NCBI GenBank assembly: GCA_050008535.1
Contig: JBEKML010000001.1
Location: 66,246-130,245, forward strand
Direction of reading: 5' to 3'
DNA from: Minisyncoccia bacterium
GTDB lineage: Bacteria; Patescibacteriota; Minisyncoccia; UBA6257; 2-01-FULL-56-20
Length of the DNA stretch: 64,000 nt
Shown here: in pieces, positions 1-64,000 of the stretch
How positions within the stretch are numbered: position 1 is the first letter of the stretch
Layout: each line of letters starts with the position of its first letter
Position numbers and translations under genes: made by a program
The notes under the pieces: generated by a model
What the model saw: only the letters and a program-made list of their open reading frames with translations
Told to the model about the DNA's origin: nothing
Database searches by the model: none

Positions 1-59
1 TCGCCTTTTCGGTTTGGGAAAAGAATTTTCTCTTTGGCCTTTTTGTCGTCGTCGCCGAG

Positions 60-368
60 ATGCTTTTCATCGTGTGGGGGAACCGGGAGCCGCGCACGCT
101 TCGTTTCGCTTTGACGGAAAACGATATCGAAGTGGAAAAAGGGAAAGCGTACCCCCTCAAAGATTTTGAAAACGTGGGAATTGACCCTTTGGGCAACGGC
201 TGGGCCGAACTCGTTTTTACCTTTCGCGCGAAGCTCAAAATCCCTTTCAAAATACTGTTTCCGGAAGATCGCCTTACTGAATTGCGTAATCATCTGAAAA
301 CCGTACTAAAAGAAGTTCCCTACGAACCCACGCTCATTGATTCTATTGAAAAGCTGCTTCGGTTCTAG
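60..368 (+). CDS. hypothetical protein (102 aa)
   Basis: Intact ORF just upstream of the tRNA-Arg gene. No recognisable motif. Confidence 0.35.
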   Translation: MLFIVWGNREPRTLRFALTENDIEVEKGKAYPLKDFENVGIDPLGNGWAELVFTFRAKLKIPFKILFPEDRLTELRNHLKTVLKEVPYEPTLIDSIEKLLRF

Positions 369-1933
369 TATCGTAAAAGCGTTGGCCCTCGTCGTTCAAC
401 GGACAGGACGCAAGATTGCGGATCTTGTAATCGAGGTTCGATTCCTCGCGGGGGCACCATAGTAGAATTTTCAGGTGAGATTAGCTGTTTAAGCTCGTAA
501 ATATCGGCAGTTTTGGTGGTTCCAAATGTCGAATAGTCGTAAGAAACGCCGTTCGGGAAAATCATCTCTTGAAACTTAATCTTATCCGACAGTTTTACCT
601 CGTACCAAAGCTTGTAAGCGTTGGCCATAAAATACAGGCAGTAGTTCACGCTGGTCTCTACGTCAAATTCCTCGATCTGTAATTCATTCCTGCTTAGTTT
701 GAGCAGGGTCACTTTTTCTTTGATCCGATTCAACTCCTCTTTGGCGGTATCGGCATCGAAGACCCCTTGTTTGGTCAGGTCGACCACTTTCACTTTTTCC
801 TCTTCGACTTTCTGGATATTCCGATCAATCGTGGCGATGTCGGTATTGAGCTCCTCGTGCTTATTTTGCCAGTAATCGATAACTGTCGCTCGGAACATGG
901 CCATTTCTTCTTTCTTGGGAGCCAGTCTTTGCAGGAACTGCATGAACTCTCCCTCGAAGATTTCCTTCTTGACGCTTCTCTTGTGGCACTTGGCGCAGTG
1001 GTAATAGGCGTAGCGTCCGCCGTGGCCCCGAGACCAGCTTCCGGTAAACTTGCCACCGCAGACACACCGGGCAGTCACTCTTAACGGAAAATCTGGATTG
1101 AGCATTCTTTTCGGATGGTTAGTAAGCCGGCCGGTTTTATTGCGAATATAAAACTGGACCCGTTCAAAGAGTTCGGTGGTGATGATTGGCTCAAATGCAC
1201 CCTGCATCTCTTGACCTTTCAGCATAAAAACTCCGGTGTAAATCCGGCTCCGGAGCATTTTGTGGATGACCTGTTGTCTGATTTTGTTTCCTTTGGACGT
1301 AGTAAATCCGATACTGTTAGCCATTCGAGTTATCTCGGATTCTTTATAAATCCCCTTGGCATATTCCTCAAAAAGTTTTTTGACGACAGGTGCTCGCTCC
1401 GGATCGGGTACAATCGTTTTATGTCCTCCTGGCTTCATAACGTTGCTGTAGCCAATTGGAGCGACCCACGAAATCTCCCCCTTGCTCACACGCTTTCGTA
1501 TTCCGTCTTTGGTGCGTTCTGCTTTGGCATCGTTATCAAATTGGGCGAATGAGGCCATGACGTTTTCCAGAAGCTTGCTCGTGGAGTTATCGCCTCCGAT
1601 CGGTTCGGTCACGGAATAAATACGGACGCCGTATTGACTGAGTAGTGATCGGATCGCCACATGGTCGGCCATGTTTCTGGCAATGCGGTCGATCTTATAA
1701 ATCAGGACCGCATCTACTTTTTCCTTATGTGTCCGGCAGTATTCCAAGAGCCGAGCTAGGGCTTTGCGGTTCATGGTCTTGGCCGACTCACCGGCATCGA
1801 CGAATGGTTCGCAGGCCAGCTCAAACTTGTGATCGACGATCCATTTTCGGGCGAGTTCGACTTGCGACTCCAAGCTAAAGTTGTGCTTGGCCTGCTCCTC
1901 GGTCGAGACACGAGCATAAATTACTGCTCGCAT
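365..1933 (-). CDS. large serine recombinase (resolvase/invertase N-domain, recombinase domain, zinc ribbon, coiled coil)
   Basis: The N-terminus MRAVIYARVSTEEQ carries the catalytic Ser motif typical of serine recombinases. The zinc ribbon reads CVCGG...YYHCAKCHKR. The likely start is the internal Met at 1933; the 28 codons upstream of it are probably not translated. The ORF stays open through the antisense of the tRNA-Arg gene and stops at 365. Confidence 0.85.
   Translation of the reverse strand: MRAVIYARVSTEEQAKHNFSLESQVELARKWIVDHKFELACEPFVDAGESAKTMNRKALARLLEYCRTHKEKVDAVLIYKIDRIARNMADHVAIRSLLSQYGVRIYSVTEPIGGDNSTSKLLENVMASFAQFDNDAKAERTKDGIRKRVSKGEISWVAPIGYSNVMKPGGHKTIVPDPERAPVVKKLFEEYAKGIYKESEITRMANSIGFTTSKGNKIRQQVIHKMLRSRIYTGVFMLKGQEMQGAFEPIITTELFERVQFYIRNKTGRLTNHPKRMLNPDFPLRVTARCVCGGKFTGSWSRGHGGRYAYYHCAKCHKRSVKKEIFEGEFMQFLQRLAPKKEEMAMFRATVIDYWQNKHEELNTDIATIDRNIQKVEEEKVKVVDLTKQGVFDADTAKEELNRIKEKVTLLKLSRNELQIEEFDVETSVNYCLYFMANAYKLWYEVKLSDKIKFQEMIFPNGVSYDYSTFGTTKTADIYELKQLISPENSTMVPPRGIEPRLQDPQSCVLSVERRGPTLLRY
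385..459 (+). tRNA. tRNA-Arg (anticodon read as GCG; encoded CCA)
   Basis: Hand-folded cloverleaf. Acceptor stem gccctcg/cgggggc with one G-U pair. Anticodon stem caaga/tcttg with 7-nt loop ttGCGga. T-arm cgagg-TTCGATT-cctcg. Discriminator a, then cca. Confidence 0.6.
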
Positions 1934-2212
1934 TTTTGTGTTTTGAATTTGGTCTGTCATAGTCATATTCGTATAGAAATAGCTTACAATGACAACATAC
2001 GCTAACCCTTGGCACAAGCCAAGCTGGGGCTAAGTGGATATGTTAAAATCGTTGCCCGATACGTAATCTGCATGGAAACCACGACTAAAACTGGCCTATG
2101 CTTGGCATCATGCCAAACATCGAACATGAAAGCGGCCATCTGGTAGTACTGATTTCGCATCAGCTCAATTTCTTTGTCGCTTTTACTCTCGTATGATTTT
2201 GGCAATAATTTT

Positions 2213-2800
2213 CTACACGCTTTGATCGTTAGCATAATCTTGTTTCTTAAATCCACCCTTGGGCGGTCTGCCGGTTGCCAGCCAATGATCGGCTTTCTCG
2301 GTAGATTCCGATTTGTATTGGTCACGGGACAACGCCAGCCGGATTTCATATGGCACCATAAGCCAGCGATCCTCGACTGACAGTTGCTCGAGCTCCTCGG
2401 GGTTAACATGGATGGTCTCTTTCGGCTTGCCCTCGACCCGATCCAGTATCTCCCGGATGGCGGACATTTTGACCGAGTCGTTCGCGCTTCCCATTAAGGC
2501 AACGAGCATCTCGTTGGCCAGCCGAAAATTCTGCTCTCTGATTCTCGCTCCAGCTCGCCGGACAATGTTCATGGTTTCGATATGGATTTGATCCATCTCG
2601 TCCTCGTATATGCGGTAAGTTTCGTACAAAGTACCGGCTTCTTTGAACCAATCTTTAACGCTCTGCTCGGTGAATTTGGCTTTTCTACTTTTTGGGGCTT
2701 TGCGGTTTAGATCATCGGCAATACTTTCGTACGAATGGCCTTTATATTTCAGCTCTAATGCCCGTTTGTGGTATTCGGATAGATGTTTGATTTTGGGCAT
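2213..2800 (-). CDS. terminase small subunit-like protein (N-terminal HTH, C-terminal LDRVEGKPK motif)
   Basis: The N-terminus has a sigma-r4/HTH-like segment. The C-terminal ILDRVEGKPKE resembles the conserved LDRG(W/Y)GKP signature of Terminase_2-type small terminase subunits. No large terminase gene is nearby. Confidence 0.4.
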   Translation of the reverse strand: MPKIKHLSEYHKRALELKYKGHSYESIADDLNRKAPKSRKAKFTEQSVKDWFKEAGTLYETYRIYEDEMDQIHIETMNIVRRAGARIREQNFRLANEMLVALMGSANDSVKMSAIREILDRVEGKPKETIHVNPEELEQLSVEDRWLMVPYEIRLALSRDQYKSESTEKADHWLATGRPPKGGFKKQDYANDQSV

Positions 2801-2811
2801 AAAAAGTAGAG

Positions 2812-3024
2812 TTAAGTAGAACTTTTCGGACCTCGTTTTTCTTCGACAATGATCTGTTTCGGCTTTCCATAAACTCGGTCAAGAATGTAGATAGCCGCTT
2901 CCAGCTTCACCATGTCGTCCTTGCTCTTGAGAAGCGAGACCAAAACCTCGGCCGCTTTCACGACATTTTTATGGAACATATTTATGGCGGTTTCCATTTC
3001 AGGCGTCAGATGTTGTTTGTTCAT
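2812..3024 (-). CDS. terminase small subunit-like paralog fragment (70 aa)
   Basis: It shares the ILDRVYGKPKQ motif and flanking helices with the adjacent 195-aa protein. It may be a duplication or a degenerate copy. Confidence 0.3.
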   Translation of the reverse strand: MNKQHLTPEMETAINMFHKNVVKAAEVLVSLLKSKDDMVKLEAAIYILDRVYGKPKQIIVEEKRGPKSST

Positions 3025-3036
3025 GTTTTTTATTGG

Positions 3037-3543
3037 TTAATCTTTATAAGGCGTCCTCACACTCATCCGATCCAGCAACTGCTCACGGGTATCCATCAGT
3101 GCATCGAATGATTCCTCGGATTTCTGCTCGGCATAGGCTCGTTTATCTTCGAGTTCGTCCAATGCTTTCTTTTTGCGCTGGAAGTCTTCGTAGGCTTTAA
3201 GGTCGGGACCGACAGCCCAACCACGATCCGGATGCTCTTTTTTTACATAGCGACGGGATGTTGCTTTTATCTCCAATAGATACTGCACAAGTCCGGCATC
3301 AGTGAGTCCTGTGATATCGTTGTAGACTCGTCTTGGATTTATGCTTTCGGGAAATTGGCGACTGCCCATCGTGAAAGCTCGCATGACTTCTTTCGGTTCG
3401 CCGTAAACCCAGAGAGGATACTTGAGCGGTGCGGTTTTTAACTGCTCGAGCATTACTTCAAAATCTTTAACGGTTTGCTTATCTTCCGGATTGCTTAGGT
3501 CGTATTCCGCTTTTATATTTTCTTTTGTCTCGGTGTATTTCAT
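3037..3543 (-). CDS. hypothetical protein (168 aa)
   Basis: Intact ORF. Its start overlaps the stop of the upstream gene by 4 nt (ATGA coupling). Confidence 0.5.
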   Translation of the reverse strand: MKYTETKENIKAEYDLSNPEDKQTVKDFEVMLEQLKTAPLKYPLWVYGEPKEVMRAFTMGSRQFPESINPRRVYNDITGLTDAGLVQYLLEIKATSRRYVKKEHPDRGWAVGPDLKAYEDFQRKKKALDELEDKRAYAEQKSEESFDALMDTREQLLDRMSVRTPYKD

Positions 3544-4331
3544 ACGATGAATTTAAATAACGTCTCCAGCGTGTATCGCTTGAGCCATCCTTGCTTTACG
3601 GCTTCTTGGATTTTCTTGAATCCTTGAATGATTTTTTCGTCACCAAATGGCTCTAAGTTTTTAGCTGTCCTCACGTTGCGTTTTATAAATGCCTCCCATT
3701 GGGCTTTGGTCTGGAGATCCGGCTCGATCGTATCCGCCCAGTTGCCGATGATCTGGATATGCCGGTGGTTGCTCTTTCCACACCAGTCCACGAATTCTTT
3801 GAGAGTCATGGGGACATCAGTTATCGGCGTTTCGGTTTCTTCTTTTTCTTTCTTCTTCAAGGGTTCTTCTTTGTGCCCAATGGTTGAACGCTTCGAGTTC
3901 ACCAGATGAACGCTTTCGTTCACTGGTTGAAGGCTTTGTGGCAAGCGTTCACCATTTGAACGCTTTGATTTTTCCTCGTAATGCCGGACATTGAGCGACC
4001 ACAAATCTACGATCCGGTATTCGACCGTCTGCTGGTTCGTGGCCCCGGTGGCTTTATAACCAACGACTTCTATCCAGCCACGCTCGACCAGCTTTTTCTG
4101 GTATTTAGCGACCGTATTCCTTGAGCAACCGAGTCGTCCGGCGATTTCCATTGCTGACATCCAGCAGGTGCCCTCCTCGCCAGCCACACGCTTCATGTAT
4201 AAATAAATGGCCTGCTCGTAAACCGTCGAATGGTTGACGATGTAGTTCGGGATGATCGTGAAGTATTTCCGGTCACCGCTCTTGTCTATGATTTTGAATG
4301 GGTCGTTACGCATAAAATTAGTCGTGTCCAT
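3540..4331 (-). CDS. winged-helix DNA-binding protein, possible replication initiator of the island
   Basis: The N-terminal ~90 aa (YEQAIYLYM...MSAMEIAGRLGCSRNTVAKYQKKLVERGWIEV) look like a wHTH of phage or plasmid replication-initiator type. The protein has a long basic/acidic linker. Confidence 0.4.
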   Translation of the reverse strand: MDTTNFMRNDPFKIIDKSGDRKYFTIIPNYIVNHSTVYEQAIYLYMKRVAGEEGTCWMSAMEIAGRLGCSRNTVAKYQKKLVERGWIEVVGYKATGATNQQTVEYRIVDLWSLNVRHYEEKSKRSNGERLPQSLQPVNESVHLVNSKRSTIGHKEEPLKKKEKEETETPITDVPMTLKEFVDWCGKSNHRHIQIIGNWADTIEPDLQTKAQWEAFIKRNVRTAKNLEPFGDEKIIQGFKKIQEAVKQGWLKRYTLETLFKFIV

Positions 4332-4632
4332 AAATTCTCACTTTGGCAAGTTTGAGTTGGTTGAAAAAATCTTGAGGTTCGACCACAAGTTCTCGCTTCC
4401 AGTATTTGCTTACCAAATCGTCTAATTGGTCGCTCCTCCGGAAAGCGAAGAAGACCTTGCGCGGATTTGCACGGTCGCAGACCTCGAGCGAGTCGGGCAT
4501 AAATAGCAAAAGAACCGCTACCAATGCTAAATCGGCGGTTGTATAAAATTCGGAATTGTCGCTTGTCATAGTCATACTGTTTCCTCGCATTTGTTCCGGG
4601 ACCTCGCCCAAAACAAAACATACTCCCAGCAT
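4318..4632 (-). CDS. hypothetical protein
   Basis: ORF with several candidate starts. It overlaps the downstream gene by 14 nt. Confidence 0.3.
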   Translation of the reverse strand: MLGVCFVLGEVPEQMRGNSMTMTSDNSEFYTTADLALVAVLLLFMPDSLEVCDRANPRKVFFAFRRSDQLDDLVSKYWKRELVVEPQDFFNQLKLAKVRIYGHD

Positions 4633-4675
4633 AGAGGAGTACGTTCATTCAATATTCAGTTCTGAATTTGGAAAG

Positions 4676-5212
4676 CTACGGCACAAATCGCCAACCCTCT
4701 TTTTTGTGATTAAGAATCACGTCTTTTCCGAAGCAGGGCTTGAGCAATCCGTGCAGTTCGCTCACGTATTTGGCGATGGTCGAGAATCTGGTTCTCTCAC
4801 GCCGTTCGGCCCGGATGATTTCCTCCCGTATTTCATCGCATAAGACCAGCTGGTTCGGCCGGGACATAAATATCCGGCATAGGTCGTTGAGCTGATCACG
4901 CATAGGGATCACTGATCCTCTGAAGCGGATCGTGCCGTCGGAATATGTCGCAAGGTCGCCGATTTCTATTTCAGGCTTTATTTTTTGAGTAGATAGACTG
5001 CATAGCACAGCCGTTGTTTTCTTTAATCTCAAATTACTAACCCGTCGATCACCATCTAGTTCGCTGACCTCCTGACGCAACATTTTTACCTCACAGATCA
5101 GCCGGTACAAAAGAACCCCGATTGGAATTTCGACAATCAAAAAGCGATAGGTTATTTCAATGCTTACTGCCGAATATTGCGCTGTCATTTTCATAGTCAT
5201 CTTTGCTAACAC
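4676..5212 (-). CDS. hypothetical protein (178 aa)
   Basis: Intact ORF in a lower-GC stretch. Confidence 0.4.
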   Translation of the reverse strand: MLAKMTMKMTAQYSAVSIEITYRFLIVEIPIGVLLYRLICEVKMLRQEVSELDGDRRVSNLRLKKTTAVLCSLSTQKIKPEIEIGDLATYSDGTIRFRGSVIPMRDQLNDLCRIFMSRPNQLVLCDEIREEIIRAERRERTRFSTIAKYVSELHGLLKPCFGKDVILNHKKEGWRFVP

Positions 5213-5377
5213 CTAAAACGAAACGAGCTCGTAACCCAACTATCAAATCGATAGTGGATTACGAGCTCGTGAGCAAGGAATGCCGTTCAGGTCGCCCCTT
5301 GAGGCGAAATTATTTAATTGTTGGATTTATTATAACACTTTTCAAAAATTCTCTTAAAAAATTCACTGTGTATAAAT

Positions 5378-6778
5378 TTACCGTCTTGGCTTTGAAAAAT
5401 TTCTGATTGCACCCTCCATAACACACTTCATGATCATTCCGTTGATGGGCTCGCTGTAACTCCGGCTACCTTCTGTAAGTTGCATATGGCCGATGTTCTC
5501 ATTCCAAACAAAATATTGTGTTTTCTCTCTGCCTTCTTTGTGCAAAGCAAGCCCGTCAGTAAAAGGGTCAACTTGCACAATTTTCCTAAGGTCGAGGTTG
5601 ATGGTTTTCATATTTCCCGAAAAGACAAAACGTTCATTGGTGATTGTAAGAATTCCTCGATCTATGTCCCGTATTTCTTGGTGGGACTCGCTTGTCGAAC
5701 CAAACCTACCCATTCTAAAATAGACACCTTTTGCGACGCGGAAGCTTGGACCGGCATATCCACCACTGCTTTTTCGAACAGCCCTGGGTTCTTTCAGCGT
5801 TACTCCGGGAAGAGCAAAAAGGAGTTCCTCGCCAGATTTCATAATAACGGGCGTATCGACTCCTTTGAAGCTAATCTTGATTGCACCGGCACTCAACTTT
5901 TCCAGCCACTGCTCTATATCAGCTTTTCTTTGTTTCTCGTCCGACATTCCGCCATTCCCGATATTGACCCATTCACGAGGAGATAGTGTTTGGCGAGAAT
6001 ACTCTTGCCAAACCTTATTGGATTGATCGTTAACTTTTACAAACTTATATCCGGTTTCGTTTTTCCTGAAAGTCGCACCGCATTTATCGCACATAATACC
6101 TTCACGAGAAAACAAGCCAAAGAATACCTTTTCTGTTTTTAATGACATTTCTCCAACGTGACATGCAACACATCTTTTTGCTTCTGATAAATCTTGGTCT
6201 TTAGATAAAGCTGGATTTATTTGTTTATTTTGAGCGATACTCGTTGGCTTGGCGGTAACTGTCACACCGGTCGGCTCAATGTCTGATTTTAATATATAGC
6301 TTAAATCGCTGTCAGAACGGATCACGCTTGCAAGCGCCTCTGCAAAATAAACCGGCGGTGTTGTGTATCCGTGAATCCAGAGTCCCTCGGGTTCATATTT
6401 TTCTTTTGCCAGCTTTAACTCCTCGAGCATTTCTTTATACTCCTGCTCTCCGAGTACGGCCTTCATTTTCTTGCCAAAAGAATTTCCCAAAACCTTGAAG
6501 TCAGCGTCTTTAACCTCTTTTGCTAATTCATCCGAGCATTCTTTCGTCCAGTACTTGGCGACTATTTTCGCTTCAGGCCAGTCAAAATAGTTTTCGGGCA
6601 TTCCCGAAAACGGATTTGGCATAGATATGTTTAAACTTACTTTTTCGTCACCATCCCCAAACTCGGTGGTTTCGTTAAAACCATCATCGAGAATTTGTGG
6701 GTGGAATTTTAGATTTTTTATGGATAAAGCCATACTCTTGTTACTGAATAGATGCCGTCCAATTACCATCGGCGTCAA
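5378..6778 (-). CDS. hypothetical Cys4 zinc-ribbon protein (466 aa)
   Basis: Long intact ORF with a CVACH...CDKC zinc-ribbon pair in the middle. It overlaps the upstream gene by 38 nt, which suggests co-transcription. Confidence 0.55.
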   Translation of the reverse strand: MTPMVIGRHLFSNKSMALSIKNLKFHPQILDDGFNETTEFGDGDEKVSLNISMPNPFSGMPENYFDWPEAKIVAKYWTKECSDELAKEVKDADFKVLGNSFGKKMKAVLGEQEYKEMLEELKLAKEKYEPEGLWIHGYTTPPVYFAEALASVIRSDSDLSYILKSDIEPTGVTVTAKPTSIAQNKQINPALSKDQDLSEAKRCVACHVGEMSLKTEKVFFGLFSREGIMCDKCGATFRKNETGYKFVKVNDQSNKVWQEYSRQTLSPREWVNIGNGGMSDEKQRKADIEQWLEKLSAGAIKISFKGVDTPVIMKSGEELLFALPGVTLKEPRAVRKSSGGYAGPSFRVAKGVYFRMGRFGSTSESHQEIRDIDRGILTITNERFVFSGNMKTINLDLRKIVQVDPFTDGLALHKEGREKTQYFVWNENIGHMQLTEGSRSYSEPINGMIMKCVMEGAIRNFSKPRR

Positions 6779-8135
6779 TATTCAGAAGATAGATTCCGCT
6801 GTCATCTATGCGTACAGCTTTTGAACCGTTGTACGATCCGATGACGTTAACGAGTCCCTCAACCGTATTGCCGTTCACATCAAGCAAGTGAACAATAAAA
6901 TTGCTACTGCCGTCATGCGTAAATGCAAATGTGTGAAGACCTTGGGGGAGGCTGAAGAACGAAGTTGCTTGAGGCCCCCTACCATTAAGGCTAGAAGGAG
7001 ACTGGGCGCTGGTCGGTCGGGGTTGGGTTATGGTTATCGTCCACGGACCGTCCGAATCAACGTCAAACAGATAACTGCCTGCGTTTGAAATGTGTTCGGC
7101 TTTCGAGCCGCTAAAGTTTCCTATTTCGTTAGCGAGGCCATCAACAGTGTTTCCGTTACTATCCAAGAGGTGCACAATAAAATTGCTTTGGCCGGTATTT
7201 TGCATCGTAAAAATCGATAATCCTTGATCCAAATTGAATCTCTGGCTTGCTTGCTGGCCGTTACCGGAAATTGTTATCGGTGCAGGTGCTGGCTTAATTA
7301 CTGACACTGAGTTACTGCATGATTGGTTAACTGATTGGCTACCCGACACAACGTTCACTTGAGCGTTTTTGGTGCCGGCGCTCGAGTAAGATTTTGTGAC
7401 AGATTGAGTATTGCCTGACAAGCTCTCCGATCCAGACCACGAGAAACTATAAGATCCTGTACCACCGGACACTTGTGCAGTCCAAACAGCTGTCTGTCCG
7501 GCAGTGAGAGACGTTTGCGAAACTGAGCAAGAAACCGACAGAGCCGGTGCTGAAGGTGTAGAAGGTTGTGTTGCTTGCTGAGACTGCGATTGATTTGCAC
7601 TCGTTGGTTTCGGTGTTGTTGCTTTTGGCGCAGGATTATTTTGCGTTACAGTGTCGCCTGTACCTTTTTCAATAACGCAAGCAGTCATGCTTGGAATCGT
7701 GATCTGGAAATGCGCTTGCGATTCGTATGTTTTCGAGCCGGTCAATTGGCCATAAGCCGTAACCACGTCATCATCGACAGCATCTGTATGTCCCTGATAT
7801 TCGACGTAAACGACGTCGCTCGAACTCCATCCATACGATTCTTTTGTCACGGCAAGGCGAGCAATGCCGTAGCCATTCGATTCCTGAATTTGCAGAACTT
7901 GGCCTGTGAATTTGGCTATCTTGCCATTAAATGACCCAGGGTCTTTATTGAGTTCCTTAAAATCAACTGCCATTGCCTGATTTTTAAGAGAGGCTATATC
8001 GCTACAAAGTGATGGCTGGTTATCAGATGCGAGCTGGGCAGGACTATTATTGCTTGAGTCACTGCTACTGATAATGACGATTAATATTATAAAAACAACG
8101 ATACCGCCCACGATCCATACTGTTTTATTTTTCAT
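6741..8135 (-). CDS. membrane-anchored exported protein with a DUF4352-like domain, a PKD-like Ser/Thr-rich segment and two internal ~55-aa repeats
   Basis: N-terminal TM anchor (IVGGIVVFIILIVII). The segment GGTGSYSFSWSGSESLSG is PKD-like. The tandem repeats begin FIVHLLDSNGNTVDGLANEIGNFSGSK and FIVHLLDVNGNTVEGLVNVIGSYNGSK. Confidence 0.6.
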   Translation of the reverse strand: MKNKTVWIVGGIVVFIILIVIISSSDSSNNSPAQLASDNQPSLCSDIASLKNQAMAVDFKELNKDPGSFNGKIAKFTGQVLQIQESNGYGIARLAVTKESYGWSSSDVVYVEYQGHTDAVDDDVVTAYGQLTGSKTYESQAHFQITIPSMTACVIEKGTGDTVTQNNPAPKATTPKPTSANQSQSQQATQPSTPSAPALSVSCSVSQTSLTAGQTAVWTAQVSGGTGSYSFSWSGSESLSGNTQSVTKSYSSAGTKNAQVNVVSGSQSVNQSCSNSVSVIKPAPAPITISGNGQQASQRFNLDQGLSIFTMQNTGQSNFIVHLLDSNGNTVDGLANEIGNFSGSKAEHISNAGSYLFDVDSDGPWTITITQPRPTSAQSPSSLNGRGPQATSFFSLPQGLHTFAFTHDGSSNFIVHLLDVNGNTVEGLVNVIGSYNGSKAVRIDDSGIYLLNIDADGNWTASIQ

Positions 8136-8138
8136 GGC

Positions 8139-8360
8139 CTACTTAATAAAATATTTGATATCTTTATTGTAAATTTTTGCAAAGGCTTGAAGCTCGACGA
8201 CATCGACCCTTTGCTGTCCCGACTCAACATTGGAAATGTGAGACTGCGGACGCTTTATTTTTTTCGCCACTTCCGCTTGCGTTAAACCTGCTTCCTCGCG
8301 AGCCTTTCGCAATTTCTCCACGAAATAGGCGTATTCCTTTGTTCTGATAGACCTAGTCAT
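8139..8360 (-). CDS. XRE-family (Cro/CI-type) HTH transcriptional regulator
   Basis: AGLTQAEVAKKIKRPQSHISNVESGQQRVDVVEL is a classic HTH_3 sequence. Its stop lies 3 nt upstream of the start of the downstream gene. Confidence 0.8.
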   Translation of the reverse strand: MTRSIRTKEYAYFVEKLRKAREEAGLTQAEVAKKIKRPQSHISNVESGQQRVDVVELQAFAKIYNKDIKYFIK

Positions 8361-8421
8361 ATAGTACTATGGTCTATCCAAACATTCAATATCCAAAGTT
8401 TGGATATTACAAAACGGCCAT

Positions 8422-8733
8422 TTACGGCACCAGTTTAAACTTTCGCATTTCCTCTGTTGCCATTTCCATGTCATCCAGCACTTTCTGGTAGATCGCCTTG
8501 GTTCTTGCTGATTTTGGATTATTCTCGGCAAATTTTATGTCGTCATCATCCACAAAGCCGGCCAGTGAGATATAAGCACCGGCCAAAAGTCTGATTCGTT
8601 CTTTGATCGCTTGTTTGATTTTAGCTTTAGGTTCCGGAAGCGAGGATAGCGGATTGAATGATCCGCGTTGGTGTGGCAATCGTACATTTTTTGCGTCCCG
8701 GAGGACGGCTTCGATGTCCTCGTTCATAGGCAA
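8422..8733 (-). CDS. hypothetical protein (103 aa), first gene of the XRE operon
   Basis: Intact ORF upstream of the XRE gene. A toxin-like role is possible but no motif supports it. Confidence 0.4.
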   Translation of the reverse strand: MPMNEDIEAVLRDAKNVRLPHQRGSFNPLSSLPEPKAKIKQAIKERIRLLAGAYISLAGFVDDDDIKFAENNPKSARTKAIYQKVLDDMEMATEEMRKFKLVP

Positions 8734-8888
8734 GCAACAACATATGCTTGCCCTCGGAACAAGTCCAGCGGTTTATAATCACTTCCTTAAGTTGGCCCCT
8801 TGACCTTGTTTTATTGTGGGTATAGTATGTATTTGTAAAGGGCGTATCACCCTTGTAAGGGAACATTAAATGTGCTAATAATAAACTT

Positions 8889-9119
8889 ATGGATAAAATC
8901 AATAAAAAAGAAACTCCTCGGGATAGATTTAAAAGACTGGCTACTCTCAGGACAAACGCTGTCTTAAAAAGGCTTAAGGTGCTGGGAAACTGCTCGAACC
9001 GACAGGCATACGAATATAGCGAAGATGAAGTGGATAAAATATTTTCGGAAGTCGAACGGAAATTGAAAGAGGTTAAGGCCAAATTCCACTTCCCTAAAAA
9101 TCGAGAGTTCCACTTATAA
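8889..9119 (+). CDS. small basic hypothetical protein (76 aa)
   Basis: It ends 14 nt before the start of the GHKL ATPase gene and is likely co-transcribed with it. Confidence 0.4.
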   Translation: MDKINKKETPRDRFKRLATLRTNAVLKRLKVLGNCSNRQAYEYSEDEVDKIFSEVERKLKEVKAKFHFPKNREFHL

Positions 9120-9133
9120 GCCCCTGAATAACA

Positions 9134-11665
9134 ATGAAAATGACTATGATAAATGACAAAAAATTGAATAAAGAGATCCTGCTCGCACTGCTCTCAGCGA
9201 CGTCGTCCGAAGAGATTTCTAATTTTATAAAGACAAATAAATTTTTTAATGCTGAGAATTGTTCGTGGAAGCCATACGGCGGACAAGAGACAAATGCCAA
9301 AAACGTAGAGGGGCAGATGAGAAGCTCGAGCAATGCGCTCGTAGAAAAAATAACGAATTCCACCGATGCGCTTTTAATGCGGAAGTGCTACGAAGTCGAG
9401 GGGCTGAAGCCGGAGAGCGGTAACTCCAAACTGCCTAAGACCTTATCAGAGGCGATCGCGAAATACTTCGGGACCGAGGAGGAGATAAACAAGAAACGTA
9501 GCGAATGGGCGAAGAAAAATCTGGTTTTACTGGCCGAGGGTGACAGGAAGAAACCGACGATTACGATCATTGATCGTGGAGAGGGGCAGTTCCCCAATAG
9601 AATTCAGGCGACGATTGTCGGACTGAGCGAGAGCATAAAAGAAAAAATAAATTTCGTTTTCGGTAAATACCATCAAGGCGGATCGGCCGCGATCCGTTTT
9701 TGCGGTAGCAAGGCGAACTGCTATCAGCTGGTCTTGTCGAGGAGGGCTGAAAGCATTGCCCAGAGGGAGGGTGAAACTAATGACTGGGGCTGGACGCTGG
9801 TGAGGCGCAATTTCAAGAACAGGATCACTTACTATGAATTTTGCACGGACATTAACGGCAACACTTTCTGCTTTGATTATGACAAGCCGTTAAAAATTCA
9901 AAACCTAGACATTGATTTCATCGATGGATGCCTTATCCGGTTATACGATTATTTCTTGGAAAATCCATCAAACATAACGTTCGGCTTTAATTCGCTGGCG
10001 TTCGATATCGACCAAAAACTCCAACGGTCACCGTTGCCTCTTTATCTCCAAGATAATCGAGGGTGGAAGGGTGATACCAAATATACGATCGCAGGCTTTT
10101 TACGAAGGGTGGAGGACAACAAAAATGTCATCAACGACGATATCACCCTGCAAGCAGGACTGGGAGAAATCGGAACGAGGAGTATTCGGTGTATCCGCCT
10201 CAAGCATATAAGCGATGTGGACGGCGTTAAGTCTTATAAGCAACAGAGGGACAAAATATTCTACGTCGAGAATGGATTAGCTCTCGGTTTTGAAACGGAA
10301 TCTTTTCTGAGGACAGACTGTCAGCTTCCGGCCCTTGCGCCATATCTGATCTGTTATGTTGATATGTCCGACATTCCAGTGGAGCTGGCGAATATATTCC
10401 ATGCCGGCCGGGAGGAATTCGCTCGGACGGATGACTATCATCTTTTGAAGGAACGCTTGCGAAAGTTTTTTGAAAATGAGATTTTTGAAAAGTGGGATAA
10501 GGAGTATCAGGAAAAGAGCTTGGCCAGTGCGAATGAGGACAATAAAGAGCTTGATAAGCTGATTGAGCGAGCCATTGTCGATGATCCGGAATTGAAGGAC
10601 TTGCTCGGCATTGGTGAAGAGATAAAGATACCGAAAGGCAAAGAAGAGGATAAAGAGCCTTACGTCGGAGAGGAAAATCCGAAAAAGTTTGAATACGTTG
10701 GGGAACAGCCCAAAGAAGTCGATAAGGGTTCCTATGCTCTTGTTTCCTTCCGGACCGAGGCGGAAGATAAGCTTTTGACCAGAAAGAAGAATCGCTACTA
10801 TATCGAATGGTCTAAAGGCTCGAAGGTCTTTGACGTGGTAATACGAGGGATGAATAAGGGCGTCATATCGCTTCGGGTTGATTGCCGGGAAAATGCGACA
10901 GTCGGAGACGAGGACAAGATAACTTTTACCTTGCTGGACTCCGAGAAAAATAAAAAGTTCGAAGAGAATATAACTTTCAAAGTAACCGAGACACCGCCTT
11001 ATATTGGCTCATATTTCCCGACCTATTTTGAACCGCAAAAGGACGTTCTGAAAATTTCTCCCAAGGCGACTAAAAAATTCACCTTTGCCACCGATGTCGC
11101 AAACGACTATTTCACGAGAGAGAAAGACGCCGGAGTCATTGAGTTCGGGGAACGGGATGATCTGCAATTAAAAAAGTTCAGATTGAATGATGGAATGTTG
11201 GAGGTGAGCTTCCACGCCACGACCGAAAAGCTGGGTAAGAAACCCGATATTAAAATTGCCATTAATGGGAGTATAGATCACCGTTTCGAGTTTGTTATTC
11301 CTTTGGAAATCGTACCGCCAGAGGAAAGCTCTAAACTGAATGAGCCCAAAAGGAACCCTGTCTACGAGAGGGACTGGCCGACTTATGGCTGGAGCGAGCA
11401 CGATGTGGCAAGCGTGGACTCTTCAAGGACGCAGGGACTGATAGTAAACCTCAACGTTGATTCCAAGCCGTTGAAAGAACTGAATAAGATGGTCGGCATC
11501 GACAAGATCGAAAGTGCAAAAAATAAATATCTCGCTGATACTTACATCTACTCTCTTTATCTGTATTTTGAATTGAAAAACGACCCCGATAAGGATCGTA
11601 TGCTAAGCTCTGCAATGCGCGCGATCGGAAAAGCACTGCCCGGTATGATCCGGAAGATTGTTTAG
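9134..11665 (+). CDS. GHKL/Bergerat-fold ATPase (MORC-like), 843 aa, with a large uncharacterised C-terminal region
   Basis: N-box ALVEKITNSTDALLMRK. G1 box TITIIDRGEGQ. G2 box FGKYHQGGSAAIRF. The remaining ~650 aa have no recognisable motifs. The stop TAG at 11663-11665 overlaps the stop of the convergent methyltransferase gene. Confidence 0.6.
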   Translation: MKMTMINDKKLNKEILLALLSATSSEEISNFIKTNKFFNAENCSWKPYGGQETNAKNVEGQMRSSSNALVEKITNSTDALLMRKCYEVEGLKPESGNSKLPKTLSEAIAKYFGTEEEINKKRSEWAKKNLVLLAEGDRKKPTITIIDRGEGQFPNRIQATIVGLSESIKEKINFVFGKYHQGGSAAIRFCGSKANCYQLVLSRRAESIAQREGETNDWGWTLVRRNFKNRITYYEFCTDINGNTFCFDYDKPLKIQNLDIDFIDGCLIRLYDYFLENPSNITFGFNSLAFDIDQKLQRSPLPLYLQDNRGWKGDTKYTIAGFLRRVEDNKNVINDDITLQAGLGEIGTRSIRCIRLKHISDVDGVKSYKQQRDKIFYVENGLALGFETESFLRTDCQLPALAPYLICYVDMSDIPVELANIFHAGREEFARTDDYHLLKERLRKFFENEIFEKWDKEYQEKSLASANEDNKELDKLIERAIVDDPELKDLLGIGEEIKIPKGKEEDKEPYVGEENPKKFEYVGEQPKEVDKGSYALVSFRTEAEDKLLTRKKNRYYIEWSKGSKVFDVVIRGMNKGVISLRVDCRENATVGDEDKITFTLLDSEKNKKFEENITFKVTETPPYIGSYFPTYFEPQKDVLKISPKATKKFTFATDVANDYFTREKDAGVIEFGERDDLQLKKFRLNDGMLEVSFHATTEKLGKKPDIKIAINGSIDHRFEFVIPLEIVPPEESSKLNEPKRNPVYERDWPTYGWSEHDVASVDSSRTQGLIVNLNVDSKPLKELNKMVGIDKIESAKNKYLADTYIYSLYLYFELKNDPDKDRMLSSAMRAIGKALPGMIRKIV

Positions 11666-12978
11666 ACTTTCTCCATTACCAGAACGTACTCGTACTCATA
11701 GGCCCTCGTTCTTGAAGGGTTAGCCATGCCTGTAAACTTACCGCTCTCGATATCGCGCCATGGGGTTATCATCTTATTCGGGATTTCTCGCTTGATGAAT
11801 TTCACTTCCTTAAATCCGGCTACCTGCATCTGTTCGGCCGCTACTTGAGCGTTTAGGATTTCTACTCCCCTGAGATTGGTGTTGCCGATAATCATGCAGG
11901 CCTTACCTCCAGTTTTAAGTATCCGGTGCATTTCGGCGAACACTTTTTTCATGTCTAAAAAGTAATTAGCGACATCTACAGCCAAAGGTCTTTCAATTTG
12001 GATCAGGGCGTTTACTATCTGTTCGGCACTCTCACTGTCAAAGTCGCCTGTTTTTTCGGCTTTCGAGCTCGTGCCGATAAAGTTGCGACGAAAATCTATA
12101 AAGCCCTTGCTGAAGTGATGCCATTTCTTGAAGTGCTTCGGATCATCGCCAAACCACAGTAGCGACAACTGGTGCAGATCGGCGTATTCATAAGATGTCA
12201 CATACGGAGGTGATGTTACGATAAGGTCAACGTCACCGTCCTTAATCGGCCATGCCTTTGTCGAGTCTCGGCGGTACATCGTGGCTGGCACTTTCAAGTA
12301 TCCGGATTGTTTTAATTCGTTATAAAATCGCTCATTCTTTTTTATCATCGAGTCGAGGTGTCGAAGGAATGACTCTTTGACCGGCGGAATTACCTTGTCT
12401 TTGTCTATCGTTGGTTTAATGCTTTTCATCAGCCACCGTGAGCAGTTTTTCAGGTTATGGGAAAATGCACACAGGAAAAATCGGCGGACGTTATGGTTCT
12501 CTATTTTTTTAATAGCAAAATAAATCCTGTCCAACTCCAAAACTGTCGACTCATCAAACCAGTAAGCAATACGAGGGTGATGTTCTCGTTGGACCGGCGA
12601 TGTGTTTTCGTAATGTTGTAAAAATTTCTCCCGGTAATTGACGAGGGATTTCGGCCTGATAGCCGTCGTCTTGGTTTGGGTGATCAGCTTTGCTACCGGA
12701 TTGATGTCAAAGCCGATGCTCTTGTGGCCTAAAAGCTTTGCCTCAACCAATGTCGTTCCACATCCTCCGAATGGATCACAAACTGTTTGGGTATTGTTGG
12801 GTGCGTAATCCTCGATCAGCTTTTTAACGATCTGCGGAATAAATTTTGCAGGGTAACGATGGTAGTCGTGGGTGAAAGCGGTCGTTTGCGATCTACCGGC
12901 ATCACGAAAAGACCAATCTTCACTGGGTTGGATGGTTCTAAACTGTTTTTGTATTGTAGTTGCGATAGCTTCCGGCAT
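11662..12978 (-). CDS. DNA methyltransferase, amino-MTase (N6-adenine or N4-cytosine)
   Basis: AdoMet motif I VCDPFGGCGTTLVEA near the N-terminus. Catalytic motif IV IVTSPPYVTSYEY after a ~150-aa putative target-recognition region. Total length 438 aa. Confidence 0.85.
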   Translation of the reverse strand: MPEAIATTIQKQFRTIQPSEDWSFRDAGRSQTTAFTHDYHRYPAKFIPQIVKKLIEDYAPNNTQTVCDPFGGCGTTLVEAKLLGHKSIGFDINPVAKLITQTKTTAIRPKSLVNYREKFLQHYENTSPVQREHHPRIAYWFDESTVLELDRIYFAIKKIENHNVRRFFLCAFSHNLKNCSRWLMKSIKPTIDKDKVIPPVKESFLRHLDSMIKKNERFYNELKQSGYLKVPATMYRRDSTKAWPIKDGDVDLIVTSPPYVTSYEYADLHQLSLLWFGDDPKHFKKWHHFSKGFIDFRRNFIGTSSKAEKTGDFDSESAEQIVNALIQIERPLAVDVANYFLDMKKVFAEMHRILKTGGKACMIIGNTNLRGVEILNAQVAAEQMQVAGFKEVKFIKREIPNKMITPWRDIESGKFTGMANPSRTRAYEYEYVLVMEKV

Positions 12979-13399
12979 ATGTTGTCACTGGTATTATACC
13001 GCTTTATAAGATTTCTATCAAAAAAATTTTGCACTTTTTGATATTCCGGGCAGTCATATTTGCTTAAGTTAAGCAAATCGTTTTAGGCTTTCAATTTTGG
13101 TCAAACCGGCTGGTCATGCTCGCGAATGGTGTCAATGGTGTACTCTGGCCACAAAGCTCGCTACAGGGGCAAACACGTGGCAGAAATCGGGGCGTTTAAT
13201 CGTGAGCTGATTCGGTCTGGAATAATCTCGATTTTTCTGATAAAATTCCAGTTGTAAAAGGTGGGTTCCATGTCTTTAGGCCAAAACGGTTGAAAAGTCT
13301 GGAATTATGCCCGCCTCCGGGAGGACGAGCTGTAAAAGGTCTTTAATCTCTCGGATATTACGGAGAATTGAGTTCCAATTCAATTCCCTCAAGGGCACA

Positions 13400-13465
13400 G
13401 GCAAAGAAAAAGGGTTTCAGATCGAGTACTAAGAAGGGCTCTCTCTGAAACCCTTTTTCTTTGCC
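13400..13465. repeat. hairpin repeat copy A (core in reverse orientation at 13424-13441)
   Basis: The 22-bp perfect inverted arms ggcaaagaaaaagggtttcaga/tctgaaaccctttttctttgcc flank tc-GAGTACTAAGAAGGGCTC-tc. Confidence 0.8.
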
Positions 13466-13669
13466 TTTTGGCACTCACGGGGAATTGAACGAGGGGGGAG
13501 GGGGCAGTCTGACCCCTCCGTGTAGGAGGGTCGCGCGCTTCGCGCGACAGTGCGCGCACCCTAGGTGTCGCAAGCGCAGGCCGGTCTTACCCGGCCGAGC
13601 AGTGAGATCCCTCGCAAAGCCAATAAGCTTAATGAGCGGGAAATAGGCGTGATTTGTTATAATAAAAAA

Positions 13670-13933
13670 ATGAAATCAAGAATCGGGTTGATCCTTGTCG
13701 TTTTATATATTTTGTTCGTAGGCTATCTTTGGTTTGCTGAATTGTCTTGCACTGGTTGGGGGTGTGGCTACTCGCTGATACTGGCGATAATGCCCTGGCC
13801 GCTTGTTCTGGAAGGCACAGCTCAGTTTTCAATCCCGTTATTTATTATTTTGTTTTTATTGAATGCCACTATTTTATATTTCATCGGACTGGGACTTTCT
13901 AAAATCTTCCGTCAAGACCGCGGAGTTTTGTAA
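13670..13933 (+). CDS. small membrane hypothetical protein
   Basis: The hydrophobic ORF is called from the internal ATG at 13670. The ORF track begins at a GTG at 13565. This call is weak. Confidence 0.25.
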   Translation: MKSRIGLILVVLYILFVGYLWFAELSCTGWGCGYSLILAIMPWPLVLEGTAQFSIPLFIILFLLNATILYFIGLGLSKIFRQDRGVL

Positions 13934-14031
13934 AGAATCTCAAAACGCTTCCGAAGAATGTTTGTGGGGTCTCACTCATAAAGGTCTGAGGCCTTGGAAG
14001 GGCGCAGCTTCATTGGTGGTATAATTAAACT

Positions 14032-14580
14032 ATGAAAAAAATAATGGTTAGCTTGCTGTTTTTGCTGCCAGCGGTCGTTTTTCTGCAGGGAGCTCGGGCG
14101 GCCAAAACAATGCCGTCGTCAACCTCCGGTGTTGTTTCTGATCAGAAGGCCGCGGCGACGGGAAGCGTGATCGTGGTTTCTCCTCGAATCACGTCATTTC
14201 TTGAAAATCTTGCAAAAACCAATCCGTCCCAATCGGTTCAAGTTATTATTGAAGTATCCAACGCGCAACGTCAGGACGTCCTCCAGCTTGCGGAGTCTCT
14301 TGGGGGTAAACTTACCACCGATAACCCCCTGTATAATAATCCTCGTTTGCCATTATTTATTACCATTCCGGCAGGCAAGCTTCTTGATCTTGTGGCCTCG
14401 AAATATGACTTCGCCATTTCCGAGAATGGAATTGGTTCCGTCGCACAGGCAACGTCTGCGGAAAATCAATACCAGACAACGCCAGAAAAGGGCTGGAGCG
14501 GAACCGCAGGAATCGCCTCCGCCGTTGGAGCGATTGTTTTGATTTATCTGATATATAGGGTTGCAAACAAAAAACGTTAA
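14032..14580 (+). CDS. exported protein with C-terminal TM anchor and basic tail
   Basis: Signal peptide MKKIMVSLLFLLPAVVFLQGARA. C-terminal GAIVLIYLIYRVANKKR. Confidence 0.55.
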   Translation: MKKIMVSLLFLLPAVVFLQGARAAKTMPSSTSGVVSDQKAAATGSVIVVSPRITSFLENLAKTNPSQSVQVIIEVSNAQRQDVLQLAESLGGKLTTDNPLYNNPRLPLFITIPAGKLLDLVASKYDFAISENGIGSVAQATSAENQYQTTPEKGWSGTAGIASAVGAIVLIYLIYRVANKKR

Positions 14581-14589
14581 GCGGCGCCG

Positions 14590-15348
14590 CTACTTTGCGC
14601 TCAATAAACCGTCGATCACCGACTGGAAATTTGCATACGGTTGGGCGCCCATAATTTGCCTCCCGTTGATGAAGAATACCGGGGTGGAATTTACTCCCGC
14701 AGCGGACGCGCTTGCCTTTTCCTGGGCGACCTGGCTCGCATATTTATTGGCATCAATACAAGTCGTGAATGCCGGAATGTCCAGGCCGAGCTGCTGGGCA
14801 AGTTTAAGGAAAAGCGTCCGATTCAAACTGCCGTCGTTTTCGCTGCCGCCCTTCTGTTCATCCTGAACTTTCGCCTGATATAAAGCACCGTGATAAGCCC
14901 ATGCTTGATTCTGATCCGCGGCGCACTCCGCTGCCTCTGTCGCAGCCGTTGATTCGGGGCCTAAGAACGGAAAGCTTCTGAAGACCATTTTCATCTTCCC
15001 AGAATCCACGTATTTCTTGATAAGAAGCGGCTGGGTTTGTGAAAAATACTGCACACAAAACGGACATTGGTAATCGCCGTACTCAATAAAGGTAATTGGA
15101 GCGTTGGCGTTCCCAAGAACGGCATCGCGCGGGCTTAAAGCCATGATGTTTACCGTACTTGTCGGAGCTGCAGCCTGCGGCTGCTGCGCGGCGGGCGAAG
15201 GCGTTACTGTTCCTCCTTTATAAAATACCGTGAAGAGGATCGACCCTGAGATAAGGACTGCGGCAACAAGGATGCTGATCGGCAAAAACCGAGATTCGAT
15301 TGGTTGGTGATTTTGTTCCATGCGTTCCATGATATCATGCCGACACAT
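14590..15348 (-). CDS. DsbA-like thiol:disulfide oxidoreductase (thioredoxin fold, membrane-anchored)
   Basis: N-terminal TM segment. CPFC active site within YGDYQCPFCVQY. The exact start codon is uncertain. Confidence 0.75.
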   Translation of the reverse strand: MCRHDIMERMEQNHQPIESRFLPISILVAAVLISGSILFTVFYKGGTVTPSPAAQQPQAAAPTSTVNIMALSPRDAVLGNANAPITFIEYGDYQCPFCVQYFSQTQPLLIKKYVDSGKMKMVFRSFPFLGPESTAATEAAECAADQNQAWAYHGALYQAKVQDEQKGGSENDGSLNRTLFLKLAQQLGLDIPAFTTCIDANKYASQVAQEKASASAAGVNSTPVFFINGRQIMGAQPYANFQSVIDGLLSAK

Positions 15349-15413
15349 TGCGTCAAACGATTTACGAGGATATTGAAAATGGGAAGAAGTGGCGTATAAT
15401 AGGAAGCGTTATC

Positions 15414-15485
15414 GCGGGTATCGTATAGCGGCTATTATGCGACCTTGCCAAGGTCGAGATACGGGTTCGACTCCCGTTACCCGCT
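15414..15485 (+). tRNA. tRNA-Gly (GCC)
   Basis: Acceptor stem gcgggta/tacccgc. Anticodon stem cgacc/ggtcg with loop ttGCCaa. T-arm acggg-TTCGACT-cccgt. Confidence 0.7.
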
Positions 15486-16075
15486 CAAAGATCAAACGAG
15501 CGTCCAATAGTTTTTCTCTTAAATGTTGCCCCTGGCTTTATTTTCAGAAACCCCAGATTTGCTTTTCTAGCACCTTTGTAATCGTTTCCGCCATCAGCAA
15601 TCACAATACAGTCTCCAAATTTCTTCTTTATTTTCCGAAACGGGATCCCCGTTCTTTTTGAAAACCGGCACTGATTTTTTGTTATCGAATTTTCTATATC
15701 AAAATACTTTCGTATGCCAAGTCTATCAAGTACATACTGGGTTTCTTTTTCTTGCCCACCAGTAGCATAAATAAATCGGCAGTTATTTTTATTCGCCTTA
15801 ATCCAATCAACAATGGGATATCGTTGTGGTTGTGGCAGTTTTTTCTCAAGCACGCTTTTCTCAAACGCCCGGTTATACCATCGCCAATATACCGCCTTGG
15901 TTAATTTCTGCCCGGTCGCTTTTGTAAAAATCATATAAGTATCCGAGATCCCAGACATCTTCAATCCTTCGAATCTTTTTTCATATCTCCTGTTTGTCAT
16001 GCGCAAAAGCACCGATTTTTCAATCGGCCACATGTTGGTGAGCGTTCCATCGATGTCGAATATAATTGATTTCAT
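15485..16075 (-). CDS. HAD-superfamily hydrolase
   Basis: Motif I FDIDGTLT at the N-terminus. The gene is AT-rich and abuts the 3' end of tRNA-Gly. Confidence 0.65.
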   Translation of the reverse strand: MKSIIFDIDGTLTNMWPIEKSVLLRMTNRRYEKRFEGLKMSGISDTYMIFTKATGQKLTKAVYWRWYNRAFEKSVLEKKLPQPQRYPIVDWIKANKNNCRFIYATGGQEKETQYVLDRLGIRKYFDIENSITKNQCRFSKRTGIPFRKIKKKFGDCIVIADGGNDYKGARKANLGFLKIKPGATFKRKTIGRSFDL

Positions 16076-16129
16076 TTTTATTGAATTGAGAGGCCCGCAC
16101 CGTAATAAGATACGGGCCTCGATTTGTAG

Positions 16130-17134
16130 TCACCAGCTTGGCATGAGCGGCCCATGTAGCGCACTGTCGTTTATGACCTCGGCGTCTTCCCGTTCCCATA
16201 GGACGTATCCAGTGACGGGGGTTGCCCCACACGAAAGGATGACCACTTGGCACGCTTTTTTGTCCAGCGTTGCCGGGTGAATCATTTGCTGTGCAATGAG
16301 GGAGTTTCGGTTGTAGCACTGGCGGGCGAATCGACCGCCCCGGACATCCCGTTGGTACAAAACACTTTTGCCGGCACGGAGATGATCAGCGCTGTACTTT
16401 TCCGCGAATTTCAGGACGGTGCCGCTGAAGTCGGACTTCATCCAATTCGCCACGTGTTCCCATGGTACTTCGGGTGCATACCAACAGAGCGGGGTGTTGA
16501 CGCACCGAGTACGGCCTCCTTTGATGTCCCACTCGGTGCTGCGGGAAAACTGCGCAAGCCGCATCTTGTTCTCGATTTCGTACCCATAGGCAGGAACGAT
16601 GTTGGGGAGTTCTTCTGGTCGATCCCATCCGTAGTAATACATCGGGTCTCGATCGTCTCGAGGCTCGCCCGGCAAAAAAGATTCGACTTTCTTGCCAAGA
16701 TTCCTCAACTCCTGAAGCGTTAAGAGGAACTCATCATAGTACGCGTTGTTTGAGCTTGGCAGGTGCCAGGCTTGCGGTAGTTTTTCCCCGATAAGTTCCC
16801 CGCCTACAGGAAACCCGCACGCGCGGCAAAGATTGAGCGCCGTGCCCCAGCCGTCCACAAAGCGGGCGTTTACCTCGAGGACGATAAGTCTGTCCATCGC
16901 CTCCGAGATGAAGGCATCGGTCCGAAGATATATCCCCGGTTCGCAGAATCCGTCTTTCCTGAAGCCGCAAAAGCTCAGAAACTCGCCGAGGAAAAATTCG
17001 AGGCCTCGCATAATTTCGCCGCTCATGATCACGCCCAGGCCGCCTACCTTGTATGGTCTCCCGCGGTAGAGCGATCGGGGCAATAGGTCACGGTTTAGGT
17101 TGAACTCACGCCAATACATCTGCTGATTCGGCAT
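16130..17134 (-). CDS. hypothetical enzyme, possibly ATP-grasp-like
   Basis: Called from the internal Met MPNQQMYW at 17134, which avoids overlap with the TrpR-like gene. The segment RLIVLEVNARF faintly resembles an ATP-grasp motif. Confidence 0.4.
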   Translation of the reverse strand: MPNQQMYWREFNLNRDLLPRSLYRGRPYKVGGLGVIMSGEIMRGLEFFLGEFLSFCGFRKDGFCEPGIYLRTDAFISEAMDRLIVLEVNARFVDGWGTALNLCRACGFPVGGELIGEKLPQAWHLPSSNNAYYDEFLLTLQELRNLGKKVESFLPGEPRDDRDPMYYYGWDRPEELPNIVPAYGYEIENKMRLAQFSRSTEWDIKGGRTRCVNTPLCWYAPEVPWEHVANWMKSDFSGTVLKFAEKYSADHLRAGKSVLYQRDVRGGRFARQCYNRNSLIAQQMIHPATLDKKACQVVILSCGATPVTGYVLWEREDAEVINDSALHGPLMPSW

Positions 17135-17231
17135 GGTTTTCAAAGAACTCCTACTCTCCCGCCCGGAAATTGAAACGGCCCTTCCGGGAAGGGCTTGATC
17201 GGCAAGTGCGCGCGGCACAACCAAACCCTTC

Positions 17232-17528
17232 CTACAAGGGGATGGCGTGATGATGAAGCTTGCTGATGATGGCTCTGTATCCTCCTTCGTCGCCGTTAAG
17301 CCATTTTGAAACCCGAGCAACCGTTGTGGAGCTGAAACCGGTTTTTTTCTCGATTTCAGAATACGGCACTTTTTGCGATAGTAATTCGGCGGCCTCAAAC
17401 CGCTTTGCGAAATCCTCGATTTCTCTTTTAGTCATAAGATCCCGCAAAAACCTCCTGGCTTCGTTTGCCGTTTCGAGCGCCAAGATGGCTTGGATCAGGC
17501 GGCTCTTTTCCTTATTATTCCAGTCCAT
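17232..17528 (-). CDS. TrpR-like DNA-binding protein (YerC/YecD family)
   Basis: About 98 aa. KKTGFSSTTVARVSKWLNG is an HTH typical of the YerC/YecD family. Confidence 0.65.
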   Translation of the reverse strand: MDWNNKEKSRLIQAILALETANEARRFLRDLMTKREIEDFAKRFEAAELLSQKVPYSEIEKKTGFSSTTVARVSKWLNGDEGGYRAIISKLHHHAIPL

Positions 17529-17668
17529 ACGGGCACTTTAGCAAAGTAAAGTGGCAAAGTCAAGCCCGGGGCCGCAGCGATCTGTTTCGTCCTTTTGGAC
17601 TCGTCGGGCGAGATACGCATCTCACGACAGAGAGGGTTTTAGAGGTCCCTCAAACTCGCCGGGGTGGT

Positions 17669-17935
17669 TCATCCGTAGATCAGCTTGTACGCCAACACCG
17701 ACGACGAAAAAACGAAGGTGATGACGTTGGCGATGACTATCGGACGAGAACGGAGAATGCCCCCGTAGATGGCCCAGAGAAAGGTCCCCAGAGAAAGGAT
17801 GATGAACGTCCATAGGGAAACGTCTGTGGCCGGCTTCGGGGCATGGCTCCACGTCACGTAAATCTGCGGGACAAATGCTGCAGTGGTAAGGCAGCCGGCG
17901 ATCGTCCCTATCGCCTCTGTCACTCTCTTGTTCAT
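17669..17935 (-). CDS. SemiSWEET / PQ-loop sugar transporter (88 aa)
   Basis: Three TM helices with the PQ motif in AAFVPQIYVTW. The 45-aa N-terminal extension in the ORF track is a translation of hairpin copy B and was excluded. Confidence 0.6.
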   Translation of the reverse strand: MNKRVTEAIGTIAGCLTTAAFVPQIYVTWSHAPKPATDVSLWTFIILSLGTFLWAIYGGILRSRPIVIANVITFVFSSSVLAYKLIYG

Positions 17936-18019
17936 CGCAATTCTCCTCTCTTCTCGCTGGCTGTGTTTTATCACATATGAGCTCATGTTGTCAATTGTTT
18001 TAAAATTAATCGCCCATAG

Positions 18020-18089
18020 GCCAGCAAGAAGACCCTGTTTGAAAAGAGCCCTTCTTAGTACTCTTTTCAAACAGGGTCTTCTTGCTGGC
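18020..18089. repeat. hairpin repeat copy B (core forward at 18046-18063)
   Basis: The 26-bp perfect arms gccagcaagaagaccctgtttgaaaa/ttttcaaacagggtcttcttgctggc directly flank GAGCCCTTCTTAGTACTC. Confidence 0.85.
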
Positions 18090-18207
18090 TCATTCGATTA
18101 GAGGTATACTGTAACTAATAGCAAAATGCCCTTATCGAGAGGGCATTTTGCTTGAAGAGGGAGTATTGGAACCCCCTTGTAACCAGAGTCATTCTATTAC
18201 GTTCTCT

Positions 18208-18753
18208 ATGTTAGACGGTGAGCAAAAACTCATAAAAGACGCCGTCCAGGGTAAATCCTCGGCGTTCGGCCCCCTTTACGACCACTACCAACCGATGATC
18301 TATCGGTTCGTGTTCGTGAAAGTGGGCAGACGTGAGGATGCCGAGGATATTACCCACCAGGTCTTCCTTGCGGCGTGGCAGAACATCGGGAGCTACAAGC
18401 ACCGCGGGCATCCGTTCTCAAGCTGGCTCTACCAGATCGCGCGCAACCAGGTGGTTGACCACTATCGCGCGAAGAAGAGCGAGGTCAGTTTGGAAAAAAT
18501 GGATCCGGAATATTTCGTCGCTCCTGCAACCGCCCATTTTGATCTTTCAACAAAGCTTGAAATGGAAAAGGTGCGCGTTGCGATCGCCGGGCTGAAACCC
18601 GACTATCAGGACGTAATCGTTCTGCGATTCATTGAAGACCTGCCACTGAAGGAAGCCGCTCACGTATTAGAAAAGTCCGAGGGTGCCGTGAAGCTCATGC
18701 AGCATCGGGCGATCAAAGAACTGCAGCGGATGTTAGAGCAACAAAAGAATTAA
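18208..18753 (+). CDS. ECF-type sigma-70 family sigma factor
   Basis: Region 2 reads ITHQVFLAAWQNIGSY. Region 4 reads LKEAAHVLEKSEGAVKLMQHRAIKEL. Start taken at the internal Met MLDGEQ at 18208. Confidence 0.8.
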   Translation: MLDGEQKLIKDAVQGKSSAFGPLYDHYQPMIYRFVFVKVGRREDAEDITHQVFLAAWQNIGSYKHRGHPFSSWLYQIARNQVVDHYRAKKSEVSLEKMDPEYFVAPATAHFDLSTKLEMEKVRVAIAGLKPDYQDVIVLRFIEDLPLKEAAHVLEKSEGAVKLMQHRAIKELQRMLEQQKN

Positions 18754-18756
18754 TCC

Positions 18757-19233
18757 ATGAATCTTTTTCAAATCCTCAAACAATTTAAAAACATAGAGCC
18801 GGATCCCGCGTTCAAGGAAACTTCCCGTCGGGCGATTTTAGCGTACAGGCCCGTGGCGCCCACGACGCATCTTTGGAGCGCACAGCGGACGCTTTGGAGG
18901 ATCATTGAAACGGGCGCTGCGGTGGCGCTCACCGGGTTTTTTGTACTCCTTATCACCGGAGCGTTCTCCGGTTCAAGGTTCGTCCCCGTTCAATATTCAG
19001 CCGTTGACCCCCAAAGTTTGCATGCGGAAGCCCAAGCAATCGACATTCAGATCCAGCTCGCGAATGTAACCTATGCGGAATCGGCGGTAGAATCCACTGT
19101 GCAGACCGCAGGGGGAAAGCTGCTGGGCAACCCAAAAAAGGCATCTTCTACCGCTCTCTCGGCAGCCAGGGGAACCACAGAAGCAACCTCAACGATAACC
19201 ATCGACCAAGCGCTTCAGGGACTCTCCCAGTAA
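18757..19233 (+). CDS. putative anti-sigma factor / single-TM protein
   Basis: It begins 3 nt after the sigma gene. Central TM segment AAVALTGFFVLLITGAF. Confidence 0.45.
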   Translation: MNLFQILKQFKNIEPDPAFKETSRRAILAYRPVAPTTHLWSAQRTLWRIIETGAAVALTGFFVLLITGAFSGSRFVPVQYSAVDPQSLHAEAQAIDIQIQLANVTYAESAVESTVQTAGGKLLGNPKKASSTALSAARGTTEATSTITIDQALQGLSQ

Positions 19234-19240
19234 CCCTATT

Positions 19241-19999
19241 GTGAAAAACCCACGAACCGTTTTTATCGTGTTCTTTCTCTTGCTCCCGCCGCTCGCGGGA
19301 ATTTTCCTTGGTTCCGTAAACACGGCGCGGGCCGCCGACAACTGCATCATCACCTCGTCCGATCTTGATGCCGTAACGGCAGCGGCGGCACAGGGACTTA
19401 TGGCGGAACTCGCCGCGCGGAGAGCACTCCTTACAAGAACGATTGCGTGCGCCAAAGCCGAAGCCCAATCGCTCCAAAACAATCTGAACGGCCTTTCGGT
19501 GAGCGACGACGAAAAAACGATCCGCGCGCAACTTTCAGATAGGTTGAATGACGCGATGAACTATTACGATCTTGAACTTGAGAAGGTCGGCGGCGCGGGC
19601 ATCACGGGGACCCAAATCATCGCAAAAGAGGTGTTTGCGTGGCGCGGAAACAATTACAACTTCCTTGCGGCGCAGGTGGCGAACTTCACCCTCTGGGTAA
19701 AAAGCCAAAATCTTTTTGAAACTGCTCTGGCTCGTCTCCGTTCCGTAGAAAGCATTGTCTCATTCCTTGAACAGGCCGGGGCCCAGAACGAACTGCGAAG
19801 CAATCTTGCAAGCGCCCAGGTCCTGGTTCAGGCCGCACGCAATAAAAACGATTCGGCGAGGAATGCCTTTCTCCAATCGCTCCCGCCGGACCAGACGCTC
19901 GCCCTCATCCAGCAATCGCTCCAATCCCTCTCGGATGCCTATCAAAAATTCTTTGACATAAGCACCGTCGTCCAGACGCTCCTGCCCATAAAGCCGTAA
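19241..19999 (+). CDS. secreted hypothetical protein
   Basis: Signal peptide, then a coiled-coil-like region rich in Ala, Gln and Leu. Confidence 0.55.
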   Translation: MKNPRTVFIVFFLLLPPLAGIFLGSVNTARAADNCIITSSDLDAVTAAAAQGLMAELAARRALLTRTIACAKAEAQSLQNNLNGLSVSDDEKTIRAQLSDRLNDAMNYYDLELEKVGGAGITGTQIIAKEVFAWRGNNYNFLAAQVANFTLWVKSQNLFETALARLRSVESIVSFLEQAGAQNELRSNLASAQVLVQAARNKNDSARNAFLQSLPPDQTLALIQQSLQSLSDAYQKFFDISTVVQTLLPIKP

Positions 20000-20003
20000 C
20001 AAG

Positions 20004-20036
20004 AAAGACCCCGCAACCGGCGGGGTCTTTCTTTGC
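20004..20036. terminator. Rho-independent terminator, usable in both directions
   Basis: 11-bp GC-rich stem aaagaccccgc/gcggggtcttt with a T-run after it. It lies between convergent genes (19241-19999 on + and hup on -). Confidence 0.7.
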
Positions 20037-20069
20037 AAACTTTTAGAGTAAAGGATCCTTTGCTTGCTC

Positions 20070-20345
20070 CTACAATACCGCTTCTTTGAGCAGCTTCCCT
20101 GCGCGGAACTTCGGCTTCACGGATGCCTTGATCTGTATCTTCTCGCCCGTTTTGGGGTTCCGGCCTTCGCGCGCAGCGCGCTTTGCCACACGGAACGTAC
20201 CGAAGCCCGTGATCGCCACCTCTTCGCCGTGGCTCATCGTCTTCACGATCGTGTCAAAAACGGCTTCTACTACCCGCTCCGCCGCTACCTTTGTCTCAAT
20301 CTCCGCGGCCTTCATCACAGCCTCAACCAATCCTTTTTTATTCAT
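20070..20345 (-). CDS. hup: DNA-binding protein HU
   Basis: 90 aa with GFGTFRV and RNPKTGE motifs. Confidence 0.9.
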   Translation of the reverse strand: MNKKGLVEAVMKAAEIETKVAAERVVEAVFDTIVKTMSHGEEVAITGFGTFRVAKRAAREGRNPKTGEKIQIKASVKPKFRAGKLLKEAVL

Positions 20346-20425
20346 TGATGATGGTTACGTTTTCCCGACCTTTGATATCAGTTCCCCATTAGTATAGCAA
20401 ATACAGGGGGAAAGAAGCAAAACGC

Positions 20426-20451
20426 AAAAGGCCCCCTCGCGGGGGCCTTTT
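20426..20451 (-). terminator. Rho-independent terminator after the large surface-protein gene
   Basis: Stem aaaaggccccc/gggggcctttt with a 4-nt loop. It has a T-run on the minus strand and an A-run on the plus strand. Confidence 0.7.
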
Positions 20452-20497
20452 GGTTTCCGCTCCGTCACAAGCGGAGGGAAAGTTCGTTCCCTATTCG

Positions 20498-23400
20498 TTA
20501 GTTGCCCAACGGGTAGGTCACGGAGTTCACGATGAGCGGGACGATCGCCGTCGGCAAGATAGTTGCCGGCGTCGATGAGGCGTCCAGCGCGTCGGTGTAC
20601 GAGACATCGCCAGCGTTCTGGATGTTCGCCGAGAGCGATTCTGCGGTGTTCGGAACCACAGAAGCGAGTTGGCTGTTTATCCGAAGCTGGAACGCGTACG
20701 GACTGCCGGCGGAAATCTGGAAACCGGTGTTGAACAACCAGGTCATCCATCCGCCCGTGGTCGTTGTCGCGTTCGTGGACGTCGCTTCACCAGCCGTTAC
20801 AACGTTGTTGCCGTTCGCGTCATAGAGCTGCGCGGACGCAAGAAGGGTTGTAGTGGCGCTCGAGGTGAATGCGCTGCCACCAAAGGTGATCGTGAGCTTG
20901 TTCAACGACACCGAACCGGCGCTGTTCGCCGTAAGAGTGACGCTGCCCAAGATATCAGGATTTGACTTCGAGTGGCTTGAGCCGCCGAGCGGAGTTACGC
21001 TCGCCGTAAGCACACTGCGCAATACCGTCACCGCGTTGCCCGTAGCGCCGGATACCGACGAAACGGTTGCAGTCCGGTTCGAGGTTGCCCCCAAAGCCGT
21101 CACTGCGGTCGTCGTTGCAACACTGAACGTGTGGCCCGACGCATCTGTCGCACCAGCAGAGTAATAGGTCGCCGCATCACCTTTCAGAGTGAGCGAGACC
21201 GAATTTGCCTGCGGAACGATGACTGGATTCGCGAAGTGGAACCCGTAGTTGTAGGTCGAACTGCCGCCGCCGTTCGCGAAAACTCCCGAGGCGGCCGTAA
21301 CGCCGGTGACACCCGGAATTACTAAGTAGCTAAAGCCATTACCGACTACACCTGGGGTGACCGCGGTAAGTACCACCGCGTTGCCAGTGGTAGAAGCAGC
21401 CGTTATGCCGAGACCAGTCGCACCATTGACAGCTGCAGCGATGGCTGCTGCCACCGTTGAGCTCGTTGATCCCGTACCGAGCGATGCTGTGTATACCGTG
21501 GTAGAACCATTACCAAAGCCAATGGTAAGACCAATGGTTCCGGTAGCGGTCGTCGAAGCAACAGCAGTCTGAATGCCTAAGGCCGTGGCAGTAATGGTTG
21601 AGCTTGCCGCCACATTGGTCGCGGTCCCTGTTGAAGATGCGGTACCGGCTGTGCCGAGGTTTGTGGAACCGCTCCACAAGCTAAGGTTGCTGAACGCCGC
21701 TTTCGCGTTCGGAGCAGCCGTGTCGGTCACCGTAAAGTCAGTCACCTTCACATTTTCAACGTTGGACGTTTCCGTGAGGCGGAAGATGCCAAGGGTGTTA
21801 CCCGTGGAACCCATCACAACCAAACCCGCCGGAGGCTCCGTAGAATCAGCGCTAACTGCGATCGTCGCTGCGCCCGCGAAGGTCAGATTCTGGCCGTTCA
21901 CGGAGTTCGCCAAGCTGACCGCAGCATTGGAGACAAGACCCGTACCGGAGAGAGCCGTAAGGATGGTCGCCGGAGCAATAAGGGTACCCGTCGCCGCTGA
22001 AGAAAGGGTGTCTGCGTAGACATCCACGCTCACTGTGGTGCCAGCAGGAACCGTGAAGGGTGATCCCGAGAACGCGTAGGCCGTTCCTCCCGTTACCACA
22101 CCCACCGTTGTGCCGAACTGCACACCACCGACTTTAACTCTCAAGTTCTGGAAGTATGAGCTGCTCGCCTGAATGCTCAGGTTAGAGATGCTCACGCCTT
22201 CAGCCGAGGACGCCGTAAGAGCGTACGAACCGATTTTCTGGTTTGTCACGCCCGCCGAAACGCTCTGGTTGCCCATTGCATTGTTCTGTCCAACGGTAAG
22301 GTTGGAAGAAGCAAGCGAAAGGGCGCTGCCCTGCGCGCCAGCAGAAGAGACCGTCTGACTCGAGATCAAGCCCTGCAAGTTGCCGGAGTTGCCCGTCAGG
22401 CTCGCAGTGAGAGTCGAGAAGTCCGCCGTGGTCTGTATATCGGCCTTAAGCGAAAGGACGCGAGTCGTGTTCGCCGGGACAATATAATTGATCGGTGATG
22501 CCGATGTGCCGAAGCAATCGTACACAACAGATCCAGTAGCGGCGCCGTTCCACGGGAGAGCGCTTGTGCCAGCCGACACGGGTGTGCCGTTGTTGTCGCA
22601 AGCGTTGCCTGATGGAGGCGTGTTAACGGTGCTGCCCACCTGACCACCCGCGTCGTCCGCCAAAGAGATATTTCTTACCTCATTGGAGAGCGTCGTGGTA
22701 GCGGCGCCGAAGGTGAGCGCGAAGGTCAGGAATTTGATCTTGACCGGCTCGCCTGCAGCGTAGACGTCAAACTTCGCAAGGGTGATTTGTGATTGTCCCT
22801 TTGCGATGTTGCCCGTCGGGGTCGCAGAGTCCTGCGTAACGGTGATCTGACCCTTTTGGATCGTCACCAGTTCCGAGGAAGCTGTGCCGCCGTTGTTTGC
22901 CACTGTAATCGGGACGTTGTACTGGCTGTCAACCGCGAGGACGTCGTAGGCGTTCAGGATCTCAAACTGGAAGTTATAGGAAGGAGATCCCGCAACGTCT
23001 GCAAAGACCTGGATGTTGTTGGAGCCGGTGTTCAACTGGCCCGGGGCGGCGGAGGCATCAAAGTAGGCCGTGCCGTCCTGGTTAACCGTAGCCAGGGTAG
23101 CGCCCACCTGCGTGCCATTCACCATGAGCTTCACGTTCCGGATGTCGCCTTTGTTGGCGGAACCGATAACGCGGAAGTTCAATCCTTTGAGCCAAACCTT
23201 GCTGTTTCCGCCCGCGAAGCTCCAGGCGCCAACAAGGTTATTCTGCGTACCTGCCGTCACCGATGTGCCGATCGCGGAAGACGCAATCGTCAATGTGGCG
23301 AGACAGGGGTTTGAAACGGTCGTCACCGTAAAGGTGCTGCCACTCGTCGGGAACACGCCTGCTGGGGTTACCGCATTGCCCGAAGCGTCCGTCGCCGTAA

Positions 23401-24286
23401 CGTCGGATGCAGCGTTCAATGAGAAGCCCGTGGTGTTGCCGGCAGAAAGTCCGCCCGCAACGTCAATCGCAAGCGTAAGATTCACCGTTTGACCAGCAGG
23501 AATGGAAAGGTTCATGCCGTTAAAGCTTACAACTCCATTAGAGATCGAGTTGTATTGCGCGAGTACTTTCCCATTCTGCGTCAAATACGCACCCGAAACA
23601 GAGCTGTCCGCCAAGACGCCCGTCTTGTGGAAGTTCACCGACGAGAGCGTTACCGCTCCGGAGTTCCCCGCGGTGAAGCTCACCGCGAAGACCGGGACCC
23701 GGGCCGCGCCCGTGGAACCCGTGCCACAAGAAGCGCTGTTGCTCGTAATGAGCGAACCAGCCGCCGGGTTGTTGGCCGCCATGCTGACCGCGAGGCCAGT
23801 CGCAGGAGCAACTACCGGCGGAATTCCGGGAGTACCAGGAGTGCCGGGAGTACCAGGGTTGCCAACCGCCATAGAATTCACGAATGCCCTGGTTTTAGGA
23901 CCAAAGTATCCGGCTGTAGGAGAGATACCGCTTGCCGCCTGGAATTTTCCGAGCGCCGCCTGGGTCAAAGACCCAAAGTAGCCCGTCGGAGCCGAAACGG
24001 CAGTGAGGTATCCCCTATTGATCAGGAGCTGTTGGAGCGCGGTTACATCATCGCCCCTTGAACCCACGGTGAGGTCGCGGGTGAAAGAGTACGAGGACGT
24101 GAAGCCCGTGCCCTGCGTGCTTCCCAATTGTGCCTGCAGCTGTTGGATCTGCGCGAGCAAAGCCGTGATCTGAGCCTGAAGGCCAGATGCGGTCTGTGCG
24201 TTCGCGAGAGGCAACGCAGCGAGTCCTACGCCCCACAGAATGGTGGTAGCAGTAAGGACTGCAGAAACTAATTTCTTACTATTCAT
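20498..24286 (-). CDS. giant exported surface protein (1262 aa) with N-terminal peptidoglycan-binding domain and Ser/Thr/Ala/Gly-rich beta-repeat body
   Basis: Signal peptide. A coiled Q-rich segment. A PG_binding_1-like motif reads DDVTALQQLLINRGYL...GYFGSLTQAALGKFQ. A G(T)PGTPGTPGIP linker follows, then about 1000 aa of low-complexity repeats. Confidence 0.8.
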   Translation of the reverse strand: MNSKKLVSAVLTATTILWGVGLAALPLANAQTASGLQAQITALLAQIQQLQAQLGSTQGTGFTSSYSFTRDLTVGSRGDDVTALQQLLINRGYLTAVSAPTGYFGSLTQAALGKFQAASGISPTAGYFGPKTRAFVNSMAVGNPGTPGTPGTPGIPPVVAPATGLAVSMAANNPAAGSLITSNSASCGTGSTGAARVPVFAVSFTAGNSGAVTLSSVNFHKTGVLADSSVSGAYLTQNGKVLAQYNSISNGVVSFNGMNLSIPAGQTVNLTLAIDVAGGLSAGNTTGFSLNAASDVTATDASGNAVTPAGVFPTSGSTFTVTTVSNPCLATLTIASSAIGTSVTAGTQNNLVGAWSFAGGNSKVWLKGLNFRVIGSANKGDIRNVKLMVNGTQVGATLATVNQDGTAYFDASAAPGQLNTGSNNIQVFADVAGSPSYNFQFEILNAYDVLAVDSQYNVPITVANNGGTASSELVTIQKGQITVTQDSATPTGNIAKGQSQITLAKFDVYAAGEPVKIKFLTFALTFGAATTTLSNEVRNISLADDAGGQVGSTVNTPPSGNACDNNGTPVSAGTSALPWNGAATGSVVYDCFGTSASPINYIVPANTTRVLSLKADIQTTADFSTLTASLTGNSGNLQGLISSQTVSSAGAQGSALSLASSNLTVGQNNAMGNQSVSAGVTNQKIGSYALTASSAEGVSISNLSIQASSSYFQNLRVKVGGVQFGTTVGVVTGGTAYAFSGSPFTVPAGTTVSVDVYADTLSSAATGTLIAPATILTALSGTGLVSNAAVSLANSVNGQNLTFAGAATIAVSADSTEPPAGLVVMGSTGNTLGIFRLTETSNVENVKVTDFTVTDTAAPNAKAAFSNLSLWSGSTNLGTAGTASSTGTATNVAASSTITATALGIQTAVASTTATGTIGLTIGFGNGSTTVYTASLGTGSTSSTVAAAIAAAVNGATGLGITAASTTGNAVVLTAVTPGVVGNGFSYLVIPGVTGVTAASGVFANGGGSSTYNYGFHFANPVIVPQANSVSLTLKGDAATYYSAGATDASGHTFSVATTTAVTALGATSNRTATVSSVSGATGNAVTVLRSVLTASVTPLGGSSHSKSNPDILGSVTLTANSAGSVSLNKLTITFGGSAFTSSATTTLLASAQLYDANGNNVVTAGEATSTNATTTTGGWMTWLFNTGFQISAGSPYAFQLRINSQLASVVPNTAESLSANIQNAGDVSYTDALDASSTPATILPTAIVPLIVNSVTYPLGN

Positions 24287-24597
24287 TATTATTTTGATTT
24301 TTCGACAGTTTTGTTTTGATCTCGACCTTTGGAATCCATTATGGATTCAAAGACCGTCGACCTTTGGTTTTTGTGCTTGTTCTGGAACCGCTTTCCCCAT
24401 CCTTATCCGCGATCGCCGTGAGGTTGCGACGGCGGGAAGAATGAAGAAGGCGGGATTGATATCTTGTGGATAAAAAAGAAAAAACCCGCTTTTTGGGCGA
24501 GGCTGGGGCTACCACAAAGAAACACAAGGGAAAACCAATTGGCCCAGCCTCACACTGAACCTTTACAGTTAATTATAACGCAAAAGCCCTGGAAAGG

Positions 24598-25254
24598 TTA
24601 CCCCGCCGGAGCTCTGGGGATATCTTGTTTTACCCTGTAAAACACAGAAGGGCCACCGCCTCCTATTCTTTCTACGAGGCTTTGTTCGAGAAGGGCCTGG
24701 AGATCATATCTGATCGTCCTTTCACTGCAATCCGGAAAAAGTTCCTGTATATCTTTAATCCGGCAATTGCCGGATTGCCGGATTTTCTCTAAAATTGCCG
24801 CTTGCCGAGCTGTAGCTCTTTCGCCGCCATTCCCTTCGTTGCTATCAACCTCAGCGGTAGTCTCAATTTCTTTTGCCGGTTGTCTTTGCCGCTTTGCCGT
24901 ATGGTTTGCCGGAAACAATTCCCCGTGTCCAGAAAAAATATCGTCTAAAAAGACTTCCTCTGTGTTTACAGCTTTCTCTGGTCCGGCAATTGCCGCATTC
25001 ATCGATGCAAGCTGTGAAATGATAATTTCTTTATTCGCTTCATGGATCAACCCAACGTCCCCGCCAAATCTCACCAAGTACTCAATCGCCCTGGAAACCG
25101 TGCTCACCCATGCATAATTCTCTACCGTTGCCGCATCTAAAAGCGACAAGGCCTGGCGCTCAAGGTGCTCTTTTAGAGGGCTGCTTGCCGTCCGGGACCC
25201 GATCCGGAAAACCGCATAGCTGATTTCGTAGGCCTTCTTCAGAACAAACTGCAT
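24598..25254 (-). CDS. DeoR-type HTH transcriptional regulator with four-helix-bundle-like N-domain
   Basis: C-terminal DeoR HTH ERTIRYDLQALLEQSLVERIGGG. Start taken at MQFVL (25254). The track extends it to 25302 over motif repeats. Confidence 0.55.
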   Translation of the reverse strand: MQFVLKKAYEISYAVFRIGSRTASSPLKEHLERQALSLLDAATVENYAWVSTVSRAIEYLVRFGGDVGLIHEANKEIIISQLASMNAAIAGPEKAVNTEEVFLDDIFSGHGELFPANHTAKRQRQPAKEIETTAEVDSNEGNGGERATARQAAILEKIRQSGNCRIKDIQELFPDCSERTIRYDLQALLEQSLVERIGGGGPSVFYRVKQDIPRAPAG

Positions 25255-25316
25255 TTTGCCGGATTCCTTCATACGGCAAAGCATAATCCGGCAATGCGGC
25301 ATTCGTCAAGGTGCTA

Positions 25317-25386
25317 GGAGCAGGGAGAAGATGCTTTGAAATGAGCCCTTCTTAGTACTCATTTCAAAGCATCTTCTCCCTGCTCC
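25317..25386. repeat. hairpin repeat copy C (core forward at 25343-25360)
   Basis: The 26-bp perfect arms ggagcagggagaagatgctttgaaat/atttcaaagcatcttctccctgctcc directly flank GAGCCCTTCTTAGTACTC. Confidence 0.85.
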
Positions 25387-25403
25387 ATTGCCGCTTTGCC
25401 GGA

Positions 25404-26201
25404 TTACTTCTTTTGGAGAATTTTTTCCGCCTCTTGCAGTTTCTCTAACGTTCCGCAGTCTAGGCGGCGGCCGGGGAATTCCCATCCGTAAAGCTTCTTT
25501 TTGAGAACCAGGTCGATCTGCAGGGCAACCGCGAGGGGTAGGGCATCGTCCGCGACGACCGGGAGGGTATCCGCAACTATCTTTAGATTCCTCAGAATGT
25601 CGGGCGTGAGCACATATCCCCCGACGATTATAAGGTTAGAGGGCGCATCTTTCTTCTTTGGCTTCTCGATAATTTTTTTTATCTGGTATATCTTCCCGCC
25701 CCAAAAAGAACGGTACTTCCTCGTTTTTTTGAACCCGATCACTCCGAACCGTGAAACTTTGTTCTTTGGTACGCGCTCAAGGAGCACAATGGACGCCCGG
25801 TAACGGTCAAAAAGATCGAGCAAGCCGCGAAGAGCGGGGGGGTCCCCTAAAAGAATATCGTCGCAGAAACGTACCGCAAAAGGCTCATTTTCCACGATAT
25901 CATAGGCCTTTGTAAGAGCGTGACCGTTCCCGCCCGGCGTTTCCTGTACCCTTATAGAGAAAGTAAGGGTGGGAAATTTTTTCTGGTTCTTTTTTATATA
26001 TGCCCCAAAATCCTCACGATGTTTCGGGCTCACAATAAGCACTACCTCCTTTATCCCACAAGAAACCGCTTCTTCTAGTACGTATTCCAAGAGCGGTCTT
26101 CCATTCACCGGAATAAGGTTTTTAGGCATACGCTTGGTGAGGGGAAGTAGCCGCTTTCCCAGCCCAGCGATTGGCAGTATCAACTTAGTTACTCTAGGCA
26201 C
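25404..26201 (-). CDS. sugar-phosphate nucleotidyltransferase (GalU/RmlA-like)
   Basis: N-terminal LILPIAGLGKRLLPLTKRMPKNLIPV matches the NTP_transferase G-x-G-x-R-L motif. Confidence 0.75.
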   Translation of the reverse strand: MPRVTKLILPIAGLGKRLLPLTKRMPKNLIPVNGRPLLEYVLEEAVSCGIKEVVLIVSPKHREDFGAYIKKNQKKFPTLTFSIRVQETPGGNGHALTKAYDIVENEPFAVRFCDDILLGDPPALRGLLDLFDRYRASIVLLERVPKNKVSRFGVIGFKKTRKYRSFWGGKIYQIKKIIEKPKKKDAPSNLIIVGGYVLTPDILRNLKIVADTLPVVADDALPLAVALQIDLVLKKKLYGWEFPGRRLDCGTLEKLQEAEKILQKK

Positions 26202-26240
26202 GTAGAATATTGTAGTGCATCACCGTAAAAATAACAAAAG

Positions 26241-26966
26241 CTACAGCCCCCAGCGCGCCGAACCTAAAACGACAACAAAGAGGGTAAACACGGTCATGGC
26301 AGTGGTAAGGATCTTTGTGCGCGAGAGGCCCGTGGAGAAATGTTCCTGGAGAAGCTCGACAAGGAGAACGACCACAAGAAAGACCAGTGCGGACTGGTAA
26401 ATAAAATCGAGCGGGAGGAAAAGCCCTGCGATAAGCGTTTGGGCAAGAAGAAGGAACGAAAACCATCCAGCCATATGTTCCTCGCGGCGGCGAAAATGCG
26501 CCTCGACAGGCCCCTCGCCGCTCAACGCATCAAGAAAGCTCCGCACCAGGAGCGCGAGCGCGGCGGCGGCAAGGAATGCATACCAAAGCGCCCAACCCTC
26601 TATCCCCTCGTCAAATTTCATGTAAAAACCGCGCAGGAGCAGAAATGAGAGCGCAAGAACCAGAAGCTCGTACGCGGACCGCCGGTCGATCACAAGCAGG
26701 TCCTTGATAAGAAAGATTGCGTAGAAGATCGCGCCGAAAACCAGCACAAAAAGCGCGCTGGGGGGCTGTGTATAAGAGAGGACGAGAAGAACAAAAAAAG
26801 GAACGGCGAGCTTTCGGGATTGGAAGAGCGGGACAAAATAAAGGTAGAGCGCGACAAAAAAGAACAGCCAGAACGGGAGCCAAAACCACGCAAGCGCAAA
26901 AACGGCAGCCTTAAGAAGTAAAGACCAGTGAATCTGCCTTGAAATTGACTTTAACCTTGCCGCCAT
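26241..26966 (-). CDS. polytopic membrane hypothetical protein
   Basis: Very hydrophobic. The start is uncertain and the gene overlaps the 3' end of clpB in another frame. Confidence 0.45.
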   Translation of the reverse strand: MAARLKSISRQIHWSLLLKAAVFALAWFWLPFWLFFFVALYLYFVPLFQSRKLAVPFFVLLVLSYTQPPSALFVLVFGAIFYAIFLIKDLLVIDRRSAYELLVLALSFLLLRGFYMKFDEGIEGWALWYAFLAAAALALLVRSFLDALSGEGPVEAHFRRREEHMAGWFSFLLLAQTLIAGLFLPLDFIYQSALVFLVVVLLVELLQEHFSTGLSRTKILTTAMTVFTLFVVVLGSARWGL

Positions 26967-29565
26967 CTTTGAATTCGCCGCGGATGATCTTGTCCGCCAA
27001 CTTATCAAGGATAACTTTCTGCATCAGCCGTTTCAAGGGCCGCGCGCCGAATTCCGCGCTGAACCCTTCCTTCGCCAGGTACTCGCGGGCCGCGGCATCG
27101 ATCTCCAGCTTTATCGCACGCTCCGCAAGGCGCTTTTCGATAAGTCCTATCTGGATATCCACGATCTTTTGAATATCCTTTTTGTGAAGCGGGCTGAAGA
27201 TAATGATGTCATCAATGCGATTCAGAAATTCGGGCCGGAAATTGCTCTTTAAGGCATCCATCACCTTGTCTTTGTAATCTCTTTCTTCAACGGACGCTTC
27301 CTCCACGCTCGGCGCGCTGAATCCGATGCGGGACATCGCCTTCAGGTATTGGCTGCCGACATTGGACGTCATAATGATGATGGTGTTCTTGAAATTCACC
27401 GTCTTCCCTTTGCTGTCCGTGAGCCGGCCGTTGTCCAGCACTTGGAGAAGTAAATTGAAAACCTCCGGATGCGCTTTTTCTATCTCGTCAAAAAGGATCA
27501 GGCTGTACGGCCGGTGGCGCAGCATCTCCGTGAGCTGGCCGCCCTCCTCGTGGCCGACATAGCCCGGGGGAGAACCGATGAGGCGGGAAGTGGCGTGGCG
27601 TTCCATATATTCCGACATGTCTATGCGCACAAGCGCTTTTTCGTCGTTGAACATGAATTCCGCAAGCGCTTTCGCAAGCTCGGTCTTCCCGACGCCCGTA
27701 GGACCGAGGAACATGAACGAACCTATGGGGCGATTTTCATCCGAAAGTCCGGCCCGCGACCGGCGCAAAGCCGACGCCACGGCGCCGATGGCCTCTTCCT
27801 GCCCCACCACACGCTCGTGCAGTACTTCTTCGATCTTCACGAGCTTCTCCGTATCTGTTTCGAGCATCCGCTTCAGGGGGATGCCGGTCCAGACCGAAAC
27901 CACCGCTGCGACGTCCTCTTTATCTACGGCCTCTTTAAGGAAGTGGTCTTCGTCCGCGCGGGCGCCCGTTTTCCCTTTCTTACTGCTCTTCGCCCCGCCG
28001 AAGTTCTTTTTCTCGAAACTCGCAAAGTCCTTTTCCGCCTGCGGGAGCTCCCCGTACATGATCTGCGCCACGCGCTCCAAATTTCCCTCCCGCTCGGTAA
28101 CCTCCGCTTCGCGCTTCAGATTGTCCACCCTCTGCCGTAGTTGATGCAGTGTTTCAAACTTTATTTTCTCCGAATGCCACTTACTTGAAAGCTCGTCGTT
28201 CTGTTCTTTAAGCTTCGCGAGGAGCTGGTCGATCTCCTTCACGCGCGCAGCCTCCTTCTTTTCTTTGGTGAGCGCCTGCTTCTCCACTTCAAGCCGCGTA
28301 AGCTCGCGGCGAAGTTTATCGATCTCCTTCGGCAGACTTTCCGACTCCAGCCGCCGCGCGGCGGCTGCTTCATCTATCAAATCCACTGCTTTGTCCGGGA
28401 GAAAACGGTCGGTGATATAGCGCGCGGACAAATTGACCGCTTCTATGATCGCTTCGTCGCTGATCCGCATCCCGTGATGGATCTCGTATTTTTCCTTCAG
28501 GCCGCGCAGGATCGCGATAGAATCCTCGATGGACGGCTCTTCCACCATGATCGGCTGGAAGCGCCGTTCAAGCGCCGCATCTTTCTCTATGTATTTCTGA
28601 TATTCGCGGATGGTCGTCGCGCCTATCGCATGAAGCTCGCCGCGCGCGAGTGCGGGCTTCAAGAGATTTGACGCATCGATCGCGCCCTCGGCCGCACCCG
28701 CGCCCACGATCGTATGGATCTCGTCTATAAAAAGAATGATCTGCCCTGCGGCATTCTTGACCTCTTTTATGAACGCCCGCAAGCGGTCCTCAAACTCGCC
28801 CCGGAACTTCGTCCCGGCGATGAGCGACCCCAGGTCAAGCATCAAAACCTGCCTGCCCTTCAGAGGCTCCGGAACGTCCCCCGCTGCTATGCGCTGGGCA
28901 AGACCCTCTACGATCGCGGTTTTGCCTACGCCCGGCTCGCCGATAAGGCACGGATTGTTCTTGGTACGGCGCGACAGGACCTGCATCACGCGGCGCAATT
29001 CCTCCTCGCGCCCGATCACGGGATCCAACTTCCCTTCTTTCGCCCGATCGCTCAAATTGATGGCGTACTTTTCCAAAACCTGGAATTTGCTCTCGGGCGT
29101 TTCGTCCGTCACGCGCATGGAGCCCCGCAACTGCGCCAAGGTCCGGAACGCGGTCTCGCGCCGCACGCCGAATTTTTCCAAAACGCTCTTCGCGCTCCCC
29201 GGGATATCAAGAAGCGCCAAAAGTAAATGCTCGCACGAGACAAATTCGTCCTTTTGCTGCGCCGCGACCTTCGCTGCCTGGTCGAGCACCCGCATGAGTT
29301 CCTGCGAAAGATAAAGCTGCCCGACCGCGGAATTCGTAAGGATGGGCGGAATGCGGCCGAGCTCAAGCTCAATGTGTTCGTCCAATTTTTCAATATTCAC
29401 CCCTGAGCGCTCAAGCACGGGGATCACAAGCGACTGCTCGTCCTCCAAAAGCGCCGCGAGCAAGTGGATCCCCTTCAATTCGCCATGATTCTTCTTCGCG
29501 GCGATCTCCTGGGCGTTCTGTAACGCTTCCTGGGCCTTTATGGTAAATCGGTGAAAGCTTGGCAT
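26911..29565 (-). CDS. clpB: ATP-dependent chaperone ClpB
   Basis: N-terminal Clp repeats. Two AAA+ modules: GEPGVGKT with coiled-coil M-domain, and GPTGVGKT. Confidence 0.95.
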
Positions 29566-29662
29566 ATGGTTTTGTTTCCCTTAATTATACCGTTATAGGG
29601 CTATTTTAGTTTCAAAAGGCGCGATTGTCAATCTCCCAAGGAGATTGCCAATGGAGCGTACC

Positions 29663-30952
29663 TTATTGGCCCGCCGGACGCTTTGCAAGTATTGCTTTGA
29701 GTGTGATCTGTTTTCCTCCGCGGTTCACGACAAGCGTTACGGTATCGCCAATGTTGTATCCGGAAATTATGGTAGCGAGATCGTGATTGCTATCAAGCGC
29801 TTGCCCGTTTACCGAGATAATAATATCTTCCGTCTGAAGGCCGGCGGCGGCGGCAGGCGAATTTGGCGAGATGGCTGGTCCTTGATCGTTGCCGCGCACC
29901 AGCACTCCGGAACTCACCGGCAAGTTCTGCTGCTTTGCAATATCCGGAGTAATGGTGAGATAGCGGACGCCGAGGTAGGGCGTTTGGATCTCGCCCGTTG
30001 ATCTCACCGAAGCGATATCGTGTTTCGCGCGATTGATGGGAAGCGCGAAGCCGATATTCTGGGCGTCGGACGCGACCGCAGTGTTGATCCCCACCACCTC
30101 GCCGCGCAAATTGAGGAGCGGACCGCCGGAATTGCCCGGATTGATCGCGGCGTCGGTCTGGATAACTCCCTGAATGGTTTCCTGCCCGCCACTTATAGGC
30201 CCGCTCGCCGTGACCGTTCGTGCAAGGCCGGAGATCACACCCACGGAAACGGTGTTGCTGAACTCGCCGAGCGCGTTCCCGATCGTGATCGCCGTCTGGC
30301 CAAGCGCCAGGCTGTCGGAATCGCCGAGAGCGACCATGGACAACCCTGTCGCGTTGATCTTCACGACCGCAAGGTCCTGATTTGGATCGCGCGCGAGCAC
30401 TGTTGCGTCATATTTTTTCCCGTCGTTCGTGATCACCGTGTAGGAAGCGCCCGTATCGGAGACCACGTGCTTATTGGTGAGAATCAAACCATCGGAAGAA
30501 ATGATGAATCCGCTCCCGCCGCCCACTTCCTGAAGTTTGGTCTTCCCGGTATCGCACGGCTGGGTGAATCCCTGAGCATCGTTCCCGAAAAATTGCTGGA
30601 ACTCCGGCGGAACGTTGCTGAAAGGATTATAAGGACACTGCTCAACGATCGGAACGTTTTTTGAAATAAGGATGGAAACGACCGCCGGCGCTGCTTTCTT
30701 CACGGCACTCACGACCGCCTGTTCGTAATCAATGACCGGCTGGTAAAGCGGGACGGTGGTCGAAGATGGGCGGGCGGTGAATGTACTGGACGGCTGGGGC
30801 TGCACGAAGAGCGGCGAGAAGAGCTTGCCAAAAAAGTCCGTGACCGCGTTCGCCTGCGCCTGCGGTACGCTTGCCGCGACGCCCAAAAACACGCCCGCGA
30901 CGAGCGCCACAGCAATGATGGCAATTATCTTCCTGTTATTGCCGTTATCCAT
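29663..30952 (-). CDS. htrA: HtrA/DegP-family serine protease with PDZ domain
   Basis: Catalytic triad context NKHVV, NPDQDLAV and GNSGGPLLN. C-terminal PDZ domain. Confidence 0.9.
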   Translation of the reverse strand: MDNGNNRKIIAIIAVALVAGVFLGVAASVPQAQANAVTDFFGKLFSPLFVQPQPSSTFTARPSSTTVPLYQPVIDYEQAVVSAVKKAAPAVVSILISKNVPIVEQCPYNPFSNVPPEFQQFFGNDAQGFTQPCDTGKTKLQEVGGGSGFIISSDGLILTNKHVVSDTGASYTVITNDGKKYDATVLARDPNQDLAVVKINATGLSMVALGDSDSLALGQTAITIGNALGEFSNTVSVGVISGLARTVTASGPISGGQETIQGVIQTDAAINPGNSGGPLLNLRGEVVGINTAVASDAQNIGFALPINRAKHDIASVRSTGEIQTPYLGVRYLTITPDIAKQQNLPVSSGVLVRGNDQGPAISPNSPAAAAGLQTEDIIISVNGQALDSNHDLATIISGYNIGDTVTLVVNRGGKQITLKAILAKRPAGQ

Positions 30953-30980
30953 AATGTGTACATCTAATAATACGAAATTT

Positions 30981-32183
30981 TTAGAAAAAAGTTTCGCGGC
31001 CCCCTTTCTTAAGGGCGGTTTTTATTGCCTTCAGCGCTTCCTCTATTTCTTCTCCCTTCGTCGGGCGGCCCAAGCTCACGCGGATGCTCGCCTTCGCCCG
31101 TTCCCTTGAATGGCCAAGTGCTTCTATAACGTAAGAAGGTTCAAGCGCCCGCGAACGGCAGGCAGAGCCGGCGGAGACCGCCAGGCCTGCAAGGTCGAAT
31201 TTTACAAGCAAATCCTCCGTGGCACGGTGCGGGAAATACACATTGAGGATGTTCGGTAATTTCCGAGAGGCGTCCCCGGGTCCGTTGATCTCGGCGTCCG
31301 GAGCGATCTTTTTAATTCCAGAAAGGAGCCTGTCGCGCAACGCAGTGATGCGCTTTGATTCTTTTTCCCGCGCAGCAACGCAAAGTTCAACTGCTTTTGC
31401 AAAACCGACGATCGCGGGGACGTTTTCCGTCCCCGAACGCAGGCCGAACTCCTGCCCGCCGCCGGAAATGAGAGCAGCAAGACACCCAGGATCCCGCACG
31501 TATAACGCACCCGTCCCTTTGGGGCCGTATATCTTATGCGAAGAAATAGTCATCAAATCCACGCCGAGCTCGTCCACGTTGCAATCTAGAAACTGGAACG
31601 CCTGGGCAGCATCGGTGTGGGATACTGGAAACTGGCGTTTCCCCCTGAAATCTCTGATTATTTTCGCGATCTCCGAGATCGGCTGAATGGTTCCGATCTC
31701 GTTATTCGCGTATATGATGGAAACGATCGCCGTTCCCGGCGTCAAGCTTTCTTTAATCTTTTTTAAATCTACCACCCCCTCCGCGTTGACGGGAATGCGG
31801 ATCACTCGGGTGCCCTCGCGCTCTAAATCTTTTACCGTCTCAAGGACCGATTCGTGCTCAATCGCAGAAACAATAACCCGCGGCGATGTGCGCCTGTCTT
31901 CTTTGTTTCCTTTGCGTGCCTCACGAAACTTCCGCACCGCGCCGCGCAGTGCAAGATTGTTCACTTCCGTCGCAGAGCCCATAAAAATAATTTGCCGGAA
32001 GTCCGCGCCGAGCGCTTTTGCGATCGTCTCGCGCGAATGGTCCACCGCCGCGATCGCTTCCTGGCCAAAAGTATGCAGCGATCCGGGATTCCCGAACCGC
32101 TCCGAAAAATAAGGGGCCATTGCGCGCAAAACCGCGGGGTCGACCGGCGCCGCAGCGGCATAATCAAAATAAATCTTTTTCAT
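30981..32183 (-). CDS. cysteine desulfurase (NifS/IscS-like, class V aminotransferase)
   Basis: PLP-lysine region SSHKIYGPKGTGALY. Active-site cysteine loop SAGSACRS. Confidence 0.9.
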   Translation of the reverse strand: MKKIYFDYAAAAPVDPAVLRAMAPYFSERFGNPGSLHTFGQEAIAAVDHSRETIAKALGADFRQIIFMGSATEVNNLALRGAVRKFREARKGNKEDRRTSPRVIVSAIEHESVLETVKDLEREGTRVIRIPVNAEGVVDLKKIKESLTPGTAIVSIIYANNEIGTIQPISEIAKIIRDFRGKRQFPVSHTDAAQAFQFLDCNVDELGVDLMTISSHKIYGPKGTGALYVRDPGCLAALISGGGQEFGLRSGTENVPAIVGFAKAVELCVAAREKESKRITALRDRLLSGIKKIAPDAEINGPGDASRKLPNILNVYFPHRATEDLLVKFDLAGLAVSAGSACRSRALEPSYVIEALGHSRERAKASIRVSLGRPTKGEEIEEALKAIKTALKKGGRETFF

Positions 32184-32186
32184 GTT

Positions 32187-32561
32187 TTATTGTTCAACAA
32201 GAAAGAGAACGCCTATCACGAAAAAAGGCAAAGAGATCGCCGCGAACGAGGCGATGGCGCCCGCCGTGTGGTAAAAGAACGTGGCGGCGATGCCGAGCGC
32301 AATAAAAATCACCCCTCCCGTTTTTTTATGACGCCACGCGACGGCTGTTGCCCCGATGATCAATAACGACGGAATATTATGGATGATGAACGCCGCCACG
32401 GTCCCCCAGAAACCATATCCCTCGCCAAAAACATCCAAAGAGAAGATCGCCAAAAATAGTGCAAAGAGGATGGCGAGCGTGCGAGGAAGCAAAGAGCGCA
32501 CCTTCATGTTGTCATCATAGCAAAACCGTGCTGCGCGATCAGAAGAGCCCTGCGGCCGCAA
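32187..32561 (-). CDS. small membrane hypothetical protein
   Basis: Four predicted TM helices. 3-nt gap to the upstream gene. Confidence 0.45.
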   Translation of the reverse strand: MRPQGSSDRAARFCYDDNMKVRSLLPRTLAILFALFLAIFSLDVFGEGYGFWGTVAAFIIHNIPSLLIIGATAVAWRHKKTGGVIFIALGIAATFFYHTAGAIASFAAISLPFFVIGVLFLVEQ

Positions 32562-33126
32562 ACTGCTTTGCCAATGCCACTTTTACGATCTCGCCGGTCT
32601 TCTTGTCGGGTATTAAAAAATAATTTTGCTTTTGATAGAGATCGTAGAGCTCTTTGGTAAGCTTCACGTCGTTCAGACAATAGGCCTTGAGCTCTTCGAT
32701 CTTCCCGTCGCGGTAAAGACCGATCGCCTCCGAACCATGATGGTCTTTTTTCACGCCGAGGTTCGCTTCCGCAAGGCGGCTTAAGCTCACGCGCTGCTTT
32801 GCCGCCATTTCTATTTCCTCAAGCAGGTCCACCCGTTCTTTTTCCCAAAGGTTCGGCACGGCGCCGCCGTGCTTTTGGAAATAATTGTTGAGCACTGGCA
32901 CGTCGTAGCGGTTCATGCTGAAGCCGATGATGCGCCGCGCGCCCGAAAAAAGCTCAATAAGCTTACCCATCTCATGTTCTTCGAAAATAAAATATTTGCT
33001 GTACAGGTAGGAATAGACGCCGACGACGGAGATCTTGAGCGCCGCGAAGTTATCCCACCCGACATCCGGATCGGTGAAAAAGTTCTGTGTTTCGATGTCA
33101 AAAACAAGGGTATCCATGTTTATCAA
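32539..33126 (-). CDS. DEDD-family 3'-5' exonuclease-like protein
   Basis: The Exo I motif LVFDIETQ is at the N-terminus. Confidence 0.5.
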   Translation of the reverse strand: MINMDTLVFDIETQNFFTDPDVGWDNFAALKISVVGVYSYLYSKYFIFEEHEMGKLIELFSGARRIIGFSMNRYDVPVLNNYFQKHGGAVPNLWEKERVDLLEEIEMAAKQRVSLSRLAEANLGVKKDHHGSEAIGLYRDGKIEELKAYCLNDVKLTKELYDLYQKQNYFLIPDKKTGEIVKVALAKQFAAAGLF

Positions 33127-33149
33127 GAATTACGCTCTGCGATGCCGCC

Positions 33150-33629
33150 CTATACGTGCCGGTCGGCGACGTTCGAGGCCGCATAGCTTTCCGGCTTCGT
33201 TTTCGCTTGAAAGTTGCTCGCGCGGATCATCGCGACCACCTCTTGGATCATCGCCTTTGTCGGCCCATTTTCGCCGATGTCCGCATGGATCTCAAAATCA
33301 AATTCAGGGAGGGGGAACTTCTTGAGCTCGCCGAGCACCTTCTCGGCAATTTCAAGCGAGATCAGCACCTCTTTGATTATCCTGTCCCGCAGATTGTGGA
33401 ACTTCCCGAGCTCGAAACGCCGCCAGAAGTACCGCCCGCCGTTCCCCACGCGGTGCACCACGATCGCCGTCACGAAATCCGCTTTCTTGCCCGCCAGAAG
33501 TTCGGAATCGGTACCGATCGTCACCTTATAGTGGCGGGTCGGCATGATCTTCATAAAGTCCACAATTGCGCGGACCACTTCATCCACGGTCATCCGGATA
33601 CCAAGCGAGCTGTTCAGGAAGTCTGGCAT
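33150..33629 (-). CDS. RNase H-like fold protein (DUF458/YkuK-like)
   Basis: Motifs TIGTDSE ... VHRVGNGG ... HADIGENG. Confidence 0.45.
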   Translation of the reverse strand: MPDFLNSSLGIRMTVDEVVRAIVDFMKIMPTRHYKVTIGTDSELLAGKKADFVTAIVVHRVGNGGRYFWRRFELGKFHNLRDRIIKEVLISLEIAEKVLGELKKFPLPEFDFEIHADIGENGPTKAMIQEVVAMIRASNFQAKTKPESYAASNVADRHV

Positions 33630-33660
33630 GTAGCCGCATCATACCTCCGGGCCGGCTGGA

Positions 33661-35157
33661 TTGTCAATGAAACAGGCGAAGCGATTTTCTGATATAATTT
33701 CTTACATGAAGATAAACCCGTACATATTCAGAGATTACGACATCAGGGGAGTCGTGGATGTCGACCTTGATGCCGAAAAGGTGGAAGCGATCGGAAAATC
33801 GTACGGCACATTCCTCCAGAGGAGGAAGATCAGGCAGGCGGTTGTGGGATGTGATTGCCGTTTGAGTAGTGAAGAATATAGACAGGCATTTGTGAGAGGT
33901 CTTGCTTTAACGGGGGTGGACGTCATTGATCTTGGTCTGGTCATGACGCAAATGGTGTACTTCGCACAATACCGCTTCCAAACGAACGGCGGCGCGATGA
34001 TCACCGCTTCCCATAACCCCTGGAACTATAACGGCTTCAAGCTGGCAACCGGTTATTCGCGGAGCACGGAAGCGGACGAAATCCGGGAAGTCAGAGAGGT
34101 GGTTGAAAAAGAAACGTTTTTCGTGCCGGACGCGGCGGGGACGGTGACCATCCTGCAAGGCGCAGCGCGGGATCAGTTCATTGAAGATTATACGCACGAT
34201 GTCCTAAAACGCGTGACATTAAAGAAAAAATTCAAGGTGGTGGTTGATACAAGCATGGGGACCACCGGGTTGTTCAACCCTAAGATATTCGAGAGGGCGG
34301 GGTGCGAGGTGATCGCCCAAAATACAGAGGTGGACGGGCACTTCCCCCTTGGGACGCCCGACCCGACCGCAACGGCGGTCATGGAACGCGTCCGGGAACG
34401 GGTCATCAAGGAAAAGGCGGATTTCGGCGTCTCGTTCGACGGCGATGGCGACCGTATGGGGATTGTTGATGAAAAAGGCAATCTTTTATGGAACGACGTG
34501 GTGGTCGCCATCTTCGCAAAAGAAATTCTGGAGCGCTTTCCGGGGGGAACGATCGTTTACAACGGGCTTTGTTCGCAGCTCACCACCAAGGTCATCGAGC
34601 AAAACGGGGGCATCCCGGTCATGTGGCGCACGGGGCACGGTTTCATTAAAGCGAAAATCGCCGAACTGCACGCGGTGTTTGGAGGAGAATTATCCGGGCA
34701 TTTCTTTTTCAATGACAATGCGTACGGACACGACGATGGCACGTACGCCGTCCTGCGGGTCTTGGATTATCTCTCAAGCAAGAACGTCTCTTTGAGCCGG
34801 CTCTACGAGGGGTTCCCTAAATACATTTCTTCCCCGGAAATAAAAATCGGATGCCCCGACGATAAAAAAATAAAGGTGGTCAAGGACCTCTCAATAAAGT
34901 TCAAAAGTGATTTTCCGGAAGCGAAGATCACTGATGCGACCGTGATCCCTGGCGACGACGGCACCCGCGCGGATTTCCCGGACGGCATGATGATCTTTCG
35001 TTCTTCCCAAAACGGTCCCTATGTCACCGTAAAATTCGAAGCGCAGGACCAGAAAACCTATGACCAGAGGAAACAATACGTCAAGGCAACGCTTAAAAGT
35101 TACCCGGACATGATTTGGGAAGGCGACCTCCTCGTAAATCTTTCATCACTCGACTAA
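33661..35157 (+). CDS. phosphoglucomutase/phosphomannomutase family protein
   Basis: Active-site phosphoserine loop ITASHNPWNYNGFK. Metal-binding site DGDGDR. Confidence 0.85.
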   Translation: MSMKQAKRFSDIISYMKINPYIFRDYDIRGVVDVDLDAEKVEAIGKSYGTFLQRRKIRQAVVGCDCRLSSEEYRQAFVRGLALTGVDVIDLGLVMTQMVYFAQYRFQTNGGAMITASHNPWNYNGFKLATGYSRSTEADEIREVREVVEKETFFVPDAAGTVTILQGAARDQFIEDYTHDVLKRVTLKKKFKVVVDTSMGTTGLFNPKIFERAGCEVIAQNTEVDGHFPLGTPDPTATAVMERVRERVIKEKADFGVSFDGDGDRMGIVDEKGNLLWNDVVVAIFAKEILERFPGGTIVYNGLCSQLTTKVIEQNGGIPVMWRTGHGFIKAKIAELHAVFGGELSGHFFFNDNAYGHDDGTYAVLRVLDYLSSKNVSLSRLYEGFPKYISSPEIKIGCPDDKKIKVVKDLSIKFKSDFPEAKITDATVIPGDDGTRADFPDGMMIFRSSQNGPYVTVKFEAQDQKTYDQRKQYVKATLKSYPDMIWEGDLLVNLSSLD

Positions 35158-35189
35158 CCCGCCCGGCGCGCAGTAAAATACAGTTACCA

Positions 35190-37256
35190 ATGGCCAAAAA
35201 GAACGGGGTGGGCAGCAACGTAGATCTTAGCGAACACCGCCTACACCCGGATACCAAAAAAGGCATCTGGGGCATCGGCTTTATTTGTGTTGCCGTCATT
35301 TTGACGCTCGCAGGATTCGGACAGGCCGGGCCGGCAGGCAATGCGATTTACTGGGGTCTTGATGCCCTCTTTGGCTTGGGCTACTTCATTCTGCCAACCA
35401 CGCTTATCTTTGCCGCGATCGTGCTGCTTGCTTCGGGACGGAAAAGGATCGTGGGCGCCACGCTCATAGGTGCGGCACTTCTTATTTTTTCTTTCCTTGG
35501 GCTCATCGATATTTTCTCGCCCACGCAGGGAGGATGGCTTGGTCTTATTCTCGGCTCGCTCCGCTATCCCTTCGGCAAAATCGCGGCGGCGATCATCGAT
35601 GGGTTTATCTTGATCATTGCGATCCTTGTGACGGCGAATGTCCCGATCAGGATCAAGTGGCCGGAGAAAGCGGCAGGAACAAAGGGGGAAGAAAAACCGC
35701 TTGTGGTAACGGGGACAAAAGAGAAGGGCGGGGCACCCAAAGAGGAGAATGATGAGGGCGAGGAAGGGGCGAGGTCGGTCGTCGTGGAACCAAGGACCGC
35801 TGCAAAAATCGATAAAAAGATCAAAGCGCCGGTCTTTGCGAACTATGTCCCGCCGCCGCTTTCGCTTTTGAAATCAGAAATGGGGAAACCGACGACGGGC
35901 GACCTTCTTGCGAACGCGAACGTCATCAAGCGCACGCTTGAGAGCTTCGGCATTTCGGTGGAGATGGGAGAAATCAACGTGGGCCCCGCGGTCACGCGCT
36001 ATACCCTGAAACCGGCGGAGGGCATGAAGCTTTCGCGGATCACGGCGCTCAATTCCGACCTGGCGCTCTCGCTCGCCGCGCATCCGATCCGCATCGAGGC
36101 GCCGATCCCCGGCAAATCGCTTGTTGGCATCGAAGTGCCGAACAAAGCAGCGGCTCTGGTGCGCCTCGGAAGCCTGATGAACTATCCGGAGTTCCAGCAA
36201 ACGGGGCCGCTCGGCTTCGTCCTTGGGCGCGATGTCTCGGGCGAACCGGTCTTCACGAGCATTGAAAAAATGCCTCACATGCTCGTCGCCGGCGCAACGG
36301 GATCCGGGAAATCCATCCTCGTCCATTCACTTCTTGTTTCCCTCCTCTATAAAAATTCTCCACAGACCCTGAAGCTTATTCTTATCGACCCGAAGCGGGT
36401 GGAACTCTCCGTTTACGAAGGCATCCCGCACCTCGTGAGCCCCGTCATCACCGACAATAAAAAAGCGGTTGGTGTTTTCCGTTGGGCCATTGCGGAAATG
36501 GAACGGCGTTACGAACTTTTGCAAAAAGCCGGCAGCCGCGACATAAAAGGCTACAATGCGGGCCATCGCGACGAAATACTCCCCTACATTTTGATCGTGA
36601 TAGATGAGATGGCGGACCTGATGACTTCCTATGGACGCGACGTGGAGGGCTCCGTCGTGCGCCTCGCGCAAATGGCGCGCGCAACGGGCATCCATCTCCT
36701 TCTCGCAACACAGCGGCCGTCGGTCGAGATCATTACGGGCCTCATCAAAGCGAACATCACGGCCCGCATCGCGCTCCAGGTCGCCTCGCAAATCGACTCG
36801 CGCACGATCCTTGATACGGCGGGCGCGGAGAAATTGCTCGGCAACGGCGACCTTCTTTTTGTCTCTGCGGAACTCTCCAAACCGCGGCGCATCCAAGGAT
36901 CGTTCATCACGGAGGATGAGATCAAAAAAGTCGCGAATTTTATCCGCGACCATAACAAGGGAGAGGTGGCCGAAACCGAAGCGATGGACTTCGCAGGCGG
37001 CATTTCCATCCCGCAAAATCTTGATTCGTTCGGCGAGGACGACGGGGAGGACGACGAGCTCTTTGACGAAGCGCTTGCCACGGTGAAAGAGGCCCAAAAG
37101 GCGTCCGCATCGCTCCTCCAGCGGCGACTGAAGGTCGGCTATGCGCGCGCCGCGCGGCTCCTTGACCTTATGGAAGCCGGCGGGTTCATCGGCCCCGGCG
37201 ACGGCGCGAAGCCGCGCGACGTGAACTTGGAAAAGATAGAAGAGCGACTATCATAA
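35190..37256 (+). CDS. ftsK: DNA translocase FtsK/SpoIIIE
   Basis: N-terminal TM segments. Motor domain with Walker A GATGSGKS. C-terminal gamma wHTH domain LLQRRLKVGYARAARLLDLME. Confidence 0.9.
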   Translation: MAKKNGVGSNVDLSEHRLHPDTKKGIWGIGFICVAVILTLAGFGQAGPAGNAIYWGLDALFGLGYFILPTTLIFAAIVLLASGRKRIVGATLIGAALLIFSFLGLIDIFSPTQGGWLGLILGSLRYPFGKIAAAIIDGFILIIAILVTANVPIRIKWPEKAAGTKGEEKPLVVTGTKEKGGAPKEENDEGEEGARSVVVEPRTAAKIDKKIKAPVFANYVPPPLSLLKSEMGKPTTGDLLANANVIKRTLESFGISVEMGEINVGPAVTRYTLKPAEGMKLSRITALNSDLALSLAAHPIRIEAPIPGKSLVGIEVPNKAAALVRLGSLMNYPEFQQTGPLGFVLGRDVSGEPVFTSIEKMPHMLVAGATGSGKSILVHSLLVSLLYKNSPQTLKLILIDPKRVELSVYEGIPHLVSPVITDNKKAVGVFRWAIAEMERRYELLQKAGSRDIKGYNAGHRDEILPYILIVIDEMADLMTSYGRDVEGSVVRLAQMARATGIHLLLATQRPSVEIITGLIKANITARIALQVASQIDSRTILDTAGAEKLLGNGDLLFVSAELSKPRRIQGSFITEDEIKKVANFIRDHNKGEVAETEAMDFAGGISIPQNLDSFGEDDGEDDELFDEALATVKEAQKASASLLQRRLKVGYARAARLLDLMEAGGFIGPGDGAKPRDVNLEKIEERLS

Positions 37257-37262
37257 ACGACT

Positions 37263-38027
37263 ATGGATAATATAGATAACGGCGAAATGATCTTTGAAGA
37301 ATTTCTCGCGGCGCGGCTGCGGGACAGGGGGATCTCGCTCAAACGATTGTCGGAAACGACCGGCATCGCGCCGGTCCACCTGGAGAACCTGCTCCATGGG
37401 AACTTTGAGAACATGCCTTCCACCCCGTATTTCCACGGCTATCTTGTTCGCATCGGCAAAGTGCTCGATTTCGACGGCGAAGAGTGGTGGGAAAAGATCA
37501 AAAAAGAAAGTTCTGTGAAAAATTCCGGATCGGCGGACAAGCTCCCGCGCAATCGCTTCGTCAAAAAGGAATGGCCGAAATCCGCCTGGGCCATCGGAAT
37601 TATTTCTCTTCTTATTATCATCTACCTTGTGGTCGCTTTCCCGCGCATCTTCGGCAAGCCAAAACTCACCGTCACCTACCCGCCCCAGAACCCCTTTGCA
37701 ACCGCTTCGACCACCCTCACGATCATGGGCACGGTCAATAATGCCGACGCGCTCTACCTTTCAAGCGGCAACGGATCGTCGAGTGAAGAGATCGTGATCG
37801 CGCCCGACGGTTCATGGCAAAAAATAGTGTTCATTTCAGGGACCGAACCGAACACCCTAAATACCTTCGAGCTCACCGCGAAAAAATTCCTCGGCGGCGA
37901 AACCACTATCATAGAACAAATTATCTATGCGCCTCTGCGGGTAAGCTCATCCGCGACCTCCGGCGCCGCATTCCCCACCATTCACATCGCGACGGGAACT
38001 CCGGCCACCGGGACGTATTTTGATTAA
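37263..38027 (+). CDS. RodZ-like protein (N-terminal XRE HTH, single TM, extracytoplasmic C-domain)
   Basis: HTH RGISLKRLSETTGIAPVHLENLLHG. TM segment AIGIISLLIIIYLVV. Confidence 0.55.
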   Translation: MDNIDNGEMIFEEFLAARLRDRGISLKRLSETTGIAPVHLENLLHGNFENMPSTPYFHGYLVRIGKVLDFDGEEWWEKIKKESSVKNSGSADKLPRNRFVKKEWPKSAWAIGIISLLIIIYLVVAFPRIFGKPKLTVTYPPQNPFATASTTLTIMGTVNNADALYLSSGNGSSSEEIVIAPDGSWQKIVFISGTEPNTLNTFELTAKKFLGGETTIIEQIIYAPLRVSSSATSGAAFPTIHIATGTPATGTYFD

Positions 38028-38062
38028 CAACTTTTTAATGCCTTCTTTGGTATAATGAGGGC

Positions 38063-39112
38063 ATGACACAAACTAAAAAGGAGGGCGAAAAGGAGGCAAA
38101 ACTGGCGAAAAAAGAGGAAAAAAGCAAGGACTTGGACGAGTTGCTTGCGTCACTCCAGGAGAAATTCGGCGAAGGGGCGATCATGAAGCTCGGCGAAGTG
38201 CACCGTGTGGACGTGGCGGTCGTGCCTACGGGCTCTTTCTCGCTCGACCTCGCACTCGGCGTCGGCGGCCTGCCGCGCGGCCGCGTTGTTGAGATCTATG
38301 GCCCGGAAGCAAGCGGAAAAACGACGTTGGCGCTGAATGTTGTGGCACAAGCCCAAAAACAAGGCGGCCGGTGCGCCTTTATTGATGCGGAACACGCAAT
38401 GGACCCCGAATACGCGGCGCGCCTCGGTGTCCGCGTGAACGATCTTTTGATCTCGCAGCCGGACAACGGCGAGGAGGCGCTCAATATTTTAGACAGCCTG
38501 GTGCGCTCAAAGATGATCTCCGTCGTTGTCGTGGATTCCGTGGCAGCCCTCACCCCGCGCGCGGAACTGGAAGGCGAAATGGGCGAGCAGCACATAGGAC
38601 GCCAAGCACGGATGATGGCGCAAGCCCTGCGGAAGCTCACGGCGATCGCGAGCCACAGCCAAACGCTCATTATTTTCATCAACCAGATCCGCATGAGAAT
38701 CGGCGTGATGTTCGGGAACCCGGAGACGACGCCGGGCGGGATGGCGCTCAAATTCGCCGCCTCGGTACGCATAGACATCCGCCGCATCGCCCAGGTGAAA
38801 AAGGGAGAAGCGGTCGTCGGCAACCGCGTAAAGGCGAAAGTGGTGAAAAACAAGGTGGCGGCGCCGTTCCGCACCGCGGAATTCGACATCATGTTCGGCG
38901 AAGGAATTTCTTATGAAAGCGACGTTTTGAACGCCGCCGTGAACCGCGGCGTCATCAAAAAGTCCGGCTCAAGCTTCACCTTCGAGGGCGAACGGCTCGG
39001 TACGGGCTTTGATAACGCGCGATTGAAATTGAAAGAAGATAAAAAACTGCTTGAGGCGATCAAAAAAGGAATTATGGAGGAGATAAAAAAGGAAGAATCG
39101 AAACTGCTGTAG
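38063..39112 (+). CDS. recA: recombinase RecA
   Basis: Walker [13 protein letters not shown]. Motifs [11 protein letters not shown] and SVRIDIRR. Confidence 0.97.
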
Positions 39113-39118
39113 CCGCGC

Positions 39119-40120
39119 TTACGGCTGCAGCCGGTTCATCGCTGCCGCGAAGCCGGCCTGCGAGGTGCTCAAAATAAGATCGGTTTGGTACCAGCCATAG
39201 AGAAACGAGCCGGCCGTCCTCACTGCCGTGCCGCCGACCAAACCGTCCACAAAGCCGTTCGCGGGAAGCGCGCCGACATTCGTCAGGAAAAAATTAGGAA
39301 TGCTGGGCGATGACTCAAGTTTTGCGACGTCGCTCTTTAAAAAGAGCCAATTCTCGCCGGACTTGAGCGAAAGTATGTATGCCGGCGAGAAGCCGTTCTT
39401 GTCCTGATAAACGAAGAATGTCGCGTCGGGATTGAAATGCGCGGCAAGGAACTGCGGGTCAAGCACGGCTGCGCTCTCCTGCGCAAAAATATCCCCAACG
39501 GGGACGCCTTTGTGGTCGGCGGTCTGTACGACAATCTCGATGACCGCTGCATCCTTCTTCGCTTGCGCAAGAAGCGCCGAAATTTTTTGATCGAAGGTTT
39601 GAAGGTCGGCTGCATTGGACGCCATGCCGCCCGTCGAAGAGGTGGAGAGCGTAAGAACGAGCGTCTGATCGGCGGGTTTTTTGAAAAGTGAAATATGAAC
39701 GAATGGCGACGCCTGGGCGGGAAGAACCGTGGTCGACGGCTGGTTCCCTGCCGGCGCGGCAACCGGGACCTGCGCTCCGCCCTGCGCCGGCGCGGTGCCC
39801 GATTGCACCGGCTGCGCCGCGGGCGCGAAAAATATCCTGTACGCGAAATAACCAAGCAAACCAAGCATCGCCACTGCGGCGATAACGACAAGGGCCATCA
39901 CCATGCCGCTTTTCCTTTTATCCTGCACGGCGACCGGCTCCGGCGGATATTTCCCACGCGACAAGTTCGCTATTTTTACACTTTCAAACTGCGGCAGCCC
40001 GCCGCCGCTTTTTGCCATCGATTCCAGATCCGAGCGCATCGTCCGGACCTTCACTTCGGACGGCGGCGGGGGCGGCGAAGGCGCATCCCCGGGAAAACGA
40101 GTGTCCCTTACTTCATCCAT
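39119..40120 (-). CDS. Pro/Ala-rich single-TM hypothetical protein
   Basis: N-terminal PSPPPPPSEVKV. TM segment MVMALVVIAAVAMLGLLGYFAY. Confidence 0.5.
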   Translation of the reverse strand: MDEVRDTRFPGDAPSPPPPPSEVKVRTMRSDLESMAKSGGGLPQFESVKIANLSRGKYPPEPVAVQDKRKSGMVMALVVIAAVAMLGLLGYFAYRIFFAPAAQPVQSGTAPAQGGAQVPVAAPAGNQPSTTVLPAQASPFVHISLFKKPADQTLVLTLSTSSTGGMASNAADLQTFDQKISALLAQAKKDAAVIEIVVQTADHKGVPVGDIFAQESAAVLDPQFLAAHFNPDATFFVYQDKNGFSPAYILSLKSGENWLFLKSDVAKLESSPSIPNFFLTNVGALPANGFVDGLVGGTAVRTAGSFLYGWYQTDLILSTSQAGFAAAMNRLQP

Positions 40121-40174
40121 TTGTTTTCATTTTACCACGAAATCAAAAAGTCTCCTTCGGCGCTCGCGGTTTTT

Positions 40175-42304
40175 TTACGATTGCAATTGCTTGATGGACA
40201 TCCGAATACGGCCGTCGTCGTCAACGCTTATGATCTTCGCGCGCACGAAATCGCCCACCTTCACCACGTCTTCTACGTTCTTCACGAAACCGCCGCTCTT
40301 CAATTCCGAAACGTGGACCATGCCGTCCTTGCCGCCGCCCAAGTCCACAATCGCCCCGAATTCCAATATCTTTACAACGTTTCCCTCAACGATCTCGCCC
40401 ACTTTGAATTCCCGTGCGATGCCCTTGATCTCCGCGACCGCCGCCTCTACCTTTGCGAGGTCAGTGCCCGAAACGAACACGCCGCCGTCGTCGTCAATAT
40501 CAATTCCCGCAAGCCCGTATTTCTCAATAAGGCCATTAATGACCTTGCCGCCCGGCCCGATCACCGCGCCGATCTTTTCCTTCGCGATCTTCAATTGCCG
40601 GATGGTAGGCACGAAGGGCGACAGTTTCTCGCGCGGCGCCGCGATCACGCCGTTCATAACGTTCAAGATCTCAAGCCGCGCCTTCCTGGCCTGCGCCATC
40701 GTCTTTTCGATAATTTCCACCGTGAGGCCATCCACTTTGATATCCATCTGTATGCCCGTCACGCCATCCGCCGTGCCGCCCACTTTGCAGTCCATATCGC
40801 CGTGATGATCCTCCGGTCCCTGGATGTCCGTAAGCACTTTATAATTGTTCACATCCTTCATCATCAGGCCCATCGCAATGCCCGCCGCCGGTTTTTTCAA
40901 AGGCACGCCCGCGTCCATCAGGGAAAGTGACGATGCGCATACTGTCGCCATAGAAGACGAACCGTTGGAGGACATGATCTCGGAAACCACGCGGATCGTG
41001 TAGGGAAATTCCTCTTTTGTCGGGATGAGCCGTTCCAGAGATTTCCGCGCAAGATTGCCGTGGCCGATCTCGCGCCTGCCCGGCCCGCGGAACGTGCCCA
41101 CCTCGCCAACCGAGAACGGCGGAAAGTTATAGTGCAGCATGAAGCGGCGCTTGGTCGTTGTCTCCATGGTTTCGATCATCTGCTCCGCACCGGGCGCCGC
41201 GAGCGTGGTCACCGCGAGCGCCTGGGTGTTCCCGCGCACAAAAAGCGCCGAGCCGTGCGTCCGCGAGAAGAGCGCCACCTCGCCATCCAGCGCGCGCAAT
41301 TCATCGAGCTTCCGCCCATCCGGCCTCCGCTCATTTGAAAGCGCCTCGCGGTGCACAATGTCGTTCACTGCTTCCTCAAAGAGGAATTCCGCCGCTTTCC
41401 AGTCCACCTCTTTTTTCTCCTTCCCCTCCGCAGCGCCCGCCTCGGATGACGTCTTCAAATGCATGAAAAACTCTGTTTTTAGCTCGCCGATCGCGTTCTG
41501 CTGCTCCATCTTGTTCGGACGGAAGACCGCCGTCTCCAATTTGTCTGCGAGGTACGCTCCGACCGCCGCTTTCAATTCTTCGTCCGGCTCCGAAATCTTT
41601 ATCTCCACTTTTTCTTTTCCGATCTCTTTTTTAATCTTTTCCTGAAACTCCACCAGGCGGTTGATCTCTTTCTGCGCCATCGTGAACCCCTGCACAATAT
41701 CTTTCTCCTGCGCATCCAGGCCGCCCAGCTCCAGCATGTTGATCCGGTCCTTCGTGCCGGAAACGAACGCATCGAACGCCGGCGGGTTCGCAACGATAAA
41801 AGAATTGTCCGGGTTGATCTTAAATTCATTTCCTACCTGCGCCACACGCACGCCGGCAACGGGCCCGTTCCATGGGATGTCGGAGATAAGGAGCGCCGTT
41901 GAAGCGCCCAAAAGCCCCACAAATTCCGGGTCGTTTTCTTCGTCAATCTGCAAAACCGTCACGACCACCTGGATCTCGCGCCGGATGCGGTCATTAAAGA
42001 GCGGCCGGATCGTGCGATCCACAAGCCGCCCCGCAAGGATCGCCTCTTCGGAGGAACGTCCCTCGCGGCGGATAAAACGGCTCCCGATGATCTTCCCTGC
42101 GGCATAAAATTTTTCCTCGTAATCAACTTTGAGCGGAAGATAATCGGTGGCGCTCTCCTTCCGTGCCATTACCGCCGTTGCCAATACGACGGTCTCGCCG
42201 TACTTCGCGATCACCGCGGCGTTCGCCTGTTCGGCGAGCGAGGAAACCTCAATGCTCAGCGTTTTCCCGGCAACGTCAACTGAAAATTGTTTTTTCTTTA
42301 ACAT
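40175..42304 (-). CDS. pnp: polynucleotide phosphorylase
   Basis: Two RNase PH domains. KH domain GPGGKVINGLIEKYG. C-terminal S1 domain. Confidence 0.95.
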   Translation of the reverse strand: MLKKKQFSVDVAGKTLSIEVSSLAEQANAAVIAKYGETVVLATAVMARKESATDYLPLKVDYEEKFYAAGKIIGSRFIRREGRSSEEAILAGRLVDRTIRPLFNDRIRREIQVVVTVLQIDEENDPEFVGLLGASTALLISDIPWNGPVAGVRVAQVGNEFKINPDNSFIVANPPAFDAFVSGTKDRINMLELGGLDAQEKDIVQGFTMAQKEINRLVEFQEKIKKEIGKEKVEIKISEPDEELKAAVGAYLADKLETAVFRPNKMEQQNAIGELKTEFFMHLKTSSEAGAAEGKEKKEVDWKAAEFLFEEAVNDIVHREALSNERRPDGRKLDELRALDGEVALFSRTHGSALFVRGNTQALAVTTLAAPGAEQMIETMETTTKRRFMLHYNFPPFSVGEVGTFRGPGRREIGHGNLARKSLERLIPTKEEFPYTIRVVSEIMSSNGSSSMATVCASSLSLMDAGVPLKKPAAGIAMGLMMKDVNNYKVLTDIQGPEDHHGDMDCKVGGTADGVTGIQMDIKVDGLTVEIIEKTMAQARKARLEILNVMNGVIAAPREKLSPFVPTIRQLKIAKEKIGAVIGPGGKVINGLIEKYGLAGIDIDDDGGVFVSGTDLAKVEAAVAEIKGIAREFKVGEIVEGNVVKILEFGAIVDLGGGKDGMVHVSELKSGGFVKNVEDVVKVGDFVRAKIISVDDDGRIRMSIKQLQS

Positions 42305-42344
42305 GTTTTTAACGATGGGGAGGGGTGTCCTTCCCCCGCCGCCC

Positions 42345-42953
42345 TTACGCGCGCAATTTCATGATCGCGCGCGGAACATCTTCAATGTTGATGAACCGGT
42401 CGGCGGCCTCTTGTATTTTTGATGATGCGCTGCGGCGGAAGGCGGCCACTTCTACGAGGCGGCCGGCTCCCCACTTGAGATAATCCACGAGGGGCAGGAA
42501 GTCGCCATCGCCCGTAACCAGTATGATCACGTCCAAAAACGAGGACATCCTGATGGCGTCCACGGCCATTCCGACGTCCCAATCCGCCTTTTTCATGCCC
42601 CCCGCGTAGATCTGGAGGTCCTTCATGCGAAGTTCAAGCCCCGCTTTTTCCAGCGCCTCAAAAAATGCCGCCTCAGAAGATAACGACTCCCCGTTTTCCT
42701 CAGCGTGAGGCCGCGCGAGCGTCCGCTTGGCCTCCGTTCCGCCGGAACGGCCCCCAAAGTGCTGGGGCTCCACGCCTTCGCTCTTCACCACGTACGCAAG
42801 GGCGCGGATGAGCTGCCGGTCGCCCACAAGATGTTTTATAAGTTCCGCGTAGTTCACGCGGCCGTGATAAAGGTTCTTTGCAGAATGGTAGAGGTTCTGC
42901 ACGTCAACAAAAATCCCAACTCGCTGGTTGGAATAGGTAGGGGCGCCTTTCAT
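42345..42953 (-). CDS. NYN-domain (LabA-like) protein
   Basis: Motifs VGIFVDVQNLY and VIILVTGDGDFLPLV. It is inserted between rpsO and pnp. Confidence 0.65.
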   Translation of the reverse strand: MKGAPTYSNQRVGIFVDVQNLYHSAKNLYHGRVNYAELIKHLVGDRQLIRALAYVVKSEGVEPQHFGGRSGGTEAKRTLARPHAEENGESLSSEAAFFEALEKAGLELRMKDLQIYAGGMKKADWDVGMAVDAIRMSSFLDVIILVTGDGDFLPLVDYLKWGAGRLVEVAAFRRSASSKIQEAADRFINIEDVPRAIMKLRA

Positions 42954-43219
42954 TATCTTTTAAGGTCTAATTTTTTCACCAGCTTCCCGTATGCCGACGG
43001 TTCGTTTTTATGGAGGTATGTCAAAAGCTTCCGCCGCTTGGACACCATCTTCAAAAGCCCGCGCCGCGAGTGGTTGTCTTTCGGATTTTTTTTCAGGTGC
43101 GCCGCGAGTTCGTCAATCTGCCGCGAAACTATGGCGATCTGCACGTCAGCCGAGCCCGTATCCTTTTCGTGCTTCTTATTTTCCCCGATAATGCGGGATT
43201 TAACGCGTTTAGTTAACAT
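42953..43219 (-). CDS. rpsO: 30S ribosomal protein S15
   Basis: 88 aa. Motifs GSADVQIAIVSRQIDELAAHLKKNPKDNHSRRGLLKMVSKRRKLLTYL. Confidence 0.95.
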   Translation of the reverse strand: MLTKRVKSRIIGENKKHEKDTGSADVQIAIVSRQIDELAAHLKKNPKDNHSRRGLLKMVSKRRKLLTYLHKNEPSAYGKLVKKLDLKR

Positions 43220-43563
43220 TATTTTAACTATATCTCAATTTGAGAATTCTTGCAAGAACAGAAGGAATTATAAAATGGATCACGGCGACCTCTATAAGAG
43301 AATCGCCGTGGATATTTCGAGGGGTTGGTGGCGCGAAGATGGGGGTCCAACAAGGAACCGACCTCGGCCCCGATTGCGCTTACTGCAGGGCAGGACGCAC
43401 GGGACACCTACGGTCCCCGCACCGCGCCATCTCGTATCGCGATCCGCCCGACGGCCACACTGGGCCTAGGAGCGAAAGCGCGCAAACCACCAACTCCCTC
43501 TTGTTGCGTTGTAGCATGCCTACAAAATCCTGCCAAGTGGTATTTTGCGACAGGTCAATTACA

Positions 43564-44475
43564 ATGAAAAACATGGCCGAGATCCAAACCCTGCTCCGTG
43601 ACTATCTGAACTATCTGGAGATAGAGAAAAATCGCTCGCCGAAGACACGGGAGAATTATGAGCACTATTTGAATGAATTTTTGAAATTTTCCAAGGCGAA
43701 ATCGCCGAGGGACATCACCGACGGCGTCGTACGGGAGTTCCGCCTTGCCCTCGCCCGCTCCGCCCCAAGCGGCAAGGGATCGCTCAAAAAGATCACGCAG
43801 AGTTATTACGTGATCGCAATCCGGAACTTCCTCAAATATTTGGCGAAACGCGACATAAAAACGCTTGCGGCGGAAAAAATAGAACTGCCCAAAACGCCGT
43901 CGCGGCAAATTGAAGTGCTTGAATACGGCGACCTGGAACGGCTCCTTGCTGCGCCGAAGAAACAGACGCTCCGCGACCTCCGCGACAAGGCGATCCTGGA
44001 AACATTTTTTTCTACCGGCCTCCGCCTTTCGGAACTGTGCGCCCTGAATCGCTACCTTGATCTCAAGCGCGGCGAGGTTTCCGTCCGCGGGAAGGGCGAT
44101 AAACTGCGCGTTGTCTTCATCGCCGATTCCGCGCGGGCGGCCATCCAAAAGTATCTCGCGAAGCGCAGCGATGCCGAGGAAGCGCTTTTTGTCAGTTTGG
44201 ATAAATCGGGAAAAGTAATCGGCCGCGTGACGCCGCGGGCGGTCCAACGCCTCGTGGCCTCCCGCGCACGCGAGGCCGGCATCGCAAAGCACGTGCACGC
44301 GCACCAACTCCGCCACAGCTTCGCAACCGACCTTTTGATGAACGGCGCCGATCTCCGCTCCGTCCAGGAACTCCTCGGCCATTCCAATATTGCGACAACG
44401 CAGGTCTATACCCACCTCACGAACAAAGCCCTCCGCGAAGTGCACCAGGCATTCCACGGGAGGAGAAGGAAATAG
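43564..44475 (+). CDS. tyrosine site-specific recombinase XerC/XerD family
   Basis: C-terminal catalytic box HAHQLRHSFATDLLMNGADLRSVQELLGHSNIATTQVYTHL. Start taken at the internal ATG at 43564. Everything upstream in the ORF is untranslated leader. Confidence 0.9.
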   Translation: MKNMAEIQTLLRDYLNYLEIEKNRSPKTRENYEHYLNEFLKFSKAKSPRDITDGVVREFRLALARSAPSGKGSLKKITQSYYVIAIRNFLKYLAKRDIKTLAAEKIELPKTPSRQIEVLEYGDLERLLAAPKKQTLRDLRDKAILETFFSTGLRLSELCALNRYLDLKRGEVSVRGKGDKLRVVFIADSARAAIQKYLAKRSDAEEALFVSLDKSGKVIGRVTPRAVQRLVASRAREAGIAKHVHAHQLRHSFATDLLMNGADLRSVQELLGHSNIATTQVYTHLTNKALREVHQAFHGRRRK

Positions 44476-44556
44476 TGCTGGGGGCGGGACTTGAACCCGC
44501 AAGCCTTGCGGCGCCGGCTCCTAAAGCCGGTGCGTTTGCCATTTCGCCACCCCAGC
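44476..44556 (-). tRNA. tRNA-Leu (TAG), class II with long variable arm
   Basis: On the minus strand. Acceptor stem gctgggg/ccccagc. Anticodon stem ccggc/gccgg with loop ttTAGga. Variable arm ccgcaag/cttgcgg. T-arm gcggg-TTCAAGT-cccgc. It abuts the xerC/D stop codon. Confidence 0.7.
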
Positions 44557-44696
44557 CGAAATAGATCCCTACCTACAGTACCGATTATATAGTATCAAGA
44601 ACTTCTTGAACTTGACAATATCATCTATATATGGTAAACTCTATCCACGCAGTCTTGACATCAATAAATAAGGGATAGGAAATAAGGAGACCGACA

Positions 44697-45683
44697 ATGA
44701 CATGGAACAGGTTTTTGCGGCTGACTGCCCGATGGGCAATCATCGCCATGATCGTCGTGATCGCCGCAACAATCGTCGCCTCGTTTGCCGTGATCGTCGC
44801 AAGATTGGCATGGCAAGCAAAGGAGGCGTTTCTGTTCGGGTTCATAGGGCTCACGATCGCCTACGTGGTGATCTTTGTCCTCTTCGCCGCGCTCGTGCGA
44901 TGGCTGTGGCCGATAGCAACACAACAGGAGAGGAGGCCCTCTTTCTGGACAGCGCTTCGGAATGAACTCCTGGCGCTTGGTCCGAACACCGAACACGCAG
45001 CGACCAACCCTCACAACAACCGCCGGTGGAGTTACTTGGCGATAATGATGGTAGTTACCCTCTTCATCGCCATTGCGAACCCTGGAGCCCCGCTCCTCAC
45101 GAGCGGACTCCGCCACTTGCCCGCGGACGTCATGGACGACACCGCGCGGCAGAAGGTGAACACCGGATGGGAATGGTTCCTTCATGGGAATACACCTGAC
45201 GCCACCAAGCTAAGTAGTTTGCCGTCATGGATCACAAACGACCCGCGATGGCGCGGCGCTCACAAAGAAGATAGCGAAGCGCTGCCACCGCGCGAGCCAA
45301 GTTGGTTCTGGTGGCATGCGTTCATGCTCTACGTGCTCGCGACGCTCATCTACTTCCCCATCGCTTTCTGGGACGAGTTCCGGGCAGGCGTAAACGGGGC
45401 GATCGCGGTATTCCACGAGCACCGCGAACGGCACGAAGGGCGACAACGAGAAGCCCACGCAGCGGCTGTCCGGGCTCAAGCCGCCGCCGCACAGGCACAA
45501 CCACGGGGTCGGCGAGGACAACAACCTCCGCCACCACCGCCAGCGCCCGCTCCAGCCCAAAGCTGGTGGCGAGAAGCCGGCCAGATTGCCCTTGTGGACA
45601 TGGGCATGGAGATGTTCTACAGGTTCGCGCATGAGTTCATTAACGCCTTGCGGACGAGGCAGGCGGGAGGAGCGGTGATATGA
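44697..45683 (+). CDS. polytopic membrane hypothetical protein with Pro/Gln/Ala-rich C-terminal region
   Basis: GC-rich ORF. Its stop overlaps the next start (ATGA). Confidence 0.55.
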   Translation: MTWNRFLRLTARWAIIAMIVVIAATIVASFAVIVARLAWQAKEAFLFGFIGLTIAYVVIFVLFAALVRWLWPIATQQERRPSFWTALRNELLALGPNTEHAATNPHNNRRWSYLAIMMVVTLFIAIANPGAPLLTSGLRHLPADVMDDTARQKVNTGWEWFLHGNTPDATKLSSLPSWITNDPRWRGAHKEDSEALPPREPSWFWWHAFMLYVLATLIYFPIAFWDEFRAGVNGAIAVFHEHRERHEGRQREAHAAAVRAQAAAAQAQPRGRRGQQPPPPPPAPAPAQSWWREAGQIALVDMGMEMFYRFAHEFINALRTRQAGGAVI

Positions 45684-46609
45684 ACAACAGACTTCGACTT
45701 CGCAGCGCTCTATTGATCGCGCTGGTCACGGCAGTGCTCCTGAGGATCCTCACGCCACTGCCCGTCACAACAACCTTCGCTGCGCTTCTCTTTTTCTTCG
45801 TCCTTCAATTCATCGAAGAACGGTTTGGAACGGGAGTGCGCATCGCGACATCCTGGGGGAAGATCGCCGTCAGAACCACTGTGGCATTCGCGGCATTTGT
45901 CGCGCTGCGGTTTCTCCTGGGCCAGGTCCTCGGCGTTTACCCCGTAGATGCCCACACCGACTGGGGCGACTACGGCGGGTTCAACGGTATCTTCTGGGGC
46001 CACAAGGCTCCCGGGAGCATCGTCAACGAACTGGTGATCCTCGGCATCCTCGGTTGGATCATGTGGGGATACCTGCACAAGAAGAGGATGGCAAAGCTCG
46101 CCACCTACGCCCTTGTAGGGATAATCCTTCTTGGTGTTCTCTTCCCGCCATGGGCCTTAACCTGGTCCAAGACGCGCGATGAGATCGGCAAGTCCCTCGC
46201 CGAGAAGGGGGTGGCCGCCACCCTGGGCGCCGGTCTGACGCCGTCGTCGCAGGATCCGAAGAACTACCCCGGCTACGAGAGAAAGATCGTCGGGGCAGCG
46301 GACCTTGGACGTTCCGTCAATGGTCCCAGCGACATCACCACGGTGAAGCTGGAAACCGGCGGCTTCCACGGTCCGGTCCGCGTGGACCCTCGGATCAACA
46401 ACTTTGAGGTCGCCCACAGCCGTAATCCGGGGGATTGGATTTCCGTTTGGTGCGGCAACAGGACCGCGCCGAACAGGATCCACTCCACAAACGAGGAGTT
46501 CGGCACGAATGAATTCCGCTACTGCTATGACAGGGCGGGACTCACCACCGAGTTCTACGTTCAGGGTCACGGCGAAGTGACCGTCCGCACCTTGAGTTAC
46601 AATCGGTAA
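45680..46609 (+). CDS. polytopic membrane hypothetical protein
   Basis: It is coupled to the upstream gene and ends at a strong terminator. Confidence 0.55.
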   Translation: MNNRLRLRSALLIALVTAVLLRILTPLPVTTTFAALLFFFVLQFIEERFGTGVRIATSWGKIAVRTTVAFAAFVALRFLLGQVLGVYPVDAHTDWGDYGGFNGIFWGHKAPGSIVNELVILGILGWIMWGYLHKKRMAKLATYALVGIILLGVLFPPWALTWSKTRDEIGKSLAEKGVAATLGAGLTPSSQDPKNYPGYERKIVGAADLGRSVNGPSDITTVKLETGGFHGPVRVDPRINNFEVAHSRNPGDWISVWCGNRTAPNRIHSTNEEFGTNEFRYCYDRAGLTTEFYVQGHGEVTVRTLSYNR

Positions 46610-46631
46610 CGCGATGCGTTACCACTAGACC

Positions 46632-46666
46632 CCACCAGGCTCCGCGCAGCCTGGTGGTTTTTTTTT
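46632..46666 (+). terminator. Rho-independent terminator
   Basis: Stem ccaccaggc/gcctggtgg, followed by a run of nine T. Confidence 0.8.
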
Positions 46667-46760
46667 AAAAATGAGCGTGGGGAAATCCGACGCCCTCAAC
46701 CCAAAACGGCCCTCGCGGGCCGTTTTGGAAAACTACAGATTAAACCTGACAAACCAACCA

Positions 46761-47147
46761 CTAGCACGCACTGACGCCTCCGCCACCGATGAAGCTCGCT
46801 GCAATGAAGGGAATGCCCTTCGCGACGAGCGCGATGATCACGGCAATCGCGGCGTAGAGCAATGTGGCTCCTGCCGCTTTCACTTTCTCTGGATCGCCCG
46901 CCGCGGTCAGATACTTGAAGGCCGAAACGAGGACGAAAACGATCGCAGCGATGATAAGAAGGTAAAACAGCCAGTTGATGATCGTACAGAACAATCCGCC
47001 CGATCCCGTAAGCTGGGACACGCTCGTTACGGGCGATGCCGGCGCGGTTATGCCCGGTCCCTGGAATTGCGCCGACGCCATGAGCGGCAACGCAAGCGCC
47101 AAGACCGGAACACCAAATTCCTTCACGATTTCTTTAATCTTTCTCAT
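46761..47147 (-). CDS. TrbC/VirB2-like pilin paralog 1
   Basis: Signal peptide, then two TM helices around AAGDPEKVKAAGATLLYAAIAVIIALV. Gly-rich tail. Confidence 0.6.
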   Translation of the reverse strand: MRKIKEIVKEFGVPVLALALPLMASAQFQGPGITAPASPVTSVSQLTGSGGLFCTIINWLFYLLIIAAIVFVLVSAFKYLTAAGDPEKVKAAGATLLYAAIAVIIALVAKGIPFIAASFIGGGGVSAC

Positions 47148-47222
47148 AAATGTATGGGTTTTTCGACCTTTCGATGATTGCCTACCTAGTATACTGCTTC
47201 CTAAAAAACAGCGCAAAACGGC

Positions 47223-47651
47223 CTAGACGCTAACGCTGCCACTGCCCCCACCGCCCCCACCGCCACCGGGGCAAATGGTGCCGCCGAACCCGCTGCCAAG
47301 AAAACTCGAAATAAGGAACGGAATTCCTTCCGCCACAAGAGCAACCACGACCGCAATCGTAGCATAGAGAAGGATCTTGTTCGCGGTACGGACATGCTCC
47401 GGATCACCAGCAGAGGTAGCATAGCGATACCCTCCGATCAAGAACATTATAATCGCGAAGACGATAAGCCCCCAAAAGATCCAATCAAGCGCGACGCAAA
47501 CAATGCTGCTGATGGTTTGCGTACTATCAAGCACGCCCGTAGGGATCTTGCCCGTAGGAGGTTCCTGCAGTGCTAACGCCACCGGCGCGAGCAAGGTCAT
47601 TCCCAGAGCCACCATACTTACTACTGCCCGAGAAGTAAAAAGTTTATTCAT
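47223..47651 (-). CDS. TrbC/VirB2-like pilin paralog 2
   Basis: CVALDWIFWGL...SAGDPEHVRTANKILLYATIAVVVAL. C-terminal poly-Gly tail. Confidence 0.6.
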   Translation of the reverse strand: MNKLFTSRAVVSMVALGMTLLAPVALALQEPPTGKIPTGVLDSTQTISSIVCVALDWIFWGLIVFAIIMFLIGGYRYATSAGDPEHVRTANKILLYATIAVVVALVAEGIPFLISSFLGSGFGGTICPGGGGGGGGSGSVSV

Positions 47652-47668
47652 GATTCCGCAATATTATG

Positions 47669-48058
47669 CTAACTACAGGCACTCAACTGGCCAGAGGAAA
47701 CCCCAAGAAAACTCCCGATCAGGATGGGGACCCCGCGCGCCGCAAGCGCGACGACCACCGCGATCGCGGCATAAGTGAGTGTCTTTGTCGCTTGACCGAC
47801 CTTTTCTGAACTACCACCCGATGTTGCATAAATATAACCGCCGACAAGGAACATTACAACCGCAAGCACCATAAGCCCCCAGAACATCCAATCAAGCGCC
47901 ACACAAAAAATCGCCACGACCTGGTCGCTGTTCGTGAGAATGTTCGTCGGCATGGTCGCGGCGCTCACGCTCCCTGCCGCAAAGAAAACGGTCAGAATCC
48001 CCGCGATGCCCGCGCCCGGGAAAGAACGTCCGTAAAGCAATTTTTTTATCGTTTTCAT
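47669..48058 (-). CDS. TrbC/VirB2-like pilin paralog 3
   Basis: CVALDWMFWGL...SGGSSEKVGQATKTLTYAAIAVVVAL. Confidence 0.6.
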   Translation of the reverse strand: MKTIKKLLYGRSFPGAGIAGILTVFFAAGSVSAATMPTNILTNSDQVVAIFCVALDWMFWGLMVLAVVMFLVGGYIYATSGGSSEKVGQATKTLTYAAIAVVVALAARGVPILIGSFLGVSSGQLSACS

Positions 48059-48086
48059 GTTAATGCAATAATATCACGGAACGCCG

Positions 48087-48416
48087 TTAACTTGAACTGC
48101 CAAACAAGTTCTGGATGAGCGCCGCGACGCTTCCGGCAATAAGGACCACCGCGAATCCAATCACCGCGTAAAGGATCGTCTTTTTCCCTTTTGTAAATTT
48201 TTCCGGGTTCCCTGCCGCCATCATCATTTGGAAACCGCCAACAAGGACCAAGATACCGCACAGCGGAATTGCGATCGTGAAAAGAAAGTTCATGACGGCC
48301 GTCATGGGGCAGGTCAGATCATTGCAGCTGCCGAGAGGGTTCTGAAGTGTTGTGGGGTTTGACCCGGTTACCTGAGCGAAAACAGTTTTTATGCCGAGAA
48401 GAAGTGATTGAATCAT
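48087..48416 (-). CDS. TrbC/VirB2-like pilin paralog 4
   Basis: AAGNPEKFTKGKKTILYAVIGFAVVLIA. The same two-TM architecture. Confidence 0.55.
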   Translation of the reverse strand: MIQSLLLGIKTVFAQVTGSNPTTLQNPLGSCNDLTCPMTAVMNFLFTIAIPLCGILVLVGGFQMMMAAGNPEKFTKGKKTILYAVIGFAVVLIAGSVAALIQNLFGSSS

Positions 48417-48429
48417 TTCTTTTATTCTA

Positions 48430-48966
48430 TCATAAACTTGCTGTGGTGGGGCAAAAACTAAGGGGAAAAGAGCGGCCGCTCAGGGCATTGCTTGCATCAT
48501 AGGGAATCCCTTCCGAAACGGAGAGTTTGCAGGCATCTTTCTGGGTTATGCCGAGGAGACCAAGAAAACCGGCCTCTGCGGTGACTTGCCACGCACTGAA
48601 CGGCTGGCTCGTTATGGCGATCCAAAAACTACCATTCCCGGTGTCGTACGAAATGAAATAATTGGGTGTTACCGCGAGGAGCGCATTGCCGTCGGAATCT
48701 ATTTTGGGATCCAAAAGATAAAAATTTTTCACGACGACGCTCCCCCTCGGCGTCCCAAGTGTCAAGGTGGGACCTTTCGGCGCATCCGGCATCGCTTGCG
48801 ATGCCGGAACCCCGCCGAAATTCGCAGAAACGCCGCTTGTAGGAACGCCCCCGTTTCCCGATGAAGCGGGCGTGGGCGATGGTGAACCCCTAAAAAGAAC
48901 GAAGGCAGCGACTGCCGCCGCGATTATGACAAGAATGGCAACTATTATAAGAATGATGTTTTTCAT
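48430..48966 (-). CDS. N-terminally anchored exported hypothetical protein
   Basis: TM anchor, then a Pro/Ser/Gly-rich linker and a beta-rich domain. Confidence 0.5.
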   Translation of the reverse strand: MKNIILIIVAILVIIAAAVAAFVLFRGSPSPTPASSGNGGVPTSGVSANFGGVPASQAMPDAPKGPTLTLGTPRGSVVVKNFYLLDPKIDSDGNALLAVTPNYFISYDTGNGSFWIAITSQPFSAWQVTAEAGFLGLLGITQKDACKLSVSEGIPYDASNALSGRSFPLSFCPTTASL

Positions 48967-48978
48967 GCGTGATGGTCT

Positions 48979-49770
48979 TTAACATCCGCCTCCGGGAGCG
49001 GAACGTATATGAACATTATCCCCCGTGGTGGTGTCATATCTGGTGCCGCCGCATCCTGTATATTCATTAAGAACCGATGTGTTGCAATTCTGCGCGGCGC
49101 GCTTAATGGCCTGCACATCGCTACAGTTTCCGCTATTCACTTGGATATCCACGCAACAGCCATTGTTGTGGCACAACGAAGTATGGCGAACGGTCGGCGG
49201 CATCGCTTCGGTAATAGTAATCCCCGGCGCACCATTTTGTTGCAAACACTTGAGAGTATCCACCATCCCTTGTGCCGCCGAGCAGCTGTTCACGCCGCCG
49301 GGCTGTTGGCTCGCCGGCTTACAGGCAAATCCACCACCGGAAAGTGATTGACACGATCCACTGGCACATCCGGTCGCGCCGGTGCCGGGACCGGTGCCAG
49401 CACCGGCTCCCGGCCCCGCCGACGTCCCGCTAAGCGCCGTAACCCCCATGATCTGCAAGGAAACAAGTTGGGGGTTGATGGTATAGAGGATGATATAGGC
49501 ACCCACCAGGAGTAGGAGCCCAAGGAGGGCGTTCGTGATCCAGCTCTTGCCTTCGGTCTCCGATGAGGGATTCCCCTTCCCTGTGGCATACCTGATCCCG
49601 CCCCAGACGATGGCCCCGAAGGCGAGGATGCCCGCAAAGGCAAGAGCGAGCTGGTAGAGCCCCGTGATATACGTCGCAGGGTTCGTGGCGACGCCTGCCG
49701 GCATGCCGGGGAGATTTGGGTTTATGGTGACCGTCGCGTCGGCAAGCGCTTTCAAAATAAAAAGGTGCAT
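48979..49770 (-). CDS. TrbC/VirB2-like pilin core fused to a C-terminal Cys-rich domain (paralog 5)
   Basis: Pilin-like core ATGKGNPSSETEGKSWITNALLGLLLLVGAYIIL. A (PG)(TG) linker. A C-terminal domain of about 120 aa with at least 12 Cys. Confidence 0.55.
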   Translation of the reverse strand: MHLFILKALADATVTINPNLPGMPAGVATNPATYITGLYQLALAFAGILAFGAIVWGGIRYATGKGNPSSETEGKSWITNALLGLLLLVGAYIILYTINPQLVSLQIMGVTALSGTSAGPGAGAGTGPGTGATGCASGSCQSLSGGGFACKPASQQPGGVNSCSAAQGMVDTLKCLQQNGAPGITITEAMPPTVRHTSLCHNNGCCVDIQVNSGNCSDVQAIKRAAQNCNTSVLNEYTGCGGTRYDTTTGDNVHIRSAPGGGC

Positions 49771-49786
49771 TTAGTTAAGTTGCTCT

Positions 49787-50380
49787 TTATTCACAATTCC
49801 ACACACCATTATCAGCATGAAGGTGGCACGATAGTGGCGATTTGCAGTTTGTTTCGCAAGCCCTAAGGAGGTCGGTCGACCCTGCCCCCGTGGTCGAATT
49901 GTCCCCTTGAGAAGACTGAGGACGTTCCACGCTGCATGCCGGGCCACCGAATCCCCCGATGTCTGTCACCTTTAAAACGTTCACGAAAACAGAGATGATA
50001 AGATACGCGCAGAGTACGATAAGCAGCCCGATCACGACCCTCGTCGCCCTGTCCCTTGCAGCGCTTATTCCTTGGGGATTCCCCTGTGAAAGAATAAGCG
50101 ATATCCCGCTCCACGCGATCATGATCGGTGCGATGATCCAGATCACGACGCCGATGCCGAAATAGATGACGTTCGCCGCGGTGCTCACGAGGTCGCAGAG
50201 GTCCTCACAATTTTTGGTGTCCGTGCCACCCCCGGTGCCGGCCCCGGTGCATGAAATGAGCGGCCCTCCTAGGATGCTTGGGCTCCACACATTGCTGTGG
50301 ATCGCCGCAGACGCAACGTACGGCAACGCGGTAGCCATAAGGATCACAACAAGCGGGAGAAGATACGCAATTTTCTTCAT
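49787..50380 (-). CDS. TrbC/VirB2-like pilin core with Cys-rich N- and C-terminal extensions (paralog 6)
   Basis: Core LSQGNPQGISAARDRATRVVIGLLIVLCAYLII. Flanking Cys clusters CTGAG...NCEDLCD and ACSVE...CETNCKSPLSCH. Confidence 0.55.
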   Translation of the reverse strand: MKKIAYLLPLVVILMATALPYVASAAIHSNVWSPSILGGPLISCTGAGTGGGTDTKNCEDLCDLVSTAANVIYFGIGVVIWIIAPIMIAWSGISLILSQGNPQGISAARDRATRVVIGLLIVLCAYLIISVFVNVLKVTDIGGFGGPACSVERPQSSQGDNSTTGAGSTDLLRACETNCKSPLSCHLHADNGVWNCE

Positions 50381-50387
50381 ATCTGTA

Positions 50388-51671
50388 TTATCGCATAAGT
50401 TGCGTTACGGCGGCTTCCGCCTCTTTGAGCGCCCTTACGGAGTCCTCCGCGCCGGTCAAAACATTCTTGATCGCGGTATCGAAGATGGCATCTATCCTTG
50501 CAGCGTCGGCTTCGTGCCATGACCGTGCCGTAAGCGCCTGCAGAGCGAAAACGGAAAGGTTGGGATCATTCGCATCGCCCTGGATCACGGTGCGGAGAGC
50601 GGGCGGTTTCCCCGTGGCATTCTGGTATGCCGTCGCATTTGCAGGGACGGTCGTCAAATAAAGGATGAGGTTCCATGCCACGGCCGCCTGCCCCGTCCGC
50701 GCCGCCACGAAACCGTCGTAGTTTGGATAATTCACCGCAACGCTCGCGCCTTTGGCCTGCGGCACCGGCGCAATGCCAATGTTAAGGAACGGCGCCTTTG
50801 CCCTTATCTTTGCAAAATCCGACTGATAGGCGAAAATGATCGCCGTCTTCCCGGCAACGAAACTATCAACGGCGTTCCCCATCGCGTCGTTCCAGGCGTA
50901 GTACGGCGAGGCGGCATTCGCGAACTGGAGGTAAAAATTGAACGCGCCAATGCCCGTCGCGCCGCTATCCTGCCCTGCAAAGGTTGCCGCGGTATTGCCG
51001 TCGTTCGTCATCTGCGTCCCATTCTGAAGCATAAGGAGAGAAAGAATGTCCGGCGCGTGGGGGACGCCCGCAAGCGACCCGCCGATCGCCGCTGCGGCCT
51101 GTGTCAATTTACCTTGCGCATCCACTGCGCGGAGCCGCACGACATCCGCATCAAAGTCGTCCCATGTTTTTGGGAGGATCGCGATGCCGGCAGAGTTCAG
51201 GAGGTCCTTGTTGTACACCATGACAAGCGTGTCAATGGAAAGCGGGAGTCCGTAGATCTGCCCGTTTGAAGTGAAATCCCGCGCCACAACATCCGGGAAT
51301 TCGCTCTGAAGCGCAAGGAAGTTGAATTGCGTTGACGAGGTGGGGAACGGCGCAACGGCCGACTTCCACTTCGGCAGATCGCGGTTGTTTATTTCAAACA
51401 CGTCGGGGCCCGTGCCTGCCGCGAGCGCGGAAAGGAGCCGGCTCGCGTAATTCGCGGCGTCAACCTCCACGTAATTTATTTTGCCGTACGGATAGGACGC
51501 AAGAATGCTTCCGAGCACTGTGCTGTTTTCCGTGCCCCAAACCGTAAGCGTGACCGCGGGGCCCGTATTTGTTTTTGGTCGCAGCCCCCAAAAGATAAGG
51601 AAGAAAATGACGATCACAAGAACCGCCCCGCCGATGATGATAGTGACCTGTTTTTGGGAAAATTTTGGCAT
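50388..51671 (-). CDS. extracellular solute-binding protein (ABC transporter SBP family 1-like), N-terminally anchored
   Basis: TM anchor, then TLTVWGTE...GPDVFEIN, which is typical of sugar-type SBPs. Confidence 0.7.
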   Translation of the reverse strand: MPKFSQKQVTIIIGGAVLVIVIFFLIFWGLRPKTNTGPAVTLTVWGTENSTVLGSILASYPYGKINYVEVDAANYASRLLSALAAGTGPDVFEINNRDLPKWKSAVAPFPTSSTQFNFLALQSEFPDVVARDFTSNGQIYGLPLSIDTLVMVYNKDLLNSAGIAILPKTWDDFDADVVRLRAVDAQGKLTQAAAAIGGSLAGVPHAPDILSLLMLQNGTQMTNDGNTAATFAGQDSGATGIGAFNFYLQFANAASPYYAWNDAMGNAVDSFVAGKTAIIFAYQSDFAKIRAKAPFLNIGIAPVPQAKGASVAVNYPNYDGFVAARTGQAAVAWNLILYLTTVPANATAYQNATGKPPALRTVIQGDANDPNLSVFALQALTARSWHEADAARIDAIFDTAIKNVLTGAEDSVRALKEAEAAVTQLMR

Positions 51672-51675
51672 CGTG

Positions 51676-54105
51676 CTAAATGACGACAGTCCCCGCCAGG
51701 CGGTCGCCGCCCTTAAGGTTCATGATGTGGACGCCTTGCGCCGCGCGGCCGGTCGTACGCACTGTTTCGAGCTTCGTACGAATCATCTGGCCTTTTGCAG
51801 AAAGCGCGAAAAGCTCTTTCTCTTCGGTCACGACATGCGCCGAAAGCAGCATCCCCGTCTTCTGGGTTACCTCCGCCGTCTTGATCCCGGAGCCGCCGCG
51901 GCTTTGCGTCTTGTATTCTTTAAGCGCCGTCTGCTTCGCAAAACCGTTCTCCATGACGACGAGAAGCTTTGCTTCTCCTCCTTTGATTATATCAAAGCCC
52001 GCAACCTCGTCGTTCTGTTTTTTAAGCTTGATCGCGCGGACGCCTGCGGCCGTGCGGCCCATCGGACGCACCTGTTTTTCTTCAAAACGGATGGATTGCC
52101 CCTGCCGCGTGGCCAAGATCACCTGGTCTCCGCCGCCCGTGAGCTTCGCCCACTTCAAGTGGTCCCCTTTCTTTAGGGAAATTGCGATGATGCCCGTCCG
52201 GCGGATGGCGAGAAACTCCTCAAGCGGCGTCTTTTTGACCACGCCGTGCCTTGTCACCATCATAAGATATTTTTTCTTCTCGCCCTTCGCGGAATAGTTC
52301 ACGATCGCGCTCACGGTTTCGTCCGCCGGGAGTTCCAGGAAGTTCTGAATCGCCTTGCCCTTCGCGGTGCGCGTCGCCTGCGGGATCTCGTACACCTTTG
52401 TCTGGAACACGCGCCCGCGATTTGTGAAGAACAAAACATTGTCGTGCGTCCGCGCGCTGAAGAAATGCGAGAGGAAATCCTCTTCCGCCACTTCCGAACC
52501 GATCAATCCCTTCCCGCCGCGCTTTTGCACTTTGAAGGTGCTCGGCGGCAGGCGTTTGATGTAACCGCCGCCCGAGACCGTCACGATCGCATCCTCGTCC
52601 ACAATAAGATCTTCGTCGCTCACCGCGGCGATCCCGTGCGCCACCACCTGCGTCCGCCGTTCGTCACCGTATTTTTCCTTCAATGCATGGACTTCATCCT
52701 TGATGATCTTTAGGATCTTTGCAGGGCTCTTTAAAATGAGCGTGAGTTCTTCAATAAGCGCCTTTTTTTCTTTCAATTCCGCTTCTATCTTTTGGTGCTC
52801 AAGCGCCGCGAGCGTTTGCAGGCGCATTTCCAAAATCGCCGTCGCCTGCACGTCGCTCAATTTAAATTGTTTTACAAGGTTCACGTGCGCCTCTTCTTTG
52901 TCCTTCGATTTCTTGATCGTCGCGATCACGCGATCAATGGCGTTCAGAGCTTTCGCAAGCCCTTCCAGGATGTGTGCACGCTCCTCGGCTTTCTTAAGAT
53001 CGAACTGCGTGCGGCGTTTCACCACCTCTTTCCGATACGCCAAATACTCAACAAGGATATCCCGCAGGGAAAGGAGCCGCGGCTCAAGACCGTGCTCGCT
53101 CGCAACAAGCGCGGTCATGTTCATATTGAAATTCTTCTCAAGATCGGTGTGCTTGTAGAGCCAGTTCAGCACCTTTTGTGGCGATACGTCGTTCTTGAGC
53201 TCTATCACAATACGCATCCCTTCGCGGTCCGATTCGTCGCGCAGGTCGCGGATGCCCTCAATTTTCTTTTCCTGCGCTAATTCGGCGATCATCCGCACGA
53301 GCTCCGCCTTATTCACCTGGTACGGGATCTCGGTCACCACAATGTCGAACTGCTTGCCGGCCTTATTTTCCACGATCTCCGCCCTCGCGCGCGTGAGGAT
53401 CGCTCCGCGCCCCGAAACGTAGGCCTCTTTGATCGCTTTTGTGTCATAAATGATGCCGCCCTTCGGAAAATCCGGGCCCTTCACGAATTGCAAAAGGTCC
53501 TCGCTGGTCGCATCCGAATTATCCGAAAGATGCAGGATCGCGTCCGCGATCTCGCCCAGATTGTGGGTGGGGATGCTCGTCGCCATGCCGACCGCGATGC
53601 CCAAAGCGCCGTTCAAAAGAAGATTGGGCAGCTTTGCGGGAAATACCATCGGCTCTTCCCGCGTCGCGTCGTAATTCGGCATCCAATCAACCGTTTCTTT
53701 TTCAATATCAAAAAGCAGTTCCTCCGCGATCGCCGACATTTTCGCCTCCGTGTACCGCATCGCGGCCGGCGAATCCCCGTCCATGGAACCGAAGTTTCCC
53801 TGTCCGTGCACGAGCGGATAACGCAAAGAAAAATCCTGGGCCATGCGCACCAGCGTGTCATAGATCGCCGAGTCGCCGTGAGGGTGGTATTTCGCCATCG
53901 TCTCGCCCACGACGTTCGCCGACTTCCTGAACTTCGCGAGATGCGTAAGGCCCGCATCCCACATCGCCCACAGGACCCGCCGGTGCACCGGCTTCATCCC
54001 GTCGCGCACATCGGGCAGCGCGCGCGCGATGATAACCGACATCGCATAATCAAGGTAGGATTCGCTAAGCTCTTTGGTAATTTCCCTCTTTTCCAAATTG
54101 GGCAT
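51676..54105 (-). CDS. gyrA: DNA gyrase subunit A
   Basis: Active-site AAMRYTEAKM with catalytic Tyr. The QRDR region VGETMAKYHPHGDSAIYDTLVRMAQDF. C-terminal beta-pinwheel repeats. Confidence 0.93.
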   Translation of the reverse strand: MPNLEKREITKELSESYLDYAMSVIIARALPDVRDGMKPVHRRVLWAMWDAGLTHLAKFRKSANVVGETMAKYHPHGDSAIYDTLVRMAQDFSLRYPLVHGQGNFGSMDGDSPAAMRYTEAKMSAIAEELLFDIEKETVDWMPNYDATREEPMVFPAKLPNLLLNGALGIAVGMATSIPTHNLGEIADAILHLSDNSDATSEDLLQFVKGPDFPKGGIIYDTKAIKEAYVSGRGAILTRARAEIVENKAGKQFDIVVTEIPYQVNKAELVRMIAELAQEKKIEGIRDLRDESDREGMRIVIELKNDVSPQKVLNWLYKHTDLEKNFNMNMTALVASEHGLEPRLLSLRDILVEYLAYRKEVVKRRTQFDLKKAEERAHILEGLAKALNAIDRVIATIKKSKDKEEAHVNLVKQFKLSDVQATAILEMRLQTLAALEHQKIEAELKEKKALIEELTLILKSPAKILKIIKDEVHALKEKYGDERRTQVVAHGIAAVSDEDLIVDEDAIVTVSGGGYIKRLPPSTFKVQKRGGKGLIGSEVAEEDFLSHFFSARTHDNVLFFTNRGRVFQTKVYEIPQATRTAKGKAIQNFLELPADETVSAIVNYSAKGEKKKYLMMVTRHGVVKKTPLEEFLAIRRTGIIAISLKKGDHLKWAKLTGGGDQVILATRQGQSIRFEEKQVRPMGRTAAGVRAIKLKKQNDEVAGFDIIKGGEAKLLVVMENGFAKQTALKEYKTQSRGGSGIKTAEVTQKTGMLLSAHVVTEEKELFALSAKGQMIRTKLETVRTTGRAAQGVHIMNLKGGDRLAGTVVI

Positions 54106-54106
54106 G

Positions 54107-54412
54107 TTAGTGCGGCGGTTTTATTAAATATTCGCGCGGCGCCTGCAGGATGTTCCCCAAGCCATGAAGGGTGCCTATGATCCCCTGGTACATGTTCTGC
54201 CAGATGCTCACGCCGTAAGAGGGCTGGGGCGTGGACGATGAAACTTCCACCGGCTGCGAAACTCCCGCAACGAGGTTATTGAAATACGCAAGCCAAATAT
54301 AGATCACGACAACCATGGCGATCGCGGTCGTGATGATAAGCACTCTCTTTTTGGTCGGCTCGTCGAGCGATTGAAGCTCTTCGAGGAAACCCCTTCTTTG
54401 TTCCCGTGGCAT
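54107..54412 (-). CDS. small single-TM hypothetical protein
   Basis: It begins 2 nt after gyrA ends and has one TM helix. Confidence 0.45.
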   Translation of the reverse strand: MPREQRRGFLEELQSLDEPTKKRVLIITTAIAMVVVIYIWLAYFNNLVAGVSQPVEVSSSTPQPSYGVSIWQNMYQGIIGTLHGLGNILQAPREYLIKPPH

Positions 54413-54421
54413 TGGTGCGGA

Positions 54422-54997
54422 TTAGCTCTCGCTTAGAACGACCGGCCGCCCTTTGTCGCCCATAATATCCTTCTGCTTGAAGACGAATTTCTCCGCTTTC
54501 TCGGCCTTCTTGCCAAGCGCCTTCAAGAACTCATCCGGGCTCTTCGCAAAGCTCGGTACGATAATTCTCGCCTCAAGTTGTTTTGCGATCTTTGCCGCGA
54601 CTTCCGGCTCCAGAAAATGCCCGCCGCCTACGGGGAGAACAAGGAGGTCCGGCTCCAAAAGTTCCTCCATAAGCGCAGCATCGATCGGCTTCGAAAGATG
54701 CCCCAAGAAGACAAATTTCATTTCCTCCCAATAGACCACGTAGACCGTTTTCAAGAATTTTTCCGTAGATTCGCCCGCGATCGGAAATCCAAGGATTTCT
54801 ATCCCTTTTATTTCATATTCTCCGGGAAAAGCGATCTCAAGGGAATCGTCCGCTTCGCGCGCGAGCGGATTTTCCACCGCGACGAGGGTTTTTAACACAA
54901 CATCCGCCTTGAGGCGGTTGTTCTCCGGGTTCACGAGGATCGAGGTCTCCCCGCTTTGCAGCCGAAAGGCCCCGTTTCCAAAATAGGTGAGGACCAT
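54422..54997 (-). CDS. MBL-fold metal-dependent hydrolase-like protein (UPF0173-like, short)
   Basis: The N-terminus MVLTYFGNGAFRLQSGETSILVNP resembles the start of UPF0173 hydrolases. Confidence 0.4.
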   Translation of the reverse strand: MVLTYFGNGAFRLQSGETSILVNPENNRLKADVVLKTLVAVENPLAREADDSLEIAFPGEYEIKGIEILGFPIAGESTEKFLKTVYVVYWEEMKFVFLGHLSKPIDAALMEELLEPDLLVLPVGGGHFLEPEVAAKIAKQLEARIIVPSFAKSPDEFLKALGKKAEKAEKFVFKQKDIMGDKGRPVVLSES

Positions 54998-55085
54998 ATA
55001 CGCTCATTTTACCAAAAAAACGGCGCGAAAACAAGCGCGCGGCGCCCCTTGCCATACGTTTATTTTTCCTCTATAGTCACCCCTA

Positions 55086-56168
55086 ATGCCTCAAACAGAC
55101 ACGAATATCGCACAGGTTCTGAAGATCGAGCTTTCGTCCGCGGACTGGCCGAAGGAAGGGAGTGTTGTTGAAGTGACACTCATGAAAAAGGTGCCGCGGA
55201 AGGCCTACTTCGACATGGGCCGCTTCGGCACGGGCATCGTCTACGGCGCGGAAACAACGAACGCCAAGGAGATCCTCCGCAACCTGAATCCCGGCGACAA
55301 ATTACACGCGAAGATCATCGCTCTGGACGGCGAAGAGGGAAATATAGAGCTTTCATTGTCGGAGGCGGGCAAACAAAAACTCTGGCAGCAGGCAAAAGAG
55401 CTCGCGGAAACAGGAGAGGTCGTGAAAGCAAAGATTGTCGGCGCAAATGCAGGCGGACTTATGACTGCCGTTTCCGAAGAGCTCAAGGCGTTCCTCCCGG
55501 TTTCGCAACTTTCTCTTGAACACTATCCAAAAGTGCCCGACGGCGATCGCACGAAGATCGCCGAGGAACTTAAAAAATTCATCGGCGAAGAGCTCTCGGT
55601 GAAGATTATTGACGTAAATCCCCGCACCAACAAGATCATCGTCTCGGAGCGCGAAGTGCTCTCGGCGAACGTAAAAGAGCTGCTCGCCGCCTATGCCGTG
55701 GGGCAGGTGGTGGATTGCATCGTCTCGGGCGCAGCCGATTTCGGCATTTTCGTCCGGTTCACCGATAATCCGCAGATCGAAGGCATGATCCACATCTCGG
55801 AACTGGACTATAAACTGATCGATAATCCCAAAGAGCTCGTGAAGGTGAATGATCAGCTGAAAGCGAAGATCGTGGACATCAAAGAAGGCCGCGTTTTTCT
55901 CTCCTTGAAAGCGCTTAAGGAAGATCCATGGACAAAGCTCGGCGATAAATGGAAGCCCGGCGATGTCGTGCAGGGCCGCGTGTACAAGTTCAATCCGTTC
56001 GGCGCGGTGGTGGCGCTCGAGGATGATCTCCAGGGCGTGGTGCACATCTCCGAATTCGGTGGCGCCGACGAAATGAAGAAGGCGCTCGCCGTAGGCGAGA
56101 CCTATCCCTTTGTCATTGATGCCGTGAAAACAGAGGAGAAGAGGATCATGCTGAAGGTAAAGAAATAG
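55086..56168 (+). CDS. ribosomal protein S1-like protein with four S1 domains
   Basis: Repeated S1 OB-fold units, for example GDVVQGRVYKFNPFGAVVAL. Confidence 0.85.
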   Translation: MPQTDTNIAQVLKIELSSADWPKEGSVVEVTLMKKVPRKAYFDMGRFGTGIVYGAETTNAKEILRNLNPGDKLHAKIIALDGEEGNIELSLSEAGKQKLWQQAKELAETGEVVKAKIVGANAGGLMTAVSEELKAFLPVSQLSLEHYPKVPDGDRTKIAEELKKFIGEELSVKIIDVNPRTNKIIVSEREVLSANVKELLAAYAVGQVVDCIVSGAADFGIFVRFTDNPQIEGMIHISELDYKLIDNPKELVKVNDQLKAKIVDIKEGRVFLSLKALKEDPWTKLGDKWKPGDVVQGRVYKFNPFGAVVALEDDLQGVVHISEFGGADEMKKALAVGETYPFVIDAVKTEEKRIMLKVKK

Positions 56169-56238
56169 ACACGAAGCATATACCTTTTGAAACGAGTACT
56201 CAGAAGGGCTCGTTTCAAAAGGTATATGCTTCGTGTCT
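56167..56238. repeat. hairpin repeat copy D (core in reverse orientation at 56194-56211, G-variant)
   Basis: The 27-bp perfect arms agacacgaagcatataccttttgaaac/gtttcaaaaggtatatgcttcgtgtct flank GAGTACTCAGAAGGGCTC. The element starts within the stop codon of the S1 gene. Confidence 0.85.
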
Positions 56239-56300
56239 GCAACTTGTTTCCGATTGAGAAACGCGATAAGATAAAACCGCTTCTTTAACAAGGAGTGGAT

Positions 56301-56372
56301 GCCGCGGTAGCTCAGTGGCAGAGCGCAGCCCTGAAGAGGCTGGCGTCGGGTGTTCGATTCACCCCCGCGGCA
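56301..56372 (+). tRNA. tRNA-Phe (GAA)
   Basis: Acceptor stem gccgcgg/ccgcggc. Anticodon stem cagcc/ggctg with loop ctGAAga. T-arm gggtg-TTCGATT-caccc. Confidence 0.8.
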
Positions 56373-56384
56373 CACAACAAGCAA

Positions 56385-56452
56385 GGACAAAACAAAGATG
56401 GCTTGGGGAGAGCCCTTCTGAGTACTCTCTCCAAGCCATCTTTGTTTTGTCC
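56385..56452. repeat. hairpin repeat copy E (core forward at 56410-56427, G-variant)
   Basis: The 25-bp arms ggacaaaacaaagatggcttgggga/tctccaagccatctttgttttgtcc carry one G/A mismatch, which would be a G-U pair in RNA. They flank GAGCCCTTCTGAGTACTC. Confidence 0.8.
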
Positions 56453-56456
56453 CAAG

Positions 56457-56537
56457 TCGGGCCGCTGGGAATTGAACCCAGTCTGCCTGTACCCAAAACA
56501 GGTGTACTACCGGTATACGACGGCCCGTAATGCCTCT
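56457..56537 (-). tRNA. tRNA-Pro (TGG)
   Basis: On the minus strand. Acceptor stem cgggccg/cggcccg. Anticodon stem cctgt/acagg with loop ttTGGgt. T-arm ctggg-TTCAATT-cccag. Confidence 0.7.
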
Positions 56538-56588
56538 TTAAACTATCTTATTTTCATTGTAGAATCAATGCGTTAAAAGCCCCCGTAG

Positions 56589-56660
56589 CTCAATGGATAG
56601 AGCAGAGCTCTTCTAAGGCTTTGATGTGGGTCCGATTCCTACCGGGGGCGCACTAGGCCT
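56589..56660 (+). tRNA. tRNA-Arg (TCT) (tentative isotype)
   Basis: Acceptor stem gcccccg/cgggggc. Anticodon loop ctTCTaa closed by a wobble-containing stem. T-loop TCCGATT. Confidence 0.55.
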
Positions 56661-56959
56661 TTTCTATGCACAGCAGGCAATATAAAAATTTCTTATAATT
56701 AAGACAGGAGCCGCTCCGGAAAGGAGGGTCACCGTGCGGCTTTGGATGCATCGTCTCATTGTCCGCAAGATGAGGCGGACACCAAGAAGCGGAAAGTGAA
56801 AGCGAGGTGATCCAAACTATCTTCCATGAAGGGCAATCGACGCGCTGGTGACGCGCATGCCCCGAGGGCCACTGACCCGCCGGCCAGGATGAAAAAGGCG
56901 GGTCTTCCATTTAAATACAATCTTGAATATTTTGTCCAGCAGTATTAAGGTGGTGGAAC

Positions 56960-57031
56960 GCGCGCTTAGCTCAGTGGCAGAGCAACTCCTTTACACGGAG
57001 TGGGTCCGGGGTTCGATCCCTCGAGCGCGCA
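56960..57031 (+). tRNA. tRNA-Val (TAC)
   Basis: Acceptor stem gcgcgct/agcgcgc. Anticodon stem actcc/ggagt with loop ttTACac. T-arm cgggg-TTCGATC-cctcg. Confidence 0.75.
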
Positions 57032-57037
57032 CAACAG

Positions 57038-57856
57038 CTACGCTTGCTTGTTGAGGACGTAGAAATTCTCGAACAGCTTTGCGACGAGCACCGGTCCGGT
57101 GCCGCCCGGCGTCTTCGTGTAATGGACGTTTTTCGCATCGGCGCCGGCGGGGTCAAAGTCGCCCGCGAGCTTGCCCAGGGCATTGCGGCTGAAACCGAAA
57201 TCGATCACCACCGCGCCCTCCTTCAGGTGCTCCGCACTGAAGAGCCCCGGTTGCCCCGCACCACTTATCACCATATCGGCTCCGCGGAGCCGCGCGTGAA
57301 GGTCCTTCACCTTGCTGTCCAGGACGACGAGCTCTGCCACGCGGTTCTGCAACCAGAAGCCGACCGGCTTTCCGATCAAAAATCCCGCACCCACCATGAC
57401 GACGGTAAGGTCGCGAAGATCGCGCCGTTCAAGTTTCAAAATTTCCTCCACCACCGCCGCGGATGGGGGCATGGCCACGCTTCTCTCCGTATAGAACGCG
57501 CCGAGCGCCGCTTCGCTCAAAAAATCGACGTCTTTCTCTTTTGGGATCGCGTTTAAAACATAATGCCGGTTGATCTTCTCGGGAAGCGGGAGCTGCACGA
57601 TAAATCCTCCACAAGTTATGGGCCGCGCGAGGCGCCCGATCTCCTCGCGAAGTTCATCAGTGGTACTTTCAACCGGCAGTTTATATAAACGGAACTCGAT
57701 GCCGAGCTCTTGCGCCACTTTTTCCTTTTGTTTCAAAAAATTGAGGGAGGCCGGGTCGTCGCCCACGAGCACCGCGCCGAAAAATTTCGCGGGTTTCGGC
57801 AGCCGCTTAAGGCGCTCTATAATTCCGCCCGCGATCGTCTTACCGTCAATTACCAT
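57038..57856 (-). CDS. folD: bifunctional methylenetetrahydrofolate dehydrogenase/cyclohydrolase
   Basis: Motifs MVIDGKTIAGGI, VVMVGAGFLIGKPV and GGTGPVLVAKLFEN. Confidence 0.9.
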   Translation of the reverse strand: MVIDGKTIAGGIIERLKRLPKPAKFFGAVLVGDDPASLNFLKQKEKVAQELGIEFRLYKLPVESTTDELREEIGRLARPITCGGFIVQLPLPEKINRHYVLNAIPKEKDVDFLSEAALGAFYTERSVAMPPSAAVVEEILKLERRDLRDLTVVMVGAGFLIGKPVGFWLQNRVAELVVLDSKVKDLHARLRGADMVISGAGQPGLFSAEHLKEGAVVIDFGFSRNALGKLAGDFDPAGADAKNVHYTKTPGGTGPVLVAKLFENFYVLNKQA

Positions 57857-57880
57857 GCCTACAGCGTATCACCGCTTCGG

Positions 57881-59128
57881 CTAATTTTCCACAGGAAATC
57901 TTTTACAAAGCTTCGCCACTTCTCTTTTCGCGTTCTTATTTTCCACAAGCACCGCGCAGATAAGCCGCGCCACTTCTTTCATCTCCTTCTCCTTCATCCC
58001 GCGCGTCGTCAAGGCCGGAGTACCCAAGCGAATACCCGACGGGTCCATCGGCGGACGCGGGTCGTAGGGAATCGTGTTCTTATTGGTGACTATGCCGTTT
58101 TCTTCCAATCGCAGCGCCGCTTCTTTCCCGGACAGACCGCGCGCTGCGACGTCCATTAAGATCAGGTGGGTATCGCTGCCGCCCGAAACGATGCGCATAC
58201 CGAGGCGCTCAAGTTCCCGCGCAAGCAATCGCGCGTTTTTCACCACCTGCCGCGCGTATTTCTTGAATGCGGGCTGCTTCGCCTCGTAGAGCGCCACGGC
58301 GGTCGCCGCGATCTGGTTCACGTGCGGCCCGCCCTGCAAGCCCGGAAATACCGCCCGGTCTATCATCTTCGCAATGTCTATCTTATTTCGCGCCGCGATC
58401 TTTGATGCACGGTTCATAAAGATCATTGCGCCCCGCGGACCACGGAGGGTTTTATGCGTCGTTGTTGTCACCACGTCAGCGTACGGGAAAGGAGATGGGT
58501 ACGCCCCGCCCGCCACAAGCCCCGCAAAATGCGACATATCCACCATTAAATAAGCATGAACCGAATCCGCGATGCGGCGGAATTTTTTGAAATCGATCAC
58601 GCGCGGATACGCCGTGTAGCCCGCGACGATAAGCCGCGGCCTCTCGCGGCGCGCCATGCGCGCGATCGCGTTGTAATCCAAGAGCTCTGTTTTTTGGTCC
58701 ACACTGTACTGAACGGCATTCCAAAATTTCCCCGTAGCACTCACTTTGTGTCCGTGCGTAAGATGCCCTCCCATGGCAAGCTGCAATCCCATTATTTTTT
58801 CTCCCAACGGTACGAGCGCCAAATATACCGCAAGATTCGCGGGCGACCCCGAGTACGGCTGCACATTCACGTGCCATTTTGACTTCGGCAGCCGGAACAC
58901 CTCGAGCGCCCGCGTACGGCACAAGTTTTCCACTTCGTCCACGTACTCGTTGCCCTGATAGTACCGCGCGGCCGGATATCCTTCCGCATATTTATTCGTA
59001 AAGACCGATCCCAACGCGCGGAGCACTTCCTTTGAAACAATATTTTCCGAAGGGATAAGGTCAAGCGTTTCGCGCTCGCGCCGCGCCTCCTGCGCTATAA
59101 GACGATCCACCAACTTGTCTTTTGCCAT
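57881..59128 (-). CDS. glyA: serine hydroxymethyltransferase
   Basis: Motifs DLIPSENIVS and TTTTHKTLRGPRGAMIF (PLP-Lys). Start taken at the internal Met MAKDKL at 59128. Confidence 0.95.
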   Translation of the reverse strand: MAKDKLVDRLIAQEARRERETLDLIPSENIVSKEVLRALGSVFTNKYAEGYPAARYYQGNEYVDEVENLCRTRALEVFRLPKSKWHVNVQPYSGSPANLAVYLALVPLGEKIMGLQLAMGGHLTHGHKVSATGKFWNAVQYSVDQKTELLDYNAIARMARRERPRLIVAGYTAYPRVIDFKKFRRIADSVHAYLMVDMSHFAGLVAGGAYPSPFPYADVVTTTTHKTLRGPRGAMIFMNRASKIAARNKIDIAKMIDRAVFPGLQGGPHVNQIAATAVALYEAKQPAFKKYARQVVKNARLLARELERLGMRIVSGGSDTHLILMDVAARGLSGKEAALRLEENGIVTNKNTIPYDPRPPMDPSGIRLGTPALTTRGMKEKEMKEVARLICAVLVENKNAKREVAKLCKRFPVEN

Positions 59129-59223
59129 TAGGATAAGGTTACCCTCAAAATCCTTGTGCCGCAAACGGAAAAAATGGCCGCTTGACCCAAATGTGCCGCC
59201 CTTGATAGGATACGAGCATACCA

Positions 59224-59775
59224 ATGGCCATCCCCTCCGCGAAACGCCATCCCACACAAAAGATCGTCAAGGACTACGACACGCTTGCCAAAGCGATCGA
59301 TGGTCTGCGCGCGGTGGATTACAAAGTAGTGGTCACGATCGGCTCGTGGGATATGCTGCACATCGGCCACGTCCGTTATCTCCTGAAAGCGAAAGATTGC
59401 GGCGACGTACTTATTGTAGGGACCGACACCGATCGCGCGATCAAACTGTACAAAGGAGAACTCAGGCCGGTGATCCCCGAAGGAGAACGGACCGAAATGT
59501 TGAGCTACCAATCGTGCGTGGATTTCGTCACACTCGTTGACGATCTTGACGAGAAGGGCTCGTGGCAGTACGGATTGATAAAAAAACTGCAGCCGGACGT
59601 GTTTGTCGCCGTCGAAGACAGTTATCCGCAGGCACAACTGGACGAGATAAAGAAGTATTGCAAGGAGGTTGTTGTTTTCCCGCGGCAGGCGAAAGACACT
59701 TCTACCACGCGCATGATCCAGGACACCATCAAAAAGCAGCTTGATCAGATGTATAAACTGACCGAGAAGCGTTAG
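59224..59775 (+). CDS. cytidylyltransferase-like nucleotidyltransferase (HxGH family)
   Basis: TIGSWDMLHIGHVRYL carries the (H/T)xGH motif of the CTP_transf_like superfamily. Confidence 0.6.
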   Translation: MAIPSAKRHPTQKIVKDYDTLAKAIDGLRAVDYKVVVTIGSWDMLHIGHVRYLLKAKDCGDVLIVGTDTDRAIKLYKGELRPVIPEGERTEMLSYQSCVDFVTLVDDLDEKGSWQYGLIKKLQPDVFVAVEDSYPQAQLDEIKKYCKEVVVFPRQAKDTSTTRMIQDTIKKQLDQMYKLTEKR

Positions 59776-59788
59776 CGAAACTGCGATC

Positions 59789-60619
59789 ATGAAACGGGTG
59801 CTTGTGCTCTATGTGCCGGTCCTCCACGAAGGATATATAAAACTTTTTGAAAAATACCGCGGCAAGGCGGACGCCCTTTATCTTTTGGGTGAAGACATCG
59901 TCGCCGATTTTTTCCCGCTCCATAAGGAAATCCGCGCGCTTGGCTCCGGAACGGCGAAGAACCTGATCTCCGCTTTGAATATTTTCCCGACCGTTGCGGT
60001 GCTTGATAAAAAAGCGGCGGGCGGCCTCCTGGGTGACACCGAAATTATCACGGCGACCGACGAACTCTGCCGGAAAATCATTGAAAAATATTTCCCGAAA
60101 AATCGGGCGGTGTACGAATCGGTATTTCTCCGCTGGGACGAAAAGAACGTAAAAAGTTCCACCGACATAAAATATGACCGGACCTCCGAAGACGGTTTTG
60201 ACCGGGAGATGTGCGCGGCAGCGGCGAACGAGGCGGAACAAAGCTCCGATTGGTGGCGGCATGTGGGCGCCGTGGTCGTGAAAGGCGGGAAAATAATTTT
60301 CAAAGCGCACAATCATCACGTTCCAACGGAACATATGCCGTATATCCAGGGCGATCCCCGTGACGTTATTGAATCAGGAACGTTGAACTTGGTATACAGC
60401 TCGCTCCACGCCGAACAAACCATCGTCGCCGAGGCGGCTCAAAAAGGAATTCCACTCAAAGGAGCGAGTATGTATTTGAATATTTTTCCCTGCCCGCTCT
60501 GCGCAAAATTGATGGCCTATTCCGGCATCAAAAAATGTTTTTTCAAAACCGGTTCCGCCTGGCTGGATGCCGAATCAGTGCTCCGTGCGCAGGGCGTGGA
60601 GATCATTCTTGTACGATAA
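59789..60619 (+). CDS. dCMP/CMP deaminase domain protein with ~130-aa N-terminal extension
   Basis: C-terminal zinc motifs HAEQ...PCPLCAK. No recognisable motifs in the N-terminal half. Confidence 0.7.
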   Translation: MKRVLVLYVPVLHEGYIKLFEKYRGKADALYLLGEDIVADFFPLHKEIRALGSGTAKNLISALNIFPTVAVLDKKAAGGLLGDTEIITATDELCRKIIEKYFPKNRAVYESVFLRWDEKNVKSSTDIKYDRTSEDGFDREMCAAAANEAEQSSDWWRHVGAVVVKGGKIIFKAHNHHVPTEHMPYIQGDPRDVIESGTLNLVYSSLHAEQTIVAEAAQKGIPLKGASMYLNIFPCPLCAKLMAYSGIKKCFFKTGSAWLDAESVLRAQGVEIILVR

Positions 60620-60650
60620 GAACGTAGTGGCAAACAAGAAGCACGTCCCG

Positions 60651-61157
60651 TCAACCAACCGGGAACCAAACTATCTTCGCTCTCCCGTTTTTCATTTTGG
60701 ACACAAGAAGGTGTGCATGGATATGACAGACGGAAGAGCCCGTAAATGCGGTATCGCCGAACCGGAGCGCGAGCGCGCCGCCCTTGATGCGGAATTTTTT
60801 TACGGCCCATGCGGCCAAGCGCGCAATGCTTTGCCAATCGTGCGGCGAAAGTTCGTTAATATGCTCCTTGTGCTTTGTTTTGATGATGAGGAAATGATGC
60901 TTTGTGTTTTTATATGGGCTGAAGCTCTCCGTAATGAGCCACCCGCCTTCGCGCCTTAGGATCGGCTTCGTGTGCCATTTGAATGTCTTGGGGCAAAAGG
61001 GGCAGACGCCCTCGTTTTGAATATCGTGGAGGATCGCGCGATAACGAGCGCTTTTTGCCGAGCGCGGATCAACTACTTTAATTTTCTTTTTTCCTTTCAT
61101 AGGTTTTGAAAACGAATCGGTGCGCATGTTTTTCATCAGCTTCGTGCGGCACGGCAC
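60651..61157 (-). CDS. HIT-family hydrolase-like protein
   Basis: The histidine triad is CHIHAHLL. The N-terminus has CPFCP. The start codon is uncertain. Confidence 0.55.
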   Translation of the reverse strand: MPCRTKLMKNMRTDSFSKPMKGKKKIKVVDPRSAKSARYRAILHDIQNEGVCPFCPKTFKWHTKPILRREGGWLITESFSPYKNTKHHFLIIKTKHKEHINELSPHDWQSIARLAAWAVKKFRIKGGALALRFGDTAFTGSSVCHIHAHLLVSKMKNGRAKIVWFPVG

Positions 61158-61575
61158 CGGTAATGCGCCATTCGTTCTCGTTGAATTCCGGGAAATAAGT
61201 GTCGGCCGGGATCTCCGCGTCCACGAAGGTCAAATACATTTTATCCGCGTACGGCAGCGCGAGTCTATAGATCTCTCCGCCCCCGATCACGAACACGTCC
61301 TCACCGGCCGCAGCGCCCGTCTCCTTGAACGCCTCTTCTATAGAACCGACCACCACGGCCCCGGGCGCTTTGTAGTCTGCATTTCTCGTGATCACGATAT
61401 TTTTCCTTTCGGGCAGCGCCTTGCCGATGGATTCGTACGTCTTGCGGCCCATGATAATAGAGTGGCCGCGGGTGATCTCTTTGAATCTTTTGAGGTCGTC
61501 CGGCAAATGCCACGGGAGCTTGTTGCCGAAGCCAAGTTCCCGATTCCTTCCAATGGCCGCCATAAGTACGATCAT
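61078..61575 (-). CDS. folA: dihydrofolate reductase
   Basis: Motifs MIVLMAAIGRNRELGFGNKLPWHLPDDLKRFKEIT and VIGGGEIY. Confidence 0.9.
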   Translation of the reverse strand: MIVLMAAIGRNRELGFGNKLPWHLPDDLKRFKEITRGHSIIMGRKTYESIGKALPERKNIVITRNADYKAPGAVVVGSIEEAFKETGAAAGEDVFVIGGGEIYRLALPYADKMYLTFVDAEIPADTYFPEFNENEWRITGAVPHEADEKHAHRFVFKTYERKKEN

Positions 61576-62399
61576 AAGGAAACCGGAATTTTGACCGGCG
61601 GATGCGGATCGTAATTCTCTAGCGTGAAATCTTCAAACTTGAAGCTGAAAATATCTTTCACTTCCGGGTTGATCTTCACCTGCGGCAGCGGGCGCGGCTC
61701 GCGCGTCAAAAGTTCCTTCACCGGTTCGATCTGATTCAAATAAATATGCGTATCGGAAAGCGTATAAACGAATTCTTTCGGCTTCAAGCCCGTAACTTGC
61801 GCGACCATCATCAAGAGCAGTGCGTACTCGGCGATATCAAACGGCACGCCGATCGGTACGTCCGCGCTCCGCTGGAAAAGGTGGAGCGAAAGTTCGCCCT
61901 GCGCGTGGAAGAATTTGAAAAAACAATGGCACGGCGCAACGAATACCTTGTCCACTTCGGCCGGATTCCATGCGGTGACCACAAGCCGCCGCGAATCAGG
62001 ATTCGTTTTTAAGTCGCGGATAAGATTCGCGATCTGGTCCACCGGCTTCTCGCCGCCTCCATTGAACGCACGCCACTGTTTTCCATAGATAGGACCGAGG
62101 TCTCCGGGTTCAAGCCCTAATGGTCCGCAAATTTCGGGCGTCGCCCAGATATCCCAGATATGCACGTTGTTTTTTTGCAGATCCTCCACGCGCGTGCTTC
62201 CTGATAAGAACCAAAGCAGTTCGTATACCATCGCCTTGAACGATCCCTTCATGCTCCGCGTCGTGATGAGCGGGAAGCCGTCGTTCAGGTCAAACCGCAT
62301 CTGGTACCCGCACACCGCGATATTCCCCACTTTTTGCGGGTCCGTTTTTTGCTTTCCGTTCTTCAAAACATGCTCTACGAGATCGAGATATTGGCGCAT
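61572..62399 (-). CDS. thyA: thymidylate synthase
   Basis: Active-site PCH and DLGPIYG motifs. It overlaps the folA start by 4 nt. Confidence 0.95.
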   Translation of the reverse strand: MRQYLDLVEHVLKNGKQKTDPQKVGNIAVCGYQMRFDLNDGFPLITTRSMKGSFKAMVYELLWFLSGSTRVEDLQKNNVHIWDIWATPEICGPLGLEPGDLGPIYGKQWRAFNGGGEKPVDQIANLIRDLKTNPDSRRLVVTAWNPAEVDKVFVAPCHCFFKFFHAQGELSLHLFQRSADVPIGVPFDIAEYALLLMMVAQVTGLKPKEFVYTLSDTHIYLNQIEPVKELLTREPRPLPQVKINPEVKDIFSFKFEDFTLENYDPHPPVKIPVSL

Positions 62400-62420
62400 G
62401 CGTTCATTATAATCCGGTTG

Positions 62421-63005
62421 CTACTTGCCCGACCCCTCTTCTCCTGGCGCAAGGCCTCTGCGCATCAGACGATCCAGTAGATGCAGCCTCGCCCGGTGAA
62501 GTCTCGATTTTACGGTCTCCACCTTCATGCCTGACGCTCCTGCAATTTGTTCGTCTGTCCAATCGTCAAGATGTAACATGAGGACGGTTCTTTCTTCTTC
62601 CTTGAGATTCTCTATCGCTTCACGGAAGAGAGTCACCTGCTGCTCTTGGATCATAAGAGCTTCGGGGTCAGTGCCCGCGGCTGGATTATTCTGCCCCGCA
62701 AAAAACAGTTCTTCAAGATAAAGATCGGTGTCGGCGCCCCGCCTGTCAGCGTGGCGCTTCCGCAACCAACTATAGGCCTCATTGATGGCGATTCTGAACA
62801 CCCACGAAGTAAGCTTGCCCTCTCCTCTAAACGAAGAGAGTCCTATTGTCGCTTTAAGGGTAGCTTCCTGTGCAACATCCTCGTAGTCGTGATCCGTGGT
62901 CGCCCTTCCATTAAGAAATCCCCTTGTTGCTCGCAAAGCAACTTGCGAGCATCTCTCTGCAAATAGTTCTCTGTTTTCGGGCATTAAGTACTCAGCCGCG
63001 GTCAT
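62421..63005 (-). CDS. ECF-type sigma factor
   Basis: Region 2 reads SWVFRIAINEAYSWLRKRH. Region 4 reads TDEQIAGASGMKVETVKSRLHRARLHLL. Start taken at Met 41 of the track ORF. Confidence 0.75.
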   Translation of the reverse strand: MTAAEYLMPENRELFAERCSQVALRATRGFLNGRATTDHDYEDVAQEATLKATIGLSSFRGEGKLTSWVFRIAINEAYSWLRKRHADRRGADTDLYLEELFFAGQNNPAAGTDPEALMIQEQQVTLFREAIENLKEEERTVLMLHLDDWTDEQIAGASGMKVETVKSRLHRARLHLLDRLMRRGLAPGEEGSGK

Positions 63006-63216
63006 TTCATCAAGCGGGTGGATAGATTTCGCTTCTCTCCCGCCCCCTTCCCCGGCTGCCGATAGTCGCTCCGAAGATGCCTTTCTCATGAAGGTCATTA
63101 TATCGGACTTCCCGGCAAAAAACAAACTATTGAACCGAACGAAGCTTTACACAAAAACTGATTTGTGCTATTAAATAGCCAGCACCAGGAATTCAAAACT
63201 AACCAAGGAGAAGGGC

Positions 63217-64000
63217 ATGTCAACCATCGCGTATATTTTGCTCGGTTTCACCGTGCTCATGGCTGGCCTCTGGCTGGCCGTGCGTCTCGGAGGGGCGCGT
63301 GAGCGAAGACGGGCGAGGGAAGAAGCCGCCAGAACCGCACTAGCGCAGGCCCCGGCACCGCCGCCGGCCCCAGTGATTCGTCCACCAAAGGACAACTCCC
63401 GGGATCGTCTTCGGGATCGGTTACGCGAACGAAAAGCGGCCGACGCAGATCTGGCCAGCTCGCTTGCCTCGTGCATGACGGAGTTCGGGAACCGCATATC
63501 CGTGGACGAGGTCCTCCGAGCGGCGCTGCAAATCGGTTACTCACCGACCGAAGCCGCCATTGTCATGGCGGAGCGGCAATATCAACCAAAAGAAATCGCC
63601 AGCTTGCTCGTCGAAGAAGGTAAGTTCAGCATCACCGAACTTGGCGACGTCATCATGCCGCTCGTGGAGGGCGAGACCTTAGCGGCAAGGGCGGAAGTAA
63701 CATTCGAAGTCGTCCTGGACGTCCTGGACATCGATGACGAAGACGAAGAGCTCCTGCGATTACCCGTCCACCTCGGATGCTCCGCCGAAGAAGCGGCGGC
63801 GATCGGCTACAACGGGACCGATCTGGATCTCGCATCGGTTCTCAAGAAACTCGGTCTGTGCGCATCGCCGGACGTCGTCGCGGGAATCGCCAAGGCTCTC
63901 GATGTCGATCTGTCTGAAGACGAAGAATACGCGGCTATGCGCAAAGACGGCGATGTTGAATTCGATGCCGCGGCGGCGATTCTGAAAGCCTGCGGCGAGG
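63217..64000 (+). CDS. partial CDS (runs off the window): single-TM protein with acidic C-terminal region
   Basis: The ATG at 63217 is preceded by AGGAG. There is no stop before the window ends. GC-rich. The gene is divergent from the ECF sigma gene and may encode its partner or anti-sigma factor. Confidence 0.4.
   Translation, partial: MSTIAYILLGFTVLMAGLWLAVRLGGARERRRAREEAARTALAQAPAPPPAPVIRPPKDNSRDRLRDRLRERKAADADLASSLASCMTEFGNRISVDEVLRAALQIGYSPTEAAIVMAERQYQPKEIASLLVEEGKFSITELGDVIMPLVEGETLAARAEVTFEVVLDVLDIDDEDEELLRLPVHLGCSAEEAAAIGYNGTDLDLASVLKKLGLCASPDVVAGIAKALDVDLSEDEEYAAMRKDGDVEFDAAAAILKACGE

Follow-up and report, generated by a model that had tools for sequence, protein, structure and literature searches.

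The 3′ end of a tRNA-Arg(GCG) gene near the start of the window, as we call the whole 64,000-nt stretch of Minisyncoccia (Patescibacteria/CPR) DNA analysed here, is the insertion point of a 12,941-bp segment (458-13398, the distance between its att cores), which comparison with related loci establishes as a mobile integrative element (Table 1). Apart from p76 and p843 (8889-11665, +), its genes all read from the minus strand, and the flanks of the host locus carry type IV pilus/competence-like genes (PilM, T2SSE, ComF-like). An earlier sequence-only reading had described a tRNA-Arg-associated integrative element built on a large serine recombinase, and integrase profiles, att cores and empty sites bear this out. 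The region had also been called lower in GC than the genes further on; this holds (0.42-0.49 in the element versus 0.52-0.61 past 16 kb), but the low-GC zone extends to about 16 kb and outlasts the element by ~2.6 kb.

Table 1. Features of the element and its integration site, in window coordinates
Feature	Position	Strand	Details
Large serine integrase, integrated-form ORF, 522 aa	365..1933	-	Pfam, PHROG, alignment
tRNA-Arg(GCG), integration target	385..459	+	ARAGORN; Rfam 57.8 bits
attL core GGGCAC	452..457		tRNA positions about 69-74; crossover within core
p77	2002..2235	-	Directly upstream of int; 55-88% identity at the same position in L009-L012 (tblastn)
Long TerS-like protein, 195 aa	2213..2800	-	N-terminal HTH, long helices, ILDRVEGKPK motif; family alignments
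Short TerS-like paralogue, 70 aa	2812..3024	-	Only the oligomerisation/ILDRVYGKPK region
p168, core protein	3037..3543	-	89% identical in L010
Replication initiator-like winged-helix protein, 263 aa	3540..4331	-	HTH_36 1e-11, DnaD_N 5e-4
Iteron array in rep gene	3878..3966		Four copies of 16-20 nt, spaced 21-29 nt (repeat search)
DUF5659 protein, core gene	4318..4632	-	Pfam 7.4e-7; also in L009, L010, L027, L029
p178, first gene of core operon	4676..5212	-	58% identical in L010; weak Trans_reg_C, E 0.037
Promoter-like site (5357-5329) and 16-nt inverted repeat (5223-5238 / 5255-5270)	5223..5357	-	Upstream of core operon
Accessory genes p466, p464, XRE (8139-8360), p103	5378..8733	-	ORFs
Cargo cassette: p76 (+), 843-aa GHKL ATPase p843 (+), convergent N4/N6 DNA methyltransferase (-)	8889..12978		
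Detached integrase ORF 3′ end (core codons, 38 codons, stop) and attP P-arm	13276..13398	-	Rejoined only when excised
attR core GGGCAC	13393..13398		Directly left of the host hairpin
Host hairpin then U-run ('hairpin copy A')	13399..13466	+	Outside element; -45.4 kcal/mol, z -9.15

The att sites are short: the 6-bp GGGCAC is the sole identity between attL and attR, and long flanking direct repeats are absent. At the tRNA the core spans the acceptor 3′ strand, the discriminator and the first C; sequence up to 457 is host or core, and the element contributes the last two bases of CCA (CA, 458-459). The attachment site thus lies inside the tRNA gene, as had been predicted, and the right end falls within the interval earlier put forward for it (12979-13560), but the left end is the attL core and not position 365. 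Support for these ends comes from a related contig (L012, integrase 92% identical), in which both element ends are joined as an intact attP. There the 3′ end of int continues into a 350-nt homologue of window 13398-13052, with homology running through the core while the flanks of attL change at that point, and both arms of this attP agree with the att sites rebuilt from window sequence; a tandem array, instead of a free circle, could be the source of the L012 junction. For the window element, the attP junction is predicted to read …TTCCCTCAAGGGCAC|CATAGTAGAATT… and the attB junction …CGCGGGGGCAC|AGGCAAAG…. A search of GTDB genomes for the exact attB junction returned none, and neither exact junction was found in JGI metagenomes, the kind of data in which the earlier reading had proposed to look for excision junctions. 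All 6-7 contigs bearing the element's genes have it in the integrated state.

Comparison of related MAGs reveals presence/absence polymorphism at this locus, as the proposed search for an empty site had anticipated: p155 and tRNA-Arg(GCG) occur without the element at 11 of 13 loci. The tRNA homologues in these 11 genomes end in ...GGGCAC, followed by varied trailers that mostly do not encode CCA. The hairpin beside attR has counterparts behind other tRNA genes here and behind the tRNA-Arg of the relative L017, and by this comparison is the displaced terminator of the tRNA-Arg gene. Related elements occupy other tRNA genes, namely Phe (L009), Arg-TCT (L010), Leu-TAG (L011) and Ala-CGC (L027). 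The junction GGCAC|CATAGTAGA is common to L009-L011, and L027 displays only the overlap of int and tRNA. tRNA targeting is therefore family-wide at the sequence level, and the integrase clade has switched among at least five tRNA targets, apparently keeping a GGCAC core.

The integrase ORF matches Resolvase (PF00239, 2.3e-34), Recombinase (PF07508, 1.1e-14) and the PHROG integrase family phrog_95 (1.4e-88). The zinc ribbon (Zn_ribbon_recom, PF13408) scores weakly in the window protein (0.0025; 18.6 bits, under the Pfam cutoff of 25.3); it is called in most homologues, and the Cys motifs are conserved. R8 and the catalytic S10 (YARVS) are invariant across 11 homologues, and the closest phage integrases are only 24-29% identical. 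The terminal 28 codons and stop of int (365-451) are antisense to the tRNA and host DNA, and joining 13398 to 458 restores an ORF of 532 aa, equal in length and stop position to the L012 integrase. The reconstruction thus places attP within the integrase ORF, so that integration rewrites the enzyme's tail: the last 38 codons are exchanged for 28 codons of antisense tRNA, and the 532-aa excised form becomes the 522-aa integrated form. The sequence-only reading had missed both this position of attP and the crossover at the very 3′ terminus of the tRNA.

The tail swap may have a regulatory role. Alternatively, it would be a neutral by-product in which attP chances to overlap the 3′ end of int and no stop codon happens to interrupt the ORF across the tRNA, the element being otherwise as we propose below; we put the probability of this slightly under even. 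Consistent with neutrality, the tail is under weaker constraint than the integrase body (15 non-synonymous and 7 synonymous codon changes separate the window from L012), DNA-level constraint on the attP P-arm could account for part of its conservation, and integrated-form tails vary freely in length and sequence among relatives. By contrast, the excised-form tails of the window and L012 share length and stop and give a gapless alignment with 58% identity, in two elements that are only 62% identical in the non-coding DNA alongside, and the overlap of int and tRNA is kept even in L027, whose integrase is only 35% identical.

Alignment with relatives shows a conserved core that includes a regulator, a DUF5659 protein, a replication initiator with internal iterons, two TerS-like proteins, p77 and the integrase. 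Searches for family matches to p77 and p168 returned none; p77, from its place beside int, is a candidate recombination directionality factor (RDF). The 263-aa winged-helix protein matches PHROG replication initiation, O-like and DnaD-like families (2.4e-13 to 1e-8). Its suggested role as a replication initiator accordingly gains profile support, but searches of the element ORFs turned up neither a primase nor a helicase domain. The iteron array inside its gene is a probable origin, and L009, L010 and L027 carry arrays with other repeat sequences in the middle of their rep genes. The first gene of the core operon, p178, possibly encodes a winged-helix regulator. Upstream of it lie a putative promoter (10/12 with extended TG in a consensus scan) and the inverted repeat (94% complementary).

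Beyond this core lie genes that vary. The accessory proteins include p466, which is zinc-ribbon-like, and p464, which has an N-terminal hydrophobic segment and repeated C-terminal domains and matches phrog_26645, a family of unknown function (1.4e-22). Homologues of p466, p464, XRE and p103 were sought in L009-L012, L027 and L029, and none were found. The XRE protein of the earlier reading has profile support (HTH_3, 7.5e-13), but it stands outside the conserved core and goes with the variable cargo. In the cargo cassette, the methyltransferase matches PF01555 (6e-21) and PADLOC MTase_II (3.6e-55); p843 has invariant GHKL motifs, and its AF2 model (pLDDT 82) retrieves Topo VI-B, GyrB and Hsp90 in Foldseek at 2e-9. 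The same three-gene cassette (p76, p843 and methyltransferase) is also present in unrelated contexts. Cargo differs from relative to relative around one shared core and consists mostly of restriction–modification (R-M) and other adaptive genes, a layout that, in the sequences compared, is modular. No element ORF matched capsid, portal, tail or large-terminase families, in agreement with the earlier reading, and neither the window element nor the sequence captured from six relatives contained virion genes.

Two paralogous proteins with an LDRVxGKPK motif had been read as small-terminase-like, and both are present: the 195-aa and 70-aa proteins align over 41 residues at 51% identity (BLASTP, E 3e-10). 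Profile searches uncovered similarity to small terminases, so the refuting condition that the earlier reading had set for itself does not hold. The terS family phrog_2538 is matched by the 70-aa protein at 4.8e-8 and by the L009 orthologue of the 195-aa protein at 3.7e-10, with the window's own 195-aa protein matching weakly (E 0.021). The two best PDB matches of the 195-aa family profile are TerS of NV1 and PaP3 (E 0.003-0.004), and tblastn links the 195-aa protein (1e-5) to gp01 of phage IME197, which directly precedes TerL and portal. An AF2 model of this protein (pLDDT 70) has an N-terminal domain of three helices and one helix of 46 residues; TerS dominated its Foldseek list, with none significant (E > 0.1, TM 0.2-0.45). 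We counted 289 TerS-like homologues. The 70-aa paralogue is conserved in L010, L027 and L029, and a TerS-like gene always adjoins int (L009, L010, L011, L027, L029 and L030), an adjacency that also fits a role in recombination. These comparisons give moderate support for TerS homology, from which TerS function may follow. TerL is absent from the element and its relatives, and none of their TerS-like genes sits next to a large terminase; the missing TerL is expected for a satellite, yet it means that gene position cannot confirm TerS function.

The sequence comparisons show that the serine integrase recombines attP inside its own ORF with the final bases of the tRNA gene. Integration spares the tRNA, supplies the CA of its CCA end, shifts the terminator hairpin 12.9 kb away and trades the 38-residue C-terminal tail of the integrase for 28 residues read from antisense tRNA. 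For the further life of the element we propose the following. While integrated, the element would offer its host a swappable cargo slot, filled here by an R-M-like GHKL-ATPase/methyltransferase cassette. The excised circle would replicate from the iterons within the rep gene and would spread by taking over the packaging motor and capsids of a helper phage. Because the element has two small-terminase homologues and lacks a large terminase and virion genes, helper-phage capture is the most likely route, and a phage-satellite lifestyle is plausible. Replication and helper dependence are both inferred from gene content. Overall, an integrative, autonomously replicating 12.9-kb CPR element with an in-ORF attP, spreading most likely in the manner of phage-inducible chromosomal islands (PICIs) via a helper phage, has in our view about an even chance of being correct.

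The same genes could belong to a phage-independent, plasmid-like integrative cargo or defence island that excises, replicates from its iterons as a circle and spreads through natural transformation or in some other way, as has been proposed for cargo-carrying tycheposons (10.1101/2020.12.28.424599). The TerS-like HTH proteins would then be accessory factors in recombination or regulation, for example an RDF or an architectural protein. This possible but rather doubtful account agrees with the constant position of the TerS-like gene beside integrase, the predominance of R-M and other adaptive genes in the cargo and the competence-like host flanks, and with an IMG/VR search for relatives of the TerS-like and Rep proteins that returned no viral relatives. 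Moreover, one report (10.1101/2024.08.21.608926) argues that serine integrases may draw their RDFs from phage proteins of unrelated origin. Against it, the homology is specific to phage proteins in the TerS position, the family keeps two TerS paralogues, and the conserved small p77 already holds the usual RDF position. That the element is a decayed prophage, immobile after losing its structural genes, is very improbable: integrase, Rep, TerS-like and XRE are all phage-type functions and every contig seen has the integrated form, but a compact core with intact ORFs recurs with other cargo at five tRNAs and without virion genes in the captured sequence, a relative keeps an intact attP with a full-length 532-aa integrase, and the integrase tail left at attR has kept its reading frame open and can still be aligned.

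CPR bacteria make up a large uncultured share of bacterial diversity and have tiny genomes. To our knowledge, very little of their mobile elements and phages has been mapped, and a literature search for a phage satellite in Patescibacteria found no such description. A precisely delimited, widespread family that carries R-M, copper-resistance and other cargo from one tRNA site to another is a concrete means by which CPR bacteria can pass on genes and exchange defences. If the helper-dependent satellite reading is right, the family would also offer a handle for finding helper phages of Minisyncoccia. An attP inside the ORF, in a clade that has shifted across at least five tRNA targets with an apparently shared GGCAC core, amounts to a natural retargeting experiment, and the same clade may be a natural experiment in directionality control, which is relevant to genome engineering. 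Were the tail swap a true switch, it would be the serine-integrase counterpart of integration-dependent genetic switches. The strongest form of the claim, which we consider unlikely as it stands, is that this is the first recognised CPR/Patescibacteria phage-satellite family and that it has an undescribed control by 532-aa and 522-aa integrase isoforms, setting stability or directionality, in an enzyme naturally retargetable among GGCAC tRNA 3′ ends.

Comparison with PICIs follows the usual definition of these islands and the description in 10.1101/2020.12.28.424599. Like SaPIs and Gram-negative PICIs, the element is about 13 kb, integrates site-specifically and carries an integrase, its own initiator-like protein and probable origin, a TerS homologue and accessory or defence cargo, without large-terminase, capsid, tail or lysis genes. 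It differs in its serine rather than tyrosine integrase, in its CPR host and in a winged-helix Rep that lacks primase or helicase. The earlier PICI-like assignment thus stands for gene content only, and the element lacks the divergent Stl-type repressor switch that PICIs carry beside int: here int comes last in a one-directional operon, and the sole XRE gene lies 6 kb off and is missing in related elements.

The PLE satellites of Vibrio cholerae also integrate by a large serine recombinase, but they target Vibrio cholerae repeats instead of tRNA genes, and their excision factor is supplied by the helper phage ICP1. Tycheposons of Prochlorococcus are tRNA-targeting integrative elements with replication genes (primases, helicases and polymerases) that leave partial tRNA repeats and comprise cargo-carrying and PICI-like (terS or capsid) types on one common integration/replication backbone (10.1101/2020.12.28.424599). 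Their recombinases are tyrosine enzymes in 910 of 937 cases, with a minority of large serine recombinases, and PICI-like tycheposons never carry cargo in that set (10.1101/2020.12.28.424599). In the window element, by contrast, TerS and cargo coexist, and the shared tRNA targeting, replication module and modular cargo slot are a functional resemblance only.

An attP inside a coding sequence, such that integration alters the protein, occurs with the tyrosine recombinases of SSV1-type archaeal viruses and, as integration-dependent immunity, of the mycobacteriophages BPs and Brujita. In SSV1 the gene hit is int itself, the target is a tRNA gene and int is split into two inactive parts, whereas the serine integrase described here retains its catalytic and DNA-binding domains and exchanges only a 38-residue tail. 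With phage large serine integrases of the phiC31, Bxb1, A118 and TP901-1 type it shares the Resolvase/Recombinase architecture, a probable zinc ribbon and short att sites, but unlike the phiC31/Bxb1-type enzymes it targets tRNA 3′ ends with an apparent GGCAC core from an attP inside the int ORF.

The region beside tRNA-Arg is a real, precisely delimited mobile element. All the items that the sequence-only reading had described there were found in the window with ARAGORN, Rfam, Pfam, PHROG and ORF predictions (see table; pNN denotes a protein of NN aa). The final 28 codons of the integrase ORF are the antisense of tRNA-Arg and adjoining host DNA, and the 195-aa and 70-aa proteins have the LDRVxGKPK region in common (51% identity over 41 residues, E = 3e-10). 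GC content is 0.42-0.49 in the element versus 0.52-0.61 beyond 16 kb. Searches of Pfam, NCBIfam and PADLOC gave zero matches for p168, p466, p103, p76 and p77.

Coordinates of features in and beside the element (window positions)
Feature	Position	Strand	Remark
Large serine integrase ORF, 522 aa	365-1933	opposite to tRNA	Resolvase 2.3e-34; Recombinase 1.1e-14; weak zinc-ribbon match; PHROG integrase 1.4e-88
tRNA-Arg(GCG)	385-459	+	ARAGORN; confirmed by Rfam
attL core	452-457		GGGCAC
p77, 195-aa, 70-aa, p168, 263-aa winged-helix, DUF5659, p178, two unknown ~465-aa proteins, XRE, p103	to 8733	all minus	order rightward of integrase
Direct repeats in rep	3878-3966		four, of 16-20 nt, mid-gene
p464	6741-8135
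p76 + p843 pair	right of p103	plus	convergent with DNA methyltransferase (MTase)
p76/p843/MTase cassette	8889-12978
Stranded tail-coding piece of integrase	13276-13398
attR core	13393-13398		GGGCAC
Long perfect hairpins	13399-13466, 18020-18090, 25320-25385, 56170-56235, 56385-56450
Element to sigma-factor gene	13400-18150		p122, p182, DsbA-like, tRNA-Gly, HAD hydrolase, p334, TrpR-like, p133
GC-rich short-palindrome block	13467-13640		outside element, host DNA
Native tRNAs	15414, 44475, 56301, 56456, 56579, 56960

A repeat search of the window (seed 10) revealed no displaced tRNA fragment as a direct repeat, because the enzyme is a serine integrase with a typical 6-bp core; an 8-mer search for GGCACCAT stayed at chance level and was uninformative. 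The ends were fixed by L012, a contig carrying a related element, whose integrase is 92% identical to that of the window and is followed by no tRNA. The two sequences are collinear through ...AATTCTACT ATG GTG CCC and diverge afterwards, and the following ~350 nt of L012 align to the reverse strand of the window from 13398 to 13052 (69% identity, E = 1e-27). The end of the L012 integrase is thus joined to a homologue of the far end of the window element, a junction that, judged from its sequence, is an unrecombined attP derived from a circle or tandem array. This junction sets the positions of the 6-bp core and the element length of 12,941 bp. The attL core falls inside tRNA-Arg, as the sequence-only reading had anticipated, and the attR core inside the interval of 12979-13560 that it had proposed for the right end. 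When attP was rebuilt from the window's own ends, both arms matched the L012 attP, and the P-arm (GAGTTCCAATTCAATTCCCTCAAGGGCAC) bears a loose likeness to a tRNA T-arm and acceptor end. Dyad-symmetry scores of the reconstructed attP and attB were uninformative.

In the integrase alignment, the C-terminal ...NSTMVP motif is conserved, and its Val-Pro codons (GTG CCC) correspond to the att core. When window 458 is joined to 13398, the result is a 532-aa ORF that matches the L012 integrase exactly in length. Its tail of 38 residues (LRELNWNSILRNIREIKDLLQLVLPEAGIIPDFSTVLA) shows 58% identity to that of L012 in a gap-free alignment and stops at the same place; the non-coding DNA directly past the tail is only 62% identical between the two. 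Because the join restores this ORF, integration swaps the 38-residue tail for 28 antisense-tRNA residues (PRGIEPRLQ...), leaving the tail-coding piece stranded at the far end. Codon changes in the tail between window and L012 (15 non-synonymous, 7 synonymous) indicate weaker constraint than in the enzyme body, and part of the tail-coding DNA doubles as the attP P-arm. Neither the excised-form tail nor the P-arm motif was found at the far ends of the related elements on contigs L009, L010, L011 and L027, where the ends lie beyond the available sequence or have diverged. SSV1-type archaeal integrases and mycobacteriophage integration-dependent switches resemble this arrangement in having attP inside int; both employ tyrosine recombinases, whereas the enzyme here is a serine recombinase. 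Among the papers listed by text searches of the literature, in themselves weak evidence, none reported a serine integrase with an ORF spanning attP at a tRNA 3′ end.

Empty sites were sought, as had been suggested from the sequence alone, at 13 loci recovered via the neighbouring PilM in MAGs of Minisyncoccia, Paceibacterota and Patescibacteria. Those related MAGs assembled as whole chromosomes measure ~0.83-0.9 Mb, and the element host is a CPR bacterium. The 195-aa protein has an identical counterpart in an NCBI MAG of a 'Minisyncoccia bacterium'. The host protein p155 followed by tRNA-Arg(GCG) forms the left flank in 11 of the 13 loci, element genes are present in none, and mostly tRNA-Gly(GCC) and a sigma-factor gene come 0.05 to a few kb beyond. 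The tRNA-Arg of most of these genomes ends ...GGGCAC and continues into a non-CCA trailer, in agreement with the predicted attB (...GGGGGCAC joined to AGGCAAAG). The p155-tRNA-Arg junction is shared by relatives that lack the element, ruling out tRNA-Arg as an element-borne gene. In scans to which the ENA/Logan source samples did not belong, the exact predicted attB junction had no match in GTDB genomes or JGI metagenomes, and the circle junctions that the sequence-only reading had proposed to look for, as the exact predicted attP, gave none in JGI metagenomes. Given these zero counts and that the element is integrated in all 6-7 contigs carrying it, the polymorphism is shown between species and not within the window's species.

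Right of attR stands a hairpin of very high stability (-45.4 kcal/mol, z -9.15) followed by a U-run, earlier called 'hairpin copy A'. Like hairpins trail other tRNA genes of the host genome, as well as tRNA-Arg in L017, a related MAG, and copy A is the displaced terminator of tRNA-Arg. The GC-rich palindromic block, once a boundary candidate as well, proved to lie beyond attR. Its fold barely beats shuffles (z -2.1), and Rfam gave no match to it.

Integrases 63-86% identical to that of the window have the same placement at tRNA-Phe(GAA) in L009, tRNA-Arg(TCT) in L010 and tRNA-Leu(TAG) in L011; the L027 integrase, on tRNA-Ala(CGC), is only 35% identical. The occupied tRNAs with a junction read (window, L009-L011) end in GGCAC, followed across the junction by CATAGTAGA(A/T)TT, whereas in the window the unoccupied copies of these tRNAs end in GCAC or GCGC plus unrelated sequence, with no encoded CCA; the CA of CCA thus comes from the element. 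In the integrated-form tails, 'G(I/F/L)EP' is the T-arm read backwards. Elsewhere in the window, the native tRNAs do not encode the full CCA, ending in ...AC (one in ...TC) and unrelated sequence; encoded CCA occurs only in tRNAs occupied by the element family.

Adjoining the integrase in L009, L010, L011, L027, L029 and L030 is a recurrent block, not every gene of which is in every member: p178-like, DUF5659, Rep, sometimes p168, a short and a long TerS-like protein, and p77. No virion genes were found in the window element or in the examined parts of its relatives, and the element has no primase or helicase. The 263-aa protein, which the sequence-only reading gave as a winged-helix protein and possible replication initiator, matches PHROG families of replication initiators and of lambda-O-like and DnaD-like proteins (2e-13 to 1e-8). 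Arrays analogous to the one in the window occupy the same place in rep of L009, L010 and L027, each with its own repeat sequence, a pattern that would be expected of iterons co-evolving with their initiator. The lambda origin sits within gene O, and the element resembles lambda in having a repeat array inside the initiator gene.

The proposed terminase small subunits did show profile similarity to TerS, contrary to the refuting outcome that the sequence-only reading had named. The 70-aa protein matches phrog_2538 'terminase small subunit' at 4.8e-8, the L009 long-form orthologue matches it over nearly its full length at 3.7e-10, and the L011 long-form orthologue matches three terS PHROGs; the window 195-aa protein alone reaches E 0.021 against phrog_2538. 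Among all PDB sequences, the top two for a 26-member family profile are Pseudomonas phage TerS, from NV1 (7JOQ, 0.0029) and PaP3 (6W7T, 0.0043), in the ILDR motif region. A tblastn search of 50,697 phage genomes with the L009 protein placed first Enterococcus phage IME197 gp01 (38% identity, 1e-5), which stands directly before TerL and portal. The AlphaFold model (pLDDT 70) has an N-terminal helix-turn-helix bundle and a 46-residue helix, and Foldseek against the PDB returned mainly TerS (G20c, Sf6, NV1, P74-26, E217), none significant. On this evidence we regard the family, with moderate confidence, as homologues of small terminases. The best 120 of 289 homologues of the 195-aa protein are all unnamed or 'hypothetical'.

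The att site, core, attP inside int and modular architecture are established, and on this basis we propose a cycle. Int532, the 532-aa integrase made from the circle, would integrate at a tRNA ending in GGCAC; excision would require a directionality factor, for which conserved p77, by its place immediately upstream of int, is the candidate; the circle would replicate from iterons in the rep gene; and the TerS pair would steer a helper phage's large terminase onto element DNA for satellite-type transfer. PLE is a phage satellite with a serine integrase, so satellites can use such enzymes. The chief alternative is an integrative, plasmid-like island that does not depend on phages and whose TerS-like helix-turn-helix proteins serve recombination or regulation. 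It stays plausible given the invariable adjacency of TerS and int and the finding that the 195-aa protein, Rep and the TerS-like alignment have no relatives in IMG/VR. The best IMG/VR match to the integrase alignment (40% identical) was set aside, since its contig is unrelated and no tRNA was detected on it. That the element is a decayed prophage is improbable, as the intact core recurs at five tRNAs and attP and Int532 are intact in a relative. As to the satellite-type cycle, the gene logic agrees with that of PICIs and PICI-like tycheposons (10.1101/2020.12.28.424599), and to that extent the sequence-only reading stands; the divergent repressor switch at int, a defining feature of PICIs, was tested for and is not present. 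We do not class the element as a PICI; it may work in a PICI-like manner, with a hypothetical dependence on a helper. A text search found no paper describing a satellite in Patescibacteria, which is weak evidence.

Cargo differs among members: copper/metal resistance in L010, Type I R-M and SLFN_AlbA_2 in L011, Type I R-M with DUF6119 and an AAA_14 ATPase in L027, an AAA_14 ATPase in L009, and an IS256-like transposase with metabolic genes in L012. The L012 transposase gene (Transposase_mut, L012 2245-3429) lies just past the attP region, and the genes after it encode DHO dehydrogenase, tRNA-synt_1b, Glycos_transf_3, an alcohol dehydrogenase and a fusion of HAD and tRNA-synt_1b. Cargo of this sort is unusual for elements of this type. 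The window cargo consists of p466, p464, XRE and p103 plus the p76/p843/MTase cassette; the XRE regulator noted earlier is thus present, on the cargo side and not in the conserved core. p464, probably a secreted or surface protein of the cargo, combines a hydrophobic N-terminal segment with two C-terminal domains repeated within the protein (…NFIVHLLD.NGNTV.GL.N.IG…), and it has a domain that matches phrog_26645, a family of unknown function (1.4e-22). p843 has zero sequence matches in Pfam, PHROG and PADLOC and none by phmmer against the PDB, and its GHKL fold emerged only from structure prediction. At ~2e-9 the predicted model (pLDDT 82) resembles the ATPase-transducer folds of Topo VI-B, GyrB and Hsp90, and it carries C-terminal Ig-like domains. 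The family has invariant GHKL motifs (ExxxNxxDA, DxGEGQ, GxYxQGG). The trio of a 54-76-aa protein, a 760-845-aa GHKL protein and a convergent N4/N6 MTase recurs in unrelated contexts (the window and contigs L031-L034), mostly in Patescibacteria, which points to a mobile R-M-like cassette. It may be an unclassified R-M-like system, with a putative role in defence.

Beyond the element, GC stays low (0.44-0.50) until ~16 kb, the HAD gene abuts the tRNA-Gly 3′ end, and none of the eight proteins tested from 13400-18150 has a counterpart at the locus in the 13 related MAGs; this stretch is possibly an older, second islet, part of a tRNA-Arg/tRNA-Gly hotspot that is hypervariable. The long perfect hairpins number five in the window versus zero expected, several of them after tRNA genes, with a further copy in L017 (~8615-8700). 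Their stems of ~22-26 bp are wholly different in each copy and their 18-nt loop, GAGCCCTTCT(T/G)AGTACTC, is identical. With the loop fixed and the stems variable, the family points to a terminator or a protein-binding element specific to this lineage.

Follow-up and report, generated by a model that had tools for sequence, protein, structure and literature searches.

Does a DNA methyltransferase (MTase) gene that converges on the gene of a long ATPase-like protein belong to a restriction-modification (R-M) or other defence module and, if it does, by what means would the module act? The question arises at a locus in a window of 64,000 nucleotides from a Minisyncoccia bacterium (GCA_050008535.1, JBEKML010000001.1:66246-130245), where a gene for a 76-aa protein lies next to this pair (Table 1). 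The reading favoured here, with moderate confidence, is that the three genes form a self-contained, horizontally mobile, R-M-like module with a putative role in defence.

Table 1. Genes, predicted domains and promoter candidates of the cassette, in window coordinates.
Feature	Position	Strand	Size or residues	Basis or detail
Three-gene cassette, recurring unit	8833..13030	.	about 4.2 kb	blastn similarity limits
Sigma-70-like match 1, upstream of small gene	8800-8828	+		TTGACC-17-TAGTAT, 9/12
Sigma-70-like match 2, upstream of small gene	8853-8882	+		TTGTAA-18-AATAAT, 9/12
Small gene	8889-9119	+	76 aa	ORF present
GHKL gene, entire	9134-11665	+	843 aa	ORF; GHKL-S5-Ig protein
N-terminal helical segment	9134..9313	+	residues 1-60	W45/G49/N54/Q61 family-specific signature
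GHKL (Bergerat-fold) ATP-binding domain	9314..9853	+	residues ~61-240	Foldseek and motifs
S5-fold/transducer domain	9854..10408	+	residues ~241-425	Foldseek alignments
Acidic helical linker	10409..10654	+	residues 426-507	pI 4.7
Two Ig-like beta-sandwich domains	10655..11338	+	residues 508-615, 616-735	Foldseek
Small alpha/beta unit and long helical hairpin	11339..11662	+	residues 736-843	predicted secondary structure
MTase gene	11662-12978	-	438 aa	alpha-class amino-MTase, N6_N4 family
Strong sigma-70-like match, directly upstream of MTase start codon	12993..13021	-		TTGATA-17-TATAAT, 11/12

Conservation and spread of the three-gene cassette

The coordinates and lengths of the three ORFs agree with those given in an earlier note on this DNA, as does the sharing of stop-codon nucleotides by the two convergent genes (TAG 11663-11665 on the plus strand, TAA 11664-11662 on the minus strand). 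Of 56 homologous loci, 33 have the same 4-nt tail-to-tail overlap, indicating that it is conserved and not due to chance. On the other side, the small gene directly precedes the GHKL gene with a gap of mostly -4 to +8 nt, and is kept almost throughout the close tier and at 26 of 60 loci of the distant tier. When window positions 7000-15000 were compared by blastn with all fetched loci, similarity in most of them started at ~8833-8922 and ended at ~12915-13031; the HTH and 103-aa genes that flank this unit in the window have no counterparts beside the cassette in the other fetched loci. The promoter candidate of the MTase gene falls within the part that other loci share. Those of the small gene are consensus matches only, and the total number of such matches in the region is not above shuffled expectation.

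In the close tier, linkage of the three genes is obligate wherever the contig has room, so that they form one inherited unit, in line with the earlier view of the two overlapping genes as co-inherited partners. Most loci are MAG contigs with simple longest-ORF gene calls, and among those with enough contig the whole cassette was found in 26 of 26 homologous loci when starting from the GHKL protein and in 26 of 26 when starting from close MTase relatives. The small gene, the GHKL gene and an MTase gene of the same family occur together at every close-tier locus with room (L001-L028; L089-L114, L133 and L145). The note had also considered that the MTase might be a conserved solitary enzyme; relatives with at least 72 % identity never occur without the GHKL gene where the contig has room. 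In L002, L104 and L110 the MTase gene is upstream and co-directional, with the trio still intact, and in L027 the GHKL and MTase genes are both broken.

The cassette has different neighbours at different loci, including dnaG/rpoD, dnaK, argS and a serine recombinase gene, and in the window it is located in a low-GC stretch with a serine recombinase, in line with the mobile-island setting suggested before. Its hosts include many Patescibacteria lineages, Clostridiales, Nitrospina, Omnitrophota, Gamma- and Deltaproteobacteria, Terrimicrobiaceae and one Heimdallarchaeota MAG. In Patescibacteria it often resides among housekeeping genes.

The GHKL family is large: it comprises 2106 cluster representatives (50 % identity) at E<=1e-3, and relatives occur at 428 places in species-representative genomes. 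None of 178 homologues has a Pfam domain. Distant relatives, which often keep the small protein, adjoin DndB, PAPS-reductase-family, DUF4007 and DUF262 genes (phosphorothioation-type genes among them) as well as SIR2, YhcG PD-(D/E)xK, HNH and GIY-YIG genes; a nuclease gene is adjacent to distant relatives. Fic/DOC, VapBC and SIR2 genes are also present near them. Viral contigs yielded a single distant relative and phage records none, so these sources provide no direct link to phage conflict. A PADLOC check of the locus, as the note had recommended, identified the MTase (MTase_II, 3.6e-55), but neither the large nor the small protein matched any PADLOC-DB v2 profile, including those of BREX, DISARM, MADS, Dnd/Ssp partners and PDC candidates. 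Ten distant homologues gave nothing meaningful against PADLOC, the one match being at chance level (PD-T7-4, E 0.0097, L041).

Domain organization of the encoded proteins

The AF2 model of the 843-aa protein (mean pLDDT 84.5) supports its proposed identity as a GHKL ATPase. In Foldseek searches with this model, the ATP-binding domain matches Hsp90/GRP94/TRAP1 and the ATPase region of GyrB/ParE (E about 2e-8, probability 1.0), and the alignments span 400-480 columns, covering the Hsp90 N and M domains and the 43-kDa GyrB fragment. They include the middle domain of Hsp90 and the transducer of GyrB, an arrangement in which a GHKL domain is followed by an S5 fold. As for the Bergerat boxes reported in the note, motif I (E-x3-N-x2-D) is present as E71-KIT-N75-ST-D78, including the catalytic Glu and the Mg-binding Asn, and motif II (DxGxG) as D147-R-G-E-G151, including the adenine-binding Asp (99-100 % conserved). 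The third box departs from GxxGxG as written: the ATP lid reads G177-KYHQ-G182-G183, with G177 and G182 100 % conserved. Across 148 superfamily members, E71, N75, D78, D147, G149, G151, G177 and G182 are 97-100 % conserved and the W45/G49/N54/Q61 signature 93-100 %. R309 in the S5/transducer domain is 93 % conserved and is a candidate for a phosphate-sensing basic finger.

Searches of Pfam, NCBIfam, PADLOC and PDB sequences did not recognise this GHKL domain at E < 0.1, so the assignment is based on structure and motifs instead of a family match; according to the model, the protein combines a GHKL ATPase domain with an S5/transducer domain. At the sequence level, the protein is weakly tied to canonical GHKL families. 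Only its distant homologues (25-30 % identity) score 25-28 bits against Pfam HATPase_c_3, with a cut-off of 25, and in hhalign only the ATP lid aligned, with the lid motif of one standard HATPase_c_3 protein (probability 13 %).

The C-terminal ~650 residues, previously described as having no recognisable domain, contain the transducer domain and two Ig-like domains. The linker preceding the latter is modelled as helices at 433-490 with a disordered end (pLDDT below 50 at 494-507). The C-terminal model (pLDDT 91.2) matches tandem Ig domains in Foldseek, such as those of the filamin rod, LAR Ig1-2, intimin and S-layer SbsC; the second Ig-like domain is missing from a 760-aa subfamily and from most superfamily members. 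In residues 736-843, P738, W748, N774 and D776 are conserved, and by analogy with Hsp90 and MutL this part is a probable dimerisation domain. The suggestion that a nuclease is concealed in the C-terminal region was followed up and none was found; the Ig-like and probable dimerisation domains occupy this region. The observation that no nuclease motif is evident nearby did hold for the cassette: searches by profiles, Foldseek, conservation and motifs revealed no nuclease domain, fold or conserved catalytic residue constellation in any member.

The small protein is basic (pI 9.9), as noted before, and forms a 76-aa helical hairpin with the invariant residues F14, K15, R16, R21, L32, G33, N34, Y41, F52, K63, F66, F74 and L76; E8 is its only conserved acidic or His residue. 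Profile searches of Pfam, NCBIfam and PADLOC found no family and no HTH/Xre match, and the protein accompanies the GHKL gene even at loci without the MTase. For these two reasons, it appears to belong with the GHKL protein as a partner, not to serve as an R-M controller.

The MTase matches Pfam N6_N4_Mtase (6e-21), the C-terminal part of the profile aligning with residues 32-97. Both motifs expected from the earlier reading are present, DPFGGCG (motif I) at residue 68 (nt 12751-12777) and SPPY (motif IV) at residue 256 (nt 12202-12213), and both are invariant in 6 MTase orthologues; the enzyme thus has the AdoMet motif and the catalytic (D/N/S)PP(Y/F) motif of Type II MTases. The order of the motifs, which had been likened to that of alpha-class or circularly permuted enzymes, is the normal one for alpha-class topology and in itself nothing unusual. 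Judged from its SPPY motif, which we take to be a sign of N4C specificity, the MTase is probably N4-cytosine-specific. In sister MTase clades on an NJ tree without support values, the small-GHKL gene pair is replaced by recognised restriction modules, with a BsaWI-family Type II endonuclease among the partners of sister MTases.

A proposed mechanism and its alternatives

In the favoured R-M-like reading, the alpha-class MTase, expressed from its own promoter, would mark host DNA, probably with N4-methylcytosine, and the small protein and the GHKL-S5-Ig protein, co-transcribed from the opposite side, would make up the restriction side. The large protein may be a dimer that works as an ATP-gated clamp, mechanically of the MutL/GyrB/Hsp90/MORC type, joined by its C-terminal helical domain, and would act on DNA that lacks the methyl mark, with the small protein as an obligate subunit or regulator. 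As no nuclease is detectable in the cassette, the clamp would either block or compact invading DNA or hand it to a nuclease encoded elsewhere. A more specific form of the former is a possible, if tentative, proposal: the clamp and its small partner would topologically entrap or compact unmarked DNA, silencing or stalling it without cutting, so that the cassette would be a minimal three-gene bacterial counterpart of MORC silencing whose small-GHKL pair is reused for other modifications such as phosphorothioation.

The lack of any nuclease leaves the cassette with no identified way to destroy DNA, which counts against the favoured reading. It is compatible with an orphan regulatory MTase and a DNA-structuring GHKL protein forming an epigenetic or nucleoid-organising pair, or with a GHKL protein that is a methylation cofactor, a reading consistent also with the frequent location of the cassette among patescibacterial housekeeping genes. 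Eukaryotic MORCs provide a precedent in that they silence chromatin and do not cleave (PMC2292703; PMC4268658). Such a non-defensive function is considered very improbable.

The same lack of a nuclease, together with the strict linkage and mobility that equally support R-M-like defence, would suit a methylation-guarded abortive-infection or addiction module, in which the GHKL protein and its small partner are toxin-like and kept silent by the MTase, for self-retention or for killing infected cells. Its effector might, for example, compact the chromosome or arrest replication globally, as opposed to selectively restricting incoming DNA. The joint decay of the GHKL and MTase genes in L027 and the Fic/DOC, VapBC and SIR2 genes near distant relatives fit this explanation, but true restriction modules fill the partner slot in sister MTase clades, favouring a restriction-equivalent role, and we regard the module as fairly unlikely to be of this type. 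A true nuclease, that is, an ATP-dependent Type II-like endonuclease formed by the GHKL protein alone or together with the small protein and having an active site without a known fold signature, appears quite unlikely. The GHKL gene does take the place of R, converging on M and preceded by a small gene in the manner of C-R operons, and the invariant polar positions N54, Q61, N380, D410, R426, T541, D/E542, R550, N774 and D776 are unexplained. An endonuclease within a GHKL protein has a precedent in MutL. However, neither the MutL motif DQHA(X)2E(X)4E nor HxH occurs, the C-terminal model matches Ig-like folds only, no grouping of two or three acidic residues with a Lys or His is conserved in the C-terminal half, and the small helical hairpin conserves no acidic or His residue except E8.

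Significance and comparison with known systems

A large GHKL family has no annotation in Pfam, NCBIfam or PADLOC. If the cassette is defensive, a module that is common, especially in tiny-genome Patescibacteria, would be missed by current defence-finding tools. With three genes in 4.2 kb, it is a tractable system for asking how a GHKL/MORC-type ATPase reads DNA modification and acts on DNA, a question that also concerns eukaryotic MORCs and nuclease-poor systems such as BREX. Distant small-GHKL pairs beside phosphorothioation-type genes hint at a general modification-reading module.

In Type II systems of, for example, the PvuII-type layout, a C-R operon with a small upstream gene converges on M. 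The cassette resembles these in that its small gene immediately precedes the large one in the same orientation, in its convergent, separately promoted MTase gene, and in being compact and mobile; it differs in that no nuclease is recognisable in its large protein, an ATPase, and no cognate endonuclease was found by family, fold or catalytic residues in the GHKL or the small protein. The N-terminal ATP gate, middle domain and probable C-terminal dimerisation element are like those of the Hsp90, GyrB/ParE and MutL clamps, and Hsp90 and GyrB/ParE are the best structural matches, with 400-480 aligned positions over the GHKL and transducer domains, whereas sequence identity is 9-14 %, there is no PDB sequence match, and the cassette has no Toprim partner, MutL endonuclease motif or chaperone context. 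Membership in MutL was rejected: DQHA(X)2E(X)4E is missing even in relaxed form, and NCBIfam and Pfam give no MutL match. In BREX, too, methylation marks self and the restricting step is hard to pin down, but the cassette has no BREX protein families and no PADLOC match to them. VcSduA (GHKL-Shedu) is an example of an anti-phage effector under the control of a GHKL ATPase domain; there a DUF4263 PD-(D/E)xK nuclease is fused to GHKL, unlike in the 843-aa protein, which has no such nuclease (PMC12137116).

The closest parallel is with the prokaryotic MORCs and paraMORCs, GHKL-S5 proteins predicted from gene neighbourhoods to be R-M components (Iyer, Abhiman & Aravind 2008; PMC2292703). Common to both are an N-terminal GHKL domain with intact ATP motifs followed by an S5 fold and a family-specific C-terminal extension, linkage to a DNA methylase, and a sporadic, laterally transferred distribution (PMC2292703). 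The neighbourhoods agree, with an MTase in all loci with room and modification and nuclease genes beside distant-tier relatives. About 70 % of MORC neighbourhoods include a helicase (PMC2292703), whereas the cassette has neither an SF2 helicase nor a nuclease gene. A regular-expression search of the whole 843-aa protein did not find the MORC S5 signature GhXhhpXXRhl (PMC2292703), and Pfam HATPase_c_3 is not reached, so MORC family membership was rejected; the earlier label 'MORC-like' applies only to the looser paraMORC-type R-M functional class. The paraMORC2 motif ExxxH occurs in the protein only at residue 690, where it is unconserved, the paraMORC5 HxH is absent, and hallmarks of paraMORC3 (RE-fold) and paraMORC4 (TIR) were not found, the C-terminus matching Ig-like folds only. 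Neither Ig-like domains nor an obligate 76-aa partner is described for paraMORC (PMC2292703). With the comparison covering the hallmarks of subfamilies 2-5, we rate the cassette as a novel form of the paraMORC-type R-M systems that have been predicted.

Organization and inheritance of the cassette

The re-derived positions of the small gene, the GHKL gene and the methyltransferase (MTase) gene are exactly those of the earlier note, and the stop codons of the latter two overlap as it described (TAG at 11663-11665 on the plus strand and TAA at 11664-11662 on the minus strand, with two nucleotides in common). The observation behind the proposed defense module of a methyltransferase and a MORC-like GHKL ATPase is confirmed, and its interpretation is partly supported. 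The cassette is real, widespread and unannotated; the functional claims made for it are all computational.

Features of the cassette, its upstream neighbors and the C-terminal half of the GHKL protein (nucleotides of the window, or residues of the protein)
Feature	Position	Strand	Description
HTH_3 protein gene	8139-8360	-	73 aa; in PADLOC resembles capH, R-M controller (C-) proteins and RmrA N-termini
103-aa ORF	8422-8733	-	Without family match; pairs with the HTH_3 gene, divergent from the cassette
Small protein gene	8889-9119	+	76-aa ORF
GHKL protein gene	9134-11665	+	843-aa ORF
MTase gene	11662-12978	-	438-aa ORF
Acidic helical linker	residues 426-507		After the transducer; AF2 model
Two beta-sandwich domains	residues 508-615, 616-735		AF2 and separate C-terminal models
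Small alpha/beta unit and long helical hairpin	residues 736-843		AF2 and separate C-terminal models

By its genes (ClpB, FtsK, PNPase, GyrA, SHMT), the window is a normal piece of bacterial chromosome, of ~55 % GC. Its first ~16 kb are of 42-48 % GC and contain a serine recombinase, in agreement with the proposal that the cassette lies inside a mobile island; a search of 1-17000 for direct repeats bounding this island gave only short, chance-like two-copy matches. The 3' end of the recombinase ORF (365-2017, minus strand) overlaps an ARAGORN tRNA-Arg call (385-459, plus strand), and a tRNA-Gly is located at 15414-15486 in the low-GC stretch. Two ORFs of ~465 aa each (5378-6778 and 6741-8135, both minus strand) have no significant family match; in the latter, a hydrophobic segment is present at the N-terminus, and the C-terminal halves are internally repeated. 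Neither the HTH_3 nor the 103-aa gene accompanies the cassette elsewhere, and the HTH_3 gene was rejected as its controller, as it is not beside the cassette in other loci. By eye, an inverted repeat of ~21 bp (GGCAAAGAAAAAGGGTTTCAGA / TCTGAAACCCTTTTTCTTTGCC) is seen at ~13399-13466, in an ORF-free stretch just past the cassette. In the high-GC chromosomal part, a 1262-aa ORF (20498-24286, minus strand) has no NCBIfam match at E <= 1e-10.

The link of the GHKL gene to the amino-MTase and the small basic helical protein is obligate among close relatives. Viewed from the GHKL side, the small gene is directly upstream in five metagenomic look-ups and 20 species-representative genomes (34-85 % identity), and the same MTase family adjoins the GHKL gene wherever the contig is long enough. 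Exceptions in this GHKL-anchored set are two contigs ending inside the GHKL gene, one locus without a detected small gene, and the fragmented locus L027. At L027 (5998-9898), the GHKL and MTase genes are both in fragments, as if decayed together. Viewed from the MTase side, all relatives of at least 72 % identity with contig room have the small-GHKL pair, and a solitary MTase of this closeness was never seen where the contig has room, so that the suggested partnership is not refuted by this check.

The convergent arrangement with a 4-nt overlap, as in the window, is the usual one (33 of 56 loci), and the MTase gene is upstream and co-directional in four loci. The cassette is mobile: DNA similarity with other loci spans ~8833 to ~13030, both promoter-like regions included, and the flanks differ between loci (dnaG-rpoD, dnaK, argS, serine recombinase). 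Hosts include many Patescibacteria lineages, Clostridiales, Nitrospina, Omnitrophota, Proteobacteria, Terrimicrobiaceae and a Heimdallarchaeota MAG. In cassettes such as that of the homologous locus L006, the MTase and the small protein are 78 and 74 % identical to those of the window, whereas identity of the GHKL protein is no more than 26-45 % in each of its domains, the second Ig domain being missing. Because the other two proteins are far better conserved, the sequence comparison indicates that the large gene either evolves much faster or is exchanged between cassettes; either is to be expected of an effector engaged in conflict.

Domain architecture of the GHKL protein and its MTase partner

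The GHKL protein contains an intact ATPase core consisting of GHKL and transducer domains. The E/N box (E71-x3-N75-x2-D78) and the DxGxG box (D147-x-G-x-G151) noted earlier are present; the third Bergerat box, given as GxxGxG, does not read so literally, the ATP lid being G177-KYHQ-GG. Neither the GHKL nor the small protein matched Pfam, NCBIfam, PADLOC or PDB (phmmer), the former not even at E = 0.1 to 10, and its homologues are 'hypothetical' and without a precomputed Pfam domain in 120 of 120 cases among the matches listed. From 46 homologues, AlphaFold2 gave a confident model (mean pLDDT 84.5). In Foldseek searches against PDB, 400-480 positions of this model align with the N and middle domains of Hsp90/GRP94/TRAP1 and with GyrB/ParE ATPase fragments (E ~2e-8, probability 1.0); the alignments span the modeled Bergerat fold and S5/transducer domain. 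This structure search, together with the conserved ATP-site residues, substantiates the assignment of the large protein to the GHKL ATPases.

Over 148 sequences from the wider superfamily, conservation is 97-100 % at the ATP-site residues, 93 % at the basic transducer residue R309 and 93-100 % in a family-specific N-terminal signature (W45/G49/N54/Q61). The latter corresponds to WxPYGGxENNAGxVEGQ, which precedes motif I within residues 1-60 (window 9134-9313); to our knowledge, it has no counterpart in other GHKL families. Distant homologues (25-30 % identity) narrowly pass Pfam HATPase_c_3 (25-28 bits; gathering score 25), which gives the family a weak sequence-level tie to the MutL/MORC-type branch. 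When the family profile was compared by hhalign with one standard HATPase_c_3 protein, the lid motif alone was aligned (probability 13 %). Two uncharacterised giant-virus proteins in BFVD, A0A1V0SGC9 (Hokovirus, 702 aa; E 6e-9) and A0A5K0UA26 (Yasminevirus, 759 aa; E 5e-7), give near-full-length Foldseek alignments to the model at TM ~0.3, and may be similar to it in overall architecture.

A nuclease had been suspected in the C-terminal region, and was not found there. Residues 508-843 were modeled separately to unmask a hidden nuclease (pLDDT 91.2), and Foldseek returned tandem Ig-like domains only (filamin, LAR Ig1-2, intimin, S-layer proteins). The only polar residues of this half conserved superfamily-wide are T541, D/E542, R550, N774 and D776, and only close relatives carry the second Ig domain, an insertion. 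Motif search of the protein detected no MutL endonuclease motif, MORC S5 signature, conserved ExxxH or HxH. By analogy with Hsp90 and MutL, the C-terminal hairpin domain is probably a dimerisation element.

DPFGGCG and SPPY are located at residues 68 and 256 of the MTase, respectively. Its Pfam match is N6_N4_Mtase (6e-21), a profile whose C-terminal portion aligns with the N-terminal portion of the protein; the order of AdoMet motif, TRD and catalytic motif is of the alpha type, and PADLOC assigns a Type II MTase (3.6e-55). SPPY is the amino-MTase motif associated with N4-cytosine, and suggests that the mark is placed on this base. Palindrome depletion in the window, used to guess the target, revealed only general CTAG depletion and was otherwise uninformative.

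Restriction modules and the wider superfamily

The cassette places the small-GHKL pair in the slot of a restriction module. In 18 loci, an MTase 45-48 % identical to that of the window is followed within ~5 nt by a 222-aa Pfam RE_BsaWI Type II endonuclease (1.3e-32), with a second small MTase. The CCGG-type specificity of these systems cannot be assumed for the window MTase, because identity in the TRD region is only 35 %. In one further locus, L144 (4962-10347), an MTase of 51 % identity precedes genes for a 359-aa protein, a HerA (DUF87) ATPase and a standard HATPase_c_3 GHKL protein of 432 aa, so that this MTase family has another set of partners that includes a GHKL protein. The strongest argument for functional equivalence of the pair to a restriction component is that, within a single lineage of MTases, recognised restriction modules take its place.

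The GHKL family profile retrieved 2106 cluster representatives at E <= 1e-3 (772 at E <= 1e-30), most of them 750-850 aa long, and a one-genome-per-species scan found relatives encoded at 428 places. There were none in phage records and one distant match in viral contigs; every relative on a plasmid bears the annotation 'hypothetical protein'. Distant relatives of 770-830 aa with 25-30 % identity are encoded at L029-L088, L171 and L172. Of 60 distant loci, 26 retain a recognizable small protein upstream, and the MTase family of the window is absent. Genes within ~4.5 kb encode PAPS-reductase/DndC-like proteins (11 loci), DUF4007 (3 loci) and a large protein without family match (11 loci). The Pfam tally of nearest neighbors comprises DndB/DGQHR (5), YhcG PD-(D/E)xK nuclease (5, starting 3-4 nt downstream), Fic (4), DUF262/GmrSD_N (3), HNH (3), GIY-YIG (2), cysteine desulfurase (2) and other MTases. 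RefSeq annotation is in agreement: a relative on a Hymenobacter plasmid is convergent with genes for SIR2, DUF262, a PAPS-reductase-family protein and a large hypothetical protein, and one on Ensifer pC adjoins genes for an ATP-binding protein and a PAPS-reductase-family protein. These heterogeneous neighborhoods, given as raw counts, are Ssp/Dnd-like phosphorothioation and defense-island contexts; the small-GHKL module therefore occurs together with more than one type of DNA-modification module, and may serve such systems in general as a partner.

Proposed mechanism and comparison with known systems

In the favored mechanism, the MTase would mark self DNA, putatively at N4-cytosine. The GHKL protein would dimerise via its C-terminus, close its N-terminal gate upon ATP binding, as do MutL, GyrB, Hsp90 and MORC, and engage DNA without the methyl mark. 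The small protein, whose C-terminal FxL tail is conserved, would serve the ATPase as a subunit or regulator rather than act as a classical C-protein, because it accompanies the GHKL gene also where the MTase is missing. As no nuclease is detectable, the effector step might be entrapment or occlusion of DNA, or its transfer to a nuclease whose gene lies elsewhere, rather than intrinsic cleavage.

Nucleases are often encoded beside the module in distant relatives; a cryptic nuclease in the GHKL protein itself or its complex is quite improbable, the C-terminal model matching Ig-like folds only. That the cassette acts as an abortive-infection or addiction module is unlikely, if slightly less so; inheritance as one unit accords with such a module, and the exchange with endonuclease genes points to restriction. 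Least probable is a non-defense epigenetic pair, with which the lack of a detectable nuclease and the frequent position of the cassette among housekeeping genes in Patescibacteria accord.

The closest known class is that of the MORC/paraMORC GHKL+S5 proteins, which were predicted to be R-M components (Iyer et al., PMC2292703). The GHKL+S5 core, methylase linkage and sporadic distribution are common to both; however, the MORC signature failed in the cassette protein, and no hallmark of paraMORC2 to 5 is present. MORC, MutL, paraMORC2 and paraMORC5 identities were each rejected by a negative motif test; Hsp90 identity and any system modeled in PADLOC v2 were also rejected, the latter for lack of a match. 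'MORC-like', the term used in the earlier note, holds only in a loose functional sense, the MORC S5 signature being absent. Literature searches found no description of this GHKL-S5-Ig/small-partner architecture. Unlike the MORC/paraMORC systems, the cassette is without a helicase or nuclease partner, and has Ig-like domains and a dedicated small partner. It is best classed among the predicted GHKL-containing R-M-like systems, as one differing from those described.

Follow-up and report, generated by a model that had tools for sequence, protein, structure and literature searches.

Patescibacteria are uncultivated, and the ways in which they end, process and stabilise their transcripts are almost uncharted. 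The window (the whole stretch of DNA that was analysed, 64,000 nt of a Minisyncoccia genome) contains copies of an 18-nt motif, GAGCCCTTCTKAGTACTC, each at the tip of a long inverted repeat. This raises the question of what exactly is repeated at these sites, and whether the repeats serve the transcript, the DNA or their own spread.

A motif scan found exactly five occurrences of the 18-mer in the window, a number that was unchanged when up to two mismatches were permitted. None of 100 shuffles contained any match (five observed against zero expected), confirming the claim of the sequence-only reading that the five copies are non-random. The window's five longest inverted repeats lie at these same sites, each with arms of 28-30 nt separated by a 12-nt gap (Table 1).

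Table 1. Cassette hairpins and neighbouring features, in window coordinates.
Feature	Positions	Strand	18-mer site (strand)	Arms (length, complementarity)	Cassette	Tip sequence	Score (bits)
tRNA-like remnant, degenerate, immediately 5' of copy 1	13322-13397	+					
Copy 1	13399-13466	+	13424-13441 (-)	13399-13426 / 13439-13466 (28 nt, 93%)	13416-13449	+ strand, GAGTACTAAGAAGGGCTC	79.3
X RNA, structured, ~165 nt, immediately 3' of copy 1	13466-13629	+					
Copy 2	18020-18089	-	18046-18063 (+)	18020-18048 / 18061-18089 (29 nt, 100%)	18038-18071	- strand, GAGTACTAAGAAGGGCTC	83.4
Second hairpin after copy 2	18120-18152						
ECF-type sigma factor ORF	18148-18753						
Plain terminator	20001-20033						
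Plain terminator	20416-20461						
DeoR-HTH ORF	24598-25302	-					
Copy 3	25317-25386	-	25343-25360 (+)	25317-25345 / 25358-25386 (29 nt, 100%)	25335-25368	transcript of the genes, UACUAAGAAGGG	86.7
NTP-transferase gene	25404-26201	-					
Ribosomal protein S1-like gene	55086-56168	+					
Copy 4	56167-56238	+	56194-56211 (-)	56167-56196 / 56209-56238 (30 nt, 100%)	56186-56219	transcript, UACUCAGAAGGG	82.6
tRNA-Phe	56301-56373	+					
Copy 5	56385-56452	-	56410-56427 (+)	56385-56412 / 56425-56452 (28 nt, 96%)	56402-56435	tRNA-Pro strand, UACUCAGAAGGG	81.6
tRNA-Pro(tgg)	56456-56527	-					

Beyond the window, collection scans brought the total to 26 distinct copies in at least eight Patescibacteria assemblies, and metagenome scans returned 18 loci with such a hairpin; the viral contigs scanned gave 0 matches. 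A proposed check of stems around the motif elsewhere came out in favour of the family, since exact matches in genome contigs were bimodal: eight carried stems of 25-33 bp and all others had 6 bp or less. The suggested comparison with Rfam 15 reached no family, with only tRNAs passing the gathering thresholds; in E-value mode, the hairpins drew hits to miRNA-precursor shapes, whose 16-36 bits fell short of thresholds of 46-200. No IS end and no published description that we found matches the family. In ~450 kb searched with a covariance model, the sole variant tip was that at L002 4656-4730, which differs by a single A-to-G change, and decayed copies were absent, a result that points to selection on the tip.

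The conserved tip and its variable arms

Alignment of the copies showed that the only conserved part is a 34-nt palindromic cassette, TTTGRAAnGAG-TACTMAGAAGGG-CTCn'TTYCAAA, with an invariant tip of 16 nt. Its edge is sharp: columns 23-26 and 31-47 hold 1.4-2.0 bits, column 22 holds 0.2 bits, and the columns of the outer stem hold at most 0.8 bits compared to 2 bits at the tip. In window copies 2, 3 and 4 the cassette is the same bar one base pair on unrelated outer arms, and L109 and L111, two copies of one genome (both on L117), likewise have a common 34-nt cassette on unrelated arms. The repeated unit is thus this tip cassette rather than the hairpin of ~70 nt previously proposed, and the description of the arms as almost entirely different is correct for the outer arms but not for the inner 11 bp, which belong to the cassette. 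Of the palindromes attributed to the core, GAGTACTC is restricted to the copies with K=G, and those with K=T have AGTACT alone.

Despite having no sequence relation between copies, the outer arms are paired in 96.6% of cells. Controls in which the partner column was slid gave 42-54% pairing, none of 500 shuffles equalled the observed pairing, and 27 of the 32 pairs have been altered on both sides, supporting the earlier view of a diverged family in which pairing was preserved. Folded as RNA, the window copies reached energies between -45 and -60 kcal/mol; relative to shuffles, their z-scores ranged from -8 to -13.7. Three of them (copies 2, 3 and 4) are perfect, rather than four as first counted; copy 5 has one mismatch, which reads G.T on one strand and A.C on the other, and copy 1 has two that are adjacent to each other beside the tip. 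In the favoured orientation, G.U pairs are absent from the inner stems and five A.C pairs occur that would be G.U on the opposite strand; the wobble data therefore do not support RNA-level selection in that orientation.

The outer arms share a polarity with intrinsic terminators. Across 25 copies, the outer 5' arm contains 173 A compared to 36 T, and A exceeds T in 22 of the 25 (p = 1.6e-4), so the purine-rich left arm described for the window extends to copies outside it. In 22 of 25 copies the outer 3' arm is T-rich, placing the U-tract inside the extended stem; three of the five window copies lack a U-run beyond the stem, but the statement that T-runs do not consistently follow the copies is misleading, since the outer 3' arm is where the T-rich tract lies, in the manner of palindromic two-way terminators. 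Both a stable stem-loop and a U-rich tract, two features of an intrinsic terminator, are therefore present. The same A-rich 5' and T-rich 3' polarity is found in the plain palindromic terminators of these genomes, including two in the window (Table 1) that are also perfect extended palindromes and a perfect one after the S1 gene in L120. The stems had been set apart as longer than those of terminators, but with such arms and such plain neighbours they do not differ in kind. The variable arms resemble those of terminators that were there beforehand.

Setting, orientation and turnover

Most copies outside the window, and copies 3, 4 and 5 within it, lie 0-40 nt past a stop codon or tRNA end. Copy 3 is placed between two genes, 18 nt past the NTP-transferase stop codon and 15 nt short of the DeoR-HTH ORF; the base of copy 4 overlaps the TAG stop of the S1-like gene; and copy 5 starts 4 nt past the 3' end of tRNA-Pro and lies 12 nt past tRNA-Phe. 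The exceptions are copy 2, which lies in the intergenic region between divergent genes, 55 nt ahead of the ECF-type sigma factor ORF, and probably L109 likewise; a terminator would not be expected in such 5' regions. A second, small hairpin, palindromic and terminator-like, follows copy 2.

There was a marked association with tRNAs, as 10 of the 26 copies begin 0-4 nt past one (P about 1e-4, assuming that tRNAs make up 10% of genes). In nine of these ten, the tRNA strand reads UACUMAGAAGGG, an orientation in which the tip is ~2 kcal/mol more stable because of a U.G pair; the opposite orientation was seen in about 4 of 20 interpretable copies. Copies 4 and 5 lie 200 nt apart on opposite strands and are each oriented with local transcription, which argues against a replication-strand bias.

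Copy 1 is flanked by a degenerate tRNA-like remnant on one side and by X RNA on the other. The remnant was called by neither ARAGORN nor Rfam, and its 3' end, AATTCCCTCAAGGGCACA, resembles that of tRNA-Arg(tcg) in L102. In X, the closing helix reproduces the strands of the acceptor and T-stem of the tRNA that lies upstream. We regard X as a new tRNA-mimicking RNA that is associated with the hairpin family without being a member of it. A tRNA on one side and a co-oriented X RNA on the other enclose the hairpin at five loci, leaving no promoter space, and there it cannot be a complete terminator.

Comparison of orthologous loci, as proposed from the sequence alone, showed that the copies vary between relatives. 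Five syntenic relatives, whose S1 proteins are 84-92% identical, yielded 0 copies per 128 kb by covariance-model search compared to 5 per 64 kb in the window. Downstream of tRNA-Pro, the hairpins of the window and of L122 are built on one common outer stem, AAAGATGGC/GCCATCTTT, but that of L122 ends in a different 32-nt tip. In L055, a copy after tRNA-Arg(gcg) has an outer arm similar to that of window copy 1 and a flipped tip. A second tip family, F2, behaves likewise, and the genome OY970175 has both families. An exchange of tips is suggested by these one clear and one probable orthologous pairs.

Explanations for the family

We favour, with a probability of roughly 0.5, the explanation that the copies are palindromic two-way intrinsic-terminator or transcript 3'-end hairpins whose 34-nt tip cassette is putatively read by a factor and exchangeable. 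Each hairpin combines a 5' arm rich in A with a short G+C clamp and a 3' arm rich in U, and the cassette extends the stem to 28-30 bp. As RNA, it would terminate the upstream transcript, protect it or both, and after CCA-less tRNA genes RNase Z cleavage could free it as a discrete trailer. The asymmetric invariant tip (sense GAGUACUMAGAAGGGCUC), together with the UUUG/CAAA box located a helical turn further down the stem, would form the recognition site of a trans-acting factor. The tip is probably read by such a putative factor, and we identified no candidate binding protein or mobilising enzyme. The cassette may travel among terminator tips by DNA-level copying, through hairpin-loop insertion or templated conversion, and the perfection of the arms could be kept by template-switch correction of quasi-palindromes, by a need to pair on both strands or by both. 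The prior suggestion of a structured RNA with a recognised loop remains plausible given the invariant tip and the common orientation of nine of ten tRNA-adjacent copies.

Unlikely, but deserving serious consideration, is a selfish miniature palindrome of REP- or MITE-like kind, in which the cassette homes into terminator tips as neutral havens, has no RNA function and presents its invariant tip to a transposase or nuclease encoded elsewhere. The lineage-specific copy number, the sharp boundary on unrelated arms, the orthologous hairpin with a different tip, the probable ortholog with a flipped one, the like behaviour of F2 alongside the first family in OY970175 and the strictly Watson-Crick pairs all agree with this, and a dispersed cassette of this kind is what survives of the REP/MITE-like candidate once its unit is redefined as the 34-nt tip. 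On inspection, however, target-site duplications, solo ends and a larger parent element were all absent, no transposase, RAYT or HUH gene adjoins any copy, and 34 nt is much smaller than known MITEs. Moreover, the arms are saturated with change, yet the covariance-model search found no decayed copies, and orientation tracks local transcription even in copies 4 and 5. The related proposal of IS200/IS605-type recognition hairpins finds no support, given the lack of an adjacent HUH or transposase gene, of solo half-sites and of a larger element with such ends.

That each hairpin is instead a discrete small RNA gene of ~70 nt, released by RNase Z (with RNase P-like cleavage at X), appears distinctly improbable. 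Its loop would dock a protein, and its long perfect stem would either serve as substrate for RNase III or act as a variable part resembling a guide. RNase III requires a duplex of roughly 20 bp, which the perfect 28-30 bp stems exceed; the hairpin begins 0-4 nt past the discriminator base of CCA-less tRNA genes at 10 loci, and at five it exactly fills the gap between two RNAs whose ends are of tRNA type. In contrast, the majority of copies follow protein genes rather than tRNAs, stem composition is dictated by terminator polarity, and searches for matches to the stems found none elsewhere in the window (up to 4 mismatches) or in 50,697 phage records. We give still less weight to a DNA-level site, where a hairpin or cruciform offers its 12-nt loop to an HUH endonuclease (Rep, relaxase or Y1 transposase) or the arms invert a small segment. 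Rolling-circle origins are likewise organised as a conserved loop on a variable stem, the loop TACTAAGAA appears similar to the pMV158-type nick sequence TACTACGAC, and both tip orientations occur, with the L055 tip flipped relative to copy 1; Watson-Crick-only pairing also fits. Against it, neither the ORFs scanned around the copies nor the gene tables contain a Rep, relaxase or HUH domain, viral contigs gave no match, orientation follows transcription, and we know of no precedent for tens of origin-like sites per 0.5-Mb genome. Two short Logan contigs stop inside the loop of copy 4, indicating that the palindromes disturb assemblers, but chimeric palindromes arising from assembly or amplification have next to no credibility as an explanation: identical hairpins occur in independent JGI, ENA, NCBI and Logan assemblies of several samples, and the asymmetric loop is conserved across many unrelated genomes.

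A bolder and rather doubtful reading is that the cassette is a new module specific to terminator tips in Patescibacteria, either the smallest known mobile palindrome, one that homes into hairpin loops, an RNA docking site for a putative lineage-specific factor, or both. Such a factor might have transcript 3' ends or RNase Z-freed tRNA trailers as its target, and interchangeable tip families F1, F2 and F3 would compete for the same terminators. With its invariant tip on free stems, its orientation with transcription and its enrichment after tRNA genes, the family is a handle pointing to a putative RNA- or DNA-binding factor, and its covariance model could map transcript ends across thousands of metagenome-assembled genomes; the same loci reveal in X an undescribed, tRNA-linked structured RNA that mimics its neighbouring tRNA. 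Tip exchange between terminators, if true, would mean that repeats can spread in a new way, using hairpin loops as safe havens, and would be a natural case of quasi-palindrome maintenance.

Comparison with known systems

The TMERs of murine gammaherpesvirus 68, a eukaryotic virus that relies on Pol III and Dicer, are units in which tRNA 3' processing would free a hairpin. Like them, the tRNA-adjacent copies consist of a tRNA-type element with a long hairpin immediately after it, but most cassette copies follow protein genes and small-RNA machinery is not implicated. This order of tRNA and then hairpin in the herpesvirus is mentioned in PMC6667617.

Integron attC sites and HUH Rep origins, which are recognised as folded single strands, resemble the cassette hairpins in that structure and a short motif define the family and the stem sequence is otherwise free. 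However, attC sites have conserved R/L boxes of the form GTTRRRY at the stem base, extrahelical bases and neighbouring gene cassettes with intI, none of which the cassette hairpins show; attC identity was rejected given conservation at the tip rather than the base, perfect stems and no integrase-cassette context. In Rep origins the stem measures 9-11 bp and a rep gene is adjacent, again unlike the cassette hairpins. A HUH Rep or IS200-IS605 hairpin, which has a short imperfect stem and lies beside or within the element that encodes its enzyme, was rejected on the absence of HUH domains near the copies, the perfect stems of 28-30 bp and the 0 viral-contig matches.

MITEs such as Correia, RUP and Nezha are likewise non-coding, intergenic palindromic repeats without an ORF, and the cassette has 11-bp inverted ends. 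It differs in being only 34 nt, in always being centred in a unique longer palindrome and in that no parent IS was found; inspection showed no consistent flanking direct repeat, and solo ends or a larger element were not seen, so MITE identity was also rejected. The REP, BIME and REPIN elements of proteobacteria are similarly dispersed extragenic hairpins at 3' ends and between cistrons, with lineage-specific copy numbers, and plausibly stabilise or terminate transcripts and are mobilised in trans. In REP the stem is conserved (5' GTAG) and the loop or spacer variable, the reverse of the conserved tip and variable stem described here; the taxon, Minisyncoccota, differs too. REP/REPIN identity was rejected because the outer stem holds at most 0.8 bits against 2 at the tip and the stem base lacks GTAG; ORF scans in the window and the gene tables revealed no RAYT (Y1 HUH transposase).

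Bidirectional intrinsic terminators differ from the cassette hairpins in having stems of about 5-15 bp rather than 28-30 bp and an arbitrary tetra- or pentaloop rather than a family-specific 34-nt cassette with 16 invariant nt, and some cassette hairpins, unlike terminators, lie in 5' regions or between co-transcribed RNAs. Both nonetheless combine an A-rich 5' arm with a G+C clamp and a U-rich 3' arm, an arrangement that provides a U-tract on either strand, and the cassette hairpins mostly lie, like such terminators, at the 3' ends of genes and tRNAs or between convergent genes; plain examples occur in the same genomes.

The five hairpins and their distribution

A search of the window for the 18-mer GAGCCCTTCTKAGTACTC returned five sites, all where the sequence-only reading had placed them, and permitting two mismatches still gave five; shuffled sequences contained none. 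These sites are the top five inverted repeats by length in the 64 kb, with arms of 28–30 nt around a 12-nt loop, arm complementarity of 100, 100, 100, 96, and 93%, and RNA folding energies of -45 to -60 kcal/mol (z-scores -8 to -13.7). Four stems had been counted as perfect; three are, while copy 5 carries a single mismatch and copy 1 has two neighbouring mismatches next to the tip. A covariance model of the family detected no sixth copy in the window. The hairpins are reproduced exactly in independent JGI, ENA, and Logan contigs, and are therefore real. Two short-read contigs end within the 12-nt loop of copy 4 (L130 at window position 56214 and L131 at 56205), indicating that these palindromes disturb or break de Bruijn assemblies and that the family is probably under-counted where assemblies are fragmented.

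Minisyncoccia are a class within the phylum Minisyncoccota (Patescibacteria or candidate phyla radiation). We scanned contigs, taking a single genome for each species, for a motif cut down to 15 bases, short enough that most matches are due to chance. The matches listed were bimodal: at least eight had flanking stems of 25–33 bp and the remainder had stems of 6 bp or less. The eight long-stem matches lie in records titled Minisyncoccia, Paceibacterota, Saccharibacteria, or 'uncultured bacterium', with four on one 588-kb contig and one on an 899-kb chromosome. A metagenome scan contributed 18 further loci, bringing both scans to at least 25 distinct copies, and the covariance model detected one more, the 26th, whose tip differs by one base. 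No IMG/VR viral contig contained the exact 18-mer. Rfam searches of the window and of contig L065 in gathering and E-value modes returned only tRNAs and sub-threshold, miRNA-shaped matches. Literature searches on the loop sequence and on terminator, hairpin, and ncRNA motifs of Patescibacteria yielded no description of the hairpin family; the only sequence matches were to miR-506.

Coordinates of hairpins, terminators, the X RNA, and neighbouring features (L-numbers denote other retrieved contigs; F1, F2, and F3 are hairpin families with different tips)
Feature	Sequence	Position (strand)	Remarks
F1 copy 1	window	13399-13466	3' of degenerate tRNA-like remnant
F1 copy 2	window	18020-18089	between divergent genes, upstream of ECF-type sigma factor gene
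F1 copy 3	window	25317-25386	18 nt past NTP-transferase stop codon, immediately before DeoR-type gene
F1 copy 4	window	56167-56238	begins on stop codon of S1 gene (ribosomal protein S1-like)
F1 copy 5	window	56385-56452	4 nt past tRNA-Pro, 12 nt past convergent tRNA-Phe
F2 hairpins	L122	11080-11141, 11302-11367, 9883-9956	
F2 hairpin	L124	9890-9949	
F3 hairpin	L102	5342-5414	
Other asymmetric tip	L026	3120-3194	
Other asymmetric tip	L062	2002-2072	
X RNA	window	13466-13629 (+)	about 165 nt, immediately 3' of copy 1
X RNA	L065	3661-3828	
X RNA	L108	5491-5654	
X RNA	L060	3259-3427	
X RNA	L021	1086-1248	
X RNA	L126	15743-15888	
X RNA	L102	5336-5180 (-)	
X RNA	L126	13136-13074	partial, after tRNA-Pro
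Plain terminator	window	20001-20033	AAGAAAGACCCCGC-AACCG-GCGGGGTCTTTCTT
Plain terminator	window	20416-20461	perfect extended palindrome
Plain terminator	L120		after S1 gene; ACAAATAGGCC-GAAG-GGCCTTTTTTGTTTGT
Small perfect palindrome	window	18120-18152	AGCAAAATGCCCT-TATCGAG-AGGGCATTTTGCT, 30 nt past copy 2
tRNA-like sequence	window	13322-13397	just 5' of copy 1
Large serine recombinase ORF	window	365-2017 (-)	abuts tRNA-Arg(gcg) (385-459)
Island	window	about 460-13300	about 13 kb
gyrA-like gene	L120	6362-8308	split into several calls
gyrA-like ortholog	window	51676-54105	single 809-aa ORF
T4SS_pilin array	L120, L122, L124, L125, L126	about 1000-5200	syntenic with window about 47-51 kb

A conserved cassette on variable arms

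The copies were aligned on the tip without gaps, with 32 proposed pairs. Standard pairs fill 96.6% of the cells of these pairs, and both sides have changed in 27 of the 32; no shuffle reached this level of pairing, and sliding the partner column gave only 42–54%. Conservation along the hairpin is abrupt, with no smooth gradient: columns 23–26 (TTTG) and 31–47 hold 1.4–2.0 bits, columns 27–30 vary with pairing kept, and column 22 holds 0.2 bits. This abrupt drop defines the repeated unit as a 34-nt palindromic cassette, TTTGRAAnGAG-TACTMAGAAGGG-CTCn'TTYCAAA, of which the central 16 bases are invariant. Window copies 2, 3, and 4 share the same cassette bar one base pair and have unrelated outer arms, as do two copies from one genome (L109 and L111, both on L117), which have a common cassette on unrelated arms.

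Beyond the cassette, composition alone is conserved. A short G+C clamp adjoins the cassette and the outer 5' arm is rich in A (173 A versus 36 T; A exceeds T in 22 of 25 copies, p = 1.6e-4), which together make the polarity that of an intrinsic terminator working in both directions. The plain terminators of these genomes, too, are perfect extended palindromes. In the favoured orientation, the stems contain no G.U versus five A.C pairs and are otherwise Watson-Crick, a pattern that a DNA-level or two-strand constraint fits as well as RNA-level selection does. We rejected a guide or spacer role for the arms, which have no match elsewhere in the window, even with 4 mismatches allowed, or in a phage collection. 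Resemblances of the tip to lambda boxB, the sarcin-ricin loop, a K-turn, and anti-Shine-Dalgarno pairing are partial, and we claim none of them.

Orientation, tRNA genes and the X RNA

Ten of the 26 copies start 0–4 nt past a tRNA 3' end (P ~1e-4, assuming that tRNAs make up 10% of genes), and the tRNA genes preceding hairpins do not encode CCA. Nine of these ten present the tip as GAGUACUMAGAAGGGCUC (M, A or C) on the tRNA strand, the exception being contig L055. For copies with an unambiguous neighbour gene, an approximate tally from an ORF-based table gives about 16 in this orientation and 4 in the opposite one. Copies 4 and 5 lie 200 nt apart on opposite strands and are each oriented with their own gene; the bias therefore follows transcription rather than replication. 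A U.G pair forms in the tip when it is read in the favoured orientation, for a gain of about 2 kcal/mol. The small palindrome past copy 2 overlaps the listed first codons of the sigma factor ORF, placing the true start probably further downstream.

A structured RNA, X, is conserved in eight loci, including one partial, always 3' of a tRNA gene and on the same strand. The preceding tRNAs are Glu (three times), Gln, Val, Arg(tcg), Pro (partial X), and the remnant in the window; tRNA and X are separated by an F1 hairpin in five loci, by an F3 hairpin in L102, and by a plain spacer of 14 nt in L126. The 3' strand of the X closing helix directly repeats the T-stem and acceptor 3' strands of the tRNA and the 5' strand is the complement; both strands co-vary with the identity of the tRNA (Glu, Gln, Val, Arg). 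Compensatory changes occur in 19 pairs, and the U.G pairs assign X to the strand of the tRNA; there are four internal hairpins and an invariant CCGAGCAGTGAGAT. ARAGORN and Rfam returned no match to X, and it does not fit a tmRNA, SRP RNA, RNase P RNA, 6S, 5S, or T-box. The tRNA-like sequence before copy 1 differs from real tRNAs by an insertion or deletion of about 20 nt and may be a tRNA 3' part displaced to the island's far end.

Proposed tip exchange and function

The covariance model found no F1 copy in 128 kb from five syntenic relatives, of which the S1 protein is 84–92% and the coding DNA 75–85% identical. A strain-level comparison showed no presence/absence difference: all contigs with identical neighbouring proteins are 99.9–100% identical to the window, hairpins included. 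In the orthologous tRNA-Pro/tRNA-Phe spacer of contig L122, a hairpin has the outer stem AAAGATGGC/GCCATCTTT of window copy 5 and a different 32-nt tip, TTCTGCCTCCTGCGAGGACGAAGTCGGCAGAG. A second long-hairpin family, F2, is defined by a conserved tip that reads approximately CCTCSYGCGARGRCGARKTCGG; this tip caps the hairpin following the S1 gene in L122 and, on the upstream side of that gene, hairpins in both L122 and L124. Two F2 sites, past the S1 gene and past tRNA-Pro, are orthologous to F1 sites in the window and have the same sense orientation. L124 comes from the same 899-kb chromosome as L065, which carries an F1 copy, so both families can coexist in a genome. Other large asymmetric tips cap long perfect hairpins in L102, L026, and L062, and a purine-rich UAAGAA/GAAG stretch is common to the sense-strand tips of F1, L102, and L026.

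Contig L055 shares synteny with the window in the region of tRNA-Arg(gcg), tRNA-Gly, and the sigma factor gene, and has an F1 hairpin immediately 3' of tRNA-Arg. Its outer arm resembles that of copy 1 and its tip is flipped relative to it, asymmetric mismatch included. In the window, tRNA-Arg and copy 1 are parted by the island with the recombinase gene at its start. These comparisons of orthologous sites point to tip exchange.

The recombinase (Resolvase, Recombinase, and zinc-ribbon domains; its region left uncalled by one public gene caller) opens a block that also encodes a DNA methylase, HTH_36/DnaD-like and HTH_3 proteins, and large proteins of unknown kind. Since L055 has no such block between its tRNA-Arg and tRNA-Gly genes, the block is probably an integrated element. 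Elsewhere, the gyrA-like gene of the closest relative, L120 (DNA_topoisoIV domain), contains an intein-splicing domain, and upstream of gyrA all relatives have a conserved array in which five to eight small genes match T4SS_pilin (PF18895).

The best-supported reading is that an ordinary palindromic terminator or 3'-end hairpin hosts at its tip a dispersed, exchangeable 34-nt cassette. The sequence-only reading, which had proposed a protein-binding RNA motif, a miniature mobile element, or a transposase recognition hairpin, was correct in its observation and right in part in its interpretation. The hairpin most likely serves to terminate transcripts and to protect them; downstream of tRNAs, it would be released as a free trailer when RNase Z cleaves. 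Together, the invariant asymmetric tip and the UUUG/CAAA box a helical turn lower look like a recognition site for some factor, and the orientation bias suggests that this recognition takes place in RNA. The cassette could have spread by insertion into hairpin loops or by templated conversion, and quasi-palindrome correction, a known template-switch process, could maintain the perfect arms. A simple terminator role is opposed by the position of copy 2 in a 5' region, the lack of U-runs past the stem in three window copies, and the hairpins between a tRNA and a co-oriented RNA in five loci.

That the cassette recurs on unrelated arms would also suit a purely selfish REP/MITE-like element, a reading we consider rather unlikely. 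No solo left or right cassette half, larger parent element, or IS end was found in any locus; Pfam scans of 20 ORFs (near copies 1–3 and in the island) identified the large serine recombinase, the DNA methylase, and HTH proteins, and no transposase, HUH, or Rep. The covariance model found no decayed F1 copy in the window, the relatives, or the other loci searched, suggesting purifying selection on the tip or its continual homogenisation. A discrete small hairpin RNA would be in line with the trailer that RNase Z might release, and is improbable, since most copies follow protein genes. Still less probable is a DNA nick or inversion site, for which the flipped tip in L055 and the Watson-Crick stems could speak, and against which stands an orientation that tracks transcription. 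With an exchangeable cassette on a terminator-like stem as the preferred reading, the family is a variant of extragenic palindromes and intrinsic terminators whose organisation, a conserved tip on a free stem, is unusual.
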